NCBI GenBank assembly: GCA_963775685.1
Contig: CAVZJV010000014.1
Span: 1,472,001-1,536,000, forward strand
DNA from: Candidatus Bathyarchaeota archaeon
GTDB lineage: Archaea > Thermoproteota > Bathyarchaeia > Bathyarchaeales > Bathycorpusculaceae
Reading direction: 5' to 3'
Length of the DNA stretch: 64,000 nucleotides
Positions 1 to 64,000 of this stretch are shown in pieces. Numbering within the stretch: position 1 is the first letter of the stretch; the number at the start of each line of letters is the position of its first letter. The notes under the pieces are model-generated. The model searched no databases, was not told the origin of the DNA, and worked only from the letters and a program-made list of their open reading frames with translations. Made by a program: the position numbers and the translations under genes.

Positions 1-336
1 ATGCCCTCTGAACTATCCAGCAGTATAGTAAAAAAAGCAGTCACTTTCGCTGAAAGACTAAACATGCCTATTATCGGCGTTGTGGAAAACATGAGTGGGT
101 TTGTCTGTCCACATTGTAACGAGAAAATCGAAATTTTCCAGTCAGGCGGCGGCAAAAAGATGGCTCAAGAAATGGATGTAGTATTTTTGGGTAGCATTCC
201 TATTGACCCTAAAGTGGGTGTGGATTCGGACAGAGGAACGCCTTTTATTTTGTCGCACAAGGATTCGGTTGCAGCTAAAGCTTTTATGGAATTTGTAAAA
301 AACGTCGAAGAATTTCTGAAAAAGAAACAAAAGTAA
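1..336 (+). CDS. Mrp/NBP35 Fe-S cluster carrier ATPase, C-terminal part (runs in from window edge)
   Basis: GVVENMS-x-FxCPHC and LGSIPIDP motifs typical of Mrp/ApbC/Nbp35. Confidence 0.92.
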   Translation: MPSELSSSIVKKAVTFAERLNMPIIGVVENMSGFVCPHCNEKIEIFQSGGGKKMAQEMDVVFLGSIPIDPKVGVDSDRGTPFILSHKDSVAAKAFMEFVKNVEEFLKKKQK

Positions 337-383
337 AAAGATTGGAGAGCTTAAAACTCCCAGTTTCAATTTTTTCCGTAGAT

Positions 384-674
384 CTACTCTTTTGTAAGAG
401 TAATTTCTATGGTTGAAACCATTCTGGACCTATTTTCGCCTTCTCTTGGTGGCATCTCTGCAGTACCGATTGCGATCTTTGTCACTTTGAGGTCTTTTAT
501 GAAGCGGCTTCTTGTGATTTCTGCAACGTCAACTGCTGTGGTGATTGCTTGTCCTCTGGCTTTTAGCGTAATCTCTTTGTTTACGCCTGAAGAGAACGCG
601 GTTATGATGGCGAGTACATAGCTCATTGGTGGTTTGTTTCCGACGAAAATTACGTCGTTAGCTTTTTCTGTCAT
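384..674 (-). CDS. albA: DNA/RNA-binding protein Alba
   Basis: IFVGNKPPMSYV, LKARGQAITTAVDVAE, VSTIEITL motifs. Start moved to ATG 674 based on upstream AGGAGTGA SD. Confidence 0.93.
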   Translation of the reverse strand: MTEKANDVIFVGNKPPMSYVLAIITAFSSGVNKEITLKARGQAITTAVDVAEITRSRFIKDLKVTKIAIGTAEMPPREGENRSRMVSTIEITLTKE

Positions 675-921
675 ATTCATATCACTCCTTTTTTTAGTTA
701 ATTTTGCGATGTAGTTCAATAGTAACAAAAAACTTCCTAATAAACCAAATTCATCAGCAGATAACCTGACGATTGATAACTTAAAAAAGACAATGCATTC
801 TGCGCTTAATCTTTACCCTTCCGCAAGTAAATTCCCAGATAACTTATTGATCCACATGAAAAAACGCTATAGATTTATACCTCAAACTTGAAGGGAAGAG
901 TGAAAACAGGAGAATTATTTC

Positions 922-1692
922 ATGTCTGTTTCGCCTGGCTTAAGAGAAGTTTTAGCTAGAAGAATCGCTGGAGAAATAATTCTTTCAAACAAACCAGGCT
1001 CAACAATGAGAAAGTGGCGTGAACTCTTCGCTGTTTCCCAAATCAACCTCTCCGAAGCCATGGGGCTCTCATCCTCGGTCATAAGCGACTATGAAAGCGG
1101 CAGAAGAAAAAGTCCAGGCGCCAAATTCATCCGCAGATTCGTGCTCTCACTTCTGCATATTGATGAGGACAAAGGGAGCCGATTCATCCGTGAATTCGCT
1201 AAACTAACCAGTTCACCTAGCATGGCGATTGTAGACCTCCGCGAGTTCCCCATACCCGTCAGGGTTGAGTACTTGTGCAAGGCTATAAGTGGCGAAGTAG
1301 TGGCTTGCAAAGAAAAATATATAAAAGAAGTCAATGGCTACACCGTCATCGACAGCAAAAAAGCAGTTGAAGCATACTCGGGCTCTGAGTATGGCCAGCT
1401 TTTTGGTGCCTCAACCGAGCGGGCCCTAATATTTACGAATGTTGAGGTAGGATGTTTACCCATGATGATTGTGCGTGTCAGCAATCTTAAACCACGCATT
1501 GTTGTTTTCCACAAAACCGTACCCGACGAGGAAACTATCAGGATAGCTGAATATGAGCAGATACCGCTGATTTACTCCACCTCGCCAAGTCTTGAGCAAC
1601 TGGTTAAGTCGCTACGTAAACTCTATCGCATAGCGTTGCGTGTGAAACTTGGCAGACGACGCGTCCGTCCGCCACCAAAAATAAGTGCCTAA
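922..1692 (+). CDS. Xre-family HTH transcriptional regulator with C-terminal DRTGG-like domain (conserved archaeal)
   Basis: RRIAGEII, MRKWRELF..SQ, SVISDYESGRRKSPG HTH; GYTVIDS and ERALIFT motifs. Confidence 0.85.
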   Translation: MSVSPGLREVLARRIAGEIILSNKPGSTMRKWRELFAVSQINLSEAMGLSSSVISDYESGRRKSPGAKFIRRFVLSLLHIDEDKGSRFIREFAKLTSSPSMAIVDLREFPIPVRVEYLCKAISGEVVACKEKYIKEVNGYTVIDSKKAVEAYSGSEYGQLFGASTERALIFTNVEVGCLPMMIVRVSNLKPRIVVFHKTVPDEETIRIAEYEQIPLIYSTSPSLEQLVKSLRKLYRIALRVKLGRRRVRPPPKISA

Positions 1693-1720
1693 AAAACTAA
1701 ACCCTTGTTTAATTATCTAA

Positions 1721-2989
1721 TTATCCTTGGATTTTGAACCTAAGAATCGCTGCAATACCACCGAAAGCATTTTTTAACATTTGCCCCTCTTCGGTTTCAC
1801 CTGAGATGATTTCGACTTCAGTGTTTGAGAGCTCGGCCAGTTCCGCCAAATCATCAACAACATCTTTCTTGTCAACTATAGTCATCGAGGGTGCTTTGCA
1901 TCCAGCGCAAGGTTTCCCAATTAAGCCCTTTTCAAAATTAGCAATTTCTTTGCCTTTAACGGTGTGTTGTTCCTCGAAGCCGCATGCACTGCACTTAACC
2001 GTTACGCTAATCAAATCAAGGTCCTCCGACATCAAAACTGTCCGCACTGCACCATTCTGTAGCAGTCGCCTCACTTCAGCTTCACCGTAAGTTATCATTC
2101 CTGTGTCGTGGCCGACTTCATAGAGGAATTTTTGCATGACTTCTTTTTCTTCGATGTAGCGAACTTTACGCATGATTTCAGGCGCTTTATCCACCACTTC
2201 CTTAACTCCTTGCTCCTCAACGTAAGCGGTATCTACGGTTTCGATGATCTTGTTTTTTAGTTGGTAGTTGAGGTATTCGCCTTTCTCAAAATCATATTTT
2301 GTTGGTCCAGGACCACCCAATATTATGCCTTTGAGGGTGTCGATTGGCAGGAATATGTCGTTAGCATGTGCTCCCACCCTCGTGAAGTACTCGTTGAGCT
2401 GCATGTCCCTAAGTCGCTCATAACGTCTCGCTGATTGTCCACCAGCACGGGTCTTTCCCGCAACACCTGAATGCATCGACCGAACAATCTGCAAGCGTTT
2501 CCCCTGCAACGTCGCAATCGTAGCATTGGAAGCATCCACAAGCAAAATACCGTAGGTTTCTTTTTCCCGCAGCATTTCTTGCAAGTGCTCAGCGTGGAAG
2601 CGTGAATCACACCGATAAAGAAAAATCTTTATTGGTTCAGGCGGAACGATGACGTAGGCTTCCATCCGTTCAGTTCCCGGAGCTGCACCTTCGGGCAACA
2701 GCGCGCCTGTAAAAATCACTATGCCTTTTTCTCCGGGGTCTTTAAAGAGCTTGAGTTTCTGCTGCGCCTTAACGATAGCATCAAGCACGTTTTTGCGGGT
2801 TACGTTGGATTTGATGTTGCTGGCGGTTCCGTATTCGTTGCGCAGAAGGCTAAGGGCCTCGCTGATTTGTTTGCCAGGCGGAACGTAGACTGTGATGAGT
2901 TCGGTGTGGCTACCCTCTTTGTTCGCTAGGGCATTGAGGGTTTTTCTTAGCCTGAATAGTTCAAGAGACGACTTTTTTGCAGTGCTCAA
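1721..2989 (-). CDS. prf1: Peptide chain release factor aRF1
   Basis: TELITVY, TASNIKS (NIKS), YRCDSRF, GGQSARR, FGGIAAILRF; CxxC/CxxC insert. Confidence 0.97.
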   Translation of the reverse strand: MSTAKKSSLELFRLRKTLNALANKEGSHTELITVYVPPGKQISEALSLLRNEYGTASNIKSNVTRKNVLDAIVKAQQKLKLFKDPGEKGIVIFTGALLPEGAAPGTERMEAYVIVPPEPIKIFLYRCDSRFHAEHLQEMLREKETYGILLVDASNATIATLQGKRLQIVRSMHSGVAGKTRAGGQSARRYERLRDMQLNEYFTRVGAHANDIFLPIDTLKGIILGGPGPTKYDFEKGEYLNYQLKNKIIETVDTAYVEEQGVKEVVDKAPEIMRKVRYIEEKEVMQKFLYEVGHDTGMITYGEAEVRRLLQNGAVRTVLMSEDLDLISVTVKCSACGFEEQHTVKGKEIANFEKGLIGKPCAGCKAPSMTIVDKKDVVDDLAELAELSNTEVEIISGETEEGQMLKNAFGGIAAILRFKIQG

Positions 2990-3071
2990 ATATACTTCAC
3001 TAAACTTGCGTTAATCCGCATAACTTACCTTATAAGCAATCAAATAAAAGTTCCGACTAAAAATCGGAAGG

Positions 3072-4085
3072 TTAAGCTTTTGCCTTAGCTGGCGAAGCCA
3101 AAGTTGCTTCAGGTGCTGGAGCGCCTATGGCGTCTCTAAGGTAAGCCTTGAATGGACCAAGCTTTCCACCGTAGTTACCTGATGAAATTTTTGCTACACC
3201 TGGCACGGCGATAGCCGCGGTTACACCTAGTTTGAGGGCTTTTTTAATGGCATCAAGCGATAGACCGTTTACTACAATTTCATAAACGCAAGTCACGCCT
3301 TCTGGAACAACTGAATCGGGCACTAGCGTGCGCAAGGTTGGACAGTATGGGTGGTTGGTTGACGCTTTTAGTTTGTATTTAAGCGAACCTGCTTTGCTTC
3401 CTGCACGGCAAATTCCTCCTGGGAAAATCATGATTACATCAGAAGCGCCTGTTCGGATTGCTTCGGCCGCTGCTTCGCTTGCTTTCAGTCCAGCTTCTTG
3501 GGTTTCAGCAAATATCATAAAGTTGCCGCCTGCGATTGCTTCCATGGCGCCAAAGCCATCTTCAACAATAAAGTTTCCTTCCATGACGGGGATTTTCCAG
3601 CATTTTCTTCCGCCAACCATAGCTTTTTTCTGGAATCCGTCTCCGAAGTATCGTAAACTACTGCCTACATTAAGGGTACGTTTGCCTGTTAAGCCGTTAA
3701 AAGCTGCGGTTGTTGGACAAGTTAGCGTGCATTGACCTATGCGTTCCATGAGTTGATGTTTGAGTTCGAAACGGTCTCGATTGTAAATTTGAATAAGGAC
3801 TCCGGGGCGTTTGTCTGGTGTTTGGTCTGCTGGAACTGGACCTTCGATGGATGCTTCGGCTGAAGCTGCAATTACACTCGTGGCAAAACCTGTGGTTAAG
3901 CTGGCGGCGATTTGCGCCCATTTCTCGTTTTGAGCGGTAATTAAAACTCTTCCTGCCCATAATGCGAACATTTCTGCAAAGGTGTCTTGTACCTTCACGA
4001 TGTTGCCGGAAGATCCTCTTACGAGGAACATTTTTTCGTTTTCGTCGTAGCCTTCGATTTTAAGCTGGTTAGTGTTTGATGACAT
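3072..4085 (-). CDS. ftr: Formylmethanofuran:tetrahydromethanopterin formyltransferase
   Basis: DTFAEMF, TGFATSVI, RIGQCTLTCPT, AIAGGNF, ASTNHPYCPTLR, GNYGGKLG. Start at ATG 4085 is a judgement. Confidence 0.95.
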   Translation of the reverse strand: MSSNTNQLKIEGYDENEKMFLVRGSSGNIVKVQDTFAEMFALWAGRVLITAQNEKWAQIAASLTTGFATSVIAASAEASIEGPVPADQTPDKRPGVLIQIYNRDRFELKHQLMERIGQCTLTCPTTAAFNGLTGKRTLNVGSSLRYFGDGFQKKAMVGGRKCWKIPVMEGNFIVEDGFGAMEAIAGGNFMIFAETQEAGLKASEAAAEAIRTGASDVIMIFPGGICRAGSKAGSLKYKLKASTNHPYCPTLRTLVPDSVVPEGVTCVYEIVVNGLSLDAIKKALKLGVTAAIAVPGVAKISSGNYGGKLGPFKAYLRDAIGAPAPEATLASPAKAKA

Positions 4086-4240
4086 GAAGGAGACCTTGCA
4101 GTTCAGTTGGGAATTGTATAATTTAAGAGTTTTCATGGTTTTTGCAGTTTCAACTTGCTGATTTTTAGATTATTTCAGCTCGTCTATTTTGGCTAAAACA
4201 GCAAAACGCAGATGTAAAACCACAAATAGCAAATGGGAAA

Positions 4241-4615
4241 TCAGGTAATATTGTCTGAGGAAGGCGGTTTAATCAAAGTTGATTTATCTGTTGTCGCCAA
4301 CTCGAAGGAAGTTGAGTTTTTTATGGCTTTTTTTGGGCAGGTGTCAGCGCATTGATAGCAGAAAACACATTTGGAAAGGTTGATTTGTGGCCGCTTCTTC
4401 TTTCCGTCAACCTCAACCATATCTATAGCTTTAGCAGGACAATCTCTGCTGCATAAACCGCATCCAATGCACAAATCAAAATCAAAAACTGGTTGACCGC
4501 GGAAATTATCCGATAATTGAGGCTTTACAGAGGGATACTTGGTTGTCGCTGGTTTGGTAAAGACTTGCTCTACCGCTTTTTTAGCAATTTGAGGAATACG
4601 CAGTTTTCTTCCCAA
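4241..4615 (-). CDS. 2x[4Fe-4S] ferredoxin-type subunit (NuoI/EchF-like)
   Basis: PATTKYP..FRG, CIGCGLCSRDCP and CVFCYQCADTCP. Confidence 0.88.
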   Translation of the reverse strand: MGRKLRIPQIAKKAVEQVFTKPATTKYPSVKPQLSDNFRGQPVFDFDLCIGCGLCSRDCPAKAIDMVEVDGKKKRPQINLSKCVFCYQCADTCPKKAIKNSTSFELATTDKSTLIKPPSSDNIT

Positions 4616-4805
4616 TTATAAAAACTCCAAATGTTAAAGTTCAATAGCAATTTTTGCAGTGCTATAAAATAGGTTTCGGGATTTTTATTTATTACTGATG
4701 TAATTTCTTTGAAAACCAAAAGTCCAAGAAAAAATACTGTTGTAGTTGCTAAACAATCACGTATGCTTAATTGCTACTCAACTAATCAATGTCTTGTGAG
4801 GTAAT

Positions 4806-5030
4806 ATGCCTATTAATGAGAAGATAGGAATTATCCGATTTTGCGAAACACCAAAAGATAAGAGCAGAATCAAAAGCAGATTAGGTTTAAATGATGTACA
4901 AGCCGAATCCTATTTGACAATTCTCACAAGGCAATGCATGCTTACGCAAAACAACAACAAATATGTCGTCACTGCGAAGGGACAAAGCTACATTTTTACC
5001 TCGGACAGAATTAGAAAAATCAAAGCCTAA
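4806..5030 (+). CDS. Small winged-HTH protein
   Basis: YL..L...ML....Y.VTAKG wing motif of short archaeal wHTH proteins. Confidence 0.65.
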   Translation: MPINEKIGIIRFCETPKDKSRIKSRLGLNDVQAESYLTILTRQCMLTQNNNKYVVTAKGQSYIFTSDRIRKIKA

Positions 5031-5185
5031 TTTATAGCGGAATCAAATTTTTATCCTAATCCGCCAGTTAGGGCACAGATGGAGTTCAGGCAACAGTTTT
5101 ATTGTGAAAGAAAAATTGCTTTTGCTTCATTTGGGGTAAACTCTTTATCAACTTGTCGCACCAATATAACTCTGAAGGTTAAGCA

Positions 5186-6010
5186 ATGAAAAACCCAACC
5201 GACTGGCAACAAATACTCCTCGAATGCAAAAACAGCATACAAAAAAGCATCAAACCATGTCTCAAAACCCTAAAGGAGCCACAGCCTAACTTGGGCATGG
5301 GAGCTGGCGGAGATGTCATGAAACCTGTGGATTTAGCGGCTGAAACTGCAATAGTAGAAACCCTTCAGCGGAACAGTGTTTCATTTACGCTCATTAGCGA
5401 GGAATCAGGCATCAAAAAGTTCGGCATTCACCCTGAAGAGTGCTATGTTACGGTTGACCCCATAGATGGAACAACCAATTTAATTCATGGGTTACCATTT
5501 TATGCTTCCTCAATTGCCATTTCAAACAAACCTGAATTAGCCGATGTTTACGCAGGCATGGTTGTCGACCTTGCTCATGAGGTAACGTACACAGCGTTTA
5601 AAGGTGAAGGCGCATATCGAGATGGCGAAAAAATGGAAACAGCAAAAACCACGTCGTTAGATACTGCACTTGTGGGCTTAGATTTAAACACTTACAAAAC
5701 CAAAAAAGTAGTCCCAAAAGTTACTTCATTAATCGTAAGCACTAAGCACAATCGGCATTTTGGAGCTAATGCACTTGAGATCTGTTACGTTGCTAACGGC
5801 TTGACAGATGCCTTCATCGACTTGCGGGAAAAAATCCGAACCACTGACGTCGCCGCTGGATTCCTTATCGTAAAAGAGGCAGGTGGAATAGTAACCACTT
5901 CCGACAATCAAACTTTGAACGTCAAGTTGGATCCCCAGCAAAAGCTAAGTTTTATTGCCTCAGCGAATTCTGAGATTCACCAGAAAATCGTAAACTTGGT
6001 TAATATTTAA
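5186..6010 (+). CDS. suhB: Inositol monophosphatase / fructose-1,6-bisphosphatase
   Basis: MGAGGD, ISEESG, VDPIDGTTN, DVAAG motifs. Confidence 0.92.
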   Translation: MKNPTDWQQILLECKNSIQKSIKPCLKTLKEPQPNLGMGAGGDVMKPVDLAAETAIVETLQRNSVSFTLISEESGIKKFGIHPEECYVTVDPIDGTTNLIHGLPFYASSIAISNKPELADVYAGMVVDLAHEVTYTAFKGEGAYRDGEKMETAKTTSLDTALVGLDLNTYKTKKVVPKVTSLIVSTKHNRHFGANALEICYVANGLTDAFIDLREKIRTTDVAAGFLIVKEAGGIVTTSDNQTLNVKLDPQQKLSFIASANSEIHQKIVNLVNI

Positions 6011-6852
6011 TGTTAAATTTGCTTTTACCGCATCCTGCAGCGCTCATAAAAACAGGTAAAACAAAAACGCTTCTTATCGCCGACCCTCATATAGGCTGGG
6101 AAATGGAGCTTCAAAAAAAAGGCATCCATGTGCCCAGCCAAACATACAAAATACTAAACAAGCTAAGGGCTATAATTGCCGAATCTAAGCCTGACAAATT
6201 AGTTATTTTGGGCGATGTTAAGTTCACAGTTGTTTCCCACCAATTTGGCGAATGGCAGGACATCCCTGCTTTTTTTAAGAACCTCGAAGGCAAAATTGGC
6301 AGTATATCTATTGTTCGAGGAAATCACGATGCGAGTCTAGAGCCGTTGCTACCAGAAAACGTTGAGCTTTTACCTGCGACGGGAGTAGTTATTGGTGATG
6401 TTGGGGTTTTTCATGGACACAAATGGCCTTCACCAGCACTGTTGGGATGTAAGACATTAGTTATGGGTCATCTGCACCCCATGGTGGTTTTCCGCGATCC
6501 AGCAGGCTTTAAGATGACTAGGCAAGTGTGGATGAAAGCGAAATGCAACACCGAAGCTTTAGCAAAAGTCCTGTTGCTGAAGAGCAGAATAAAAACCGAT
6601 AGTTCGGCAGCTGAAATCTTGCAGAAACACTTTAATGTCAAGCTGAAGGCATCGGAACTTTTCATTATGCCCAGTTTCAATGATTTTCTCGGTGGCAGGC
6701 CTATAAACGAAACTGGACCCCGAAAAGATATGGGGAGCGAAACGTTGATTGGCCCTGTGTTGCGTTCGGAAGCAGTCGATGTAGGTGGAGCTGAGCTTTA
6801 CCTTTTAGATGGCACTTACCTTGGAACACTAAACCAGCTTAGGCGATTGTGA
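6010..6852 (+). CDS. Metallophosphoesterase (calcineurin-like)
   Basis: ADPHIG, ILGDVK, RGNHD, FHGH, MGHLHP, MPSFN. Confidence 0.9.
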   Translation: MLNLLLPHPAALIKTGKTKTLLIADPHIGWEMELQKKGIHVPSQTYKILNKLRAIIAESKPDKLVILGDVKFTVVSHQFGEWQDIPAFFKNLEGKIGSISIVRGNHDASLEPLLPENVELLPATGVVIGDVGVFHGHKWPSPALLGCKTLVMGHLHPMVVFRDPAGFKMTRQVWMKAKCNTEALAKVLLLKSRIKTDSSAAEILQKHFNVKLKASELFIMPSFNDFLGGRPINETGPRKDMGSETLIGPVLRSEAVDVGGAELYLLDGTYLGTLNQLRRL

Positions 6853-6928
6853 TTAGTTAGGGTTTGTTACGCTAATTTTATATTTGCCACATGTTATAAG
6901 CATGATATAGTTGAGGAGGATAAACAAA

Positions 6929-7081
6929 TTGAAATTAGTAACCGTCTTATTACCAGAAGCTTACCTGGAAGGTTTAGATGAATTAGTCCGAGCAAACATG
7001 TACCCAAGCCGAAGCAGCGTAATTCGGTCTTCGGTTCGAGATCTGCTCAAAAAAGAGCTTTGGGAAAACAAACGCAGATAA
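6929..7081 (+). CDS. Small ribbon-helix-helix regulator (CopG/CdrS-like), not in ORF track
   Basis: Manual translation MKLVTVLLPEAYLEGLDELVRANMYPSRSSVIRSSVRDLLKKELWENKRR; TTG start after GAGGAGG SD. Confidence 0.88.
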   Translation: MKLVTVLLPEAYLEGLDELVRANMYPSRSSVIRSSVRDLLKKELWENKRR

Positions 7082-7089
7082 AACTGCGG

Positions 7090-7857
7090 CTAAATTCCTT
7101 TTATCGAATCACAAAGTGCACGTGCAGCTTGGGCTGGGTTGTCCGAGTTAGTTATTTCTCTTCCAACGATAAGGTAACTGGCCCCCGCTTTAACTGCAGT
7201 TTCTGCAGCACCGCCTTGAGCACCCACACCAGGCGAGTAAATAGCCACTTCGTCTTTTAGAATCTGCTTTATTTCAACAATCTTTGCTGGAACCGTCGCT
7301 CCAACCACGACCCCGTCAGCACCCCACTTCAAAGCTTTCTTGGCAAACGAAACATATTGTGGAGTTTGTTCGCCTGTTTCTGGGTCGATTACTATTTGGC
7401 CATATCCTTCATTTGCGCCTTTATGGCTCATATAGGTAAGCAGTATTATACCTCGATGGAGCCGTTTTGATGCATCAAAGAGAGGTTTTAGACCTTCTTT
7501 CCAACCAACAAATGGGTTGGCGATTATAGCGTCAAAACCTGCCGCAAAATAGTACTCACCGATTATCTGGTTAGTGTTACCAATGTCGTTAACTTTAGCA
7601 TCCATGATCGCGAGCATTCCTTGACCACGAATCTGCTCAACAAGCGACTGCACGCCATCAAAGGTGCCGAGAGGAAGAGTCAAATGATGATTAATCTTTA
7701 CTGCGCAAACGTAGGGGTGAACCGCTTTGAGGACTTTTTGTGCTTTAACCAAAATTTTGTCTCGATTATCTGCAGGTTCAAAGGGGAAATCTAACGCTAA
7801 AACAAGACGTGAATTCTTGCTTTTTGCTGATTCCTGCATTTTCTCTTTAAACGACAA
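7090..7857 (-). CDS. pyrF: Orotidine 5'-phosphate decarboxylase
   Basis: LVLALD, DAKVNDIGNT, VVGAT, PGVGAQGG, IVGREI. Confidence 0.95.
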   Translation of the reverse strand: MSFKEKMQESAKSKNSRLVLALDFPFEPADNRDKILVKAQKVLKAVHPYVCAVKINHHLTLPLGTFDGVQSLVEQIRGQGMLAIMDAKVNDIGNTNQIIGEYYFAAGFDAIIANPFVGWKEGLKPLFDASKRLHRGIILLTYMSHKGANEGYGQIVIDPETGEQTPQYVSFAKKALKWGADGVVVGATVPAKIVEIKQILKDEVAIYSPGVGAQGGAAETAVKAGASYLIVGREITNSDNPAQAARALCDSIKGI

Positions 7858-8015
7858 TAGCTATGCCTCTTGATGTATTTGTTTAACGCTTAACTATTTC
7901 ATTTTTTCCGTTAAAAAAGCAGTTAAACCTTCAAGTTGTATGCGAAACTTAAAATTTCCCTCTTTTCAATGTGGCTATATCAACATTTAATGAGCATTCA
8001 AAAGGGGATTGAAAA

Positions 8016-9929
8016 TTGAGCAAAACTGTTGCTGAAAAAGTCATTAGCCGACACTTAACCAGTGGACAGCTAACTGCTTGCGAAGAAATCGCATTGAAAA
8101 TAGACCATACGCTAACTCAGGATTCTACAGGCACACTAGCTTACCTTGAGTTCGAAGCCATGGGCATCTCCAAAGTCAAAACAGAACTGAGCCTGAGCTT
8201 TGTTGACCACAACATGCTTCAAAACGATTTCCGCAACGCCGATGACCACCGCTATCTGCAAGGAGTAGCAGCAAAATATGGCATCGTCTTCTCGCGTCCC
8301 GGCAACGGGATTTGCCACCAACTCTACCTTGAACGCTTCGCGAAACCAGGAGCCACACTTTTAGGCAGCGACAGCCACACACCCACGGCAGGAGGCATGG
8401 GTGAAATCGCCATTGGAGCTGGAGGTTTAGATGTGGCCGCAGCGATGGCTGGTGAACCCTTTTATCTAGAAATGCCAAGCATTCTCGGAGTAAAATTAAC
8501 TGGAAAACTCTTGCCGTTTGTCTCCGCAAAAGACGTCGTACTTCAAATCCTTAAACAATTAACCGTCAAAGGCGGCGTAAACAAAATCATAGAATACTTC
8601 GGTTCAGGCGTCAAAACCCTTAGCGTACCTGAGCGGGGCACCATAACCAACATGGGCACCGAAACAGGTGCCACGACATCCATCTTCCCTTCTGACCAAA
8701 CAACAAAGGCTTTTCTGAGAGGCCAAGGACGGGAAGAACAATGGAGCGAGTTAAAAGCAGATGAAGACTCCGAATACGCTGAAACTATCGAAATCGACTT
8801 GGCAAAAGTTGAACCTCAAATAGCGTTGCCTCATAGCCCAGACAACGTAAAAGCTGTCAGCGACCTTGAGGGCACCCCAGTTGACCAAGTCTGCATCGGC
8901 AGCTGTACTAACTCTTCATTGCGAGACCTCAAAATCGTCTCCGCCCTTTTGAGAGGCAAAAAAATCAGTGAAAACACAAGCCTCACTGTCTCCGCGGGAT
9001 CTAGGCAAGCCATGCAAAACTTAGCCGTTTCAGGCGAGCTTGAACCCCTAATTGCGTCGGGCGCCAGAATTCTGGAGAATACCTGTGGTCCCTGCATTGG
9101 CATAGGGCAGGCCCCTACATCGGAGGGTGTGTCACTTCGTACGTTTAACCGAAACTTCAAGGGACGCAGCGGAACCCAAGATGCAAAAGTCTATTTAGTT
9201 AGCCCGGAAACAGCGGTTGCAGCAGCACTCACCGGCAAGATAACAGACCCACGCAAACTCGGCAAGTTCCCGCCGATAGTGATGCCTGAGAAGTTTGTAC
9301 TAAGCGACGCCATGTTCATTTACCCCAGTGAAAAACCAGCAGCTAAAGTTATTATGGGACCAAACATCAAACCCTTGCCAACCTTCAAGCCTACATCCGA
9401 CAACTTAACCGGTGATGTCCTACTCAAGACAGGTGATAACATTACAACTGATGACATCTTGCCCGGCGGCTCCGAAATCATGTCACTGCGCAGCAACATT
9501 CCAGAAATAAGCAAGTACACCTTTGTCCACGTCGACAAAACCTTCGCAAATCGAGCTATGGAGAGGAGTGGTGGATTTATCGTTGGCGGCGAAAACTATG
9601 GACAAGGCTCTTCACGAGAACACGCAGCATTGGCACCGAAATACCTAGGCGTCAAAGCCATCATCGCCAAGTCTTTTGCCAGGATACACATGGCTAACCT
9701 TGTTAACTTTGGCATATTACCCTTAACATTTTCAAACAAACAAGACTACGATGGCATAGCTCAGGGCGATAAACTGGCCGTGAATATTAAAGAGTTAAAA
9801 GAACGCTTGCAGGTTAAAAATTTGACAAAGGGCAACGCCTTCGAGGTTGCTTTGAACCTTAGCGACTTGGAGAAGAGCATGGTTAAAGCAGGCGGAAAAT
9901 TGGCTGCTATAAAAGCAAAACAAAAATAA
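8016..9929 (+). CDS. Aconitate hydratase (single-chain archaeal type)
   Basis: QDSTG, VDHN, GICHQ, GSDSHT, IGSCTN, CGPCIG, TDDILP, NYGQGSSREHA. Confidence 0.93.
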   Translation: MSKTVAEKVISRHLTSGQLTACEEIALKIDHTLTQDSTGTLAYLEFEAMGISKVKTELSLSFVDHNMLQNDFRNADDHRYLQGVAAKYGIVFSRPGNGICHQLYLERFAKPGATLLGSDSHTPTAGGMGEIAIGAGGLDVAAAMAGEPFYLEMPSILGVKLTGKLLPFVSAKDVVLQILKQLTVKGGVNKIIEYFGSGVKTLSVPERGTITNMGTETGATTSIFPSDQTTKAFLRGQGREEQWSELKADEDSEYAETIEIDLAKVEPQIALPHSPDNVKAVSDLEGTPVDQVCIGSCTNSSLRDLKIVSALLRGKKISENTSLTVSAGSRQAMQNLAVSGELEPLIASGARILENTCGPCIGIGQAPTSEGVSLRTFNRNFKGRSGTQDAKVYLVSPETAVAAALTGKITDPRKLGKFPPIVMPEKFVLSDAMFIYPSEKPAAKVIMGPNIKPLPTFKPTSDNLTGDVLLKTGDNITTDDILPGGSEIMSLRSNIPEISKYTFVHVDKTFANRAMERSGGFIVGGENYGQGSSREHAALAPKYLGVKAIIAKSFARIHMANLVNFGILPLTFSNKQDYDGIAQGDKLAVNIKELKERLQVKNLTKGNAFEVALNLSDLEKSMVKAGGKLAAIKAKQK

Positions 9930-9970
9930 ATTCTATTTTCTGTCTAAATCCCCAAAATTGAAAGATAATC

Positions 9971-10678
9971 TTAGACAGCCCAAACCGAGCAGCTGACAAG
10001 TCGCCAAGTTATGGCTTCAGTCTTTAACGGATTATTAAAGGCTGTGACGTTGTTTAGCGTATCGAGCATTCCTGTTTGTTTATCGAAATAAACGCCAGTA
10101 TAGTCATCACGAAGCGTACTATGTGTCGGGTCGTTGACATCAAAGAACTGGTTTTCTATGAACCAGAAGTTCATTTGTCTTGTGCTACCAGCATAGGTTT
10201 TTGTGTCAGTTGCATTGACAGTTAACCTGTCATCGGTTGGGCGAATCCTATCACCTACGTTTAGGTTAGCTGAGTAAATAGCCCAAAAGCCATTAGGGAC
10301 GCTTTCTTGTCCAGTTGTCAAATCAATCGTTTGTTGGCCAGCCACTTCTGTCCCATTCAAGAACCGCCACACTGTACTTAGCGAAACATTTGTCCCTGTA
10401 ATCTCTGTTACAGTTACTTTGTAGTAGTCTGTTTGGTTATATTGCTCAAAACCAGGGGTAACTGTAGCATCTGGACTGTCAAACGACACTGATCCAGTTA
10501 TGCTGTAGGTGAAGTTATCTCCAACATGTACACCCACCGTCGCCATTGGACCGCGTGGCCAAGCTGCATATGCTACTGCTGCAACTGAAACAGATAATAC
10601 AATTATTAGGAGTAGGGCAATGTATAGTTTCCTTTTGGAGCGTTTCCTTTGAATAGCCATAGCTCTAACATTGCCCAA
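9971..10678 (-). CDS. Membrane-anchored/secreted hypothetical protein
   Basis: Basic N-terminus plus TM helix; GVHVGDNFTY and YFDKQTGML motifs; many N-glycosylation sequons. Confidence 0.7.
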   Translation of the reverse strand: MGNVRAMAIQRKRSKRKLYIALLLIIVLSVSVAAVAYAAWPRGPMATVGVHVGDNFTYSITGSVSFDSPDATVTPGFEQYNQTDYYKVTVTEITGTNVSLSTVWRFLNGTEVAGQQTIDLTTGQESVPNGFWAIYSANLNVGDRIRPTDDRLTVNATDTKTYAGSTRQMNFWFIENQFFDVNDPTHSTLRDDYTGVYFDKQTGMLDTLNNVTAFNNPLKTEAITWRLVSCSVWAV

Positions 10679-10770
10679 ATCGGGTATTTAGTTGTTTTCC
10701 CAAAACCCTATAAAAAATAAGGAGGACCTTTAAAGATGAAACTCCTTGCCAAAGTCAATGTTAGGATTAT

Positions 10771-11148
10771 TTAAGAGAATTTTATGTTACTTTGACCTTC
10801 AAAGCCGGATTCGGGGGTTGGTTTTTTGAGGCTTTCGGGGGCTTGCTTTTTGTTTAGGCGAATCAGAAGTTTATGATTTTTCTTGACCAAAACCAAATTG
10901 GTTTCTTCAATGTTATCGACAATGACCTCTCCATTGTATTTCATGCGGCTCTCGTAACCCAATTCTTTTAATTCATTCATCAAAAGTTCGCGTGATTTTC
11001 TCAAATCTTCGCTCGAGGTTTCTGGACCTCTCCCAAAGCAGAAAATCAAAACCTTCTTCTGCGAGTCATAATGTGCCTTAGTTCCTTTGCCAATGTTTTC
11101 CACATGGCCCCATTCTATTTTTCCGGTGGGATTCACCAAAATTTGCAC
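10771..11148 (-). CDS. Hypothetical protein, immediately downstream of aIF2-alpha
   Basis: 125-aa ORF starting 4 nt after eif2a stop. Confidence 0.55.
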   Translation of the reverse strand: MQILVNPTGKIEWGHVENIGKGTKAHYDSQKKVLIFCFGRGPETSSEDLRKSRELLMNELKELGYESRMKYNGEVIVDNIEETNLVLVKKNHKLLIRLNKKQAPESLKKPTPESGFEGQSNIKFS

Positions 11149-11151
11149 CTT

Positions 11152-11940
11152 CTATTTTTCCCGCTTAAACGTACCATGACCGCCTGCTTTGGTAATGTTT
11201 TTGACAACGCTTTCGCTAACCTTATCAAGCACTTCTTCGGCACGTTTCCAGTTGTCAGCTGACACTTCGACGCTGTATTTTGGGGCAGCGATTACGGCGA
11301 ATTCGACTTTGGCATCTTTTGCTTCTTGGGTTTTCTTGGCGTTGGTAAATGCTTGCTGGATACACCTTACACCGTTGGGTTCCATGCAACGAACTTCAAT
11401 GACGCCTTTGACTTTAACGGTCTTGATTTTTATGCGTTCCTCTGCAACCTGGGCGATGACCTTGACGAGGTTTTCAGGAATGGCAAGTTTGGTTAAGATA
11501 TCTGCGCCTTCTTTGACCACTTTTTCAAAGCCGTCGTACAAACCGAATTTTTCTTCAAGAATTACTCCGGCTTGTTGGTAGACTTCATGTATGGATAACC
11601 CTGTTTTTTCTGCAACTGCATGGAGAAGTGCGTCGCCTTTGCGGTCTTTTTTCCATGATTTGATTTTTTCGATTCGTTCACGTTTAGTTACGCGTCTTAA
11701 TGATAGGTCAATGTGTCCTTTTTCAACGTCCACGCGAAGAACTTTAAGGACCATTTTTTGGTTTTCACGAACAAAGTCACGGACGTTTCTTATGCGGGCG
11801 CTGGAGATTTCAGAAATATGGAGAAAGCCCCGTCGGCTATACTCATCCAGGTTAGCGTATGCTCCGTAGTCCATTACGCTTTCTATCGTGGCGATTACGA
11901 GGTCGCCCGATTCTGGCCATTCAGGTTTATGTTCAGACAT
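11152..11940 (-). CDS. eif2a: Translation initiation factor aIF2 alpha subunit
   Basis: S1 domain WPESGDLVIAT, YGAY..LDEY, LHISEIS, KGHIDLSLRRV; C-terminal AAPKY. Confidence 0.96.
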   Translation of the reverse strand: MSEHKPEWPESGDLVIATIESVMDYGAYANLDEYSRRGFLHISEISSARIRNVRDFVRENQKMVLKVLRVDVEKGHIDLSLRRVTKRERIEKIKSWKKDRKGDALLHAVAEKTGLSIHEVYQQAGVILEEKFGLYDGFEKVVKEGADILTKLAIPENLVKVIAQVAEERIKIKTVKVKGVIEVRCMEPNGVRCIQQAFTNAKKTQEAKDAKVEFAVIAAPKYSVEVSADNWKRAEEVLDKVSESVVKNITKAGGHGTFKREK

Positions 11941-12403
11941 TATTTACAGCCTACTAAAGGAAGACCTATCTTTATTTTGACTGGTTTGTATTCTATGTTA
12001 AAGATAAGTTTTTCTACTAAAAGAAACGACATTTGGAACACTTTAACGTTTTGATTACGACGCTTCAAGAAAAACATAGGCACCATAATAAAGCAAGTGA
12101 GTGCATGTTTTCTCTAAGTAAGTGTCTTTTCGTTCACACTTCCACGCGCAGGCGCCTCGTATACTCTTTGAAGGAAAAATACAATTTTATTTTTCAACAC
12201 TTACTCTAAATCAATCGGGTAGACTAAGAACCAACAAACTAAGAAAAGATAGATCTTTCCCATCGGAAAGGAGACGAGCGCAACGCCTATTGGTATAGCT
12301 AAGATAAGTTTGTTTTAGCCATTCTTTGAGTATATTATTTCAAGCCTTCGCTTTCTCAGGTTAATTTTCACCCCAAGTTGAGCAGCCGTTCTTTAGTTAT
12401 TAA

Positions 12404-12543
12404 GAAGCGTTGTTCCAAGGCGAGACAGCTAATATCTCAGAAGTAGCTAAGTAAGAAAAGCGATTTGCGATTTAGTAGAATCAAGTTTTGCGTATTCTAC
12501 AGAATTTGAGGGTGCTAAAATCTTTAGAAAACGTAATTTTTAG
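12404..12543 (+). pseudogene. Relic C-terminus of the tRNA-Leu tyrosine integrase
   Basis: Translates EALFQGETANISEVAK*/ICDLVESSFAYSTEFEGAKIFRKRNF* versus intact EALFQGEIDYISKVAK..ICVLIEAGFEYVTEFEGLKFFRKRKT*; DNA gaagcgttgttccaaggcga vs gaagcattgttccaaggcga. Confidence 0.88.
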
Positions 12544-12583
12544 CAAAAGCGTCACCCTAACTGACCCTTATACGTATTGCTTA

Positions 12584-12620
12584 TAATGATGGAGGGATTC
12601 GCACCCTTTACAAGTGAAGA
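12584..12620. repeat. att-like junction J1 (decayed tRNA-Leu 3' end plus element arm)
   Basis: taatgatggagggattcgcaccc-tttacaagtgaaga, ~40 nt after the integrase relic. Confidence 0.6.
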
Positions 12621-12653
12621 CTTTGGTCTAAAGCATACTTTGAGAATTGACTA

Positions 12654-13784
12654 TTACATTTTTTTAAAGTCTTCTAATGCTTTCTTCAAATCCATTGCCG
12701 CATTAAAAGATAGATCATCACGGTCATATTCAATTCTTTTTAAACCCTTAAGATTTGAGGGTAGTTCTACTTTTCTTTCAACCAGCAAAACAACTTGCGT
12801 GTTATATTTTAGATAAGCCGCATTAATTTCTGAGGTCACATTTGAATTAAGGAGGTAGAGTCCGCTATACCTTCTTTCTTGTTCAGCAGCAGCGATGTTT
12901 ATTATTGCACAATCACAGTCCCTCATTAACCCAAACGTATTATCCGAGATTGGTACAGTTGTTTCTTCTTTGTCACCAACAGCATAGTCATAATGAAGAA
13001 ACTCTAGCATTTTTTTCACTTGGTCAGCTACCTTAGTGTTGCTATTTGATATGAAAACTCGGGGTTTTAGGCCTTCTTTTTGGGGTATACTGGGCATTTT
13101 TTCCATTTTTTCAGATGGTCTTGTTTCCGTCAATAGGTCTTCTGCCATACTTCCTCTAAGTGGAGCTTCAAAAGTCACCGGCGAACGAGCTAAACTTTCG
13201 ATCCTGTTCGAGTAGCGTTTATTCAATAGTTCATTTATAGGTAACAATTGAAGCTCAATGCCATTATCCATGGCTGTTATTTTTCCTTCAATGGTATCTT
13301 TATCAAAACTTAATGCTACAATTGTGCCCTTTTGTGCTCTTCCCTTTACTAGTACTTTGACAAAGTCTTGCACCTCAGCCAAGCCGGCATGATCGGATTG
13401 TATAATCAAAAGCGGTTGACCCCCGGCGGTAAACCCATTCACGCCCAAAGATGGGTCACCTGATTTGCCATTGAATCGTTTAATAACCCACTCTTCGAAG
13501 TTACGGGATGAAAATTTTCGCAGGCTTTTTTCATTGACTTTTCTCTTCTTAACGAAAACGAATGCAGACACAACTCCAACAACAGTTATCGCCGCTATGA
13601 TTCCACCAATGAGTAATAAATCAGGGGCGCTTCCTTGGTCTGCTGTTTCTGTTGGCGATGGCTGTAACGTAGACTTTGGTGTTGCTTTCGGTGTTACTGT
13701 TTGACAGTGTGCTATTTGGGAAATGACTATTGCTGAAAAAAGGAAAAAAGCAATAAAAATAACTGAGATTATTTTTTTATTCAT
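12654..13784 (-). CDS. Membrane-anchored protein with degenerate Mrr-like domain and C-terminal TIR-like (Cap12/Pycsar-type) domain
   Basis: Signal peptide, PT linker, TM plus KKRK; FEEWV...GVNG...EVQDF...KGTIVALSF (Mrr-like); RVFIS...DCDCAII...NVTSEI...ELPSNLKG..RIEY (TIR-like). Confidence 0.75.
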   Translation of the reverse strand: MNKKIISVIFIAFFLFSAIVISQIAHCQTVTPKATPKSTLQPSPTETADQGSAPDLLLIGGIIAAITVVGVVSAFVFVKKRKVNEKSLRKFSSRNFEEWVIKRFNGKSGDPSLGVNGFTAGGQPLLIIQSDHAGLAEVQDFVKVLVKGRAQKGTIVALSFDKDTIEGKITAMDNGIELQLLPINELLNKRYSNRIESLARSPVTFEAPLRGSMAEDLLTETRPSEKMEKMPSIPQKEGLKPRVFISNSNTKVADQVKKMLEFLHYDYAVGDKEETTVPISDNTFGLMRDCDCAIINIAAAEQERRYSGLYLLNSNVTSEINAAYLKYNTQVVLLVERKVELPSNLKGLKRIEYDRDDLSFNAAMDLKKALEDFKKM

Positions 13785-14069
13785 GTTTTAACATCCCTTG
13801 GCATGGCTAATGGCTATCTTCCGATCATAGGTAAATGCCTACGGTGAATAGGAAGTTATTGTATCATTGTCTTAAATAATTTGGGTAGGAATTTTTTGCC
13901 TCAATTTTTCATTGACCTTTTTCGTGTATAGGCAATAAATTCTGAAAGGTTAATGCAATATTTACAAAAGAAAGCCCTCTCTTAGGAGCATACCACCATA
14001 TCGAATAATTGAAAAAAGCAGAAAGCAACAAACTTTTAATCCAAGTCAAACCAATAAAAGCCGAAGCAA

Positions 14070-14291
14070 GTGGATAAAATGGACAGAAAATTAAAAACTA
14101 TACCCGAACCTCAAAAGGGAACCAAAACAGTTTTTGCATCAAAAACGTTGCCAGTAATAAAAAGCAAGGGAGGCAATACTGCCTATTTATGTGGCAATTG
14201 TGGAGCAAAAATAGGCCAAACAATAATCGAGGGAAAATTCAAGAATGTTGTGTTAAAGTGTCCAACATGCAATCTCTACAACGAAGTGTAG
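14070..14291 (+). CDS. Small zinc-ribbon protein
   Basis: YLCGNCG and KCPTCNLYNE. Confidence 0.65.
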   Translation: MDKMDRKLKTIPEPQKGTKTVFASKTLPVIKSKGGNTAYLCGNCGAKIGQTIIEGKFKNVVLKCPTCNLYNEV

Positions 14292-14596
14292 TTTAGGTCA
14301 CTGCAGAGACTAAATAGAGGCACCGAAAGGATTCCGTTATCGTTACGTCTTTATTGTTCCAACTTTTTGCTGGAATAAGGACGTGGGTATCTATTTTTTA
14401 TTCGTTGTTATTGCTAAGGCGTATTTACTCTGATTTGGTTTTATAATTTGTTTTTTTGTGGCTGTATTTTTATTTTGCGTTTTGTTAGTTCCAACTATTG
14501 TGGGACGCAGTTGCAGCAGCAACAACTGTATTTGCTGCTTCTCCAAAAATAGTTTCTGTTTATCGGTTGCTGTCTTGTCTCAAAAAATGTTTAGAT

Positions 14597-14620
14597 TGGC
14601 GCCCTGGGTTGGGATTTGAG
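14597..14620. repeat. Possible att-like junction J2
   Basis: tggcgccctgggttgggatttgag resembles a reversed tRNA 3' end; weak. Confidence 0.35.
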
Positions 14621-14896
14621 TCACTAGTTCTCAAAAGATAACTTTGTTATAGCTCTGATTTTTGTTTTTGTGGGGTGAGACGCGCCGGAAGTTCCTCATC
14701 CTATGATTGGTTGTGAGGGTGGCTTCTTTTTTGGTTTAGGCCGTTTTTCTGGTTGTGTTGGGATGGGGGGAGCGATTTTTTTGCTGGAAAGCTATGTTGG
14801 ATAGGTGGGATGAGGATGGGGTTGTATGTTTGGTTTCTATTTTGAGGGTTGTATGAGTTGTGTGTTGGGGTGGGGTTGTATTTGGTGCGTTGTTGT

Positions 14897-14956
14897 GGTT
14901 TTGAATTTGTCACCGAGTTTGTGGACACTAAAATCTTTATAAAACGCAAGCTTTAG
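14897..14956 (+). pseudogene. Second relic integrase C-terminus
   Basis: GFEFVTEFVDTKIFIKRKL* versus GFEYVTEFEGLKFFRKRKT* (12/19 identical). Confidence 0.8.
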
Positions 14957-15005
14957 AACAAAAACCAAAGGATCCCCGCGGCGGGACTCTACAGTTTTGT
15001 TTTAT

Positions 15006-15035
15006 ATAGTAGGGCACAAGGTGAGATTTGAACCC
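15006..15035. repeat. att-like junction J3
   Basis: atagtagggcacaaggtgagatttgaaccc is 23/30 identical, ungapped, to 42633-42662 (tRNA-Leu 3' end); ~50 nt after the integrase relic. Confidence 0.8.
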
Positions 15036-15197
15036 TTTATCCTGTAAAGATGTCGCTTGCATTTCCTTTTTTTAAACGGTTTGGCGCTTCAGTTTTTAAA
15101 TAAGGGCATGAATGCGATTTAGTTAGCAAATTTCAATCTGATTCGTTTAGATATAATATAATTTTTTTTCAATTCAATTAGCATTTTTAATACCAAT

Positions 15198-15440
15198 TTA
15201 AGTGCAGAATCGTAGCCATCCACAGTATTCTTTGCTTGAGTCTTTATCCGCATAAGTTCGCACCACAATTTCTTTTCCAATACCTTCATCAGTAAACTGA
15301 ATTGAACCTTCCTTAAGCCATATCAAAGCATCCACATACCCATGCTCCGAGTCTGAAAGCTCATCTACCATAGATGATTCTGCCTTCTGCCTGATCATTT
15401 CCTCAATCTTTTCTTTTAACACGCTCTCAACCTTGCCCAA
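15198..15440 (-). CDS. Hypothetical protein
   Basis: 80-aa ORF with GGTGA SD before TTG. Confidence 0.5.
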   Translation of the reverse strand: MGKVESVLKEKIEEMIRQKAESSMVDELSDSEHGYVDALIWLKEGSIQFTDEGIGKEIVVRTYADKDSSKEYCGWLRFCT

Positions 15441-15941
15441 TTCTTCTCACCAATCCGATTACTTATTTGTCATAGAGTTAAATAGCTGTCGGCTAAACAA
15501 CCGCGCTCCATTAAACCCTAAATAAAAAGACGCTTGTTAGCATCTTGCTCTTTTCTGTCAGTTTCAGCAAACTGTGAAAAGCGCTAACTGGCTTGAGAGA
15601 GTTCTATATTTCCTTTGTATTGAATTTAAGCGTTTAAGAAAGCTAACCATGTGATTCGTACAAGAGGTTTTAACAAGGTATTCGTTTAGATTTTGGTTTA
15701 AATTCTTTTTAGAAATCAAAAAAAATCTGGTCAAATTCTAAGCTTGCTTCTTTTTCAGAAACCCGAACAATGAAGCATTTGTTATTTGCATAGTGTAGTT
15801 TGCCTTTTCTAAGTGGGCGTTATGTGCGTTCTTAACATTTACAATATCAAACACACTTGTTCTTTGAATAGAGACAGATTTCAGCAGTCACCACCATCTA
15901 CAATCACCTAACTTGAATCACCAGTTTTTTACTTATAAAAA

Positions 15942-16003
15942 TGCAGGATTGGGATTCAAACCCTTCTGTAAAGGAAGAAATCACCCACGTCAACCCCATT
16001 TTT
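15942..16003. repeat. att-like junction J4
   Basis: tgcaggattgggattcaaaccc (cf. tgcagggggtgggattcgaaccc) followed by aaggaagaaatcac...aaccccatttttt, shared with J5. Confidence 0.7.
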
Positions 16004-16008
16004 TAAAA

Positions 16009-17376
16009 CTAGACGAAAAAATAGCAAGGAAATGAAAAAATGTTAGAAGAAAAAATAGCAAAGCGCACCTTATGTGTTGATTCTCTTGATGAAGGAGCTT
16101 TCGATTTCAACCTTTTGAATATTAGGATAATCACCAACAAAACAACGACAATAACAAGTGCCACCACTATAATGATTGGTAGGTAGGCCGAAGAGTTAGA
16201 ATTGACTGGATTTGCGAATGCATAAACATTGCGAGCACCCGAGCCAATATAGACTACGCCGTTAGCAACGACAGGAGATGATTGAACTGCATGGTTGCGG
16301 TCGCTAATTGTGTAATTCCATAGTATGTCACCGCTTATAGCGTTTAAGACGTAAAGGTTGTCATCATTAGAAGCAATATACACAACTCCATTTGCAGCAG
16401 CAGGAGATGTCACTCCATTTACTGCACCAGGGGAGGTCTCGCTCAAGTTACCCAAAGATTGATTCCAAATTTTTTCACCATTATTAGTATTCAAAGCATA
16501 AACGCTGCCATCACCACTTGAGCCAACATATAAAACATCATCCAAAACAGCAGTAGGTTTCAAAAAAGAACCTAGACCAGTTTGTTTAAACAAACTGTTG
16601 CTCCATAACAATGATCCATTAACAGAGCTCAATGCGGAAACATTAGAACCAACACCTATGTACAACGTCTCGTCAACGAGGGTAGGAAACGCTGCAGAAT
16701 TGTTAGTGCTATAATCCCAAAGATTTTTGCCATTAGTTGCATTTAAGGCATAAACATCGCTATTAAATGTAAATATGGGAATAAAAACACTAGAAACTGC
16801 GAATACTACCCCATCTTGAACAATGGGCGACCCCACTCCACCTATAATATGGTGCTTCCAAACCTCTTCACCAGTTGACCCATTCAAAGCAACAAGGTTA
16901 CCGTCACTTAGGCATATATACACAATTCCATCAGCAACCGCTGGAGAAGAACTAACCGCGTCCCCAGCAGGATAGCTCCAAAGTTTAGCCCCGTTTGTAG
17001 CGTTGAAAGCATAAACATTACCATCAAAAGAACCTACATATACTACACCGCTGGCGACAGCTGGTGAAGAGCCTCTAACAGGAATAGAGTAGTTCCACAA
17101 CTTGTCTCCGTTTGCAGCGTTGAGAGCATAGAGGTTACCAGCATAGCTCACCTGGGTTCCCTTATAGATTACGTCTTCACATCCTACGTAGAGCACACCA
17201 TTGTCGATAGTTGGAGATGACCACACCCCATTGCTAGTTGCATATTTCCAAAGCAATGTAGCGCTAGGAGACAAACTATTATTCGCACCATTTGTCGCAG
17301 AAACTGGTTTAGAGATAATTAGGCTAGGCAAAGTCAGGGACATCGTAATAAGTAAGAACGCTAAGATTTTTCTCAT
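16009..17376 (-). CDS. Secreted PQQ-like beta-propeller repeat protein with C-terminal membrane anchor
   Basis: Repeated SSPAV..GVVYVGS.DG.VYALNA.TG..LW; signal peptide from MRKILAF (ATG 17376); TM plus basic tail. Confidence 0.9.
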   Translation of the reverse strand: MRKILAFLLITMSLTLPSLIISKPVSATNGANNSLSPSATLLWKYATSNGVWSSPTIDNGVLYVGCEDVIYKGTQVSYAGNLYALNAANGDKLWNYSIPVRGSSPAVASGVVYVGSFDGNVYAFNATNGAKLWSYPAGDAVSSSPAVADGIVYICLSDGNLVALNGSTGEEVWKHHIIGGVGSPIVQDGVVFAVSSVFIPIFTFNSDVYALNATNGKNLWDYSTNNSAAFPTLVDETLYIGVGSNVSALSSVNGSLLWSNSLFKQTGLGSFLKPTAVLDDVLYVGSSGDGSVYALNTNNGEKIWNQSLGNLSETSPGAVNGVTSPAAANGVVYIASNDDNLYVLNAISGDILWNYTISDRNHAVQSSPVVANGVVYIGSGARNVYAFANPVNSNSSAYLPIIIVVALVIVVVLLVIILIFKRLKSKAPSSRESTHKVRFAIFSSNIFSFPCYFFV

Positions 17377-17413
17377 AGTTACGTTTGGAATGATATAGAA
17401 TAAAAGTCTATTC

Positions 17414-17527
17414 GTAAAACTTTCTTGACTAAATTCTGGAGAGCGATGCCGTGACTTAGTCAAACTTTCTTGACTGATAAAAGTGTTGGATTCACCACAT
17501 CACTGGAAAATGCCAAAGTTCCTTGAC
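17414..17527. promoter_or_regulatory. Three GTCAAG-N4-CTTGAC-type palindromes upstream of the PQQ gene promoter
   Basis: gtaaaactttcttgac 17414, gtcaaactttcttgac 17459, gccaaagttccttgac 17512; the first abuts BRE/TATA on the minus strand. Confidence 0.65.
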
Positions 17528-17550
17528 TTGGCTTGTTTTGATGTTTTATG

Positions 17551-17646
17551 CAGGATAAAAAAGCTACACCCCCTGGCGGTTTAGGCAGCCGTGGCATCAA
17601 ACCCTCTTTGAATGGAGAAATCACTTTCGCATAACCCCATTTTTTT
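17551..17646. repeat. att-like junction J5
   Basis: caggata..acaccccctg..gtggcatcaaaccc..tggagaaatcac..aaccccatttttt; left part matches the integrase-tRNA spacer 42606-42621. Confidence 0.7.
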
Positions 17647-17670
17647 CTTCATTTTGATTTTGGCTTATAG

Positions 17671-19302
17671 TTACTTACTCTGACTCGCTTTTGCTCTTCT
17701 GCCTTTTATTATTACTTGAAGCGCAATCACAAATACTGTCACAACTGCTGCGGCAGCCACCAATCCATAGAGCACTTCAAGCCAGCTCAATTGATCCTGG
17801 GATCCATTATTTGAAGCCGTTGGACTTGGAGAAACAGTCATAGTGAACATGATTGATATTTGATGTGAACTAAAGGGGGTAATGCACCATACATAATAGT
17901 TGTTGCTGTCCTGTGTGTAGTCTTGATTTGAAGTTGGTTGACCATCAATGAATATTATTGGTTTCGTGCCATATGTTACCGAGTTTTTTGGAATAGTAAC
18001 GTTACCAAAACCTGCTGTTCCGCTTTGACCCGTTACAGTGAACGATAATGTTGTTGTAGATTCAGATTGGTTTGTTGCCAGTACCACATTTGACATTTGT
18101 GAACTGGTTATGTTTCCATGGATAGTTAGTTCAATCGTTGAACCATTATCTGTCATCGCTGGTACAGTTATTGATGAAGGAGATGGCAATGGAGTAGGAC
18201 TTGGCGTTGGAGTTGCAGTTTGAGTAGGTGTTGTTGAAGGAGTTGGAGTTGGGTTTTTTGGTGTTGGAGTCGGAGTTGGAGTGGGTGTTGGGAAAGATGA
18301 AGAGGTGTTAAATGGTGAAATGAGGGGGTAATTGTCGAAGTAGACAGTATTTCCATCCCAGTTAGCTACGAGCGGATATGGCGTGTTTCCAATTCCTGTG
18401 TGATCAATTTCTGTTCCCGAATAATCGCTCCAGTAGTTGCCTTCTTTACCGTTATCCCAGTAATTTGCATATCCAGCCCAATCGCTATTTCTTCCAAAAA
18501 GCAAGGCTTGAAAAGTGTTTTGGATGAAATTGTTATGGTAAAAAGTATTGCTTGAAGGCGGTTCAATCGCAAGACCATATTGATTATATGCGAAAGTGTT
18601 GCCGACAACGGTGTTGTTTGAACAATCGTTGTTGAGTTGTAGTCCATAATTGTATGTACTGTTCCCAAAGTAGTTACCAATAATTGTATTGTTTCCGCTT
18701 GCATCAGACAGTAATGCCCCAAAACCATTGTTTACAATGTTGTTGTCTATAATGCTGCAGCCGCTACCGCCCTCAACATATACGCCTGTCCCTCCGCAAG
18801 TCGTTATATTATTCCCTACGATGGTGTTTTCTGAACCGTATTGTAGGAAAATGCCGTTTCCGTATTGAATGGCACTTATGGTGTTGCTTGTGATGTTAAT
18901 GTAGCTTGAAAAATACTCAGCTCTTATTCCGTCTGGTTCAGTTACAGAATATGGGTATCCTTTGTTGTTGCTTACGGTGAAATTTTCGATGGAAACATAG
19001 CTCGCATTAATATAAATGATGTTTTCGGTTGCGTTGTTTGCATCTATGAATGTTGATTCCTGATTTTCTCCGATAAGGTTTATGGATTTGTTTATAACAA
19101 GAGTTTCAAAGTAGGTGCCACTTTTCACGAGTATTGTATCGCCTTGAGAGGCGTTGTCTATAGCGGCTTGAATGGTTGGGTAATCGTTTGGAACAACAAT
19201 CGTTTTGGATTGAGCTTTCACAGTAGCTGGGGGTAGTACAACTAAAGAGGCTAAAAACAACGCAACAAGAACCAGAGCAAAACTCTTGCTTAATCTATTC
19301 AT
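17671..19302 (-). CDS. Secreted NosD/parallel beta-helix protein with PT linker and membrane anchor
   Basis: IVVPNDYPTIQAAID, Asn-rich beta-helix repeats, NTFYHNNF, WDNGKEGNYWSDY, C-terminal TM. Confidence 0.9.
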   Translation of the reverse strand: MNRLSKSFALVLVALFLASLVVLPPATVKAQSKTIVVPNDYPTIQAAIDNASQGDTILVKSGTYFETLVINKSINLIGENQESTFIDANNATENIIYINASYVSIENFTVSNNKGYPYSVTEPDGIRAEYFSSYINITSNTISAIQYGNGIFLQYGSENTIVGNNITTCGGTGVYVEGGSGCSIIDNNIVNNGFGALLSDASGNNTIIGNYFGNSTYNYGLQLNNDCSNNTVVGNTFAYNQYGLAIEPPSSNTFYHNNFIQNTFQALLFGRNSDWAGYANYWDNGKEGNYWSDYSGTEIDHTGIGNTPYPLVANWDGNTVYFDNYPLISPFNTSSSFPTPTPTPTPTPKNPTPTPSTTPTQTATPTPSPTPLPSPSSITVPAMTDNGSTIELTIHGNITSSQMSNVVLATNQSESTTTLSFTVTGQSGTAGFGNVTIPKNSVTYGTKPIIFIDGQPTSNQDYTQDSNNYYVWCITPFSSHQISIMFTMTVSPSPTASNNGSQDQLSWLEVLYGLVAAAAVVTVFVIALQVIIKGRRAKASQSK

Positions 19303-19341
19303 ACTTACCTTTGAAACGGAAGTTGAGATAAAAGGGTTCTC

Positions 19342-19381
19342 GTAAAACTCTCTTGACTGAGAATCGTCAAGTTTTCTTGAC
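19342..19381. promoter_or_regulatory. Two GTCAAG-N4-CTTGAC palindromes upstream of the NosD gene
   Basis: gtaaaactctcttgac 19342 and perfect-arm gtcaagttttcttgac 19366. Confidence 0.7.
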
Positions 19382-19404
19382 TAAGCTGGCTTTGATGTTT
19401 TATA

Positions 19405-19503
19405 CAGGATATAGAATCTACACCCCCTGACGTTTTGAGCAGCAGTGGTATCGAACCCCACAGGCAGTGGAGACTATTTCAACATCACCCGCAAACCCCC
19501 TTT
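19405..19503. repeat. att-like junction J6
   Basis: caggata..acaccccctg..agtggtatcgaacccc..agtggaga..atcac..aaaccccctttc; homologous to J5. Confidence 0.7.
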
Positions 19504-19633
19504 CTATTGCGCTTGTCATTTCTTTATTACCATTCATCGTGGTGTTTGGACCCCATCTAGTTATTCGCAAAGCTTAAGAATAAACAATCAACAAACTATC
19601 ATTCAGTTCGATTATCAAGGCAGGAAATTTTAA

Positions 19634-20197
19634 TTGTTGATAAAAGGGAAATATCTTTTCTCTCCAAGGGATGAGTTGAGAGACCTCGACATTAATAATT
19701 TTCCATCGATTATTGAAGCATCTGAACGTAGAATTCAAGGATGGTTCTTTAATCCCCTCGAAAAGTTTTTAGCTGACAATAATGACTTTTTTATGGCACC
19801 CGCAGTAGAATGCATTCTGGTCGACGCACTAACTGGTTTCTTCTTTGGCATTTCTGGAGATACTCACAAAGATGACTTTACAGCGTTCTTGAGCCAAAAC
19901 TTGTACGTTCAGAAAGAAGACGCAACAGAATTCTATTTGAGATTTCGATGTGGACTTTTGCATCAGGCTAACATCAAGAAATGTAGCTCCATCACGACGG
20001 AAGTTGAAAGCCTCTATCTTCAAAAGGAAAATGACGTATTATTCATAAATCCAATTGGCTTTCGAAAACAACTCTGAGAATTCTTTACAAGACATGTAAA
20101 GAGGCTTCGTGTGGAAAAAGATATTGAAATTAGGTTTAGAAAGCGTTTCTTTCATCTTTTCGTAGATGAATTCGAGGAAAGCAAATGGACGGGATAG
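19634..20197 (+). pseudogene. HEPN-like (RxxxxH) protein with internal TGA at 20075
   Basis: FRCGLLH motif; after the TGA the frame continues EFFTRHVKRLR...FRKRFF to TAG 20197. Confidence 0.6.
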
Positions 20198-20514
20198 TAA
20201 GTCAGAAACAGATTATAAGAAAGACATAGTCAATTCAATTCAATCTTTCCTTGGCACATGGAAGGAAGAAAAGAAAAAGTGACCTTAACTTTGGAATAAG
20301 CAGCTTTTGGCTAAATGGACTCAATAACGAAAAAGCATTGAAACTCGTTAGGGAGGATGTTGAGGTGGGTTTAGCTCAATACGAGACAAGAATAAAACTA
20401 ATTGACGTAGCGATTGAATTTAAGAATAGTAGTGAAGGCGATTTCCAAATTGAGTTTAAAATTACGTACTTAACGAAGACTGTGAACAAAATTCATCACA
20501 CCTATTTTTCTTAA
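20185..20514 (+). pseudogene. GPW/gp25-like protein, frameshifted near 20270
   Basis: MDGIV..DIVNSIQSFLGTWKEE / RKSDLNFG...VREDVEVGLAQYETRIKLIDVAI fits the gp25 pattern I..SI..L.T..GER...FG...AL..EPRI. Confidence 0.55.
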
Positions 20515-20564
20515 AAGTCCTCCTCTAATGAAGCTGACATCAAACGTTTTTAATAATTAATTTA

Positions 20565-21582
20565 GAGTCGTGCACAATTCGTTTTTTATATTTTTGTCAT
20601 CTAATAATCTAATGAGCAGGTCTGGGCTAGAACCCGTAAATACCATTGGTTTGGTGTCTTGCAGGCGCTATAACCATTGAGTTATTGGGTCAGGCCCAGT
20701 ACTTGCTCACGCACTTCAGGCTTGTTTCCTCAAGCAACAAAGCTTTGATCGCTTCCGCATTATAACTTATGAGTCCAGCCAATACCATAGCCGACTTCTT
20801 AACCAAACCCCTCGGCCTCATCCAACATTGCTTCAAAACGTTAGCTTTTAAATGCCCGTTGAACTGCTCCACAACATAACACTTAGTCTTCAACAGCTTA
20901 ACATGCTTGATTTTCTTGCGTTTGCCTCTTCTAGGGTTACAAGCAATAACAGGCTCAGCATCAATGGCCTTGACGGCTTCTTTGTTCGTCTTTGAGTCGT
21001 AGCCCGCATCCGCTAAAACGTAATCTGCCTCCAAATCCTCAATGAGCCCTGGAAGAAACGGAGAATCATAACGGTTTCCCAGTGTGACGACAGCCTTCAA
21101 AGGCAAGCCCAGCTGGTTTACGGCGGCATGAAGCTTAAAGCCCCTGAACTTTCCTCTACTTGTATGACCCCAGCCTGCTTCCATATCGTAGAGATCTTCT
21201 AGCGGTGTCGAATCAACGATGACAACTTTTGTCGGCTCTATTAGTTGAAGCATGTCTGCAATGTTTACGAAAGTTTCTTCCAGAAGGCTTAGGTAACGTC
21301 TCCACCATCTTCCAACAGTTGTCCTATCAGGTATTCTGCTTAGACCAAGTGTTCTAGCAACATCAGAATGCTTCTTTAGATGCTCAACCACTCGTGTGTC
21401 GTTGTCTAATCCTTTTAGCCTTCATAGACAAGAATTCTAAGTGCTTTGACTCTTCCGTAACCAGGGTTTCCACGTCTTTTAGGTTCAGTTGGAACTATCG
21501 CTTTGTTGACGAAAAGCCTGATAACCTCACAGGCTTCCATACTAGAACATAATTGGGAAGCAGCTTAAATTCTGCACACCCC
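20565..21582 (-). mobile_element. Insertion sequence (~1.0 kb, DDE_Tnp_1; IS5/IS982-like)
   Basis: Imperfect TIRs gagtcgtgcacaatt / (rc) ggggtgtgcagaatt, TA on both flanks, transposase inside. Confidence 0.8.
20690..21540 (-). pseudogene. DDE transposase, frameshift near 21422
   Basis: IPDRTT, VDSTPL, GFKLH, ADAGYDS, VEQFNGHLK; N-terminus MEACEVIRLF... lies in another frame. Confidence 0.85.
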
Positions 21583-21609
21583 TAAATTAATTAATTGAGT
21601 TGTTGGGGG

Positions 21610-21660
21610 TTATAGATGAGGCTACTGGGATTTGAACACCTTTTAAAGTGGAGATATCGC
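21610..21660. repeat. att-like junction J7 (probable left end of provirus-like element)
   Basis: tgggatttgaacacc-ttttaaagtggagatatc; same two-part consensus as J1/J4/J5/J6. Confidence 0.6.
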
Positions 21661-21742
21661 CACTCTCTTAGTTTCTTCGCAGCTTCCTTCTCTTTTTTCT
21701 TTCCAGAAACAGTTATTCTAAACTCTTCAAGGAGGAACAATT

Positions 21743-22228
21743 TTGAAGATTTACAGTGATGACCCTAACTTACCCTACAAAACAACAAAGTTGAAAGCTC
21801 TATACACAAAAAGCGAAATAGACGGACTATTCGCCAAGTGGGGAGTCAAAGACACCTACTGGCGCTGGGATCCAGACAACAACGAAGTCTTTGTCCAATT
21901 CAAAATCGTTGAAAAGATCGATGATGTGCCCAGGCAGTTTTCAGCAAAGGTTGAGGCGCCAGCGATATGGGACCGTAAAACCCGTTCTAAAGAGGAATCT
22001 ATAAACTGGGACATTAGCATGCGCGTTATGTTCTGGTTCATTAAATCTCACTTAGAAGCTGCTTACCTGCTTCAGAGCTCCAAGACGGTTGCTTTTCTTC
22101 CCTACATCTTCACTGGTGATGATTCTCGGACAATTAAGGATCTCATTCCAATGCTTAACCAACTTCAGCATTTGCATGCCCTACCCAAACCGTCTGTTAT
22201 TATTGACCAGGAACCGGAGGTCTCTTGA
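21743..22228 (+). CDS. Virus-type hypothetical protein
   Basis: Y.TT....TKSEI..L..WG and RVMFWFIKSHLEA...FLPY pattern recalled from phage hypothetical proteins. Confidence 0.6.
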   Translation: MKIYSDDPNLPYKTTKLKALYTKSEIDGLFAKWGVKDTYWRWDPDNNEVFVQFKIVEKIDDVPRQFSAKVEAPAIWDRKTRSKEESINWDISMRVMFWFIKSHLEAAYLLQSSKTVAFLPYIFTGDDSRTIKDLIPMLNQLQHLHALPKPSVIIDQEPEVS

Positions 22229-22530
22229 TTTTGGGTTGTTTTCGTTTGGGTCCTCGGAACATCCTTCAGCCTTTGCTTGAGCAGGCAGCTTTAGAGGAGC
22301 AGTCGCTGGGTGCTCCTGCAAAAAAGACGATGCTTGAAATTGCAGATAAGCTGGTTCGGTGGGCGCCTAACTTGTATAGCAGCTACAGTAACCCAAGCTA
22401 TTCTGACGAGGAGAAGAATGCTGCTAAGGCGTTACTGAAAAAGAATGGCTTAGAAAAGCTTGGGAATCTGAGTCCCAGATACAAGAAAGCTACCTTAGAG
22501 CTGATCGAGGCTCAAAAGGACCAAGTTTAG
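22225..22530 (+). CDS. Hypothetical protein
   Basis: ORF overlapping previous stop, GGAGG SD. Confidence 0.5.
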   Translation: MILGCFRLGPRNILQPLLEQAALEEQSLGAPAKKTMLEIADKLVRWAPNLYSSYSNPSYSDEEKNAAKALLKKNGLEKLGNLSPRYKKATLELIEAQKDQV

Positions 22531-22543
22531 GAGCTGCGTTTTT

Positions 22544-23497
22544 TTGGTTGAAGCATCTGATAACACCGCCAACACCCCAACCAACAGGTGTTGCAACAGT
22601 TGGCACTCCTCAAAGCCCAGAGGCATAGAAGCACTAACATATCAGATTATCGATGCTTCAGAAGTTGAGCTTAAACCCTGTGAGATAGCCCGAAAAATCC
22701 ATGCTCCACGCAAGCCAACCCCTGGCCAGTACTCGACTGTTCGCTTTTTCTGCTCCAAATTGCTGCAAAAAGGCCTAATCATTCAGCCTTACCCTGGAGC
22801 ATACTGTAACAAAATCACCTACGGGGTGCGGTTCGTGCCGCTCTCAGTGCATAACATTAGCTTGCGCAGTTTTGTCTGCCAAGATGTAAAGCATTGGGAA
22901 ACCGATGAGTTTGTCGGAGGAGTGAAGATTCATGTTTGTTTTGGATCTGAGCGCCGTAAAATCAGCGGTTACATCGCATGTGACGTCGCTGGCATGAGTC
23001 ATGACGCGTGTCTGTTGGCACTTAACCGTTGGTTTGACCTAGTCAGTGACCGTTTAGGTTTCCAACTGTGTGATTTGGAGATTTTAACTTTTGAGTGCAA
23101 CAAAGACTATCATGGTATCAGATTAGATGGCGTTCAATGCATTACTAAAATTGGCCTCTATGGTATGGTTGAGCGGGTGTATCAAAAAGAGGAAGCCCTT
23201 GTGCGCAAGGAACGCAAGATTACAAAGCCTATGAGCGTAAACCGCTTTGAGCAAGCCATATCCAAAGGCTTTGCTGACACCGAAAGATCCCAGCATGCAT
23301 TTGAGCTCCGAGAAGAGGTCAAACGCAACACTGAAGCACTAAAGTACACTAACAGTAGGCTTTTGCAGCTTGAACGTCTAAACGAGGCAATGTTTGGAGC
23401 TCTCACTCGCTTAAATGATGTCTTGGGTAAGCTTGGCGATGTAGGTAGCCCTGTGCCTCTTGGGAAAAGGCAGGATTCTGAGGAGTATGTTCGTTGA
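22544..23497 (+). CDS. wHTH-containing protein with C-terminal coiled coil, possible replication/regulatory protein
   Basis: LKPCEIARKI...TVR..CSKLLQKGLI wHTH; function inferred from position only. Confidence 0.5.
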   Translation: MVEASDNTANTPTNRCCNSWHSSKPRGIEALTYQIIDASEVELKPCEIARKIHAPRKPTPGQYSTVRFFCSKLLQKGLIIQPYPGAYCNKITYGVRFVPLSVHNISLRSFVCQDVKHWETDEFVGGVKIHVCFGSERRKISGYIACDVAGMSHDACLLALNRWFDLVSDRLGFQLCDLEILTFECNKDYHGIRLDGVQCITKIGLYGMVERVYQKEEALVRKERKITKPMSVNRFEQAISKGFADTERSQHAFELREEVKRNTEALKYTNSRLLQLERLNEAMFGALTRLNDVLGKLGDVGSPVPLGKRQDSEEYVR

Positions 23498-23596
23498 CAG
23501 TTATGGAGTTGATTGTTTGGGAAGTCATGAGAAAAAAAAAGCTAAGAAAAGGCAGAAACAGCAAAAATTGGAACTGAAGAAATCGGGGGTTTACAC

Positions 23597-24163
23597 ATGA
23601 GCGAGAAGAAAACGATTCTTAAGGTTCCTGATGCATACAAGGGGCTTCTGGAAGATATCCGTACGCTAAAATCAGACGATGCTAACCCTAACAAAATGAG
23701 TAACAAGCAAAAAGAACAGGTTTGGAAAAGCCTGCAAAAGCACGGCTGGATCTACCCAATCGTTACAGATTTGAAGGGGGTCTTCGGGGATGGGGAACAA
23801 CGTGTCCAAGTTTGCAAGGATCATGGAGAGTTTTTTGCGCCAGTGCTTAGGCTTGCCCTCTCAGATCCTCAACGGAGGCTGCTACGTCAGACCCTGAATA
23901 AGCTTAGGGGTAAGCATAACAGAGAGCTTGATGAAGCCGATTACAAGCGCATAATCGAGGCTGGCGAGAAAGAAGACTTACAAGCATTGCTGACGGCGAT
24001 TGGCGAAAGAATTCCCGAAGATCTAGGCGGACCTCGTGAGGGCTCTATGTTGATTCCTGAAAGCTACGAGCTGGTCATTGAGTGCAAAGATGAAACTGAC
24101 CAGAAAGCCAAATTTGACCAATTAACCGCTCAAGGGTATGCTGTGAGGGTGCTGAATCTCTAA
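23597..24163 (+). CDS. ParB/Srx-like N-terminal domain protein (phage type)
   Basis: NPNKMS, SLQKHGWIYPIV, DGEQRV, LNKLRG. Confidence 0.8.
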   Translation: MSEKKTILKVPDAYKGLLEDIRTLKSDDANPNKMSNKQKEQVWKSLQKHGWIYPIVTDLKGVFGDGEQRVQVCKDHGEFFAPVLRLALSDPQRRLLRQTLNKLRGKHNRELDEADYKRIIEAGEKEDLQALLTAIGERIPEDLGGPREGSMLIPESYELVIECKDETDQKAKFDQLTAQGYAVRVLNL

Positions 24164-24768
24164 TGGACTTTGACTTTTATAACACCTGGAATGAGCCAGA
24201 CAGTTTCCGAGCCAAAAGCGTCATAGGAAGCTTCACATTAAACGACGTTAAGCTGCAGAAGCACTTCAAAGGCTCCCTACCAATTGAAGATGATGATTGG
24301 CAGTTAGGCATAATAGTTGGCCGCAGCGGATCAGGCAAGAGCAGCATCGCAAAAAAACTGTTTCCAAACCAATACATTACAAGCTTTGATTACCAGGGCA
24401 AATGCATCCTCGACGACTTTCCCCAAGAGCTCAGCACATCAGAGATTACCCGTATGCTCTGCAGCGTCGGGTTTGCCTCTCCTCCGGATTGGCTAAAGGC
24501 TTACAGTTGTCTTAGCCAGGGCGAGAAGATGCGCGTCGACGTCGCTCGTGCACTCTGCCTGCCTCAGAAACGCATAGTCTTTGACGAATTTACAAGCGTA
24601 GTGGATCGAGAAGTTGCAAAAATTGGATCCTACGCCATCAGCAAAGCCGTCCGAGCTCAAAGCGGAAAACAATTCATTGCTGTAACCTGCCATTTTGACG
24701 TCATAGACTGGCTGGAAGTAGATTGGGTCTACAACACCGACACAATGGAGTACATAACTTTAGGCTAA
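24163..24768 (+). CDS. Phage-type ABC ATPase
   Basis: Walker A GRSGSGKS, LSQGEKMR signature, FDEFTSVVDR, VTCHFDVIDWL. Confidence 0.85.
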   Translation: MDFDFYNTWNEPDSFRAKSVIGSFTLNDVKLQKHFKGSLPIEDDDWQLGIIVGRSGSGKSSIAKKLFPNQYITSFDYQGKCILDDFPQELSTSEITRMLCSVGFASPPDWLKAYSCLSQGEKMRVDVARALCLPQKRIVFDEFTSVVDREVAKIGSYAISKAVRAQSGKQFIAVTCHFDVIDWLEVDWVYNTDTMEYITLG

Positions 24769-24775
24769 TGGGAGT

Positions 24776-25654
24776 ATGGGAAGAATGGTTGAAACCTATA
24801 GCGCAGACCAAGAACGCATCTACTACATAGCGGAAGCAACCAAAGGCACAACGCCAACAGTGACGCCCGCAATGCTTGGAGTACCCCATGAATCAATCAA
24901 CCCAGGCTTTAACCCAAGCAATCTACTACTGCGAAGCGGCGGAAACTACGACCTCTTTGCCATCAAAAAAGGCGTCCGCGTGCCCTCCCTAAAAGTCGCC
25001 TACATCGTGCCCTCAGCAGCGCCAATCGACCTGCTGCAATACGCCAAAATAGACCTGGACAAGACCTTGAGCGTTCAAGCATTATACTATAAAGGCTCTT
25101 GGGCATCAGCAACCGACCTCATTTCACTGCTATACAACTACATGCGAATTGGCAAGGCAAGCGTTAGCTGCGAAATTGACGATGTTCTCAAAGCCAGTCT
25201 GGAAATGGTAGGCCAGAACCTCATTACGGGCACGGCAAAACTGACTGATGCAACTTACACGGATTATGCAGGTGCAGTTGCATTCAACGAAACCGACGTT
25301 ACCATTGGGGGAGCTGCAAACGATCGGGTTGTAAGCTGGAAATTCGACGTAAACAACAATCCTAAACAGGTGCCCGTTATCCGCAGCACCAACGGGTATC
25401 TAGCCAAATACATTCCTTTTGGCAATCGACAACTAAGCGGTGAAATCCGTTTTGAGTTTGAGAGCAAAGCAGAGATGGACAATGCCCTCGCCGACACAGA
25501 GTTCAACATCAGATTCGGTCTAGGCGGTACCGCGTATGCTCAGATGGAGGCAGCCAAATGGGGCAACATAACTAGCGAGAAGTGGCTTGATGACTTAATC
25601 GCGGTTAGGGCACAGTTTGACGCAAAAGGACCGCTTAGCATAGCGGCAAGTTAA
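24776..25654 (+). CDS. Tail tube (major tail) protein
   Basis: YIAEATKGTTP N-terminus, V.SW.F..NN and GNRQLSGEI..EF motifs; position before chaperone and tape measure. Confidence 0.7.
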   Translation: MGRMVETYSADQERIYYIAEATKGTTPTVTPAMLGVPHESINPGFNPSNLLLRSGGNYDLFAIKKGVRVPSLKVAYIVPSAAPIDLLQYAKIDLDKTLSVQALYYKGSWASATDLISLLYNYMRIGKASVSCEIDDVLKASLEMVGQNLITGTAKLTDATYTDYAGAVAFNETDVTIGGAANDRVVSWKFDVNNNPKQVPVIRSTNGYLAKYIPFGNRQLSGEIRFEFESKAEMDNALADTEFNIRFGLGGTAYAQMEAAKWGNITSEKWLDDLIAVRAQFDAKGPLSIAAS

Positions 25655-25667
25655 CGGTGATCTAAAA

Positions 25668-26036
25668 ATGGAGACTACAAAAGTAAAAATTGACAAGCGT
25701 TTTGGCGAGCAATTTGTAGGCGACTATGAATTCCGCCAAATTACCCAGGGAGAATACGAGCGGGTACTCGTTAGCTACATGGATGCAGCAGGCAAAGTTC
25801 CAAAAACGGATATTCTCAAAGTTAACCGGGAATGCCTCTGGATGTCCCTTGTTAGCCAGCCCGCCTCAAAACCTCTTTTCAAAGACCTCATAGTTCAAGG
25901 ACGCCTCCCTTATGGTCTTAGCCTAAAGCTGCAGGAAGTCTACGATAACGTCAATGGCATCGAGATGGATGAGCAGCGTTTTTTATCATCGCCATCCGAG
26001 GAAAACGACCAAACCCCCGACTCACAAAGTTCGTGA
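25668..26036 (+). CDS. Tail assembly chaperone (gpG-like)
   Basis: Follows tube gene; slippery T TTT TTA at 25979-25985 near the end. Confidence 0.7.
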   Translation: METTKVKIDKRFGEQFVGDYEFRQITQGEYERVLVSYMDAAGKVPKTDILKVNRECLWMSLVSQPASKPLFKDLIVQGRLPYGLSLKLQEVYDNVNGIEMDEQRFLSSPSEENDQTPDSQSS

Positions 26037-26191
26037 TGTGTGAGCGATTCGGATGGACAGAGCAAGAATACAATGCCACAAGCAGACAAACCATAGCTGA
26101 GTTTTCACTAATCCTGCGAACGTTAGAGAAGATGGCAGAGGAAGAAGCTAAAAATGCAGAAAAGGAAAAAAGGAAATGTCCGTCGAGGTAA
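25979..26191 (+). CDS. -1 frameshift extension of chaperone (gpGT-like), not in ORF track
   Basis: -1 frame open for 70 codons: FIIAIRGKRPNPRLTKFVMCERFGWTEQEYNAT...; stop overlaps start region of next gene. Confidence 0.7.
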   Translation, partial: FFIIAIRGKRPNPRLTKFVMCERFGWTEQEYNATSRQTIAEFSLILRTLEKMAEEEAKNAEKEKRKCPSR

Positions 26192-26544
26192 CATTTGACG
26201 TTCAAGGTGTGGACGAATTTGTTGCGGCAATGCAGCGCCTAGATGTGGCTATGCAGGAGAGGGTCCGCGTTTGGCTCTATGATTGGGCGCAGCGATTAGT
26301 TGCTGAGGCGAAACGTAGTGCTCCTGTACGCACGGGGTATCTTCAAAGTAAAATCTACGCTATGACGCAAGAATGGGTCGTAGAAATTGGGGCAGCGGCA
26401 GTGTATAGCTACTTTGTGGAGTTCGGCACCCGCTATATGTCTGCTCATCCGTTTCTTTATCCTGCAGTGCAAGCGTTTCTCCCAGAGTTAGAGACCAACA
26501 TCATAGGTGCAATCGAACAGGCAAAAGCGGAGGCGGGATTGTGA
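26176..26544 (+). CDS. HK97 gp10-like tail completion protein
   Basis: AKRSAPVRTGYLQSKI, YFVEFGTRYMSAHPFLYPA. Confidence 0.88.
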   Translation: MSVEVTFDVQGVDEFVAAMQRLDVAMQERVRVWLYDWAQRLVAEAKRSAPVRTGYLQSKIYAMTQEWVVEIGAAAVYSYFVEFGTRYMSAHPFLYPAVQAFLPELETNIIGAIEQAKAEAGL

Positions 26545-27083
26545 GTTTTAGAGAAATAACCCTGTCTATTCGGGCAATCAACCGAGCAAGCAGCGAGTTT
26601 AATCGTATTCAAACAGACGCCCAACTTATGACAGCCCGCATCAAAAGCTTTGGAGCTGCTCTCGCTGGCATAGGTGCCGCAGGCACAGCCATCGGATACC
26701 TGGCTAACCAATTTGGGATTTTAAACGATGAGCAAACCAAAGTCTTCACCGGCACCATGATGCTTGTCTCAGTTATGGGCATGTTTCTGCGTACAAGCAC
26801 CGGGTTAGCTATAGCTCAAAAAGTCTATGCCGCCGCATGCGCGTTTGCAACGGCAGTCCAAAACGCCCTAAACATCAGTTACGCAACCTTCCTGGCGCTT
26901 ACTGGTGTGGGTATCGCTGTGATTGCCGCTGCCGCAGTAGCTATGTATGCTTTTGCCAGCAGCATGAACACGGCAACGGCAAGCGTGCAGAGCTTCAATG
27001 CATCGGCAGCCGAAACTCCGACCCGCGTTAAAGGCATTACTCGTGCAGGAGACGCAGAACTTGCTAGGCGAGGGATTGAGTAA
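26541..27083 (+). CDS. Miniature tape measure protein (180 aa)
   Basis: TMP-type N-terminus ITLSIRAINRASSEF, Ala-rich helices, AVQNALN...GIAVIAAAAVA. Confidence 0.65.
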   Translation: MSFREITLSIRAINRASSEFNRIQTDAQLMTARIKSFGAALAGIGAAGTAIGYLANQFGILNDEQTKVFTGTMMLVSVMGMFLRTSTGLAIAQKVYAAACAFATAVQNALNISYATFLALTGVGIAVIAAAAVAMYAFASSMNTATASVQSFNASAAETPTRVKGITRAGDAELARRGIE

Positions 27084-29471
27084 ATGTCCACCGCTGCCCC
27101 AAGTATTGCCTTAGTTTTTGGCGCCATAGCACCTCCGCAAGCTGATATCGTTGAGCTTCTGGTTCATTTAGGCTGTAGCAAAGAAGTCAGCAGCTACGAC
27201 ATCACATTGCACAATCATAATGGCAAGTACAGCCCAAACGGCGCTTACCCCATAACCGTGGGGATGGATGGCTCAATTAGCTTAGGGCGGACACCAAACT
27301 GTCCGTTGCTTATGACGTTGCGGGTTGAAAAAGTCCACTACCAAAGCTCGCCTATTGAAAGCTACTTGACGGTTTCTGGGCGCTGCTGGGGTGAGCGACT
27401 GTTCCGCCGAGTTGTCACGGCAACCTATTCGGGCATGAAGGGCGAAGAGATAGTTAAGGACCTTATGGATTATTATGCGGGTCTTAGCCACAATAGAAGC
27501 GGCGTTGAACTCGTCGAAAACACAGATACGACCTATACAGAGCTAAAACCCGAGGATTCACCTCTCTGGGACATCCTCAAGTACGTTGCCGAATCAGCCG
27601 ACAAAGCAGGCGTAATAGGCTACGATTTTCGTGTTGCACCAGACGGCAAATTCGAGTTCTTTCCCAAACTCTCCAAAACAAACTCAACCGTAATCACCGA
27701 AAACATCGACACTATAGCAGAGTACGAAAAAGACATCACACGTGTAAGAAACAAGGTTGTTGTCTACGGCTTAGCTGACAAAAGTTATCCTTCAAACAAA
27801 GTTGACTGGACAAACAGCTTAGCTCCTTCGGATGGTTCTTGGAGCGGCTCAATAGGAACGGTGAGTCTTGACGCAACAGGGAATCCCACTGGCGGGTCTT
27901 GCATAAAACTCTCTGTTACCAGTAACTACGCAGGTGTGGTTGATCTTGACCTCGCTGCAGGTCATGAAGTTAACTTTGATGCCTATCCAGTTTTGGATTT
28001 GCAGCTAAAAATACAGGACACCTTTGCAGGAACAGGCTTCATTCTGCTAATGGATACTGCAGGCAAATTCGCTTCCAAAACCATTTCTATTTCTCCGGAC
28101 GCAGCTTTCCACGTTTTTGAGACTGGCGCTGGATCAGCCTATGCTAACCAATGGGAAAGGGTTGACTTAGGCTTTAATTGGGTTGCCGTCCAGAAAATTA
28201 GAGTTTCACTTGGCTTTTCAGGTGTTGGAAGCGGTAACTTTTGGGTTTATGCCCTCTACTCTGGGGGTCGCCGCTACTCGGGGGTTGTCGAAAGCACACC
28301 AAGCCAGACTGCCTATGGTTTGCGGGAATATGTTGAGGTTGATGAGGAGCTTTGGAGCGATAGCGAATGTGTCAGGCGGGCGTCTGCGCTTTTGGCGTAT
28401 CTCAAAGACCCAGCCGAACACTTGCACATAGTTAGCACAGTTATAGATTATGGGGCGTCGCCGATTAAGGCAGGCGATAAAGTACACGCAGAGCTCCCAA
28501 CGGAGGGCGTCAACAGCGATTTTAGAGCTGAAAGCGTTGAGTATCGAGTGCCAAAAGAGGACCCAACAAAGCTGGAAATAACATTGGAGCTTGGCAAGGA
28601 ACCGCCGCACCTAGCCGATTACCTCTATGGCCTACGCACCCATACACCTAACGTTGAGAAGCTCAGCAGAACAAAGCTTGGCAAAAGAGGCGCTCCAATC
28701 GCCACGGGCGGCAGTGTATTAGGTGCCTCTAGGTTTACAACAAACGTTGAAGTCGATAAAACCTCCCCCGCCTTTAACTTGGTTATTTCAGGCGTTCATA
28801 AGGCTGTGTTTGGGCATGATGGAGCGAACACTTTTTTGGCAGCCATGGCGGGCGATCTTATTTTGGAATCAGCCATAAATCATTTAATCCGCCCCAACAG
28901 CGACGGCAGCGACGACCTTGGCAATGGCAGCTTCCGCTTTGGTTCAGCGTATTTGAAGAATAATCTATTTGTGGCCGGCTGGGAAGTTATCGCCAACACG
29001 GGCAGAATTAACATGTGGTCAATGCCACGAGATACCTCTGGCTTGGTGCTCGAAGCCCAGGGAGCAGGCAACTATCCAATGTATGTAGACCCCAACGGCA
29101 GATATGCACCCGCCGCCCACAATCACGCCAACATGTACCCTGCAGGAGGAACCAATACCGGGTCATGTGGGGACACATCGACTTATTGGCATGTCATTGC
29201 AGGCGATAGCGTCTGGTACAATGCCCTCGGACACATGGACATGATAGATGACCTAGCTGCCATCAAGAAAATAAAACCCAGTGAAAGGACCGACAAAAAG
29301 GGTGTGCCGTTAATTGATGCTAACTCTCTGCCTGAAGAGGTGCGCTCTGATGAGGGTTTAATTCATGCTGGTCATTTGATGGGTCTAGCCCTGGGCGCTA
29401 TCAGACAATTGAACGCTAAAGTTGAGACTTTAGAAAAAGAGCTAGAAAGGCTGCGATGTGCTCGGTACTAA
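27084..29471 (+). CDS. Tail tip/hub plus receptor-binding protein with C-terminal chaperone-like coiled coil
   Basis: Hub-like N-terminus (RVRNKVVVYG, YGLRE), central beta-rich insert, C-terminal LALGAIRQLNAKVETLE. Confidence 0.65.
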   Translation: MSTAAPSIALVFGAIAPPQADIVELLVHLGCSKEVSSYDITLHNHNGKYSPNGAYPITVGMDGSISLGRTPNCPLLMTLRVEKVHYQSSPIESYLTVSGRCWGERLFRRVVTATYSGMKGEEIVKDLMDYYAGLSHNRSGVELVENTDTTYTELKPEDSPLWDILKYVAESADKAGVIGYDFRVAPDGKFEFFPKLSKTNSTVITENIDTIAEYEKDITRVRNKVVVYGLADKSYPSNKVDWTNSLAPSDGSWSGSIGTVSLDATGNPTGGSCIKLSVTSNYAGVVDLDLAAGHEVNFDAYPVLDLQLKIQDTFAGTGFILLMDTAGKFASKTISISPDAAFHVFETGAGSAYANQWERVDLGFNWVAVQKIRVSLGFSGVGSGNFWVYALYSGGRRYSGVVESTPSQTAYGLREYVEVDEELWSDSECVRRASALLAYLKDPAEHLHIVSTVIDYGASPIKAGDKVHAELPTEGVNSDFRAESVEYRVPKEDPTKLEITLELGKEPPHLADYLYGLRTHTPNVEKLSRTKLGKRGAPIATGGSVLGASRFTTNVEVDKTSPAFNLVISGVHKAVFGHDGANTFLAAMAGDLILESAINHLIRPNSDGSDDLGNGSFRFGSAYLKNNLFVAGWEVIANTGRINMWSMPRDTSGLVLEAQGAGNYPMYVDPNGRYAPAAHNHANMYPAGGTNTGSCGDTSTYWHVIAGDSVWYNALGHMDMIDDLAAIKKIKPSERTDKKGVPLIDANSLPEEVRSDEGLIHAGHLMGLALGAIRQLNAKVETLEKELERLRCARY

Positions 29472-29539
29472 ATGGCAGGCACAAAAGATCCCGCAATACG
29501 TCGAAGAAAAATGAACTGCTCGGTTATGTCGATTGCTTA

Positions 29540-29555
29540 GTCAAGATTTCTTGAC
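29540..29555. promoter_or_regulatory. GTCAAG-N4-CTTGAC palindrome abutting BRE/TATA
   Basis: gtcaagatttcttgac followed by gaaaacacctataaaa, upstream of 29603. Confidence 0.7.
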
Positions 29556-29602
29556 GAAAACACCTATAAAATGAAAGCGTCTATCAATCTTTCAGATAAA
29601 AA

Positions 29603-30535
29603 ATGAGAGCACATATTGCTTTACTAACGATCTGCCTCATTGTTTCTCTTTCAATCGTTACCTTACCAGTTGAAGCTCAAGAATTAGAACCGCTCAACCT
29701 AACAATCAAGCCAGACGGACGCATCGAGCCGGAAACTGATTTTGTTTGGCTTCAAAGAAATGGTTCCACCTACACTTTTGTAGTAGATATTTTTGGTACA
29801 ATTACGGTTCAAAAAGCCGGAATTACAATCGACGGAGCGGGGCACACTCTTCAGGGCAATCAGACGCTAAATGTGAGAGGGATAAATCTGGTAGGCCGTG
29901 ACGAAGCCTTTAACGCATACGGCAATGTCGTAGTAAAGAATCTGAGCATCTACAATTTCTCAGAAGGCATCTACACTCCCTCAAACAACAACAGCTTTAT
30001 CGGAAATCGTATCGAGAACGCCGGCATACATATTTTGGGCGGTAGTGGAGAAGGCAACTTAGTAAAGCACAACAGTTTCGTAAACGCTCGAATCTTTGTA
30101 GACTATAACCGCGGCGGACTTGATGTAATTACTGAAAACAACTTTTTCAACAGCGGAACGCTCGTTGACTTGGCGGATGCACCCTTTGTAGACAAAAATT
30201 ATTGGAGCAATTACACTGCCGCTTATCCTAATGCCACTGAAGTGGACAGTTCAGGAATTTGGGATACCCCTTATGTGGATGAGGTCTCTTGGGCAACAAA
30301 CAGAAGCATTGATTACCATCCCTTGATCAACCCCGTAACCGATTTTGAGATTCCTGCATTTGGCATTCCCCCTTCATCGGCAACTCCTACTCCCACGCAA
30401 CCTCCAACCACTAATACTGGTGAAGCACCTCAAATAGAACACTTCTTGACAACCATACTTGTTGCCTTAGTAGTTGCAGCGGGTGTTTTGGGAATAAGTT
30501 TAGCGGTGTACAGAAACAGGCATAAGCAATCCTGA
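29603..30535 (+). CDS. Secreted beta-helix (NosD-like) surface protein with membrane anchor
   Basis: TIKPDG, RNGSTYT, IDGAGHTLQG, NYWSNY...SGIWDTPY, DYHPL, TM plus RNRHK. Confidence 0.85.
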   Translation: MRAHIALLTICLIVSLSIVTLPVEAQELEPLNLTIKPDGRIEPETDFVWLQRNGSTYTFVVDIFGTITVQKAGITIDGAGHTLQGNQTLNVRGINLVGRDEAFNAYGNVVVKNLSIYNFSEGIYTPSNNNSFIGNRIENAGIHILGGSGEGNLVKHNSFVNARIFVDYNRGGLDVITENNFFNSGTLVDLADAPFVDKNYWSNYTAAYPNATEVDSSGIWDTPYVDEVSWATNRSIDYHPLINPVTDFEIPAFGIPPSSATPTPTQPPTTNTGEAPQIEHFLTTILVALVVAAGVLGISLAVYRNRHKQS

Positions 30536-30674
30536 TTTTAGTTTCTCCTATTTGAAAGTTGGTTATTTGATGTTGTTTGTCAGTAGAATTTTTTTTGTGA
30601 GCTATCTATGCGACTGCTCTCTTTTCGATCTTGAACTTGAACCAAGTTATCAAACTGACTTTTCTGGTTAACTT

Positions 30675-30884
30675 TTGGAGGTGGTTTGTTTGGTTGATGA
30701 GATAGAGGTATCTGAGAATAAGGAAGCCCTAATCGTTTTGGCTGGCACCGTTGCAGGCGCTACCACTTCGTTTGTTGCTTCTTTACCGATTCCGCTGGAG
30801 ATTAAGGCTCCGGCGACTGCGTTAGCATCTACTGTGACGGGTGCAATTCTGCTTTACTGGAAAAATAAAGTAAATATGCAGTAA
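30675..30884 (+). CDS. Small two-TM membrane protein (holin-like size and position)
   Basis: Two hydrophobic segments and basic tail; downstream of tail genes. Confidence 0.45.
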   Translation: MEVVCLVDEIEVSENKEALIVLAGTVAGATTSFVASLPIPLEIKAPATALASTVTGAILLYWKNKVNMQ

Positions 30885-30996
30885 GCAGGCACCCTCTTCT
30901 TTTTTTAGTTAATTATTTTTGTTGACTTAGCGACAGCTCTGGCTTCTACTACATGCATTTTGTGTTGGTTTCGTCATCACACAAATACTTGTTTCT

Positions 30997-31332
30997 TTAT
31001 TTTATTTTGGTTCGATAGTCTGGTTCGATAGTTGCCGAGATATCAAAGTGTATTCGTTCTAAGTCGTCATCTGTAAGCAAGTCCTCTTTGGTGCGTACAG
31101 TGATTGTGTAGTCTGCCATGTCCATTAGAAGGCACTCGCAGATTACGCAGCGATAAATGCCTTTTAGCTCGTCTCGCAATAAATCAGTTTTTGCAGAAAC
31201 CATAACGGCATCGTCCTTATCCGTGGCCAATCGGGGGATTTCAGGGCTTAGCTTCTCAAGAATTGTTTTTACTTCTTGTTCAGTTCTACGGCATATCCAG
31301 CATTGTTTTTCTTTACCCATTTTCAGTTTCAC
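30997..31332 (-). CDS. Zn-binding hypothetical protein
   Basis: CWIC and CVIC pairs. Confidence 0.55.
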   Translation of the reverse strand: MKLKMGKEKQCWICRRTEQEVKTILEKLSPEIPRLATDKDDAVMVSAKTDLLRDELKGIYRCVICECLLMDMADYTITVRTKEDLLTDDDLERIHFDISATIEPDYRTKIK

Positions 31333-31373
31333 CTAAACCACATATTTTGATTAAGCTTATTTCTTTTAGGCAG

Positions 31374-31610
31374 TTATTTTTTTGGGTTAGCGGTAGCTCT
31401 GGCCTCTTCTTCATCAGCTTTTCTTTCGTCTTCCTCGATTTCTTTTAGCACGTCTTTGTCTTCAACTTGGCAGGTGTTCTCCTCATCCACTTCAACATCT
31501 CGGTCTTGGATGCGATGTTTAGCTATTGCGACTGCTTCTTCTTTGGTGTTTGCATCCACAATTTCGGAACAATATTCAATTATAAAGTAATTCTTTTTTG
31601 GTTTGGACAT
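31374..31610 (-). CDS. Small acidic viral-type hypothetical protein
   Basis: VDANTKEEAVAIA motif; AGGAG SD. Confidence 0.55.
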   Translation of the reverse strand: MSKPKKNYFIIEYCSEIVDANTKEEAVAIAKHRIQDRDVEVDEENTCQVEDKDVLKEIEEDERKADEEEARATANPKK

Positions 31611-31970
31611 AGGTTAGTCTCCTTTATGCTGAGCTTTCGCCATCTTATTATGTCTAACGGGGAATTTGGTCTATAGTCATGCGCGTTTATTTACTAGCAG
31701 TAGGCGCCTACATCGCAGTCTCACCAGCAACAGAAAACATCAATGAACTTCGCAGCAGTAGCATACTTCTGCGACCAGCCGTTACCAACCTTTCGGGAAA
31801 ACCTCTGATTACGTTGCTAGCATGTTAAACGCTGATTCTGCGAAATTGGCGAAGCTGATTAGGCTTGTTGAAATGCTTCAGCAAACAAAGGTTTACTGTT
31901 TTGGGTTAAGTGTTAGCTCATAATCCAAAATGCTTATAGTTGTCATTATACATTTTATTAACTGACCATT

Positions 31971-32420
31971 ATGTCTGAGAAAACAGTTTCAATCCTTCGA
32001 GCAATAGGAAACCCGAACAAAGCAAAAATAATCGCACACCTCGCAAAGCATAGAGGTGAGACGGCTGAAGGCATTGGAAAACACTTAGGCTATCCACTAC
32101 CAACCGTTTACAAGTACCTTCGAGAGCTTGAAGCTGCAAGCGCTGTAGAGAGCGAAGCTAAAGGCAACACAAGAGTGTATTTTGCTGGCGATTTCAAGCT
32201 TGAAGTTTCGCCTGAGAAGTTAATGGAGGCGTTCGAGGAACAAACGATGATGGATCTCTATAAAGGCCGATTTGGGGCTGAGGGTGTAGAGAAGTTTAAC
32301 AACGTTGCAGCTAAAGCTAAAGCGGGAAAGATGACTTTTAGACAAGCAGCCGCCACACTGGGCATAAACTACTACGAGTTTATCTCACTTCTAGAAGAAG
32401 CTGGCACCCTCGATGCCTAA
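31971..32420 (+). CDS. ArsR-type HTH fused to UPF0175-like domain (putative antitoxin)
   Basis: LRAIGNPNKAKII...TVYKYLRELE; C-terminal GKMTFRQAAATLGINYYEFISLL. Confidence 0.75.
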   Translation: MSEKTVSILRAIGNPNKAKIIAHLAKHRGETAEGIGKHLGYPLPTVYKYLRELEAASAVESEAKGNTRVYFAGDFKLEVSPEKLMEAFEEQTMMDLYKGRFGAEGVEKFNNVAAKAKAGKMTFRQAAATLGINYYEFISLLEEAGTLDA

Positions 32421-32910
32421 GTGTCTTGTAGTAGATTCGTCAGTTCTCATATTCTATGATAGAAAGAGGAAATTAGAGGATTTCTTGCAGGCGAAAAAGA
32501 AAGAAAACTATAAAATCATAATTCCAAAAGCGATAGCACAGGAAGTCGTTGATGAACCAAAAGAGTTTGCAAGAGAAATCAAACAAACAGCTCCCGAATC
32601 CGCAAAGCGAATACTTGAGTCTGTGAAAAGGTTCAACACTGCTATTGAGCAAGGCCTTATCCAAGTGGAAAATGTGAACTATAGAGAATATTCGAAAGTG
32701 ATAGATAACGTTAGAAAACACTTAAGCAAGCTCGATGCTACTCCAGAATACGCGGTAAAGAAAGGCGACCCAGAACTCATAGCGCTTGTTATTCAACTCT
32801 ACGGTGAAGCTAAAGAGAAGGTCTTTGTTGCAACATTGGATAAGGGGTTGCTAAAGGCGCTCAAGCCATTTGGAGGCTTAGTTGATTACGAGGTCATAGA
32901 AAGAACATGA
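32413..32910 (+). CDS. PIN-domain protein (putative toxin)
   Basis: VVDSSVLI, IPKAIAQEV, GDPELIAL, ATLDKGL; overlaps the antitoxin. Confidence 0.8.
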   Translation: MPKCLVVDSSVLIFYDRKRKLEDFLQAKKKENYKIIIPKAIAQEVVDEPKEFAREIKQTAPESAKRILESVKRFNTAIEQGLIQVENVNYREYSKVIDNVRKHLSKLDATPEYAVKKGDPELIALVIQLYGEAKEKVFVATLDKGLLKALKPFGGLVDYEVIERT

Positions 32911-33149
32911 AACCTTAGATTTCAATCAGATTCAAAAAAGAATTTATCCTGTAAACAACGCACCTTTCTTTTTAACTCAACCTTTTGTAGTAATATGGCA
33001 TTAGCCTTATTACAGGCGCAAGAAAAATCAATGAATTCCGACCTAATTCCCAGAATTAATTGATTCCCCCAAAATTCCAAAGTTCCATCCATAAAGGAAA
33101 TTAAGGGGGTATTATTCGATCTAATTTAGCGCTCTGGAACCATGTGGTT

Positions 33150-33473
33150 TCAATCGCTGATTGGATTTTCTGCCATTTCAGCTTGAACTTGAGTCATGTT
33201 AACAGGAGTTGCCTTAGCTGGGTCAAACGGCGGTAACGTAGACTCAGGACCTGTTTCAGTTATGTTGATGCTTGGAATTTTTAACGGTGCAAGAGTAGGC
33301 TGAGAATTGAGTAATGTTGCATTAGAGTTTGAGGATCGGATTAAGCCAAGCCTTGATGGTGTATTGGATTGTATTGATTGTGCGAGGACCGTTGCAGCAA
33401 GAGCAGTGATAAATAAGCTGGTGATTAGGCCGATTGTTATTATTTTTCTAATCTTTTTCACATCTATTCTCAA
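33150..33473 (-). CDS. Secreted protein fragment
   Basis: Signal peptide plus P/T-rich region, apparently truncated. Confidence 0.45.
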   Translation of the reverse strand: MRIDVKKIRKIITIGLITSLFITALAATVLAQSIQSNTPSRLGLIRSSNSNATLLNSQPTLAPLKIPSINITETGPESTLPPFDPAKATPVNMTQVQAEMAENPISD

Positions 33474-34317
33474 ATTTCCGCTTTATTCTTTTGTTTATGA
33501 GAGATACCAAGCGATGTCTGTTTGTGAATAAGGCAACTGAAACTATGACAGCACTTGCCACAGCAACAAGCAGTAAGTAAGGTAACCAGACGGATGAGAT
33601 TGAAGCTTTAGTGGTCAGTAAACTGGAGTCTGCCGGCAACTGATTTGCAGGTGCAGGCACGGGCGCCCAAGCGTATTTGATGCTAACGTTTGAAGTAGCC
33701 CCATTAACCATGAGTCCTGTGCCATATGGAATCACTCCATCGGTAAAGTTCAAACTGGATGTGTTATATTCTGTTTGTTTGCCATCGATGTAGACCTCAA
33801 CGCCAATCGGCCAAGTGCAAATTCCGTTATATGTATCCGGTGCAGGCTCTGTCCAATTTGCCAGATTGAACTGAATTATAATAATTTGCTCCCCGATACC
33901 AGCTACTGTGTAGTTTAGCCAGCCCACCGTTAACCATGAACCCTTATTCTGGTTGTCACTTCCATCGGGAGTTAGGAGGCGTTCGAAACTGGTTATAGTG
34001 ATATTGCTGTCTTGTGTTGTTATGTTTAGGTTTGCACTTGTTGGGCTGTCAGAGAGGATATCGGCTTGTTGCGGGTCAAGTTGTAGGTGAGTAAAAACCC
34101 ATGTGCCTTCGACAAGAGTGGCGTTATTGTAATATCCTGTCTGGTTGAAACCAACGGTGCCGTTTGTTGCTGGGATGATAAATTGGGTTTCTGACGTGAA
34201 CGCCATTGGAGTTGCGTTGGTTGTAAATATGTTTGTTACGTCGGCTTTTATGGGGAAAGCAGCATATGACAAAACTAAGATTGCGCAAAGTGCTAGAATG
34301 ATAATTCTGCATTTCAT
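33448..34317 (-). CDS. Secreted surface protein with C-terminal anchor
   Basis: Signal peptide, many N-x-S/T sequons, TM plus basic tail. Confidence 0.75.
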   Translation of the reverse strand: MKCRIIILALCAILVLSYAAFPIKADVTNIFTTNATPMAFTSETQFIIPATNGTVGFNQTGYYNNATLVEGTWVFTHLQLDPQQADILSDSPTSANLNITTQDSNITITSFERLLTPDGSDNQNKGSWLTVGWLNYTVAGIGEQIIIIQFNLANWTEPAPDTYNGICTWPIGVEVYIDGKQTEYNTSSLNFTDGVIPYGTGLMVNGATSNVSIKYAWAPVPAPANQLPADSSLLTTKASISSVWLPYLLLVAVASAVIVSVALFTNRHRLVSLINKRIKRKFENRCEKD

Positions 34318-34391
34318 TGTTGTTGTTACCTCTTGCTTTTGATATAATACTCAGAGTGGGGCGATACTTAATACGATGCTTTAGAACGAAC

Positions 34392-34819
34392 TGTTCTTCT
34401 TTTAGTACACGCCCGTGACAGCGCCATTATCTATCGATTAGTTTCTTTCTTGAGGCTTCTTTCTGAAAACAACAAAAGAGCCGAAACTATCCCAACTACT
34501 ATAGCGGCGACAGCAAAGAGAATTGAAACTATATTGCCGTTTGCTGAAGATTGAGTGGGTGCTGTTGTAGGCAAGGGCGTCATTGTAGAATTAGGATTTG
34601 AGGTAGGTTGAGGGTTTGGGGGACCTTGCGAAGCATCTTGGGGCAAAAAACTTACGGCTCCTGCCAGCAAGAAGGCTAATGCGATTGCAAGAATGGGCGC
34701 GAACAGCATTTTCTTTCGGAGCAGGCTCATAATTTCAACCTTACCTACGATACTTCATGAAAACATGTAGTCGGTTATTTAATGCTATATTTTATTGAAG
34801 GTGTTCTAATTTTCGAACA
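34392..34819. promoter_or_regulatory. TGTTC-N8-GAACA palindromes at 34392 and 34802
   Basis: tgttcttcttttagtaca and tgttctaattttcgaaca in intergenic regions; further copies at 35322 (N9), 39124, 39145. Confidence 0.55.
34431..34730 (-). CDS. Small two-TM protein with PT linker
   Basis: Hydrophobic ends flanking a Pro/Thr/Ser loop. Confidence 0.65.
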   Translation of the reverse strand: MSLLRKKMLFAPILAIALAFLLAGAVSFLPQDASQGPPNPQPTSNPNSTMTPLPTTAPTQSSANGNIVSILFAVAAIVVGIVSALLLFSERSLKKETNR

Positions 34820-34889
34820 GGCTACATGAGTAACTGTTGAGGGTAGCTCTTAAATTATTGTTGCGCTTTGTTTTGGCATGTGAAAGGTT

Positions 34890-35312
34890 TTGGTTGACGA
34901 TGATTCCAAAGAAGTGCTAAGAGGAACTACTCTTGAAGTTTACCGTTTTCTGTTAAAAAGCAACAAGCCTGTTGGAACGCGGGAACTTCAAAGAGCTCTA
35001 AATCTTAGTAGTTCCTCGGTGGCCACTTACCATCTATCTAAACTTGAAGATGCTGGGCTTCTAAGAAAGGAGCCTGGCGGTTTCACCGTTAGCAAATTCC
35101 TTTTGGAAAACAGCATCAAAATAAATCGTTTTCTGGTTCCAAGATACTTTTTTTATGCGATATTTGCCGTAGCAATTCTCATAATAGAATTGACAATCAT
35201 GAAGCCTGCTGTTCTTTACCGTGAATACATTTTTTCGTTAGTTGCAACCATGATACTCGCCTTTTTCTTTTGTTATGAGACACTAAAAACTTGGCGACGG
35301 GGCAATTTGTAG
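34890..35312 (+). CDS. Membrane-anchored wHTH transcriptional regulator
   Basis: LRGTTLEVYRFLL..PVGTRELQRALNLSSSSVATYHLSKLE plus two C-terminal TM helices. Confidence 0.85.
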   Translation: MVDDDSKEVLRGTTLEVYRFLLKSNKPVGTRELQRALNLSSSSVATYHLSKLEDAGLLRKEPGGFTVSKFLLENSIKINRFLVPRYFFYAIFAVAILIIELTIMKPAVLYREYIFSLVATMILAFFFCYETLKTWRRGNL

Positions 35313-35375
35313 CAATCGATGTGTTCTAAAGCTTAGAGCTAAATACACGCCAAACTCTCCATATTTGAGGCTGAA

Positions 35376-36353
35376 ATGATGATGATCCTTTCAAAGAAGG
35401 CACTTCTGATAATGTTTCTGTTCGTAGTTTTGTTTGTTCCATTGGGACAACTTTCAACAGTGCATTCTGACCCATTACCACAGACTTTAGAGTCTAAGGC
35501 GTTTGCCTGCTTAACTGATGTTTATCCTCTAAACTTAACCCATTATAATGTGACGGCTGATCCCGTCTATACGTTATCCTCAGCGTCAGACACCTCCACA
35601 ACTCAAGCAGTCAATTACAAACTCAACTCACCCGACAGCAACCTTGTAGCAAACTTCCTGTTCAAAGATGGCAAATTGTATTCACTCACCCTAAGCGTCG
35701 TGAACGGTTCAGTAGTCACCTCACAGTCCTATGACAACTTGACCGATGCATCCCGAGACCTTCTGCTTAAGTATCAGGCGTTTAGTGGTGCGGACTCGAC
35801 AGACCTTATCTGGTTGCTAAACCACTTTGACGAGAGTAAAAACATCCCAGTAACTTTAGGCAATGTGAGTGTGAGTCTTAGGGTTTCTCATTTAGGGTTA
35901 CCTAACACGGGAATCGTGACAACAACCTTCAACTGGATTTATTTACTGAATGTCGTGGATGACACCGCCGTTACTTTAACCTTAGCCAACAACACATTCG
36001 GCGGTCTTTTCGACTCACGCCAACTCTACAAGATAGGCAGTGGCGAAGCAATAACCGCAGCAACAAACTACATCGCGAGTCATACATTTACTTGTTCTAA
36101 CGGAGCTCAAGTAAACGGTATCGACGTTGACAAAGACCGCTCAGTTGCGAAATTTTTCGCTTTAGCCCAAAACGGGACCCTCCAAGCCTGCTGGAACGTA
36201 ACTTTGAGCCTCAACCATACATATCAAGGAGGCGTTGATGCCCTTCAAATGGATGTTTGGGCGAATTCAGGTGAAGTTATTGGCTTCCGTAACCAATCAG
36301 TCAACTCGTTACAGGTTAACGACTCAAACATGAATCCTTCAGTAGTAGGGTGA
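35376..36353 (+). CDS. Secreted hypothetical protein
   Basis: Signal peptide; C-terminal W.V.L...V..WANSGEV PepSY-like ending. Confidence 0.7.
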   Translation: MMMILSKKALLIMFLFVVLFVPLGQLSTVHSDPLPQTLESKAFACLTDVYPLNLTHYNVTADPVYTLSSASDTSTTQAVNYKLNSPDSNLVANFLFKDGKLYSLTLSVVNGSVVTSQSYDNLTDASRDLLLKYQAFSGADSTDLIWLLNHFDESKNIPVTLGNVSVSLRVSHLGLPNTGIVTTTFNWIYLLNVVDDTAVTLTLANNTFGGLFDSRQLYKIGSGEAITAATNYIASHTFTCSNGAQVNGIDVDKDRSVAKFFALAQNGTLQACWNVTLSLNHTYQGGVDALQMDVWANSGEVIGFRNQSVNSLQVNDSNMNPSVVG

Positions 36354-36420
36354 CCATAACCGCGATTGCCGCCCTTACGATAGCAGTTGGAATAATTCTC
36401 ATACGAAGGCACAGAAAACA

Positions 36421-36951
36421 TTGAACAGAAAACTTAAGCTGTTATCAGGTGCTGTTATCTTAATCTTCTTTTTTTTGGTTTTATCACTCTTTTTAGTATG
36501 GACTAAACCAACAGCACCTTCATCCCTTCAACCTAAAGGGAACGTCTATTTGCATTTTCCAAGTGATTATCAGGGAGGCGCAGAAACCAAGGCTTACTTG
36601 ATTGATTCACAACTTTATTATGGAACTTATAATCAAAGCTTTACCCGCTCAGGCGCCACAGGCGCCTATTCTATTAACAATGGCGATGCGTGCGTTATCA
36701 TAAATGGAACAGTTAGAAACGACTACTCCAAAGATTACTATTTCAGCATAACAGCAAACGTTTACAATTCTACAAACCAAAAGATCGGACCAATTCTTAC
36801 CGCAGACTCGCCACAGCCAGGTTTCACCATTACTAAAGTGAGCAGCAATTCAACAGGAACATTTGAAATACAAATCCCATACGACAGAAAAGACATCGTA
36901 AATTACGACCTTCTTCTCGCATTCGAACCCACCGAAAACCCGCCCACATAA
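36421..36951 (+). CDS. Membrane-anchored hypothetical protein
   Basis: N-terminal TM; GDACVIINGTVRNDY. Confidence 0.7.
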   Translation: MNRKLKLLSGAVILIFFFLVLSLFLVWTKPTAPSSLQPKGNVYLHFPSDYQGGAETKAYLIDSQLYYGTYNQSFTRSGATGAYSINNGDACVIINGTVRNDYSKDYYFSITANVYNSTNQKIGPILTADSPQPGFTITKVSSNSTGTFEIQIPYDRKDIVNYDLLLAFEPTENPPT

Positions 36952-37019
36952 GGAGCCCCTCGAAAATGAAAAGCCAAAATGTTCAAGCAACTGACGCAAT
37001 CCTTGACAAGACTTATTGT

Positions 37020-37035
37020 GTCAAGAAATTTTTAC
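37020..37035. promoter_or_regulatory. GTCAAG-type palindrome before promoter of 37085 gene
   Basis: gtcaagaaatttttac followed by TATA-like tttatttaaa; half site cttgac at 37002. Confidence 0.6.
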
Positions 37036-37084
37036 AAACAGACATTTATTTAAAAAATTGTATTCCAGCTATAGGTGATTGTAG

Positions 37085-37957
37085 ATGAGAGAGAAACGAT
37101 TTCTAGCAGTTTTAACAGTTTTGATGTTGCTGATAACCGGAGGAATTGCCTTTATGATGGCAGAGGCGCAAGCGCAATCTTCAGAAAGTGTATACATTAA
37201 CGCAGACGGGTCAGTGACAGGGACCAATAATATCCAACGAAACCGCAATGTTTACACTTTAATGGATAACATTTCAGGCAACATTCAAGTTCAGAGAAGC
37301 AATATAGTATTGGACGGAGCAGGGTATTCCCTTAACCAAGGTGGAATAGACCTAACCAACGGGATAGGGCAAGACCCAACACATTCCACCATTAGCAATG
37401 TAACAATCGAGAACTTCTATATTGAAAATGGAGGCATAGGCACTAATGGCGGTGGTAATTACACGTTCTACAATGACTACATTCCCTCCATCCAGTTTTT
37501 GGGAGACTGTATTAACAACAACATAACTTTCTGTACCGTTTCAGCAATTGCATTCGATTATGGAGGAAACGCCACATTAACCGAAAATAACCTTGGTAAC
37601 ATTTTAGTGTGGTTAAGTTTCGGTGGAATTGCTGACAGAAACTATTGAAGTGACTATTTAACTAAGTACCCTAATGCTACAGAAATTGATGATTCTGGGA
37701 TAGGCAACCAACCATATGTCTATGCTACTGTACAGAATTACACGCAAACAATCTATTGCCAAGATAATCATCCGCTAATGAAGCCAGTAACAATTCCACT
37801 GATGGGTTCAAATCCTTTAGTCAATCCAAGTGCCACTCCTCCTATTCCAGAGTTTCAACCATGGACAGTTTTGTTGCTGTTTGGCATAATAGTTACAACT
37901 GCTGGTTTGTTGGTTTACTTCAAAAAACGCCAACCGAAATCGGGAGGTAAAATATGA
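37085..37957 (+). pseudogene. Beta-helix surface protein interrupted by TGA at a conserved Trp (37646)
   Basis: RNY*SDYLTKYPNATEIDDSGIG; frame continues to PIPEFQP, TM, FKKR, stop at 37957. Confidence 0.8.
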
Positions 37958-39082
37958 GAAAGAATGTTGTATTGCTGGCTGTTCTCGTCGTCTTGGCAAT
38001 TTCATGTTTGGCTGTATATTTACCCCGTTAAGGCTGAATCTAAAACAATCACTGTACCAGACGATTTCCACACTATTCAAAAAGCCATCAACGCTGCCGA
38101 CGTAGGAGACACAATATTCGTTAAGAAGGGCAGTTATTTTGAAAATCCAGTGGTCAACAAATCGGTTTCATTGGTTGGAGAAGATAGGGATGCAACTGTA
38201 ATTGATGTGACAGCTGGTTTGAAGGTAGAAAGCGATAATGTAACCATAACAGGCTTGACCATATTTGACGGTTGGCAGGGGATCACGGTATCTGCAAACA
38301 ACTCTAAAATTTCGAGAAACAAGATAACGAATTGTCAATATGGCATAGTATTACTCAATTCGCAGGATAGCACCATTAGCGAGAATTTTCTTCAATCAAT
38401 CGGACTTTCGGCTGCCATCCAACTGAGCTACTCAAACAAGAATATGATTAAGAACAACTATATTGAATCCTGTACAGAAGGCATTCAGCTTAGAGCAGGT
38501 AGTTCTAATAACGTGGTTATAGAAAATACCGTAACAAATTGCCAAGACGTAGCTATCCGACTATTAGCAGAATACTCCCCATCGAAATGGTATAACCCAG
38601 ACGGAAACACAATAATGCGGAATAACATCTCAAATTCAGGTTGTGGAACATCCGTTTATGGTTCAAGCAATAACATCATATCAAATAATGACTATGTTAA
38701 CAACACCATACAGTTTTCTGCTAATGAAGACTATTGTCTTACATGGGGCGGTAGTCATTCAACTAATTCTTTTGACCGAAACTATTGGAGTAACTATAAC
38801 GGGAAAGACTCTAATAGAGATGGCATCGGTGACACCCCATTCATTATAGACTCCTACAATAAAGATAACAATCCTGTTATGTCCTCAATTCCAGTAACTT
38901 TGCCTAATTATGGTCCAACTTCCTCTCCAATCCCAACCATCAATACGGGTCCTCATATGCCAGAAACAGAGTCGTTCCCAACTTCATCCGTAATAGTTAT
39001 TGCTTTGATTGTTATAGCGGTTGTTATTGCCTCTTTGTTGCTTTATAGAAGGCATCGAAAAACCGCTAACCCACTGAATTAA
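37954..39082 (+). pseudogene. NosD/beta-helix surface protein, frameshift in signal peptide (C-run near 38023)
   Basis: MRKNVVLLAVLVVLAISCLAVYLP / VKAESKTITVPDDFHTIQKAINAA; NYWSNY..DGIGDTP; TM plus RRHRK. Confidence 0.8.
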
Positions 39083-39237
39083 GACTTTTTCTCAATTAAA
39101 TGTATAATCACCCAATCGTTTACTGTTCTTTTTGCGGAACAGATTGTTCTCTAAGGAGAGCTAAAAGCAACTCTGTAGTATACTATATTTTGACCAGAAA
39201 TAAAGAAAGCTCTGTAACTAAGGGAAATGATGACTAA

Positions 39238-39687
39238 ATGAAAACCAAAGTAAAAGTTTTAGCTATAATAATTTCAGCAATAGTCATAGCAACAATTGGA
39301 TTTACTGTTGAATTTAGGCCTATACCAACCCAAACACCAGCTACTTCTTTAATAAAAACAACACCAACGCCTATAACAAGTAATGTAACAGTCTCAGGCT
39401 TAATTATTAGCCACGGCTTAACTGTCCCACCTACAGAAGTACAGTTCATAAATACAGAAACCCATGAAGTGTACAAAGCACCAATAAGTCAGCCACAATA
39501 TTCCTATGCTATATCTCTTCCAGTTAATCAAACGTATGGCATAGAAGGTGACTGGAACGGCAGGACATTTAACGCTACTGGAATACCGATGGGGGCCATA
39601 ACAATGAGATGTGACAATGGTTTACCAATTCTAAATCTTGACAATGCCAAGATTACTATGACGCAAAATCTTGTTGTTGGGCAGTAA
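39238..39687 (+). CDS. Membrane-anchored hypothetical protein
   Basis: N-terminal TM, PT linker. Confidence 0.65.
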   Translation: MKTKVKVLAIIISAIVIATIGFTVEFRPIPTQTPATSLIKTTPTPITSNVTVSGLIISHGLTVPPTEVQFINTETHEVYKAPISQPQYSYAISLPVNQTYGIEGDWNGRTFNATGIPMGAITMRCDNGLPILNLDNAKITMTQNLVVGQ

Positions 39688-39786
39688 GAGTGAGTAGACC
39701 TTTTCCCAAGCAAGTGTACCGTGCTTTCTGACAAATAAATTCTTTTAAGCAAGGCAAAACAAACAAAGATATCTAACAACAATCGA

Positions 39787-40053
39787 TTGAGGCTAATACA
39801 AATGGATAAAGAAACGAAAAAGATGAGTGCGGGTCTTTTATCGGTCATTGGATGCATATTATTTGCATTTTCAATTTACATTTACATTGATGACCCTCAC
39901 CGCTGGCTTTTAGCGTGGGTTTCAAGTTTATCTTTTTTGGTTATCGGCATAGTCTTAATCATTCTTGCAGTAGTCATTCAAAAAATGAAGATAACGGAAA
40001 CAAAACAGAAACCTTTGGCATTCACCCGCTTATCCGAACGGATTCTAGTATAA
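39787..40053 (+). CDS. Small two-TM protein
   Basis: Two hydrophobic helices. Confidence 0.5.
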   Translation: MRLIQMDKETKKMSAGLLSVIGCILFAFSIYIYIDDPHRWLLAWVSSLSFLVIGIVLIILAVVIQKMKITETKQKPLAFTRLSERILV

Positions 40054-40256
40054 CAAGCTGCTCGCAGGAATTCTTTCTCCAAAGGAATGCGTCTCAAGTA
40101 CAGTCAAGGCCTAATTAAAGTGACAAAGTAATCTCAGGAGTGGACTAGAAAGAAGTATTCGCCGCTTTAAAATTGACCTGCCCTTTGCCACATGATCAGG
40201 AGATATTAGAAACAAACTCTTTGGCAAAAATAGAACCCAAGCGACAACTGATTTGG

Positions 40257-40676
40257 TTAACGGTATTGTTTGGTCTTCTTGTATTCATCGTATTTGTAGA
40301 GGGTTTCGGAAATTTGGCTGCGTATAAATTGCTCTGGACTGCGGAAGGGCGAACCCATTTCTTTTAGGGCTTCATCGAGCTCATCATACTGCTCACGAGA
40401 GACTTCTAGGAATTCGTTATCGTTTTTCAATCGTTCAAGCCGGTAGCGTATGGCATCACGGACAAAGTCCTCTTTGTTGGTGAAGCCTACGTCTTTGTTT
40501 TCTTCAATGAAGTTTTCCACTTTGGCAATGACTTCAGATGGAAGAATAACCGACTGCTCCAAGAGAGCGTTTATGGCGTCCTGGTAAGTTTGCATTTTGT
40601 TAGTCTCAGCGGTGAGCTCTCCCAGGAGACCAGTTAGTTTGCTATGGATGTCGTCTGAGATTTTTATCGCTTTCAT
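40257..40676 (-). CDS. Tandem RHH-domain regulator (putative repressor)
   Basis: MKAIKISDDIHSKL..TYQDAI..LL; second RHH GFTNKEDFVRDAIR. Confidence 0.75.
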   Translation of the reverse strand: MKAIKISDDIHSKLTGLLGELTAETNKMQTYQDAINALLEQSVILPSEVIAKVENFIEENKDVGFTNKEDFVRDAIRYRLERLKNDNEFLEVSREQYDELDEALKEMGSPFRSPEQFIRSQISETLYKYDEYKKTKQYR

Positions 40677-40728
40677 GAGGTATTTCTCCTGTGAATAGAA
40701 GTATGATTAGTAGGATTAGATTTATAAG

Positions 40729-40761
40729 GTTACCCATAGTAACGGAGTTAACTAAGTTAAC
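40729..40761. promoter_or_regulatory. Tandem GTTA-N7-TAAC operators between divergent RHH genes
   Basis: gttacccatagtaac (40729) and gttaactaagttaac (40747) directly after tttataa. Confidence 0.65.
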
Positions 40762-40780
40762 CAGAGGGGAATTGTGAAAA

Positions 40781-40999
40781 ATGAAAGCAAAAGTCGCCTT
40801 CACCATAGATCAAGAGGTCCTAAAAGAAATAGACGCCTTAAGGGACCTAGCAACCCGAAGCGCATTCGCCAATGAAATCCTCAAACAAGGACTCAAAGCA
40901 TACAAGGCAACGCATAAGCGACCCAAGGCGCCATTTCCAGCCGTGACCTTTGATACGGAAGAGGAAACAGCGTTAACGCCGTCGAAGGTGAAACCCTGA
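40781..40999 (+). CDS. RHH/CopG protein
   Basis: KVAFTIDQEVLKEID..RSAFANEIL. Confidence 0.8.
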   Translation: MKAKVAFTIDQEVLKEIDALRDLATRSAFANEILKQGLKAYKATHKRPKAPFPAVTFDTEEETALTPSKVKP

Positions 41000-41235
41000 T
41001 GGAGCCTCGCAAGGTTTGCCCCTTAGCCGCAGCTCACCCGCAACAGGAAAACAGCAATTGCCTTGGCGAAGCATGCGCATGCTACGTGAAAATGCAAAAA
41101 AACCGCTTTATCCAAACAGGCAACACCAGTATTGTTGATCCAGAGAGTTTCTATCGCTATGTCGGGTGCGGACTGGTGGCGCATATTCCCTGGGAACTTG
41201 TCAACTTCGAAAAGATTCCAGAACCAAACAAGTAA
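40999..41235 (+). CDS. Cys-rich hypothetical protein
   Basis: CPL...CLGEACACY...CGLV. Confidence 0.6.
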   Translation: MEPRKVCPLAAAHPQQENSNCLGEACACYVKMQKNRFIQTGNTSIVDPESFYRYVGCGLVAHIPWELVNFEKIPEPNK

Positions 41236-41279
41236 ACTAACCAAGCACAAGAACTGCACAAAGAAAGGGGTGGGAGGGA

Positions 41280-42569
41280 ATGGTTGGATCTTCAGTTGGG
41301 GTTAAGTCTTCTGACGTTTTTGGCACCTTCTCCAGTTCTCCCGCTTGTGGATCCACGCTTCAAGAAAGCATCCCCCTAAACCCACCTTGCCCTCAATGCG
41401 GATCTAGAAAACTCTGGAGAGACGCCAAACGCTACACCGTTTTTGGGGATGAAATTCAAAGATGGCTTTGCCGAGAATGCGGCCTTAGATTCTCAGATCC
41501 AAATGATGTCAAGAAAAGCTGGAGCACCCAGGAGAAAGCAGCCCGATCGGAATTGAACAATGAAATAAAAATGACCTCTGACTTAGTATCTAATCGCCAA
41601 ATATGCGTCACGGAGACGAAAAACTTGGTAGCAGAACAAAAGACAACTGAAGTTCTGCGGAGAAACCAAACTGGCGAGGTCAAAGGAAAAATCATCGAAT
41701 ACGCCTGGTGGCTAAAAAAAGACGGAAAAAGCGAATCAACAATCCTGGGCAGAACAAAGATCCTAAGCGTACTCACAAAACGAGGAGCAAACCTCTACGA
41801 TCCCGAAAGCATCAAAGAAGCCATAGCCAAACAACCCTGGAGCAGCGGCAGAAAAAACAACGCTTGCGACGCCTACTCATCCTTCCTAAGAATGGTAGGC
41901 GGCACCTGGGAAGCACCAGTATACCAAACAATCCGAAAACTTCCCTTCATCCCCAAAGAAACGGAAATCGACCAGCTCATCGCAGGAAGCAGCAAACGCA
42001 TGGCCACTTTCCTACAAACGCTAAAAGAAACAGGCTCAAGATGCGGAGAAATCTGGCGACTAAAATGGGACGACATAGACTTCGAAAGCAAAGTCGTAAA
42101 CATCACCCCCGAAAAAAACAGCAACCCACGAGTAACCCACCTAAGCGACAAACTCCTCGACATGCTCAGACAACAGCCAAAGAACTACGGTGAATACGTC
42201 TTTTCCCGCCCAAACATGAGAGTAGATAACCACGCGGTCACATTCCAGCAACAACGCAAACGAATCGCAAAGAAAATCGGCAACCCAAGAATACTAAAAA
42301 TCCACTTCCACACTCTAAGACACTTCAAAGGAACCATGCTCTATCACAAGACCAAAGACCTGCTCTACGTAATGCAAGCCTTAGGCCACAAAAACATCAA
42401 AAACACGCTCCTCTACATCCAACTCGAAGAAGCATTGTTCCAAGGCGAAATAGACTACATCTCAAAAGTCGCAAAGACTCCAGGAGAAATCTGCGTCCTA
42501 ATCGAAGCAGGCTTTGAATACGTCACTGAATTTGAAGGCCTCAAGTTCTTCAGGAAAAGGAAGACCTAA
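41280..42569 (+). CDS. Tyrosine recombinase/integrase with N-terminal zinc ribbon
   Basis: CPQCGS/CRECG; ETGSRCGE (R), PEK (K), HTLRH, LGH, LLY catalytic set; ends 67 nt from tRNA-Leu 3' end. Confidence 0.95.
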   Translation: MVGSSVGVKSSDVFGTFSSSPACGSTLQESIPLNPPCPQCGSRKLWRDAKRYTVFGDEIQRWLCRECGLRFSDPNDVKKSWSTQEKAARSELNNEIKMTSDLVSNRQICVTETKNLVAEQKTTEVLRRNQTGEVKGKIIEYAWWLKKDGKSESTILGRTKILSVLTKRGANLYDPESIKEAIAKQPWSSGRKNNACDAYSSFLRMVGGTWEAPVYQTIRKLPFIPKETEIDQLIAGSSKRMATFLQTLKETGSRCGEIWRLKWDDIDFESKVVNITPEKNSNPRVTHLSDKLLDMLRQQPKNYGEYVFSRPNMRVDNHAVTFQQQRKRIAKKIGNPRILKIHFHTLRHFKGTMLYHKTKDLLYVMQALGHKNIKNTLLYIQLEEALFQGEIDYISKVAKTPGEICVLIEAGFEYVTEFEGLKFFRKRKT

Positions 42570-42636
42570 AACATGAAAAATCAAGAAAAAACGAGTATAC
42601 ATCGCCAGGATAAACCCCCTGTATGTTTTAACATAG

Positions 42637-42724
42637 TGGTGCAGGGGGTGGGATTCGAACCCACGAACGCCTACGCGATAGGGTCCTAAGCCCTACTCCG
42701 TTGACCTGGCTTGGAGACCCCTGC
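42637..42724 (-). tRNA. tRNA-Leu(TAG)
   Basis: GCAGGGG acceptor stem, TAGGG-CTTAGGA-CCCTA anticodon arm, long variable arm, GTTCGAATC, encoded CCA. Confidence 0.96.
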
Positions 42725-42994
42725 AGTTTAAGCGTGTAGTATAGAATAATTTACCTTAATATCTGTTAAGGATTTGTTTCTCTAATGTTCTTGAAATGCA
42801 GCTTTAAATTGAATTGGTAACAACTAAATAAACAAAAATAACAGACACAATATTTGTTTTAAATGATAAAAAAACTAACATCTGATTTAACTATTTTCAC
42901 TAAATAGCTTTGAGTTTTTTAAATATAGATTGCAAAGTCACAAACCTAATAAGTTTTGGATGAAAATGTGAGATCCTTATAATAAGGCGATACT

Positions 42995-45900
42995 ATGCTT
43001 GCACCACATATTTCAAAAGAAAAAATAAAGCAATTAACAGGAATTTTACTAGTCCTAACAATAATCTTTTCAATGGCGCTCTTAGTTCCACTTGCAGCCT
43101 CAGATACGCCAGTAGGCAACAACGTCTCTTGGCAAAGCCAAGATGAAACAATCCAAAACAACTGGAATTGGACAAACCAGGGATGGCAATTTGGACCCTA
43201 CCCCACTTTCGCAATAATATTGCAGAATGGCACTGAATTAACTAACGATAATTATTTACCGTTGGGACAAACATTCACAGTCAGAATAGACATACAAAAA
43301 AGCATTTTTGTTGGGAACGCGACTCTTGGACAAGCAGGAGTAAATTGGGGCATCGACCTACGGGCTCAAAATGGTTCAATCACTGGCAACGCAAATTGCA
43401 ATATGAATTACGTAAATAGCATTCAAATGGGGAATTACAGCCAAACAAACACATGGAACATCTTTAGTAATATCAACAACCAAACCGCAATTGATGTCAA
43501 AGGTCCATCAGGACCTCAACCTATGCCACAACAAATGGGCTTCTATCAATTCAACGACCAATTAAGTAATATAACCGAGACAGAACTCGGCTGGAGATTA
43601 CAAATTGTTGGAACATTCAACAGTTCCACACCTGTCGGGCCTTACTGGGTTAACTTACAGATTACTGACCAGCATAACAATTGGATAGATGTCAGCGGTC
43701 AAAGGCTACAAAACAGCGAATCTAACAACCGACAAGTCGCCGTTGGCCAAGCAGGTTTTGTGTACGGTGGATATCAAGATTACTACACTTTTGAAAAGTT
43801 AGATAATCAAAACAATCCACTAATGTCGGTTTCCAAGGGCGCTGAATGGAAAATGCGATTAAACGTAACAAGCCCTCAATTTTCAAACGTTACAATCGGT
43901 TTAAACTTACCATGGAACATTCAACAGTTCGTGAATGTTACAGGTTGGTACCAGCAAGTCGTGACTGAACATGGCGGCTGGATGTTCAATGAAAACTCTG
44001 GAACCTACTACTGGAACAGCACAGTTGAAGTCACCCGGAACCAGCAAGTTTATGGTCCACATCTTGAACAACGATGGATCAGCCTATCGAATACTCAGCA
44101 TCAGGTAAACATTACAAATATGATGTGGAACCCAATAACTAACCTCAATGAATTATCTTCACAGCAAATAAACATTCAAGATCAACTATTCTTAACATTC
44201 AATCAGGCAACACAAACCTTTGACATAAAAATAGGCTACTGCTATAATTCCTACGATCCAATTTTACAGCAAATGGTTCAATATCAAGAACTGACCCCCA
44301 TCAATGCCTCAGATCCTTCCGGCCAATTTTATAGCCTGGTATTGCCTGATTGCAGTTACTATAAAACTGGACCAAACAACCATGTAGTTGAATTCGCAGG
44401 TTTGTTTACAAACACCACAAACTATGCACAGGACCAATACAGCTTACAGGTAAATGTATTCTCTGCCAATCAACAAATTTGGCCTAACTGGGAAAACACC
44501 AATCCAAGCGATATGCAAGTTATAATTGACAGACCTGTTGCCGTCTCAACTATACTTGATGACCAAGGTAACCCAGCGACTACACAATCCATGTTTATGA
44601 TAGGTCAGAATAAACCCTTCATCCTTCAAAGCAAGATCTATGGCATCTCAGAGATTTATCAAGATTTAGACGCTGTTGGTGTTTCATTATACTCAAACTT
44701 TGGCACATGGAGTGAAACCGAAAACTCGAACTCGCAAGTTGAAATTCGGTTAACTAAAAACTTAGATACCGGCATAATCACCTCGACGTCTTATAACCGA
44801 ACAAACGTGAATCGGTACGTTTACGACTCCCACATAGGATGGGCTTATGTTAATGTAACAGATTGGCACACTGAATTCAATTCCGCGACAGGTATGTGGG
44901 ATTGGGTAGAATCGCCACATCTAATTTGGAACCAAACCACCCTTACAGATTGGCACTGGGAATACTATCGCCTCAACCAAACTGAATATGCTCGAGACCC
45001 AAATTCACCCAATATCTGGATGGATACAACAACAACTTGGGTTGACGATATAGACCCTGCATTCAAAACATCAACAAGCTACGCTACCTTAAACTCAGCA
45101 AACGTGACATTAACAAACGGTGTAGTGGTGGCTAACTTAGGCGTTGTCTTTAATGCTGAGGCACCACAGGGAAACTACTGGTACAACATGATATTCCAGA
45201 ACATGACCTATGGACAGGACCCAAGTCAAGGCTGGGGACAACACCAAATAACAGAGTGGACCAACGAACCAACATACTTCATCAACGGCCTCGCCACGTA
45301 CGGGCAATCATGGCTTGTTGAGGCACCATCAAACCCGCTCTACACAACTTATCAAGCACAAAAATACCAAGTCAACCAAGAACCATACATAACCATAGGA
45401 AGCCAAGACATACTCCTTAAACCACAGATTCAATATGACCAATCGCAACAGAGAGACTGGATGCAGTATTTGCTCACAGGACCATATGACCCTTCAATAG
45501 GAAGACAAACACAATACTACCAATTACCAAACGGCACAAACATATACGTAAACCAGGCGTACCAAACAATCATACGCACGCTGCAATTAACCACAGCCAA
45601 CGCTTACATACTGGTTGATGACTCAGAAGTTTTACTCCCCAACGGAACAACGGTTAGCACTTACATGAACCTCGCTCAGCCAGACTACACACGTCAACAC
45701 TGGGATCCAATGCAGGGCAACATTGTACCATACTACTATGACTTCTTGAATGGATCAAGAGTCTACTTCAGACGGTCTATTTGAGCAATCTCTGTTTAAT
45801 GGCACCACAAACCACTGGGACAAAAGCAACCAAGTCTATAATGAAAGTGACAGCACACTACTAGTAGAATCTGCTGGTTCAGGCGTTAAACTAGAGAACT

Positions 45901-48900
45901 CTGTTGTTCTCCTAAGGGATCCAGGTTACTGGCAATCCCTGCCAGATGGCTCAGGATACTATTTGGTCATGCAGAATGGGACACGACTAATCGTCAAAGA
46001 TCCATTTTCAGTTCCAGATGACCAACGCACCGTTTCGCTCAATGGAGTCATTTATCACATAGGATGGCCAAACCAATACTACCAAGCCAACTATCAAGGT
46101 CAAACCCTCTTAATCCCCAACAATGGTCCAAACGGCGACAATTACGTGCAAAGTTACTTCTACACCAATCTAGGCATTGAAGCGGGAGTAAAATATGAGC
46201 TGCCCTATCCAGGAGCTATGGCAACCTCTTGGTGGGATCTGCAAGGTATTGAGTCAACAAGTCAAAAGCTCAAAACCTTAAAAACAATAACAGTTGACGG
46301 CTCTGACTACCGCCTAAACTTTGACAGCAACAGCCAAACGTACTATATAGACATCGAGGGATCCAGACAAACTGTGACGTATCCAAGCGTTGACAACAAC
46401 AATTTCTACTCAGTCATAAACGGACAAGACTGCTGGAGCATCACTCAAAACGGCTGGACCGTAAACTACGGGACATACACACAACAATCCCATCAATTAA
46501 CAGCAACCGGTAGCTTATCGACAACAACAGGGTACGACCAAAATCAGCAAACTTGGACAACCAATAGGTATGGTTACGACTATGAAAACGCAACTTTATA
46601 CCTAATGATGCCAAACGGCACGCACCTCGACGTTAGCTCAACAATGAACCTAATTGTTTGGAAGGTTCAAGTCGATGACCAGTCATACTATACATCTGAT
46701 AACTCCCCGAGCACAGAAAGCGTCCAGGATATTTCGGGTCAAACGGTGTTTCGTAACTATTTCAAAACACTCAATGGTCAAAAAGTGTACTTTGACTGGA
46801 ATAACCCAGCAAGTTGGCAACAGGAAATTCACATTCCAATATCGGGCACTAACTACACAAAACTGATCCCGTATACATGGGAAACGCAAACAATATTTGA
46901 TAAAATAATCGTATATAACATCACCATTCCAGCAGTACAAGGCAATGCCACAAGCACAGGGGTATACTTTGAAAACGGGACTGAAGTTACAGTAGGAACC
47001 CCCTTCAAAGTAATTGGCAGCACCTATGGACCAGGCACAGACTACACATTCTACCAAAACGGCAACACCTACAATTTCGATGGCGCCTACATGCCAACAA
47101 CTCAAGCTCCATGGAATCATAACATAAACGTTGCTTACTGCATAACATTGGACGGCAGCCGACTCTACAGCCCAACAATGTTTGGCTGGAACGGCAACAT
47201 TTACAATAACCCCTGGAACGCGGACAAGCAATGGCAATTCAACGGAGATGAAGGTTCCGCAAACAGCACAGTTTCAGTAGTGCAAGGTGGCTATGCCGTT
47301 TATCTGAATAATACCTTAAAAGTGGATGTTACATCAATGTCGATTTTTGGTGGCGGAACAAGTTCCTATGTCGTTTTGACAAATGGCACACATCTTGACG
47401 TGCAATGGGTTAGTTCGCTAAATCAATGGTTCACCATGGTCGGAACTGAAAAGTACCTTTTTAGCAACATCGTAACTTACTCTAACTTAACCGACGGCGG
47501 ATTCAACTACAACGTCTGTGATCCGTTGGCATATGACCAACGACACTTCTATACGGCAACAACATATCAAGCGCCAAACGTCTCCACAGATACCGGCGCC
47601 TGGTTATGGATGAATGCTACTTCTGCATCGATTCTCAAAGATGACAGTGGATACTACCTTGTTAACGCTTCAAACCAAAGCCGAATAGATATACAATCAG
47701 TCGATAACTGGTGGGGAAGCATCCCAAGCCAGATAAGGTCTCAAGTATTCACTAACCAGCTAAGTGACTACTACCCCAGATTCAACATAACCATCAACGG
47801 AGTAGAATACTTCGTTTTGGACCCAAGTCCAGCCATAGACCGATGGAACGGAGAATGGTCATCACAAAATGCCATGTACCGGTACCCAAACACGGTATCT
47901 ATAACGCTTGAAGAAGTAACCTACGACATTAACCTCTACCAAAACACATACTCATGGAACAATAATATCACTACTGCACAAATAAACACCATAAACATTG
48001 ACGACGCATCATATGATCTGGATGATCAATACAATTGGAAACCCTCCTACCAAGTCACCATAGGCGATGAAAGTTTACCAATTCAAATGGAAACCATGAA
48101 CATCTACAAAACACACCAAAGCTGCGGCAACATCTACACCTGGAAACTAACCGACATAGGCATACAAACAACAAGCCAAGTCAACAGCCTAATCGTGGGA
48201 ACACCCCAATTCGGTATGTGGGGAATAAAAGCCTACAAAACCGTCGACGATACAGGCGCAGTTGACCTAGATGGGAATACATCAAACGCCTCCGACCAAT
48301 ACTTTGTCCGCAAAATCCACAGTGGCACAGATGCTCAAACACAAACAACCAAACGTATGGTGGTGGACACAACTTGGAACCCCGATGCCACCAAGGTAGG
48401 CGATGATATCCACTTGAACGCTTGGATGGGTCAGCTTCAGGTAACTTGGACTTCGCAATGGAGTGAATCATACATCTGGTACCATGCATCTGACATGAGT
48501 CCGGTAAGTAGCCAAGAAATGACGCAGATTAGACAACTAATAGTTAACAGTGAAACCCAACAACCGAACCCAGGCTACTGGGATTTAGCGTATATGGTGC
48601 GAAACCAAACGTGGGATGATGTACTCACACAAGCAAAAGCCAACAATTGGGACTGGATAAACACCAACACCAACGAGTGGAATTGGCTATGGTTTGGAAC
48701 CAACCAGAACTACAACGTTAACATACTCCAAGACGGCAAACAATCCACCGCAGGCGTCGACTTGAAATATGAATTCGCAGGCATAAACCTACTCAACGGC
48801 ACAACACAAACCCACTATTTCATGCCTAAAACAGTGGGCAAAATATCATTCGTTACTCCAGGACAAGCATATGGAAACAATGATGCATCCGGCAACATGT

Positions 48901-49973
48901 CACTTCCATTAAACTCAAAAATTGACTTCGGCGTCACCTACGAAGACGTAAACGGCACACTCTTTCCATATAGTGACCAAAGGTCAATGTGGGGCTGGTG
49001 GGATCAACCAATATTTGGTTCAGACTTTAACGTGCCCAACCTAATGAACAAACCAACAACAGCATCAATCGATGAATTAGCATTTACAGTTCACTTCAGT
49101 GGAACCCAAACTGAATCACAATACAACACTGCTTCCATGAAAATCGATCAGCGAGTCGGCGACTGGAAGCTCCCAGCTGATGTAGTTGATGGCAGAGAAC
49201 AGAACAGCAGCGGCGTAATGGTTCCGTTGATGGGCAACGAAGCCCTCCAAAATAGAAGCTTAGCCCTAAACTACTATGTTACGGCCTCCTCCTCGATGGG
49301 ATGGAACGTTAAAGATGACAACGGAGCCAACGTTAACAACAATGGCATAACCAACTCTTCCCAGTTCAACGTCGCATCGGCACTCTCAGACGTTACGTTT
49401 GCTTCAGTTAAGCTCGGCAGCACTTATGACTGGGGCAAACCCACAACATCAACCGATCAGATAAGGACATTTAACGTTACAAGCCAAACTACATCCATCC
49501 AAAACTTCCAATCCAGCTACCAATCGGGTGCAGGCAAATCCTCAACAGGCTTTGACATATCATCATCAATGTACTTCCTTACACAAAGCTTCCCAAGATG
49601 GGATGGATACTCAATTTACAATGACCCCGAAGTCTCTGTAATGGTAAGCAAGGGCACAACTCCAGAAGCTAACCAACCAACGCCACCACCGACAGGAGCC
49701 ACGCCCCAACCTACGACTAACCCCACAAACCAACCGACAAATCAACAAAACACCTCACCATCTACCCCTCCGACCAACAACCCCGAAGGTCCAACCACGC
49801 CCCCACAAGGCACAACCCCGACACCTAAAACACAAACCCCACACCCAACAGTTTCGCCACCAAAAGAGATGCCAACTATGCCAACGACTATAATACTGGT
49901 CGGTGTCGCCATTGGATTAGGCGCAGTAATTGGCTCAATCATGCTGGTTCGAGCCAAGAAAAAACGTAACTAA
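42995..49973 (+). CDS. Giant (~2300 aa) secreted surface glycoprotein, split by one frameshift near 45770
   Basis: ORFs 42995-45784 and 45750-49973 share composition (Y/W/N/T-rich, LPNGT-type repeats); one signal peptide, one PT linker plus TM plus KKKR. Confidence 0.8.
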
Positions 49974-49982
49974 AACTTTGCG

Positions 49983-50768
49983 TTAAACCCTATTTTTATT
50001 TTTCTTTCTTTTGTACAATAGTGCAATAATCAAAGCAACGATCAGCAAAGTCGCTGTGGCTAAAATGACAAGAATTGTCCATGTTGTAATTACCGCAAAC
50101 GAACCAGGGACAGGAGTAAAGTTTTCAGTTGCTGTTGGTTGTGAAACATCAGGGCTTATACTTGGCGTGGGTGCACTAAATGGTGTCGGAGTTGGTGAAG
50201 CAGTCGGCCCAGCAGTAGCAATTGCAATGGGTGAAGCTGTTGGTGTCTCTTTTGGCACAAACCAAGTCCAACCAAGGGAGCTGAAGTCAGTATTAGCCAG
50301 GCTACCGGAAACTGCATATCCGTTCTGTACCATCGCTTGGTTAATGTTTTCGAAATGTGTAGAATTATAGTCAAGATAGGCTACACAAAGCAGTCTTCCT
50401 TGCTGATCGTTAACTGTTACTGAGTCAATATCAAGATAAACTGTTTTTCCCTGAATCATACCAGAAAGATAGCCACGAGATTCCTCATAGCCAACTGCTC
50501 CCGCCACAGGGGTTTCAATACCAGCTAACTTCACTACAGTTTCTCCAGAGGTAAGTGTAAAGGAGCTGCCATCGATAACTGAGGAAACCGTCCCAGTTTT
50601 ATCTATCGAAATAGTGGATGCTAAAGCCAATGGAAACAAAAACCCGAGGATAATGGAAACCAGAAATAATACAACAACAGCACGATGATTCATACGAGTC
50701 ATGGATAATACGATGAATTTCCTTTTATGGCTTTTCAGGCAATACCAGACCTTTAAGGCAAAAAACAT
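49983..50768 (-). CDS. Thermonuclease (SNase-like) with membrane anchor
   Basis: VSSVIDGSSF, KLAGIETP, DQQGRLLC, NQAMVQNGYA; some catalytic positions look degenerate; true start probably ~50702. Confidence 0.8.
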   Translation of the reverse strand: MFFALKVWYCLKSHKRKFIVLSMTRMNHRAVVVLFLVSIILGFLFPLALASTISIDKTGTVSSVIDGSSFTLTSGETVVKLAGIETPVAGAVGYEESRGYLSGMIQGKTVYLDIDSVTVNDQQGRLLCVAYLDYNSTHFENINQAMVQNGYAVSGSLANTDFSSLGWTWFVPKETPTASPIAIATAGPTASPTPTPFSAPTPSISPDVSQPTATENFTPVPGSFAVITTWTILVILATATLLIVALIIALLYKRKKNKNRV

Positions 50769-50865
50769 CGATTAAAACCAAATACATCAAAAGAGGATTG
50801 TTTACAAATTCAAAACCGCAAGCGTTTTATTGACATATGCAATTCTTTCACGGGAACACACGTTT

Positions 50866-50942
50866 GCCTTCGTAGCCTAGCCCGGTGGGGCGTTACCTTG
50901 GTAAGGTAATGGTCGCGGGTCCAAATCCCGCCGAAGGCTCCA
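50866..50942 (+). tRNA. tRNA-Thr(GGT)
   Basis: GCCTTCG/CGAAGGC acceptor stem, TTACC-TTGGTAA-GGTAA anticodon arm, encoded CCA. Confidence 0.93.
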
Positions 50943-51173
50943 ACCTACCCCTGATTCACGGAAGAAGTCTGATTTTGGCTCTGATTGTTGCTGCAGAATT
51001 CAGCAACGCCACTGTGGTTTTCCGTAACGTTTAGCCCCGAGGACTTAAACAAAGAAAGTACCTCGCGCATTTTTTTCAGCTTTGACTTTCAAGCGACAAC
51101 GTATTGAACGCTGATAGTTCAAATCAAAACTATCCGGATTATTAAGAAATTCTCGCTCCGTTTTGCTGGGCAT
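50897..51173 (-). pseudogene. intN fragment of SSV1-type split integrase reading into tRNA-Thr
   Basis: MPSKTEREFLNNPDSFDLNYQRSIRCRL... then, via a frameshift and a stop, GAFGGIWTRDHYLTK antisense to the tRNA. Confidence 0.65.
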
Positions 51174-51404
51174 AAAAAAAATGTGCCTGAGCGATGTTTA
51201 ATCGCTTTCTGTATGTTTTCTTGTGGTAGCTAAAGGCCTTCAATTTCTGAAGGGGTATAGAAGAAGGAAGGGAGGTCTGACGTGAAATTGTTAATCATCA
51301 GAACATATTTTTTAATGAGTATATTATGCGGCTTCTTTCCTCTATACTTCTCAATTGTTGGAAGGCCTTATATCCCGAGGAACCACTAAGGTGCAGGATG
51401 CCAC

Positions 51405-51791
51405 ATGGAAAAGTTCTCTGTCTTAGACTGCGAAATCCTCTGGAACAAGAAAAACAAGATTCCCAAAAGCCACAAAACGGCAATCAAAGAAACGCTAAAA
51501 ACAATGTCTGCCAGCATCCAAAACGCAATGAAATTCACTTCGGACAATGAACAAGGCATTGTCACTTATGCCTTCATTCCCGAGATAGAGAATCAAGAAT
51601 GCGAAGTCGTCTATTTTCTTGAAGTTTACGTTGCCGGATATGAAGAAGAGCAGAAGTTTTGGCACGCAACCGTCAGGAGCAGATCAAAAATCTGGGATGA
51701 TGCGCATTTAGCCGACATTTACGATGAAAAATTTCGCTTGTATACAAGCTTGCTTGAAGAAGACGCTCAACCTGACAGCTTCAGCAAATAA
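51405..51791 (+). CDS. Hypothetical protein
   Basis: 128-aa ORF flanked by direct AAGGCCTTCAA..GGGTATAG repeats. Confidence 0.55.
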   Translation: MEKFSVLDCEILWNKKNKIPKSHKTAIKETLKTMSASIQNAMKFTSDNEQGIVTYAFIPEIENQECEVVYFLEVYVAGYEEEQKFWHATVRSRSKIWDDAHLADIYDEKFRLYTSLLEEDAQPDSFSK

Positions 51792-51935
51792 GGCCTTCAA
51801 CCGACGGAGGGTATAGAGTAAATGGTTTCTGTATTTTATTTTGTTGTTTTATAGGTTCTGTGATTAGATATTTTCCAGAAGCCCTGTTCCTACTATGCGG
51901 CCAAAATTTTGGAAAACCCTTGGTTAGCGACTAAC

Positions 51936-52214
51936 TTACATTTGGCGGCTCATTTTGCTAGCCACTATCAGAATCTGCTGTGTCAAAAACTCTTCCAACG
52001 AGTCAGGCTCGAAACCATGAATCGCTTTCTTGTGTCTGGCGGCATGATTTTTTATCGCGCAGTTCATGGCCTTCAAATCGGGTACAACCAAAATTTTGAA
52101 ACCACAGGTACACTTGATAATTGGCATGTTTGTTTTATATGCAACACCATTGTCGGTGCGATCTTTACTCAAAATGAAGTTGCTTTTTTGAATATCGTTT
52201 TTTGTCATACCCAT
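51936..52214 (-). CDS. Small Zn-binding hypothetical protein
   Basis: IKCTCGFKILVVPDLKAM..AI..H...H. Confidence 0.65.
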   Translation of the reverse strand: MGMTKNDIQKSNFILSKDRTDNGVAYKTNMPIIKCTCGFKILVVPDLKAMNCAIKNHAARHKKAIHGFEPDSLEEFLTQQILIVASKMSRQM

Positions 52215-52483
52215 TTCCCCTCCCTTGAGCCAAGATGATCTATGAATTCTTTGAATAATATATTAAATATTGTAGTAGGCGCGGCACAATCACAATTGCA
52301 TTGCAATTCATCAATTACTCACTAATTTATGCATCATACAATTCATTTTATTGTACTTATAGCATATTTGCTAATAAAAAGCATAATTGCTTGAATTAAA
52401 CAACAAAAATAGCAAAAGCTTATAACAATCAACCACATAACATACAGATATATATGGTTAAGTGAGAGGGAGAGGGTTCAAAG

Positions 52484-52813
52484 ATGAGACGATCAAAACT
52501 AATAATTTATGTTGACATTCTCAACGTGTTGGCTCATAGAGGTCCATCAAAGCTGACACATATCATGTACAAAGCTAACGTTAACTGTAACGTTCTTACA
52601 GATCACTTAGACTTTTTAATTAAGCAAGCTCTTGTAGAAAAACGAACGGTCACGAAAATGCGAGTAGTTTTCGCAATCACTCAACGCGGCACCAATGTTC
52701 TGAAGTATTTCCATGAACTCACACAAGTGTTGCCTATAATAGACGAAACCCCAAATCAAACAACCCCACTGCTTTATGCTCAGAAGAATTGCCTGTCAAA
52801 ACGAGTACGTTAG
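52484..52813 (+). CDS. Winged-HTH regulator
   Basis: MRRSKL.IY.DIL...THIMYKANVN...L.FL....ITQRG. Confidence 0.85.
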   Translation: MRRSKLIIYVDILNVLAHRGPSKLTHIMYKANVNCNVLTDHLDFLIKQALVEKRTVTKMRVVFAITQRGTNVLKYFHELTQVLPIIDETPNQTTPLLYAQKNCLSKRVR

Positions 52814-53009
52814 TTGCCTAACTCCACAACCAAGGCCTTTCAAGATTGGATGCCATAGGATAAAGCCAAATCACGATTTATTTTATTCATTTTATATGTT
52901 CTTATGATTAGATAATCTAATGAAGACCTGTCGACTTCCCTCTATACCCCCAATTTATTGGAGGCCTTTGAACTCTTGGTAAAATTTAAGTTCACAGCTA
53001 ATTCAGTTA

Positions 53010-53600
53010 CATATTAACGCTCATCTCGCCCAGGGCATTCAACGTTCGTTCTCTGAGTTCTTTTATCGCTCGAGAAAAATAGTGTCTAACGAATATGCTC
53101 GGCGAAATTCTGCCGCAGAGCCAGTCTGCTTCTTGAGCAACGAGTCCGTGCTTAATCATGAAAGTTCGTAATAATCGCGTAACTCGCTGATTCGACTGGG
53201 AATCTTGCGCCTTTGCGATTTCTTAATCACCCCTGCGTAAGTTACGGGTTGGCAATTCGAGATTTCGCCGATTATACTTTCAGACATAATGCTGATGAAA
53301 GCGTTCTTCGTTCCCCGCAAAAACTCTGCTTTGTATCGAAAATGCTCCAGAATTCCAAGTTCCCTGTTCAAGTAATCGCTTAATTTTCCTTGCTTTGAAA
53401 GCTCAATTATCTTGTCAAAGCTGGCGATTCCCTCGTTTGCTCGAAGTCCAGTCAACTGTAAAAAACCTAAGGATCAAATTCTCTTGTTGAGCAAGTACTG
53501 GCTCAACTTTAGAAAACCATGCTATATTCAATTTACTCGCGGGTAGACGTTCAACCCTGAATTCGCTTTCGGTGTTCCAAATTGGAACGGTTTGTTCCAT
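53010..53600 (-). pseudogene. Decayed SSV1-type integrase C-terminal part (copy 2)
   Basis: TGLRANEG, LEHFRY..FLRGTKNAFIS, ELRDYY, EADWLCGRISPSIFVRHY across frameshifts. Confidence 0.85.
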
Positions 53601-53645
53601 GAATAGAACTAAAAGCTGTTATTGACAATTATTGAGTGAAAACAA

Positions 53646-54710
53646 ATGAATAAGAAAATAATAGCTCCATCAATTTTGATCGTGATACTCTTTGTGGTCG
53701 CAATTTCTGGAACGATAGTTTATTGTAATGGAGTACTAAGTGACGGAAATTCCAAAATGGCATCATTAAATAGCCAAATAGCGAAGTTGGATAGCAGAGT
53801 TTCTGACCTTAAAACTCAAGCAGCAAATATATACAGCCAGACAGAAAATTTGCTCTCACCAAAAATCGTAACTGCATTAGGAATCAATGAAGTGCCATAT
53901 GATTCGCCCCACAACTATCCCACTCCACTTTTGTATAATCACCTACTCATTATGGGGTCAGTCACAAATACAGGTGTAACCACAGCTTACAACGCAGGAC
54001 TCCACGTAGTTGCCTATCAAGCGGATGGAAAAGTTCAGATAAACATGACTGTTCCCCTCGTTAATTGGGCAAACGAAACTACCAATGAAAACACCGACTT
54101 CGCACCTGTCTTTGGAACAGATACATCTACTCAAATTTATGGCAATGAATCTCTTCAACTCGGAAATTTGTATAGCGGACAGAACGTTACAATCATCTTA
54201 GGTATTTTCCACCATGGAACCGTTACAAATTGGACTATAGCACCAGTATGGACTTCAAATTCCACTCCAACCACAGTAATCCCTCCTACTCCAGCGCCTA
54301 AGCCCCTTCCAATAGCCACAACGGTAATCACTTCAGTAACTTTCAATAATACAACTTATGATTTTGGAAGTGGCGCACCATCCGAAAGAATCCCAGACGT
54401 ATCGATGAGTATGGGACAAAATTCCACCTTAATTATTAAAGTCTCAGATTACGAAGCATTGAATCACACAGTAACTCCAAGTACTTTTGGTTGTGAAGTG
54501 TCGTATTCTGGTACCGACAAAGTTGTATTATTGGGTCCGACCAACAATGCACCAGTAGTTTTGCCCCCTAAGAACGGGCTTACTCTAAGTTGGAATTTAC
54601 AGGCTAAATCTGTCGGCGTGGCCAATCTATTGATGACTATCAGGCCAATAGGCACAGGTTACTCTTTCCAGAATGCCACGTTAAGCTTTCGAGTCACAAT
54701 AACCAAATAA
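53646..54710 (+). CDS. Membrane-anchored coiled-coil plus Ig-like domain protein
   Basis: TM, coiled coil, GSVTNTG..AYNAGLHVVAY, IFHHGTVTNWTIAPVW. Confidence 0.75.
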   Translation: MNKKIIAPSILIVILFVVAISGTIVYCNGVLSDGNSKMASLNSQIAKLDSRVSDLKTQAANIYSQTENLLSPKIVTALGINEVPYDSPHNYPTPLLYNHLLIMGSVTNTGVTTAYNAGLHVVAYQADGKVQINMTVPLVNWANETTNENTDFAPVFGTDTSTQIYGNESLQLGNLYSGQNVTIILGIFHHGTVTNWTIAPVWTSNSTPTTVIPPTPAPKPLPIATTVITSVTFNNTTYDFGSGAPSERIPDVSMSMGQNSTLIIKVSDYEALNHTVTPSTFGCEVSYSGTDKVVLLGPTNNAPVVLPPKNGLTLSWNLQAKSVGVANLLMTIRPIGTGYSFQNATLSFRVTITK

Positions 54711-54722
54711 GGAGTAAAAACA

Positions 54723-55343
54723 ATGAAAATCAAAATAGACCCAAAAATTTTTGTTGTATCTTTAGTCTTTGCAATCATATTCGCAGGAGTTCTATCTTCT
54801 TACGCTTACTTGATAGTTGTTCAAGATTACAAAATTGCTTCACTTAAAGCGCAAGAGCAAAATCTAAACAGCGAAATCGAAAACTTGACTAATCAAATTC
54901 CAAGCGTCAACGACCAGACAACAAATTTAACAGCTGCTTATCTTGCATCAGGGTTAAAAGCAAACTTAACAACTGTGTTGCAGGGAAAAGAAATCGTAAC
55001 TTCCGATTATGCAGCCACCCAATCAATTCCTTACAATTACTTTTACATTTCTGGCACAGTCACCAATACTGGAAACGGCACTGCATTTGAGACAGGATTA
55101 CATGTAATTGCATATGATGTCTATGACAAAAGCACGAGAGATATAGACATGACTCTTCCATTTGGCGGTAGATTTGGAACTGACAGCACAATTGACGCTT
55201 ACGTTGCATCCCAAGGCGGAACAAGCTCGTTTCAGCTTGAAAGCTTGGGCAGTGGACAGACAAAAACAGTCAATATTCAAATTTTTCACGAAGGAACCGT
55301 CTCTAATTGGACTATAACCCCTATCTGGACAAACATCCCATAA
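54723..55343 (+). CDS. Paralog of preceding gene (shorter)
   Basis: GTVTNTG..AFETGLHVIAY, IFHEGTVSNWTITPIW. Confidence 0.75.
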   Translation: MKIKIDPKIFVVSLVFAIIFAGVLSSYAYLIVVQDYKIASLKAQEQNLNSEIENLTNQIPSVNDQTTNLTAAYLASGLKANLTTVLQGKEIVTSDYAATQSIPYNYFYISGTVTNTGNGTAFETGLHVIAYDVYDKSTRDIDMTLPFGGRFGTDSTIDAYVASQGGTSSFQLESLGSGQTKTVNIQIFHEGTVSNWTITPIWTNIP

Positions 55344-55649
55344 TTGCGAAAACAATCAAAAAAAAATTGCTTTTCCAGTTACACAAAGAGTCTAAACGGA
55401 CTAGAACTTTGCTCTTCTAATATCTCCTTTTTAGCTCGGAAAAGGACTCCAAATACATTGACCAAATTAAGTCTCTTTTCAGGAGCTTGGATTTAATGTA
55501 TACACAGATTAGCTTTTAGTTTGTTCTACGGTCCTACACTCTGTTTTCTTGTAATTGCCCTAGTTGAAAGTGATATTATGAGATTCTTTCCGAATAACTG
55601 GATATCATTAAAAAAGAAAAAAATGAGAAAACTTGGGCTATACGCCCAC

Positions 55650-56532
55650 TTCTGCCAAAGCATGTAAAGTTCTATCGCGTAAATCTTTGATTGTGGAAGA
55701 AAAGTAATGACGAACGAATATGCTTGGTGGAATCCTTCCAAAAAGCAAGTCTGCCTCCTGGGCAACGAGCTCATGACTAATAATAAAAGTGCCATAGAAA
55801 TCCCGCAGTTAGCTGATTCAAGTTGGAATCTTTCGCCTTTGAAGCTTCTTTGTGATGGCCGCATAAGTCACAGATCGACTCCTCGCGATTTCATCAATCA
55901 AAGTCTCAGGGACTATGCTGATGAAGGCATTCTTTCTGCCGCGCAGAAATTTGTCTTCATACTAAAATGCTCCAGAATCCCAATGTCACGGCTTAGGTAT
56001 TCATGTAATCTTTTTCTCTCCGAAAGCTCGATTATCAGGTTGAAGCTTTCAATGCCCTTGCTGCAACGTAGTCCTGTCAGGCTCAAGAATTTCAACAGCA
56101 AATTCTCCTGTGGCGTGAGTATCGGATTGACTTTGGCGAACCACTCGTCCAAATTACTATTGTTAATGCTGTATATTCTGACGAATGCGGCAAGCGCATC
56201 TGGTCGGGCGCTCTTGGGTCCGTAGCTTTTAAGGGCGGCCTTGCATTGCTCATAGCATCCGATGGACTTCGAGATTATGATTAGACTTTTTATTACTTCC
56301 GATTAACTGTTGATGGGACAGCAGAGTTGCCCGATATTGCCTGATTCAAGGTACATGGTAGTAGCGGTTAGCATAACAAATGACTCTTTTAGAGGTGTTT
56401 TGCCGGTATTTTCCCTGGACAAATTTTTTGAATTCAACCCAATCAAAAACTTTAAAGCTCATCGGTTCAATGAATCGGGCGGGCTGCTTGGTAAGGTAAT
56501 GGTCGCGGGTCCAAATCTCGCCGAAAGCTCCA
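55650..56532 (-). pseudogene. intC fragment of SSV1-type integrase starting in the att repeat
   Basis: GAFGEIWTRDHYLTK runs in frame into FDWVEFKKFVQGKY..YANRYYH; later TGLRCSKG, LEHF, EADLLFGRIPPSIFVRHY; several lesions. Confidence 0.85.
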
Positions 56533-56607
56533 TTTCTTTAATTCTTTGCTTTATGTTTTTTGTAGAGACAACAAAATTGCATATATATGCATATGCACAT
56601 AGTAGTG

Positions 56608-56850
56608 ATGGTAGTAATCGTGACTAAAGTAATCTCTCTTTCCGAAAAAGCATATGAAACTCTCAAGGGCATGAAGGAACCTGGAGAATCCTTTTCAGAT
56701 GTCGTTTTAAGAGTTGCAAAACCGAAAAAAAAGAAATCACTGCTGGAGTTTTCAGGCAAATGGGTTGGCAATGATATTGACGAAGTGTTTGCTAAGATAA
56801 AGAAAGATAGAGAGCATTCAGTTTCTCGGAAGGTCGACTTGTTTCAGTGA
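56608..56850 (+). CDS. vapB: VapB-type antitoxin
   Basis: TKVISLSEKAYETLK..K..GESFSDVVLR; start uncertain. Confidence 0.88.
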   Translation: MVVIVTKVISLSEKAYETLKGMKEPGESFSDVVLRVAKPKKKKSLLEFSGKWVGNDIDEVFAKIKKDREHSVSRKVDLFQ

Positions 56851-57236
56851 TCCTCGACACAGACATATTGATCGCACTGCTGAAAGGAGAGAAAGACGCA
56901 GACAAAGCAATGGAAAGTTTAGAACAAAACGGAGAACAAGCTGCCATTACAATGCTCACTGCTTATGAACTCCTTAGAGGAGCATATATTTCGTCAAATC
57001 CACAGAAAAACTTGGCGAAAGTGCAAGAACTAATAGCTAACATGAATGTTTTAGAGTTGACCTTGCAAGCATGCGAAGAAGCCTCCAAAATCTATCGAGA
57101 CCTCCGAAAAGCGGGGCACTTGATTGGAGAATTCGACACGTTAATAGCTGCAATAGCAAAAACTTATGTGGAACCGGTTATGACACGAGATGGACATTTC
57201 AAACTTATTACAGATATAAAGTTAAGTGAATGGTAA
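56847..57236 (+). CDS. vapC: VapC PIN-domain toxin
   Basis: ILDTDILI, YELLRG, FDTLIAAIA, MTRDGHF. Confidence 0.92.
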   Translation: MILDTDILIALLKGEKDADKAMESLEQNGEQAAITMLTAYELLRGAYISSNPQKNLAKVQELIANMNVLELTLQACEEASKIYRDLRKAGHLIGEFDTLIAAIAKTYVEPVMTRDGHFKLITDIKLSEW

Positions 57237-57252
57237 CTGGTTAATTTCTCAC

Positions 57253-57297
57253 CCTTGGTAATGTCGCGGGTCCAAATCCCGCCGAGATCTCCAACCT
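57253..57297 (+). repeat. Second copy of tRNA-Thr 3' half
   Basis: ccttggtaa-tgtcgcgggtccaaatcccgccgagatctccaacct. Confidence 0.85.
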
Positions 57298-57375
57298 TCA
57301 TTGTTAGTCGATCTGCGCATTTTGGCAAATTTTTTTAGGTAAACGGTCATTAGAATGAAAGAGAAGCGGTTTTAC

Positions 57376-57497
57376 AAACATTTGATGATTTAAAAAGGCA
57401 ACTTGAGCTGCTTAAGCCTGTCTTAAAACAGAAGTTTCAAGGAGAACCTATGAACACATTTGGTTCGTATTCGCAGAGTTGCCAAAATGAGAAATGA
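57376..57497 (+). pseudogene. Remnant of MNT-type nucleotidyltransferase antitoxin
   Basis: TFDDLKRQLELLKPVLKQKFQGEPMNTFGSYSQ resembles MNT N-terminus (FGSY motif), truncated. Confidence 0.5.
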
Positions 57498-57773
57498 AGC
57501 AACTAAACATCTTAACGCATGAACTACCAATCATCAAAATGAGGTTATATGGAAGACAGTAACGAAACGTTGCCTGATTTTTTCACATGTTGTTCATTCT
57601 TTGTTAGATCCAGCCATTTTTGAAGCAACACAATCTCTTACTTGTAAAACAGTACAGCAATCATATATAACATATATTAATACACAATATACTTAAAGCA
57701 CCAGTTTATACAAACCTAATCAAAGCCAAAAGGGAATATAGGAAAATCAACCAATCATTAAGGTGAGAAAATA

Positions 57774-59966
57774 CTGCAAAAAAGAATAATACAGACAATA
57801 TTAATCCTAATTCTTCTCGCATCCACCTTTATAATAATTAATCCAAGCTTTTCCATTGCAGCAACAACCGATCCTGCAAAACTCAAAATTTTCATAGGCC
57901 CAACAAGTGTTCTCGCAGACAACAATACATGCAACTGTATTTTTGTTCAATTACAAGATTCAAGTGGAAAACCTGCAAGAGCATTGCAAGACACGACAAT
58001 AAGCCTCTCATCCTCTCTTACGAACATAGGAACAGTAGACCAATCAATAATCATACCTAAAGACACAACATATGCCTCAGCAAGTTTTACCTCAACATTC
58101 TCACCGGGAACAACGGCAATTTCAGCATCAGCAACGGGTTACGCAACCATACAATCCTCAATAAATACCGTTGGACCAATTCCACACTCTGTAGCGGTTT
58201 ATGGATTTCCATCTACTCTACCTCCTGATGGCTCGTACGATGCCATAATGGTTCAATTACAGGACTCAAGTGGGACACCAGCAAAGGCACCCAAAGACGG
58301 AGTATTGGTAAGCCTCTCCAGTTCAAACACCTCAATAGGCAAAATTAGCCCAAATGTTACAATCGCTGAAGGTAAGACATACGCTATAGCTACTTTCAAC
58401 ACTACTTCAGCAGCCCAAGATGAAGGAAAAGTAAAGTCAGTGATAGTAACCACTGTAGCCCAAGGGTATATTTCTCAACAGGTAACAATGACCATAACTC
58501 CATTAGCAACAAACCCAACTCAACTTAAAATTTTCTCCGGACCTACGCAAATTCCAGCTGACCAGAGCACCTACAGACAAATTGCTATTGAATTGCAAAA
58601 CGCATCAGGTTTCGTTGGAGTTTTACCATCAGACGTAATGGTTACGGTAGGTTCAAGTGATCCAAACATAGCTGAAATTGACTCACAAATAACCCTTCCC
58701 CAAAGCCAAACCTACACTGTAGCAGCACTCAACACAACATACAAAGCCGGAAGCACCACCATAACTGCCGTAGCAACTGACCTGCTAAGAAACCAACAGA
58801 CAGTAACCACCACCGGGTTTACCCCTTCTAAATTGGCAGTTTACTGTGCGCCGTCAGTATTGGCATCTGATAAAGGAACTTACCAATCAATCCAAGTGCA
58901 GCTTCAAGATTCGCAGGGCAGACCTGCAAAAGATCCCCAAATAGACGTGAACCTAAACCTCTTTTCCTCACAACCAATAATAGGAACGGTTTGCTCAACC
59001 TTAACAATTCCCTTCGGACAAACCCAAGCCACCGGAACACTCACCGTAACGAACACACCCGGGTCAACAGCCATCACAGCCCAAGCATCAAGTTACACGA
59101 CCGGTCAAGGAACCATAACAACTTACATCATCGATTTCTTACCACTACAAATAACAGCAACAACTGACTCAGCAAGTATACAGAATGCTCAGAAAACAAA
59201 CGTCACAGTTTACGTTACCGCTGACGACAACCCGCTAACAGGAGCTACAATAAAATTTGCCTCAGACAATAGCGGGTCCTTCACCGCAAGCGCTGATCAA
59301 GGAAATGGGTACTACAAAACAGTTTTCACAGCACCAAGCTTTGCCAAAGCAACAACTTGCACCCTAACGGCAACGGTCTCAAAAACAGGATATGTAACCT
59401 CCCAAGCCACTACACAAGTAACTGTTCAACCTGCATCAGCAACTACACCAACAACTACGCCGACAACAACAATAGCTCCAACCAACCAAAGCGAAACCTC
59501 AACTCCAGCCGCCACAAACAGCACAACAGGAATCATACAGATGCGTATCGAAGACTGCGAGGGAAACCCGTTGAGCAACGCAACTGTATATTCAACAACC
59601 CAGCCAACCGGTGTGGCTGTACTCACTGGCACTACAAACTCGTCAGGATACATTACTTTTTCAAATGTTACCGCAGGGAAATACAGCGTCTGTATAGTCA
59701 TGGACGGGTATGAACAGTTGAACCAGACAATTAACTATACTGGGCAATCGACAAAAATGTCTCTTACCTTAAACAGCGAAAGTACTTCAGCGCCCGGAAA
59801 TAACAACATATTACTGATAGCAATAGTCATAGTCGTTGTGGTTGTTGTCATTATTATCATTGGATTACTCTTCATATCAAAGCGTCGACACGTAAACGAG
59901 CCCTTTAATCAATCTAACTTTAAACTATCCTCAGCCTTTTCGCAAATAAAAGGAGCCGCCTTCTAA
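57774..59966 (+). CDS. Surface protein with repeated Ig-like (invasin-type) domains and membrane anchor
   Basis: Repeats I.VQLQD.SG.PA.A; frame open from 57762; signal peptide KRIIQTILILILLA follows CTG 57774 behind AGGTGA. Confidence 0.82.
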   Translation: MQKRIIQTILILILLASTFIIINPSFSIAATTDPAKLKIFIGPTSVLADNNTCNCIFVQLQDSSGKPARALQDTTISLSSSLTNIGTVDQSIIIPKDTTYASASFTSTFSPGTTAISASATGYATIQSSINTVGPIPHSVAVYGFPSTLPPDGSYDAIMVQLQDSSGTPAKAPKDGVLVSLSSSNTSIGKISPNVTIAEGKTYAIATFNTTSAAQDEGKVKSVIVTTVAQGYISQQVTMTITPLATNPTQLKIFSGPTQIPADQSTYRQIAIELQNASGFVGVLPSDVMVTVGSSDPNIAEIDSQITLPQSQTYTVAALNTTYKAGSTTITAVATDLLRNQQTVTTTGFTPSKLAVYCAPSVLASDKGTYQSIQVQLQDSQGRPAKDPQIDVNLNLFSSQPIIGTVCSTLTIPFGQTQATGTLTVTNTPGSTAITAQASSYTTGQGTITTYIIDFLPLQITATTDSASIQNAQKTNVTVYVTADDNPLTGATIKFASDNSGSFTASADQGNGYYKTVFTAPSFAKATTCTLTATVSKTGYVTSQATTQVTVQPASATTPTTTPTTTIAPTNQSETSTPAATNSTTGIIQMRIEDCEGNPLSNATVYSTTQPTGVAVLTGTTNSSGYITFSNVTAGKYSVCIVMDGYEQLNQTINYTGQSTKMSLTLNSESTSAPGNNNILLIAIVIVVVVVVIIIIGLLFISKRRHVNEPFNQSNFKLSSAFSQIKGAAF

Positions 59967-60004
59967 GGAAAAGGTCACAAGGGAAAATTCTGCCGAAAGC
60001 TCCA
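59964..60004 (+). repeat. Third, highly decayed copy of tRNA-Thr 3' half
   Basis: taaggaaaaggtcacaagggaaaattctgccgaaagctcca, 30/41 ungapped identity to the tRNA 3' end. Confidence 0.6.
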
Positions 60005-60044
60005 CTTCCAAAAGCTAAAAGTAAGTTTCGCAAAAGCTTCTTAT

Positions 60045-61307
60045 TTGATGGCAGCGAGTATCTCTCCAGAAGGGGAAACAGTGGTTAACTTCTCGTTCGC
60101 TAAACGCGAAACCGTTATTTTAGTTGTGGTGCTTGCGGTTTCCCTTGCAGTTAGGGTTCTCTTGTTTCCGCTCAAAGGTTACTCCATTGACACCAACGAT
60201 TTTATCGCTTGGTTTGGAACTGCCACGGCACATGGGATAAGACCGTTCTATTCAGTTGTAGGATTTGCCGATTATCCGCCGTTTAATGTTTACATTTTCT
60301 GGTTTTTTGGTTCTTTGGCAAACGTCTTAGGCATCGGCATAGCAAACATCGTTAAATGGGTACCTAACCTCTTCGATTTGGCAACGGCAGGTCTGATCTA
60401 CTATTTTGTTAGAAAACAATCCAGTTTCAATATAGCGATTCTAGCTACAGCACTCTACGCATTTAACCCAGCAGTAATCTTCAACACTGCCGTGTGGGGA
60501 CAATATGATGCCATCTATACGTTCTTTTTAGTCATCTCACTTATGCTGGCACTTAAAAGTAAGCCTGAACTTTCAGCAGCCGCCTTCGCGCTAGGCATTT
60601 TAACGAAACCACAGGGCATCGCTTTAGCACCGGTCTTAATTCTCTTAATTTACAAAAAGAATGGATTAAAGCGTCTGTTATATTCTGTGGGCGCATTCGC
60701 CGCCACGGTTTTTGTGGTAATCGCGCCGTTCCAGTGGACAGACAATAACCCGGTGAGTTTCTTAAGCAAAATCTACTTCGGTGCATATGGCGGTTATGCT
60801 TTCACATCCATTAACGCTTTCAACCTGTGGGGACTGTTTGGCATATGGATGCCTGATGGAGGTTTCTTCATTGTTGGCTGGGCGTTATTTGGCGGCTTCA
60901 CGGCATACGCTCTATACGTATTGCATAAGCGGTTTAATATCTCGGGTGATTACCTGGCAATCTTTGCAGCGTTCATGCTTTTCTTTAGCTTCTTTATGTT
61001 GCCAACTCGTATTCACGAGCGCTACATGTTCCCAGCGATAGCTATGTTAGCTTTGATGTTTCCCCTCCTAAAGAGAACACGCCTACTCTATGTTGTTTTA
61101 ACTGCGACTCTGTTTATCAATCAAGCCTATGTTCTCTATTGGCTAAACGCAGCCTATCCTTATGCTCCTAATTTGACTGGAGACCCCGTGGTTGTGGTAG
61201 TAAGCGTTATCAATTTATTGATGCTTGCTTATGCTTCCTTACTGTTGTGGTATGAGCTGAAAGGACCCAACAGGATGGACTCAAACGCTGAAGGTGAGCC
61301 AATATGA
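60045..61307 (+). CDS. GT-C fold polyprenyl-phosphate-sugar glycosyltransferase
   Basis: DYPPFN, AFNPAVIFNTAVWGQYD, KPQG, NAFNLW, RIHERY; multi-TM. Confidence 0.85.
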   Translation: MMAASISPEGETVVNFSFAKRETVILVVVLAVSLAVRVLLFPLKGYSIDTNDFIAWFGTATAHGIRPFYSVVGFADYPPFNVYIFWFFGSLANVLGIGIANIVKWVPNLFDLATAGLIYYFVRKQSSFNIAILATALYAFNPAVIFNTAVWGQYDAIYTFFLVISLMLALKSKPELSAAAFALGILTKPQGIALAPVLILLIYKKNGLKRLLYSVGAFAATVFVVIAPFQWTDNNPVSFLSKIYFGAYGGYAFTSINAFNLWGLFGIWMPDGGFFIVGWALFGGFTAYALYVLHKRFNISGDYLAIFAAFMLFFSFFMLPTRIHERYMFPAIAMLALMFPLLKRTRLLYVVLTATLFINQAYVLYWLNAAYPYAPNLTGDPVVVVVSVINLLMLAYASLLLWYELKGPNRMDSNAEGEPI

Positions 61308-63173
61308 ACTTCGACTTAAAACTCACAAAAAAAGACATCATAACAATGGGTCTGTTAGCAATCGTTTTTTTCAGCATTGCAACTTGGAATGTTGGCGAAG
61401 TCAAGGCGCCACTCACAAGCTGGCAGAGTACCAGCCAGCAGATTTTCTATGTTGATTTAGGCACAAGTCAGATGGTGCAGACGGTTTATTTCTGGGTTCC
61501 AAGCGGCAACGCCACGGTCGATGTTTCTTATGGTGCGCCTGGAAACTGGACTTACTTTGGACACATTGAACATGGACTGCAAGAAAGAGCCACCGATTAC
61601 ATGGTCCAGCAAGATTTCTCTTTAAGTGTGAATACTCGGTATTTGGAGTTTAACGTCACAGCCCAAGATTATGATTCGAGACCGGACTTCTACTGGTCTG
61701 TCCCCAACCCCTCTGACCAAGCACCCTCACCCTTCATAGCGGTCTCGGAAATCGGCGTAGCAAACCCCAGCGACAAGCAAATCCCCATTGTCGGCGTAAC
61801 AGGGGAGAATAGTGCAGATGCAACTTTACCAAAACTGATAGATGAGCAAGGCTCACTTGAGATTCCTCCCACGTACATGTCAAAAATGTACTTTGACGAA
61901 GTTTATTTTGCCCGCTCCGCAATCGAATTCGCTAACCACCAAATACCTGACGAGAGAACTCATCCCGACCTAGGAAAACTAATCCAGGCAATTGGAGTAG
62001 CAGCTGTCGGGGTAACGCCGTTTGGCTGGCGTATAATGGGAGTAATATTTGGCACTTTGATAGTTGCGGTGATGTACCTGTTGGGCAAGAAACTGTTCGG
62101 AACTTGGATCGGAGGATTCTCTGCAGCTTTTCTAATGACTTTTGATTTTATGCATTTCACCATGGCACGCATAGGCACCGTAGACACTTATCTGATATTT
62201 TTCTCAGTGATTTCCCAATTGTTCTTCCTGATCTATTTCATGAAAGTCCTAAAAGTTGGTTGGAAGAAGACCTCTGTTTTGCCTTTGGTCTTAGCTGTGG
62301 TTTTCTTCTCGCTCGGGTTCTCAACAAAATTCGGGTTCCCGCTTTTTCCCGCTTTGGGCTTGCTCGCATTACTTGCCGCTGTTCGAATAAATGACCTCCT
62401 CAAACAAAAAGGCAACTTAGCCGACAAGTACATTGCCTTCTTTGACCACCCGTTCCTGCTGATATTAGCCTGCATCGGAGTTGTAGCCGTGATTTACTTT
62501 GTAAGCTACATCCCAGACATGCTCCTAGGCGACTCCTTCCCCTCGATTATTAACTTACAATTTTCCATGCTTAGCTTCCACGGAGGCTCGGTTGTGGACG
62601 CGTCTTCGTCTCCTTGGTGGTCTTGGCCCTTAATGCTGGGTACAGGCAACATAACAGTTCCAAGATGGTTTGACATAACCTACTTACCCAACAACGTGGT
62701 GTCCACAATTTCCGTTTTCGGTAATCCGTTGGTTTGGTGGGTTGGTTTTGCATTGATGCTTGTTCTTGCAGAGAAGGCGATTCATGGCAGAGCACTGGCA
62801 GCGAACCTTTGGGGGCGAATCTCCAAATCAACTATGGCAAACCGAGTAAGCATACGTGGAAACGGCTGGGATGTACAGGCAATATTCATAGTGGTCGTGT
62901 TCGCCTTCTCTTGGCTGCCATATGTTTTCATCGGAAGAGCAACATACATTTACCATTACTATCTAAGCGTACCCCTGATTTGTTTAGCAACAACCTACTT
63001 TATCAACAAGTACTGGAACACCAAACTGGGCAAAGTCAGCGGCTATCGCAATATTTGCTGGCTCAATAGCGTTATTTTTGCTCTTCTACCCAGTGATTTC
63101 GGGCGCACCAGTTTCAACCTCGTTTATTAACGATTATCTCAAGTGGTTCCCAAGTTGGGGGGCTTACGCGTAA
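61304..63173 (+). CDS. Protein O-mannosyltransferase (PMT/GT39-like), frameshift near 63038
   Basis: YFDEVYF, THPDLGK, PFGWR, ARIGTVD, SPWWSWP, GNPLVWW, YIYHY; family C-terminus LFYPVISG..YLKWFPSW is in the shifted frame ending 63173. Confidence 0.88.
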
Positions 63174-63201
63174 CTGCACCACCAGACAATATGGTTTTCA
63201 A

Positions 63202-63915
63202 GTCTCACTAGTGCTTCCCGCCTATAACGAAGTAGACTACCTATCATCAGCTGTGGAAAAAACTATTGTAGCCCTAAAAAATTTTGCCAACTCCTTCGAA
63301 ATTATCATCGCTGAAGACGGCAGCACAGACGGCACTGACGAATGCGCTCAAGAAATAGCTCAAAAAACGCCGGGTGTCAGGCATATCCACAGAGAAAAAC
63401 GGTTGGGAAGAGGAACCGCGCTAAACAACGCTTTTAAACATAGCAAAGGTGAAGTTCTGGTCTATATGGACTTGGACTTAGCCACTGACCTTAACTATCT
63501 TAAGCCTTTGATTGAAGCCATCACGGTTGAAGGCTACGATTTCTCAACAGGATCAAGGATGCTGCCCCAAAGTAAAGCCAAACGCTCCTTTAGCCGGAGT
63601 CTGAGTTCTAAAACTTACAATTTTCTGGTAAGACAAATGCTTGGCTCTAAACTTCGCGATCACCAATGCGGTTTTAAAGCCTTCAAACGAGAGCCACTTA
63701 TGGAATTGCTTGACCAAGTTGATGCGACACATTGGTTCTGGGACACTGAAATCGTGGTCCGAGCCTACTGTAAAGGCTTCAAGATAAAGGAGATTGCTGT
63801 GGAATGGAAAAGTGGAAGGGGCACAAAGGTTAATTTGTTTACAGACTCCCGCAATATGTTCCGACAGGTGTTAGTTCTCTGGTGGAAACTAAAAATAAAG
63901 AACCAGAAAAGTTAA
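63202..63915 (+). CDS. GT2 polyprenyl-phosphate glycosyltransferase (DPM1/ALG5-like)
   Basis: VSLVLPAYNE, EDGSTDGT, MDLDLATD, DHQCGFKAF, WDTE; start unclear (ATG 63191 is out of frame). Confidence 0.9.
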   Translation, partial: VSLVLPAYNEVDYLSSAVEKTIVALKNFANSFEIIIAEDGSTDGTDECAQEIAQKTPGVRHIHREKRLGRGTALNNAFKHSKGEVLVYMDLDLATDLNYLKPLIEAITVEGYDFSTGSRMLPQSKAKRSFSRSLSSKTYNFLVRQMLGSKLRDHQCGFKAFKREPLMELLDQVDATHWFWDTEIVVRAYCKGFKIKEIAVEWKSGRGTKVNLFTDSRNMFRQVLVLWWKLKIKNQKS

Positions 63916-64000
63916 CGTCTAGCCATTAACACAAACGCCCTTGCAACCAACGCTAAACCAAAGATTAGTATTATTCCAGCCCAGAAGACAAACCACTCGC

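Follow-up and report, generated by a model that had tools for sequence, protein, structure and literature searches.

A tRNA-anchored island of small gene units, parted by leftover integration sites, in a Candidatus Bathyarchaeota archaeon

In streptococci, ICEs and IMEs of the ICESt1 family are described as accreting by integration at 3' ends of genes, including tRNA genes, while decayed elements that have lost the integrase and retained their att sites are termed CIMEs; a new element integrates at attR, giving tandem arrays and possibly complex excision patterns (PMC5704250). The tycheposons of Prochlorococcus are tyrosine-recombinase elements at tRNA genes, where later insertions push earlier ones inward, and the islands so described hold scattered partial tRNAs, fragmented integrases and cargo modules (bioRxiv 10.1101/2020.12.28.424599). 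Integrons have been reported in Archaea (10.1101/2022.02.06.479319), and Krupovic et al. placed 57% of thaumarchaeal integrations in tRNA genes (PMC6563490).

We analyzed a window of 64,000 nt from Candidatus Bathyarchaeota archaeon (GCA_963775685.1, CAVZJV010000014.1:1,472,001-1,536,000, forward strand), in which eIF2alpha and tRNA-Leu(UAG) enclose a patchwork of about 30 kb, its small gene units parted by what remains of integration sites. A family of zinc-ribbon tyrosine integrases made this array, which is an island anchored at the tRNA. With a probability of roughly 0.65, the interval arose by site-specific recombination at the tRNA 3' end, and its units were most likely exchanged by a family integrase acting in trans. 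The anchors, the integrase and its relics are as follows.

11152..11940, minus strand: eIF2-alpha gene, conserved left flank of the island (PF07541 and S1 domains)
12404-12545, plus strand: C-terminal integrase relic before J1, residues ~384-428 (tblastn E 8e-7)
14897-14955, plus strand: second C-terminal integrase relic, before J3 (tblastn E 0.24, weak)
41280-42569, plus strand: intact tyrosine integrase, 429 aa, with an N-terminal 4-Cys zinc ribbon (PF00589 E 1e-24)
42570..42636, plus strand: left-arm spacer (CGCCAGGATAAACCCCCTG...), read from the sequence; a similar motif follows paralogous integrases
42637-42724, minus strand: tRNA-Leu(UAG), whose 3' 26 nt are the att core (ARAGORN and Rfam)

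As far as the sources cited describe these systems, the likeness to ICESt1/CIME arrays lies in integration at a tRNA 3' end, in integrase-free units that keep their att sites and in tandem growth. Here, however, the host is archaeal, conjugation genes were not observed, and the elements are of virus-like or cryptic type. The units, besides, are much shorter (median spacing 1.5 kb) and outnumber those of the streptococcal arrays (at least seven junctions at one tRNA). With the tycheposons the locus shares tRNA-targeting tyrosine recombinases and islands with partial tRNAs and integrase fragments, and the push-along integration model of the original prediction is already in print for them (bioRxiv 10.1101/2020.12.28.424599). 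It differs in belonging to another domain of life, in an integrase that has an N-terminal zinc ribbon and probably represents another family, and in a conserved right-arm motif specific to the Bathyarchaeia family; moreover, Pfam and PHROGs revealed no replication module in the window. Whereas the arrays of tyrosine-recombinase elements described by Krupovic et al. in archaea are tandems of a few full-size elements (PMC6563490), many kb-scale integrase-free units occur here, and a limited literature search found no description of such kb-scale arrays in Bathyarchaeia.

The eIF2-alpha gene is syntenic with tRNA-Leu(UAG) in G001, G002, G003, G010 and G012, and among the six genomes keeping this synteny, the present one included, the interval measures 7.4 to 30.7 kb. 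Seven junctions, J1 to J7, had been listed in it; this list was incomplete, as a decayed junction near 13926-13950 (J1b) had been overlooked.

12591..12653, plus strand: J1, decayed tRNA-Leu core and the TIR unit's own right arm, assigned by orthology
13926..13950, plus strand: J1b, much-decayed core bounding the TIR unit on the right, placed by position only (14/26 match)
14607..14625, plus strand: J2, decayed tRNA-Leu core (19/26 match)
15018..15085, plus strand: J3, core and right arm (external profile E 2e-5)
15947..16006, plus strand: J4, core and right arm (E 2.3e-3; orthologous in G012 and G111)
17520..17650, plus strand: J5, 'J5-type' left arm, core and right arm (E 2.4e-8)
19373..19510, plus strand: J6, 'J5-type' left arm, core and right arm with an insertion (E 2.1e-3 and alignment)
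21622..21700, plus strand: J7, tRNA-Pro-like core and provirus left arm (E 3.2e-5)

The junction layout is the 3' 26 nt of the tRNA, 8 variable bases and then GGAGAnnTCACCCGCA..CCCC-T6. An external profile, made from 15 junctions all outside the window (and not fully independent of the window-made profile, which had first located them), supported five of the seven listed junctions, J3 to J7, at the genome-wide E-values given above and at 18.8-34.7 bits; every match of this profile was on the plus strand. None of 200 dinucleotide shuffles of window positions 12000-43000 reached 12 bits (maximum 10.5). With the same profile J1 was not significant (genome-wide E 3.6) and J2 had no match genome-wide, but both were rescued by orthology. 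In G010, a well-kept copy of the tRNA-Leu 3' end, with 24 of the 26 core bases, has the left flank of J2, i.e. the Zn-ORF unit, on one side and the right arm of J1 with the TIR gene on the other. The J2 left flank has a further orthologue beside the tRNA of G001, the J1 right arm is common to seven genomes, and the position of J1b is held by a core or by the tRNA itself in G010, G121, G102 and G080. The seven-junction array is therefore real. Its cores are 54-73% identical to the tRNA, none being fresh (17 of the 26 bases in J1, 14 in J1b, 19 in each of J2 to J6 and 17 in J7). Both in this Bathyarchaeia genome and in relatives, junctions of the same family lie 3' of tRNA-Leu(CAG), tRNA-Ala and tRNA-Cys; five of the seven matches of the window-derived profile outside the window were 2.3-27.5 kb 3' of tRNA-Leu(CAG), tRNA-Ala(UGC) or tRNA-Cys, in matching orientation, which bears out the predicted link to tRNA genes.

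Not every detail read into the junctions held. CAGGATA and ACCCCCTG do precede J5 and J6, as part of a distinct conserved left arm, but they are 12-13 nt apart there and 2 nt apart in the integrase-tRNA spacer that they had been said to match. J5 and J6 are 81% identical over 86 nt, and further copies of their left arm are found at C14:2173240, in G002 and in G012. Similarly, TGGGATTyGAACCC, taken for a tRNA-Leu end, is a generic T-arm, and the core of J7 fits tRNA-Pro(GGG) better (score 17, vs 13 for the next-best tRNAs, with tRNA-Leu(UAG) outside the top four). The J7 arm and the attL arm of a tRNA-Pro provirus share 75% identity over 53 nt.

The intact integrase has an IS1-type zinc-domain match and the motifs GSRCGEI, containing the Arg (from residue 252), HTLRH (344), LGHKN (368) and LLY (377). 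Its C-terminus does recur before J1 and J3, although the 'similar spacing' from stop to core is in fact 48, 67 and 80 nt at J1, J3 and attR, respectively. The relic at 12404 also precedes the TIR unit in G121; the second is 72% identical to it over 64 nt and near-identical to a clearer relic (E 2e-11) before junction Ja of G012. Seven full-length integrase paralogues, several of them adjoining tRNA genes, are present in this genome, along with partial copies and C-terminal relics. At C14:800402-800717 an integrase relic is followed by a fresh hybrid junction, and perfect 26-nt repeats ending in GAACCC bound two further stretches, one of 7.3 kb in G002 and the other, an element of 14 kb with an integrase, in G017. 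Among 24 IMG/VR loci fetched by motif, three carry the full core-plus-arm sequence, one with a 40%-identical integrase alongside. Given the relics at J1 and J3 and the same junction family 3' of other tRNAs, the junctions are att remnants of repeated integration at tRNA-Leu(UAG), as had been proposed.

Between the junctions, most units are 0.4-2.2 kb long and have one gene and no integrase.

12654..13784, minus strand: TIR unit (~1.3 kb), membrane protein with a C-terminal TIR-like domain (PF10137 25.2 bits, cutoff 24.7)
14070..14291, plus strand: Zn unit (~13995-14607), 73-aa zinc-ribbon ORF (weak zinc-ribbon Pfam matches)
15198..15440, minus strand: ORF80 unit (15048-15946), 80-aa ORF, family not recognised
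16009..17463, minus strand: PQQ-like beta-propeller protein with signal peptide and C-terminal membrane anchor (PF13360 E 5e-46); the likely true start is an internal ATG
17671..19302, minus strand: NosD / beta-helix surface protein with Pro/Thr linker and membrane anchor (PF05048, PF13229)
20251..20514, plus strand: gp25-like baseplate fragment (PF04965 E 4e-7)
20547..21601, minus strand: IS5-family insertion sequence adjoining J7 (DDE transposase; NCBIfam IS5), found at full length across many genomes of the genus

The TIR protein matches a PADLOC TIR effector (E 8e-4). It is the only, and weak, sign of the defence genes that had been predicted, while the predicted surface genes are represented by three surface-type proteins. 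A spacing survey of this genome and 71 loci covered 64 junctions, of which 29 neighbouring pairs within 6 kb had a median spacing of 1480 nt (25 of them at most 2.5 kb). Several units recur elsewhere. The left end of the TIR unit, whose arm lacks the GGAGAnnTCACC motif, is a core in seven genomes with at least four different left neighbours, and the Zn unit is kept at 80-90% nucleotide identity across many genomes of the genus, adjoining the intact tRNA in G001 and G117. By our own count, the ORF80 unit, whose protein had no Pfam match, is present at 27 places in 26 genomes, with a junction immediately to its left in all seven further loci checked; G111 has it twice, in two arrays (94.7% identity), and the left flank of J4 is common to G012 and both of these copies.

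The 21 kb beside the tRNA are of another kind: they are the mosaic remnant of a provirus, whose integrase is intact but which lacks an intact attL.

21743..30535, plus strand: virus-like module with a ParB-like protein, tail tube, tail completion protein and 795-aa tail protein (Pfam, PHROGs)
31352..41250, unstranded: regulatory/accessory module with HTH, PIN and a second NosD-like protein (Pfam)

No capsid, portal or terminase was recognised in the virus-like module with Pfam and PHROGs; it is 80-96% identical at the amino acid level to C14:4316-6851 and C14:581537-586270. The regulatory/accessory module has its counterpart in the tRNA-Pro provirus, with whose right half (C14:28974-40462) it is homologous (tblastx 70-98%).

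Between species, segments are gained and lost with breaks in or beside junctions, as predicted. The flank formed by the Zn unit adjoins the tRNA in G001, whereas in G010 a core and then the 1.3-kb TIR unit lie between this flank and the tRNA. J3 corresponds to two G012 junctions in combination, Ja for its left half and Jx for its right half, with the switch point between core and arm, and a 1.65-kb two-ORF unit of G012 is consequently absent here. The order is TIR-Zn in the window, G106, G103 and G117, and Zn-TIR in G010, G102 and G039. Farther from the tRNA, the stretch J3-ORF80-J4 recurs in G012, while all that lies tRNA-ward of J4 is species-specific, which fits growth at the tRNA end. To this extent the proposed age order stands, but a strict order does not: core identities of 14-19/26 show no trend from J1 to J7 and thus no decay gradient along the array, TIR and Zn units occur in both orders, J7 is tRNA-Pro-like within a mosaic provirus fragment, and the intact integrase has no intact attL.

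The island was probably built as follows. Elements of the Bathyarchaeia family would carry their zinc-ribbon tyrosine integrase beside an attP, whose right arm would comprise 8 variable bases, the imperfect palindrome GGAGAnnTCACC and then CGCA..CCCC-T6; as attP carries a copy of the tRNA's last 26 nt, integration would rebuild the tRNA. With every integration, the old tRNA end and the incoming right arm would form an internal junction, and repeated integration would give a tandem array. The junctions would have kept acting as breakpoints after their formation. Unit exchange is most likely the work of an integrase of this family that acts on att-flanked units in trans, in a CIME-like manner, with homologous recombination between the ~60-bp junction repeats probably contributing too.

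Less likely is that the tandem tRNA origin was the same while the junctions are dead, the units being leftovers of random deletion that were re-ordered by homologous recombination between the 50-60-bp repeats, without an integrase in trans. Breakpoints are indeed scattered over the junction (core/N8 for J3, right-arm motif for ORF80, core for TIR); the sequence shared by ORF80 copies runs through the right-hand junction up to TCACCCG, and the TIR unit has its own arm on the left. Such varying positions are explained by homologous recombination no less well than by a site-specific crossover at one fixed point. Between the J4 orthologues, conservation is ~66% in the right arm vs 81% in the flanks (counted from the sequences); the arm is no better kept, so that old junctions appear to decay freely; the lack of a fresh core in the window, and the integrase relics, which mean that full elements did decay here, point the same way. 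Against this, the integrase-free TIR unit lies between the well-kept core and the intact tRNA in G010 and adjoins the tRNA in G121, where a random deletion would have had to stop exactly at the tRNA 3' end. Nor can direct-repeat deletion alone produce both TIR-Zn and Zn-TIR orders, and junction spacing is concentrated at ~0.5-2 kb, with a single ORF dominating most units.

It is very improbable that the junction motif is a regulatory/terminator or MITE-like repeat between accessory genes, with no role in integration and only an incidental likeness to tRNA. The right arm does end in an oligo-T run, the usual archaeal terminator signal, and J5 and J6 are upstream of genes for two surface proteins, amid AAACTTTCTTGACT repeats. 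Fresh copies, however, carry the exact 26-nt tRNA end, integrase relics stand ahead of J1, J3 and the C14:800655 junction, and junctions lie 3' of tRNA genes in a single orientation; indels between species comprise a whole gene and its junction rather than the 60-bp motif alone, and the short motifs by themselves are little enriched over shuffles.

A true integron, with an IntI-type integrase capturing promoterless cassettes via folded attC, is refuted on the integron-defining features: despite weak NCBIfam similarity to integron integrases, the integrase is non-IntI (TIGR02249 56 bits vs cutoff 265; NF011946 29 vs 435), six junctions folded as single-stranded DNA gave z-scores of -1.1 to +0.95 and so have no attC-like hairpin, gene orientation is mixed (TIR, ORF80, PQQ and NosD genes on the minus strand, Zn ORF and ORF 19634 on the plus strand), and the site is tRNA-derived, double-stranded DNA. 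What the locus has in common with integrons, archaeal ones included as far as they are described, is small, mostly single-gene, recombinase-free units parted by a conserved site, an adjoining tyrosine recombinase and a unit order that varies among relatives, and the 'integron-like' label of the original prediction thus fits as an architectural analogy only.

For the island as a product of site-specific recombination at the tRNA 3' end, movement of units by integrases in trans is plausible from the sequences; a family integrase would then be the enzyme behind the unit-level exchanges, with GGAGAnnTCACC as a putative protein-binding site. The route by which the island was built is known already from ICE/CIME accretion and tycheposon islands, and what is unusual here is the small size of the units.

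The anchor of the array is a tRNA gene with a neighboring tyrosine integrase:

41280-42569, plus strand: intact tyrosine integrase of 429 aa (PF00589) with an N-terminal four-cysteine zinc ribbon
42637-42724, minus strand: tRNA-Leu(UAG), its 3' end facing the integrase

The gap between the two genes is 67 nt, and the integrase sequence contains the R, HxxR, H and Y motifs. Its relatives are almost entirely from Bathyarchaeota/Bathyarchaeia, and the same genome (G000; 3.06 Mb in 14 contigs) holds seven full-length paralogues together with partial copies and several C-terminal relics. Several of these adjoin tRNA-Leu(CAG), tRNA-Pro(GGG) or tRNA-Gly. Right after one relic, at 800402 of the contig that contains the window (C14, with the window at 1472001-1536000), comes a fresh hybrid junction made of a tRNA-Leu end and then an arm. 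Many tRNA-targeting integrases reportedly cross over in the T-loop region, as Williams is said to have described in 2002. When the window was searched for exact or near-exact copies of the integrase-tRNA spacer plus tRNA end, only chance-level matches of 12 nt were found (e.g. in an ORF at 36921), so the intact integrase unit is without an intact attL. With another genome that holds a near relative of this integrase, the window shares only the stretch 40285-42725.

Seven places between the eIF2-alpha gene and this tRNA (J1-J7, at about 12590, 14600, 15010, 15945, 17590, 19445 and 21625) had been proposed as decayed att junctions. By sequence inspection, all seven carry a T-arm-like core, which in most of them is followed by a similar right arm. 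A profile made from the seven retrieved further copies elsewhere in G000 (E 9e-7 to 0.04), which share a sharp consensus consisting of the last 26 nt of the tRNA ending in GAACCC, eight variable bases, and an arm part, (G)TGGAGAwaTCACCCGCA, 3-4 bases, CCCC and a T run. We then used an external profile of 15 junctions, none of them in the window (seven from other G000 loci, eight from four related species), which had originally been found by the window's own profile, so that some dependence remains between the two. In a whole-genome search, this external profile recovered J5 (E 2.4e-8), J3 (2e-5), J7 (3.2e-5), J6 (2.1e-3) and J4 (2.3e-3), all on the plus strand, while J1 (E 3.6) was not significant and J2 was not found; five of the seven junctions are thereby supported as segment boundaries marked by a direct repeat of the tRNA 3' end. 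The real matches reached 18.8-34.7 bits, and none of 200 dinucleotide shuffles of positions 12000-43000 reached 12 bits or more, so these five junctions passed the comparison with shuffled sequence that accompanied the original prediction. The external junctions resemble each other far more strongly than they do the decayed copies of the window. That matches should lie near tRNA genes was borne out for five of the seven non-window matches of the window-derived profile, located 2.3-27.5 kb 3' of a minus-strand tRNA gene (tRNA-Leu(CAG), tRNA-Ala(UGC) or tRNA-Cys), but not for the remaining two, near which no tRNA was detected.

Fresh copies of the tRNA end are also found in related genomes, where perfect repeats (26/26) flank a 14-kb integrase-bearing element (G017) and a 7.3-kb segment without integrase (G002). 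Among IMG/VR loci fetched by motif, 3 out of 24 had the complete core-plus-arm, and one of these adjoins a 40%-identical integrase. The array itself contains integrase relics ahead of J1 and J3, as had been noted: the former is real (E 8e-7), and the latter, weak by itself (E 0.24), is backed by a near-identical relic at the corresponding junction of a related genome, G012 (E 2e-11). An Rfam scan of 11-52 kb returned two tRNAs only and no known RNA family at the junctions. From the tRNA proximity, the integrase paralogues and relics, the fresh repeats, the IMG/VR copies and the Rfam result, it follows that the junctions belong to a family of tRNA-targeting elements, as attL-type and hybrid att sites whose tRNA-like half is chromosomal and whose arm was brought in by the element. 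The att-junction array is thus confirmed, with corrections.

Short motifs alone were unconvincing without the joint profile, with 15 matches against 13.8 expected for AAACTTTCTTGACT and 28 against 18 for GGAGAAATCAC. We also rejected the right arm as the leftover of a second tRNA, an idea based on anticodon-arm-like hairpins, as the acceptor strands are unpaired by inspection and both ARAGORN and Rfam find no tRNA at this place. Repeats of AAACTTTCTTGACT occur at 17414-17528 and 19345-19382, three upstream of a PQQ-propeller gene and two upstream of a NosD-like gene, with none seen ahead of the integrase; these putative elements may be regulatory or arm-type binding sites. A "J5-type" junction (ACACCCCCTG, about 9 nt, GCAGCCGTTGCATCGAACCC) is found at 17520-17604 and 19373-19460 in the window, at C14:2173213-2173269, and in two fetched Bathyarchaeia loci (L002, ~3990-4096, and L005, ~13150-13275). 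It is conserved in three species beside unrelated genes, and has no good match among the tRNA 3' ends of G000.

The two junctions missed by the external profile, J1 and J2, are rescued as att remnants because two related genomes, G001 and G010, hold well-kept counterparts of their flanks. In G001, the 73-aa zinc-ribbon ORF situated before J2 in the window (the Zn unit) and its downstream sequence lead directly into the intact tRNA. In G010, the Zn flank is followed by a tRNA-end copy keeping 24 of 26 bases, a J1-type right arm, the TIR-domain gene (the unit found after J1 in the window) and then the intact tRNA. Judging from these alignments, the left flank of J2 and the right arm of J1 are the two sides of att sites that are well kept in other species. 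Comparison with G010 also identified an additional, almost erased junction, J1b (13926-13950; 14 of 26 bases kept), which closes the TIR unit in the window. The TIR or the Zn unit was matched in 63 out of 120 genomes of the genus, and their order differs among the fetched loci, being TIR-Zn in the window, G106, G103 and G117 and Zn-TIR in G010, G102 and G039. The intact tRNA is directly adjoined by the TIR unit in G010 and G121, and by the Zn unit in G001 and G117. In each of the seven genomes aligned, the TIR unit starts on the left with a core, next to at least four different left neighbors overall, and its left side has an arm of its own, without the consensus motif.

The Zn ORF (14070-14291) and about 75 nt upstream of it show 80-90% DNA identity across many genomes of the genus, compared to only 73-77% across relatives for the eIF2-alpha flank beside it. 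This ORF usually directly precedes an att core, which is the position expected for an integrase, and one guess is that it serves as a recombination accessory factor.

The pairing of eIF2-alpha flank and tRNA-Leu(UAG), on a single contig and with unchanged relative orientation, is kept in G001, G002, G003, G010 and G012, at distances of 11.6, 9.6, 7.4, 13.4 and 29.3 kb, respectively (30.7 kb in the window). Each of these intervals has junctions of the same family, e.g. six in G012 and four in G001, and the island cargo varies widely between the related species. In G002 and G010 it includes a cluster of ribulose-phosphate epimerase/transketolase, transketolase-C and transaldolase, none of which was matched in G000 by tblastn at E 1e-10. 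The corresponding fetched loci (L002, 3071-10413, and L004, 9047-12391) also have a PRPP-synthase-like gene in this cluster, in which the epimerase/transketolase is a fusion; the pentose-phosphate cluster of G002 sits between perfect 26-nt tRNA-end repeats, without integrase.

Differences at the level of single units were found as well. In the window, J3 consists of the left half of one G012 junction, Ja (integrase relic and spacer, near-identical), and the right half of another, Jx (the arm and the ORF80 unit, named after its 80-aa ORF and located between J3 and J4), with the switch between core and arm. The 1.65-kb two-ORF unit of G012 is therefore missing from the window. Empty and occupied sites are consequently seen twice, i.e. 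between G001 and G010 for the TIR unit and between the window and G012 for the 1.65-kb unit. The prediction that differences between strains would break at junctions holds, between species, in the TIR unit, J3 and unit-order comparisons, in all of which the breakpoints are in or near junctions. By our count, the ORF80 unit occurs in 27 places in 26 genomes, with a junction immediately to the left in all seven further loci examined, and G111 has two copies, 94.7% identical, in two arrays. In a spacing survey that covered 3.5 Mb, i.e. G000 plus 71 loci of Bathyarchaeia, 64 arm-bearing junctions passed E 0.01, and the 29 neighboring same-strand pairs within 6 kb had a median spacing of 1480 nt (quartiles 929-1911). 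The spacing was at most 2.5 kb in 25 of these pairs, mostly with one dominant ORF each; one locus, L065, has four junctions within 2.5 kb, each of the three segments between them containing one ORF of at least 100 aa. Such kb-scale units are much smaller than ordinary integrated elements, and this exceeds textbook accretion.

The proposed age order of the array, with older units pushed away from the tRNA, stood only in part. The Zn unit, the second integrase relic, J3, ORF80 and J4 are common to the window and G012, while the stretch from J4 to the tRNA is species-specific throughout, a pattern that fits growth at the tRNA end. A decay gradient is absent, as core identities to the tRNA 26-mer run 17, 14, 19, 19, 19, 19, 19 and 17 of 26 from J1 to J7, J1b included. 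The junction closest to the tRNA, J7, has a core that best fits tRNA-Pro(GGG) and an arm homologous to the attL arm of a provirus at that tRNA (C14:2966-41552). When source tRNAs were assigned to the decayed cores by similarity, only J7 was clear (tRNA-Pro), J1-J6 being alike against several tRNAs. One further feature borders this junction:

20547-21601: IS5-family insertion sequence, abutting J7

Between J7 and the tRNA, the 21 kb are a mosaic, in which 22.2-24.8 and 31.4-41.6 kb match the tRNA-Pro provirus and 24.7-29.5 kb has 90-96% protein identity to a tail module at C14:581537-586270. This mosaic, together with the J7 core, the flat decay profile and the missing intact attL, speaks against a strict age order. 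No capsid, portal or terminase was recognized in the 21 kb, and the genes recognized in 19.6-30.5 kb were tail tube, tail completion, tail protein and a gp25 fragment only. A complete tailed provirus (Caudoviricetes) was rejected, as major capsid, portal and large terminase are missing among the recognized genes; since unannotated ORFs (e.g. 22544-23497) could hide a capsid protein, incomplete or mosaic is the fitting description of this module.

Several observations concern the sources and surroundings of this mosaic. The provirus at tRNA-Pro(GGG) is 38.6 kb long with a 23-nt attL repeat, and a divergent second integrase (C14:41636-42919) lies across the same tRNA from it. The duplicated tail-gene block spans 4.7 kb (24747-29477 in the window), and its other copy is within an apparent larger provirus near tRNA-Asn (C14:604840). 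Full-length copies of the IS5-family element (70-83% identity) recur across many genomes of this genus, frequently with more than two in a single genome. On the far side of the anchor, about 120 nt separate tRNA-Leu(UAG) from tRNA-Thr(GGU) in several other Bathyarchaeia loci (e.g. L018, L024 and L016), compared to 8.1 kb in the window, where an insert (42725-50814) separating their 5' ends encodes ORFs of 929 and 1407 aa, neither with a Pfam or PADLOC match, and a 261-aa SNase-like protein.

As to how the units move, we tentatively propose, at a probability of about one in three, a tRNA-anchored platform of the Bathyarchaeia in which zinc-ribbon tyrosine integrases encoded elsewhere excise and re-insert integrase-less units of ~1 kb at the tRNA and at the junctions. 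Each unit would carry a ~60-bp double-stranded site made up of the tRNA T-arm core and the GGAGAnnTCACC arm. Site-specific recombination in trans would explain why an integrase-less unit is inserted exactly at the tRNA, why units change order and why they are spaced at the kb scale. A search for public sequencing runs containing 12400-22000 listed none. Homologous recombination between junction repeats stays a serious alternative, or a contributor, because the unit breakpoints are not at one position, the TIR unit has an arm of its own on the left without the consensus motif, and the arms of the orthologous J4 pair are conserved no better than the flank. The scatter is evident in the ORF80 copies, which start only past the left-hand motif and share sequence through the right-hand junction core, the eight "variable" bases and the GGAGAnnTCACCCG motif.

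In its tRNA and adjacent integrase, tRNA-end repeats, relics, and empty and occupied sites, the locus matches a tRNA-anchored island of the accretion or CIME type. Repeated integration at a tRNA, pushing older units inward, was right in kind, and it has published precedents. In the consulted part of the work on Prochlorococcus and its tycheposon islands, each arriving element displaces its predecessors further into the island, through which partial tRNAs and fragmented integrases are scattered (10.1101/2020.12.28.424599), essentially the model of the original prediction; the ICE/IME/CIME accretion model of streptococci, as outlined in the sections consulted (PMC5704250), is close to it. Arrays of tyrosine-recombinase elements are stated as known in archaea in the pertinent passage of another paper (PMC6563490). 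The consulted portion of the Bathy-6 genome paper has genomic islands and a provirus and no att arrays, and that of a Bathyarchaeia virus survey mentions integrases in passing only. The likeness to integrons holds as an architectural analogy only: against IntI models the integrase scored far too low (56.2 bits against a cutoff of 265 for TIGR02249 and 29.4 against 435 for NF011946), six junctions folded as single-stranded DNA formed no hairpin beyond shuffles (z -1.12 to +0.95), and the units of the window lie on both strands, unlike integron cassettes, which share one orientation behind a common promoter. Elements of the SSV type, in which att lies inside the integrase gene and splits it on integration (according to the consulted part of PMC7253208), were dismissed, as an uninterrupted integrase ORF stands next to attR, at least 67 nt separating its stop codon from the core. 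What is new is the junction family of Bathyarchaeia, together with dense kb-scale arrays without integrase, whose units vary in presence and order by species, with breakpoints in or near junctions.

Bathyarchaeia are abundant, and to our knowledge they have neither a pure culture nor genetic tools, and little has been learned about their exchange of accessory genes. Seen alongside its equivalents at other tRNAs and in related species, the locus defines a tRNA-targeting integrase family and its ~60-bp junction sequence, as well as a hotspot of single-gene differences between species, with breakpoints in or near junctions, for genes of surface proteins and of a TIR-domain protein, to which relatives add the transketolase/transaldolase cluster. 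If the units are not moved in trans, the locus is a clear archaeal case of an accretion-and-decay island, as in streptococci and Prochlorococcus. If they are, it would be a cassette system with an origin separate from that of integrons, a functional analogue of these evolved from phage-type att sites, which would account for some of the turnover of accessory genes in Bathyarchaeia (surface proteins, TIR proteins and pentose-phosphate genes) and would offer a candidate integration tool for them.

Follow-up and report, generated by a model that had tools for sequence, protein, structure and literature searches.

The window, the 64,000-nucleotide stretch of DNA analysed here, contains what is very probably (about 90%) a provirus from a siphovirus-like family of head-tail viruses of Bathyarchaeia, made defective by one illegitimate deletion of ~14.8 kb. 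Its tail module is incomplete, and the provirus is recently deleted. The first-pass annotation had seen an intact non-contractile tail module lacking head genes, and had proposed a tailocin-like particle or a satellite while rating a recently deleted provirus equally possible. Our results favour the last of these: there is a single junction, the relatives have heads, and the missing tail terminator, which the annotation had rightly failed to recognise, is accounted for by the deletion of its gene. The features on which the argument rests are as follows.

21743..23497, plus strand: three left-arm ORFs (161, 101 and 317 aa), no match in Pfam or PHROGs
23597..24163, plus strand: ParB-like protein (phrog_498, 8.3e-16; phrog_620, 1.5e-11)
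24163..24768, plus strand: truncated ABC-type ATPase gene, fused to the end of the terminator gene (phrog_11143, junction alignment)
24748..24751, no strand: deletion junction, where sister element B has ~14.8 kb more (blastn on own genome and alignment)
24776..25654, plus strand: tail tube protein, 292 aa (PF18906, 8.6e-16; phrog_290, 3.8e-16)
25668..26191, plus strand: tail assembly chaperone (G form 25668-26036; -1 frame extension to 26191)
26176..26544, plus strand: tail completion protein, HK97 gp10-like, Neck1 (PF04883, 1.2e-8; phrog_5, 2.7e-20)
26541..27083, plus strand: 180-aa hydrophobic protein in the tape-measure position (assigned by position only)
27084..29471, plus strand: candidate distal tail or hub protein, 795 aa, C-terminal part variable (phrog_400 and PF24032, both weak)
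29603..30535, plus strand: 310-aa secreted protein with signal peptide and C-terminal membrane anchor (from sequence; no match in Pfam or PHROGs)
30675..30884, plus strand: 69-aa membrane protein (no match in Pfam or PHROGs; related copies in sister elements)
37085..37957, plus strand: broken cargo gene (in-frame TGA at 37646-37648)
41280..42569, plus strand: tyrosine integrase, 429 aa, uninterrupted (PF00589, 9.9e-25; phrog_1, 2.3e-29)
42637..42724, minus strand: tRNA-Leu(tag) (ARAGORN)

The deletion junction and the sister proviruses

The same genome carries two sister proviruses, elements B and C, whose left arms share ~86-91% nucleotide identity with window positions 22216-24751; the ParB-like protein is ~89% identical in amino acids to its copy in B. 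By blastn, B matches the window at 87.4% over 23602-24751 and at 94.7% over 24748-29440, with ~14.8 kb between the two stretches in B. The element is also colinear with B and with L033, the closest outgroup, on either side of the junction, where 3-4 bases of microhomology are present (24748-24751). The ORF that crosses it consists of 196 ATPase codons followed by ITLG and a stop, the end of the deleted gene for the tail terminator, and its match to phrog_11143 covers only positions 12-190 out of 357. In B and L033 the terminator genes end in EDITLG, and the window keeps only the last six codons. Because the ATPase ORF ends in terminator codons, the event was a deletion in the window and not an insertion in B.

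A 151-base contig from sequencing run X1 spans the junction (24679-24829) with zero differences, although X1 may be the source sample of the genome assembly and its contig is then possibly not independent support. Contigs of relatives part from the window sequence at exactly 24748 (run X8) and 24751 (run X3), continuing past the divergence point into the 3' end of the terminator gene (X8) and into the ATPase gene (X3). The top run contained 0.22 of the sampled words, coverage was patchy, and uncovered parts are uninformative.

The ~14.8 kb stretch of B encodes a large terminase (TerL; phrog_979, 2e-91, with Terminase_6C and Terminase_6N above their cut-offs), as well as a portal-sized ORF, a protease/scaffold-sized ORF, a capsid candidate and a terminator of ~330 aa. 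The capsid candidate had no match in PHROGs or Pfam and no similarity to the L002 capsid protein by BLASTP (E 0.33); its uninterrupted copy in C fell into capsid clusters of the ESM Atlas (score 1.00), which we treat as a lead only. Also in the sister-element stretch that the window lacks is an ORF that weakly matches a holin family (PF16083, 2.5e-5, below cut-off). Within 21743-42569 itself, Pfam, PHROGs and tblastn with the head proteins of the sister element all came back empty for head genes, as the first-pass annotation had stated.

The deletion started inside the ABC-type ATPase gene and stopped six codons short of where the tail terminator gene ends. Judged from what relatives carry there, both terminase genes (small and large) were lost with regulatory genes, as were the portal, protease/scaffold, capsid and connector genes, the tail terminator and the conserved ~540-aa gene. 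The five tail genes left over encode the tube, the chaperone, the tail completion protein, the distal tail protein and the protein in the tape-measure position.

The remaining tail genes, the deleted terminator and the cargo

The window tail ORFs contain neither frameshift nor stop, unlike element B, which has several, and within 24776-29471 there are no indels relative to L033. The tube protein scores 58.8 bits against PF18906 (cut-off 27). In the chaperone gene a slippery heptamer, T_TTT_TTA, lies in frame at 25979-25985; it is in frame in all 36 relatives holding the gene, and the -1 part of the window protein matches phrog_9001 at 9.1e-6. The 180-aa hydrophobic protein found no family match in Pfam or PHROGs. 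Four relatives in which the ORF call is uninterrupted (L002, L005, L009 and L011) have it at 180-183 aa. Of the features typical of siphoviruses, the tube and the frameshifting chaperone are present, and a tape measure is suggested by gene position only. Neither the window nor the relatives showed a recognisable sheath gene, but the ~540-aa gene that the relatives have upstream of the terminator yielded only a poor model.

The 795-aa protein, whose N-terminal ~510 residues are conserved among relatives, matched phrog_400 'tail protein' at 2.3e-5 and PF24032 (YQBQ-like) at 2.7e-4, the latter below cut-off. Searched against the PDB with the single sequence and with a 6-sequence profile, its best relevant match was weak, a Gp5/VgrG OB-fold chain (E 0.08).

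Directly upstream of the tube gene, 22 of 25 IMG/VR loci, all 12 genome loci and element B carry a gene of ~330 aa that is predicted, from its modelled fold, to be the tail terminator; the other three IMG/VR loci start inside the tube gene, so that 35 relatives have DNA upstream of it. The model (pLDDT 79.6) matched the HFTV1 tail protein (9fkb_Pa; Z 14.8, rmsd 2.6, 143 residues aligned), T5 p142 (Z 12.5) and lambda gpU (Z 11.5), and the same fold occurs in the collars of pyocin R2 and diffocin, the tailocin structures among the fold matches. An inserted beta-sandwich of ~170 residues (~119-292) resembles carbohydrate-binding modules (Z ~8). Foldseek searches of the PDB and BFVD mostly picked up this insert, with matches to phi812 baseplate chains and lectin-like domains, and the terminator fold emerged only in a Foldseek-independent search.

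The ~540-aa gene lies ahead of the tube in all relatives, upstream of the terminator gene, and is deleted in the window. Its structure prediction (alignment A2, 17 sequences) reached a mean pLDDT of 43.3, and we discarded the model as unusable. Pfam gave sub-threshold matches only (C5-epim_C, 0.0022; K1-lyase Rider domain, 0.0037), and in the ESM Atlas the protein fell into unnamed viral clusters.

The tail module is not intact: the tube, chaperone with frameshift signal and gp10-like genes are open, but the terminator and ~540-aa genes are gone. The proposed tape measure survives as an open 180-aa ORF in the tape-measure position, but one that has no family match. Further along, the protein at 29603-30535, initially called a tail tip, has a signal peptide, a C-terminal membrane anchor and cargo paralogues, one of them at 37085-37957 (30% identity across 316 aa), and is probably a cell-surface or cargo protein instead. 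The supposed holin-sized protein is the 69-aa membrane ORF, which lacks a family match, and no lysis gene was recognised in the element. The report of broken cargo was borne out in the one cargo gene checked: tblastn with the 310-aa paralogue crosses the in-frame TGA in one frame, and the paralogue residue there is Trp.

At the right end of the element, next to the integrase, tRNA-Leu(tag) is the likely integration target. For the left end, placed at 21630 by the first-pass annotation, we found no supporting att repeat: between 19000 and 23000, no direct repeat of the tRNA region rose above shuffled controls by blastn (word size 7) or local alignment, where 9 of 100 shuffles scored equally high.

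Relatives, selection and rival explanations

Relatives of the tube protein were found on 25 IMG/VR contigs and at 12 genome loci; tblastn with the protein against 50,697 deposited phage records gave no match. Of the 22 relatives scanned, 16 carried recognisable head genes. That scan covered the long ORFs of the available DNA, and the six without a recognisable head gene carry little weight either way. None of the 35 relatives whose DNA extends upstream of the tube shows the head-less layout, and no junction-spanning match appeared among 200 same-family genomes searched, 22 of which had matches. The deletion is unique among the sequences searched, and the expectation that the same layout might recur in independent genomes was not borne out.

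Along the window branch the tail genes accumulated 105 synonymous and 30 non-synonymous changes (dN/dS 0.086), compared with 92 and 34 on the B branch (0.11) and 121 and 38 on the L033 branch (0.094). This check, which had been suggested at the outset, gives no proof of domestication. A low value is expected on the window branch if the deletion is recent, and 0.086 fits that. Since it is as low as in the complete relatives, selection on the tail genes may also have continued after the deletion.

These data bear on three other explanations. The host might retain a domesticated F-type tailocin-like cluster and release head-less tail particles as a weapon. The open tail ORFs, the low dN/dS and the lack of head genes are what such a cluster would show, but low dN/dS would be expected anyway after a recent deletion. 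Moreover, the terminator gene and the adjoining ~540-aa gene are deleted, whereas the solved pyocin R2 and diffocin collars include a protein of the terminator fold; no lysis gene was recognised, the only weak holin-family ORF sitting in the deleted stretch; and neither the layout nor the junction recurs among the 35 relatives or the 200 genomes. We consider a tailocin very improbable. Equally hard to credit is a helper-dependent satellite or complementation partner, in which the remnant would be mobilised by, or supply tail parts to, B and C. Two related proviruses with head modules do reside in the same genome, the window integrase is uninterrupted, and B as assembled carries frameshifts in two places that are open in the window, the tape-measure-position gene and the extension of the chaperone. 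Yet the B assembly is also frameshifted in the terminator, the capsid candidate and the ~540-aa gene, and the TerL and integrase of C are split. The small frameshifts in B and C lie outside long homopolymers and could be real or assembly errors. Packaging sites usually lie near terminase genes, and that region is deleted in the window. To our knowledge, known satellites are mostly without tail genes, which this element has, and its layout recurs nowhere else searched. We rejected both a domesticated tail weapon and a satellite on the strength of the single ~14.8 kb deletion that took the tail terminator gene as well as the head genes.

Finally, the junction could be a false join of two of the three related proviruses. 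Three related elements with stretches 85-95% identical in one genome are repeats of the kind that can mislead assemblers. The join, however, shares just 3-4 bases and no long repeat, the X1 contig matches across it without a difference, and both flanks are 5-13% different from B and C and hence not copies of either; an artefact is extremely unlikely.

We thus return to a recently deleted, defective provirus. The deletion is young relative to the divergence from its relatives, which is why its remaining tail genes have stayed open. We infer that the remnant makes no particle, because its tube would polymerise without its terminator, and that the remaining tail genes are heading for decay. It is improbable, though a little less so than a tailocin or satellite, that selection, in a genome whose three related proviruses are each defective, keeps the chaperone, tape-measure-position and distal tail genes, whether to complement the frameshifted copies of B in a multi-locus virus-like or transfer-agent-like system or as a first step to an archaeal tailocin.

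Comparison with known systems

F-type tailocins are head-less siphovirus tails of bacteria. The element shares with them non-contractile tail genes without head genes, but differs in lacking the terminator gene and a conserved layout. No lysis cassette was recognised, and the deletion that produced the layout also cut into an ATPase gene that is unrelated. Phage satellites of the PICI or P4-like type are matched by the integrase, but not by the five tail genes or by a layout unique among those searched. A tailocin or satellite, if true, would have been the first for archaea; the evidence shows an ordinary deletion remnant.

Far closer are defective (cryptic) prophages and proviruses, with which the element has in common a tRNA-adjacent integration, its own integrase, complete homologous relatives, one deletion junction with microhomology and undecayed remaining genes; the difference here is the host, probably a Bathyarchaeia archaeon. 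Defective proviruses are reported to be less well documented in archaea, and one presumed defective Bathyarchaeia provirus has been described (PMC11705971). As an example of provirus decay in Bathyarchaeia, the remnant is both clean and dated.

Beyond this, it suggests that Bathyarchaeia have a widespread and seemingly undescribed family of siphovirus-like viruses, represented by the 25 IMG/VR contigs and 12 genome loci, in which the -1 frameshift signal of the tail chaperone gene is strictly conserved. The Bathyarchaeia viruses 'Fuxiviridae', 'Kunpengviridae' and BATPV1/2 are described as Caudoviricetes that encode a portal, TerL, a tail tube and an integrase besides a capsid protein of HK97 type (PMC10848311, PMC11705971), and the relatives of the element show the same gene set, compared by those descriptions only. 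The gene upstream of the tube in these relatives is predicted to share the fold of the tail terminators lambda gpU and T5 p142 and of the HFTV1 tail protein (Z 11.5-14.8), and to differ from them by the inserted ~170-residue beta-sandwich, which would give the family a tail terminator with a carbohydrate-binding-like domain.

Tail genes and their setting

ORF calling and family searches gave the following genes for the element (21743-42569) and its edges.

Genes of the element and its margins
20690-21391, IS-type transposase gene, just outside the left end
23597-24163, ParB-like gene, upstream of the tail genes
24163-24768, ABC-type ATPase gene, upstream of the tail genes, matching PHROG profile positions 12-190 of 357 only
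24776-25654, + strand, tail tube protein, 292 aa (PF18906, E 8.6e-16)
25668-26036, + strand, tail assembly chaperone with a -1 frame extension to 26191 (phrog_9001 9.1e-6 on the extension)
26176-26544, + strand, HK97 gp10-like tail completion protein (PF04883 1.2e-8; phrog_5 2.7e-20)
26541-27083, + strand, 180-aa hydrophobic protein in the tape-measure position, no family match
27084-29471, + strand, 795-aa protein, weak tail matches only
41280-42569, tyrosine integrase, right end
42637-42724, - strand, tRNA-Leu, right end

Family searches of the called ORFs found no match to a head or packaging family anywhere in 21743-42569. These searches bear out two observations of the first-pass annotation, that the element has tail genes and lacks head genes. 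The 310-aa product of 29603-30535, taken there for a tail tip, carries a signal peptide and a membrane anchor at its C-terminus, and some cargo genes are its paralogues; it is more likely a surface protein. Cargo genes had also been called broken, and in the one checked an in-frame TGA (37646-37648) replaces Trp. No tRNA repeat was found marking the proposed left end. Left of the element, at 17411-19458, a 103-base repeat occurs in two copies, 78% identical and 1.85 kb apart, with short repeated 20-mers beside both.

The frameshift signal reported for the chaperone gene is there: a canonical in-frame slippery heptamer, T_TTT_TTA, lies at 25979-25985 and is followed by an open -1 frame. Among relatives holding the gene (loci L001-L025 from IMG/VR; L033-L040 and L042-L044 from genome contigs), the heptamer is in frame in 36/36, even at 27-30% protein identity, and the extension, detectable by a match in 33, always lies in the -1 frame. 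It is a -1 frameshift signal, strictly conserved in an archaeal virus family.

Sister proviruses and the deletion junction

A blastn search of the genome with the element recovered two related proviruses, both on the contig that carries the window. Element C (1-42 kb) aligns with both arms of the window's element, left and right, and its tail module is different. Element B (~570-604 kb) aligns with window 23602-24751 at 87.4% identity and with 24748-29440 at 94.7%, and ~14.8 kb separates these two stretches in B. This extra DNA holds the acetyltransferase half (C-terminal) of the ATPase family, plus regulators; a weak holin-like ORF; a large terminase (phrog_979 2e-91; Terminase_6N and Terminase_6C above Pfam cut-offs); a portal-sized ORF of 459 aa; a 351-aa ORF with a coiled-coil tail; a capsid candidate; and five further ORFs immediately upstream of the tube. 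The uninterrupted 317-aa copy of the capsid candidate in element C falls in ESM Atlas capsid-protein clusters (score 1.00; PF25209 on 29% of members, PF05065 on 14%), a match that we take as a lead only.

The genome also contains provirus fragments at C14:1191213-1191760, C14:1803991-1804239 and C4:16975-18589, in addition to three related proviruses. As assembled, all three look defective, with small indels that are either true or assembly errors. Frameshifts interrupt B in the capsid candidate, the ~540-aa gene, the terminator, the chaperone extension and the gene in the tape-measure position; the TerL and the integrase of C are split. The ABC-type ATPase and acetyltransferase of B (L029:14611-15695) and C (L030:6261-7345) are two overlapping ORFs that together span phrog_11143 end to end, with an A7 run just past the point at which the window's ATPase copy is cut; several relatives have one ~480-aa ORF in place of the pair.

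In the alignment, the window is homologous to the ATPase genes of B and C up to 24751 and to the 3' end of B's pre-tube gene from ~24748 on, with 3-4 bases common to both sides. The window's ATPase ORF ends in ...MEYITLG-stop and the pre-tube gene of B and of L033, the closest outgroup, in ...FEDITLG-stop; the last residues and stop codon of the former come from the latter. Because the remaining 3' end of a conserved gene is fused to the cut ATPase gene, the alignment shows that DNA was deleted in the lineage of the window and not inserted in B.

Four public sequencing runs were compared over 24000-25600. In run X1, a 151-base contig matches 24679-24829 base for base and without gaps, crossing the junction with over 70 bases to either side. 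X1 is possibly the source sample, so this contig argues against an assembly error at the junction and does not count as independent evidence that the junction has spread. In runs X8 and X3, contigs from relatives diverge from the window at precisely 24748 and 24751, and their free ends read as the 3' end of the terminator and the continuing ATPase gene, respectively.

The gene preceding the tube

The four ORFs upstream of the tube in B correspond to two genes in nearly all relatives, of ~540 and ~330 aa, both frameshifted in B. The ~330-aa protein was modelled from a 16-sequence alignment (mean pLDDT 79.6). Foldseek recovered mostly an inserted beta-sandwich, and a search independent of Foldseek matched the N- and C-terminal parts to tail terminator or neck proteins: a Haloferax tailed virus 1 tail chain (9fkb_Pa; Z 14.8, rmsd 2.6, 143 aligned), P74-26 neck (Z 13.5), T5 p142 terminator (Z 12.5), a gene transfer agent chain (Z 12.1), pyocin R2 collar (Z 11.8) and lambda gpU (Z 11.5). 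By these matches, the virus family does have a tail terminator, and its gene falls within the DNA that the window has lost. The first-pass annotation had recognised no terminator; with this gene gone, the window's tail module is not intact, contrary to what had been claimed there.

The ~170-residue insert of the model (residues ~119-292) resembles carbohydrate-binding modules (Z ~8), a beta-sandwich predicted for the family's terminator in L033:8996-9991 and its homologues (alignment A3). The ~540-aa gene gave a model with pLDDT 43.3 and, in other searches, only sub-threshold hints.

Relatives and the origin of the headless layout

Searches with the tube protein found 25 IMG/VR loci, and with its alignment 12 loci in genome contigs, 11 of them from MAGs titled Bathyarchaeota, Bathyarchaeia or uncultured archaeon. 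The twelfth, L041, a 5.8-kb contig titled Gallionella MAG, carries the tube and terminator pair of the archaeal virus family; the title is probably a binning error. L040 shows many frame changes inside single genes, one being in three pieces, a pattern that points to assembly errors or heavy decay.

Of the 25 IMG/VR loci, 22 have the terminator gene immediately before the tube, as do 12/12 genome loci and element B; the other three IMG/VR loci (L003, L024, L025) start within the tube gene and carry no upstream DNA. The ATPase-to-tube join occurs in none of the IMG/VR loci, the genome loci or element B. A 951-base junction query matched 22 of 200 same-family genomes; none of these matches spans the junction, all stopping there (query position <=452) or starting after it. 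Scanning with PHROGs, and for L033 and L038 by tblastn with B's proteins, identified head genes (capsid protein, terminase, portal or protease) in 16 of the 22 relatives with several kb of flank; in L005, L010, L022, L034, L037 and L044 the scan covered only long ORFs of the available DNA and gave no head match, so absence is not demonstrated there. TerL lies downstream of the tail module, right before the ABC-type ATPase gene, in L009, L020, L036, L039 and L043, unlike in elements B and C, where it is upstream of the portal. By gene order, the family's head and tail modules are shuffled.

Changes in a three-way alignment of the window, B and L033 were assigned to each terminal branch: 105 synonymous and 30 non-synonymous for the window (dN/dS 0.086), 92 and 34 for B (0.11), and 121 and 38 for L033 (0.094). 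Within 24776-29471 the window has zero indels against L033, and B carries two insertions there, one of 2 bases and one of 1 base. By these counts, the window's tail genes were under strong purifying selection for nearly all the time since the split from their relatives.

The first-pass annotation had weighed a tailocin-like particle or satellite equally against a recently deleted provirus. The low dN/dS is predicted by both recent deletion and domestication and does not separate them. They are told apart because the terminator is missing and because the headless layout has no second instance among the relatives searched, both of which count against a tailocin-like particle or satellite. The ~14.8-kb deletion, the junction at 24748-24751 and the headed relatives favour the deleted provirus. 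We therefore consider it very probable (about 90%) that the element is a provirus remnant left by one recent ~14.8-kb deletion, without heads and terminator, and unique among the relatives searched.

A tblastn search of 50,697 deposited phage records gave no match to the tube protein. The titles and abstract openings sampled describe no archaeal tailocin, which is no claim that none is in print; the portion of PMC12180501 consulted mentions tailocins only by citing a tailocin review. Head-tailed viruses and proviruses of Bathyarchaeia are already published, according to excerpts of PMC10848311 and PMC11705971, the latter with one presumed defective provirus and the remark that such proviruses are little documented in archaea. 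A provirus remnant formed by deletion is of a kind already known, and the window adds a new instance.
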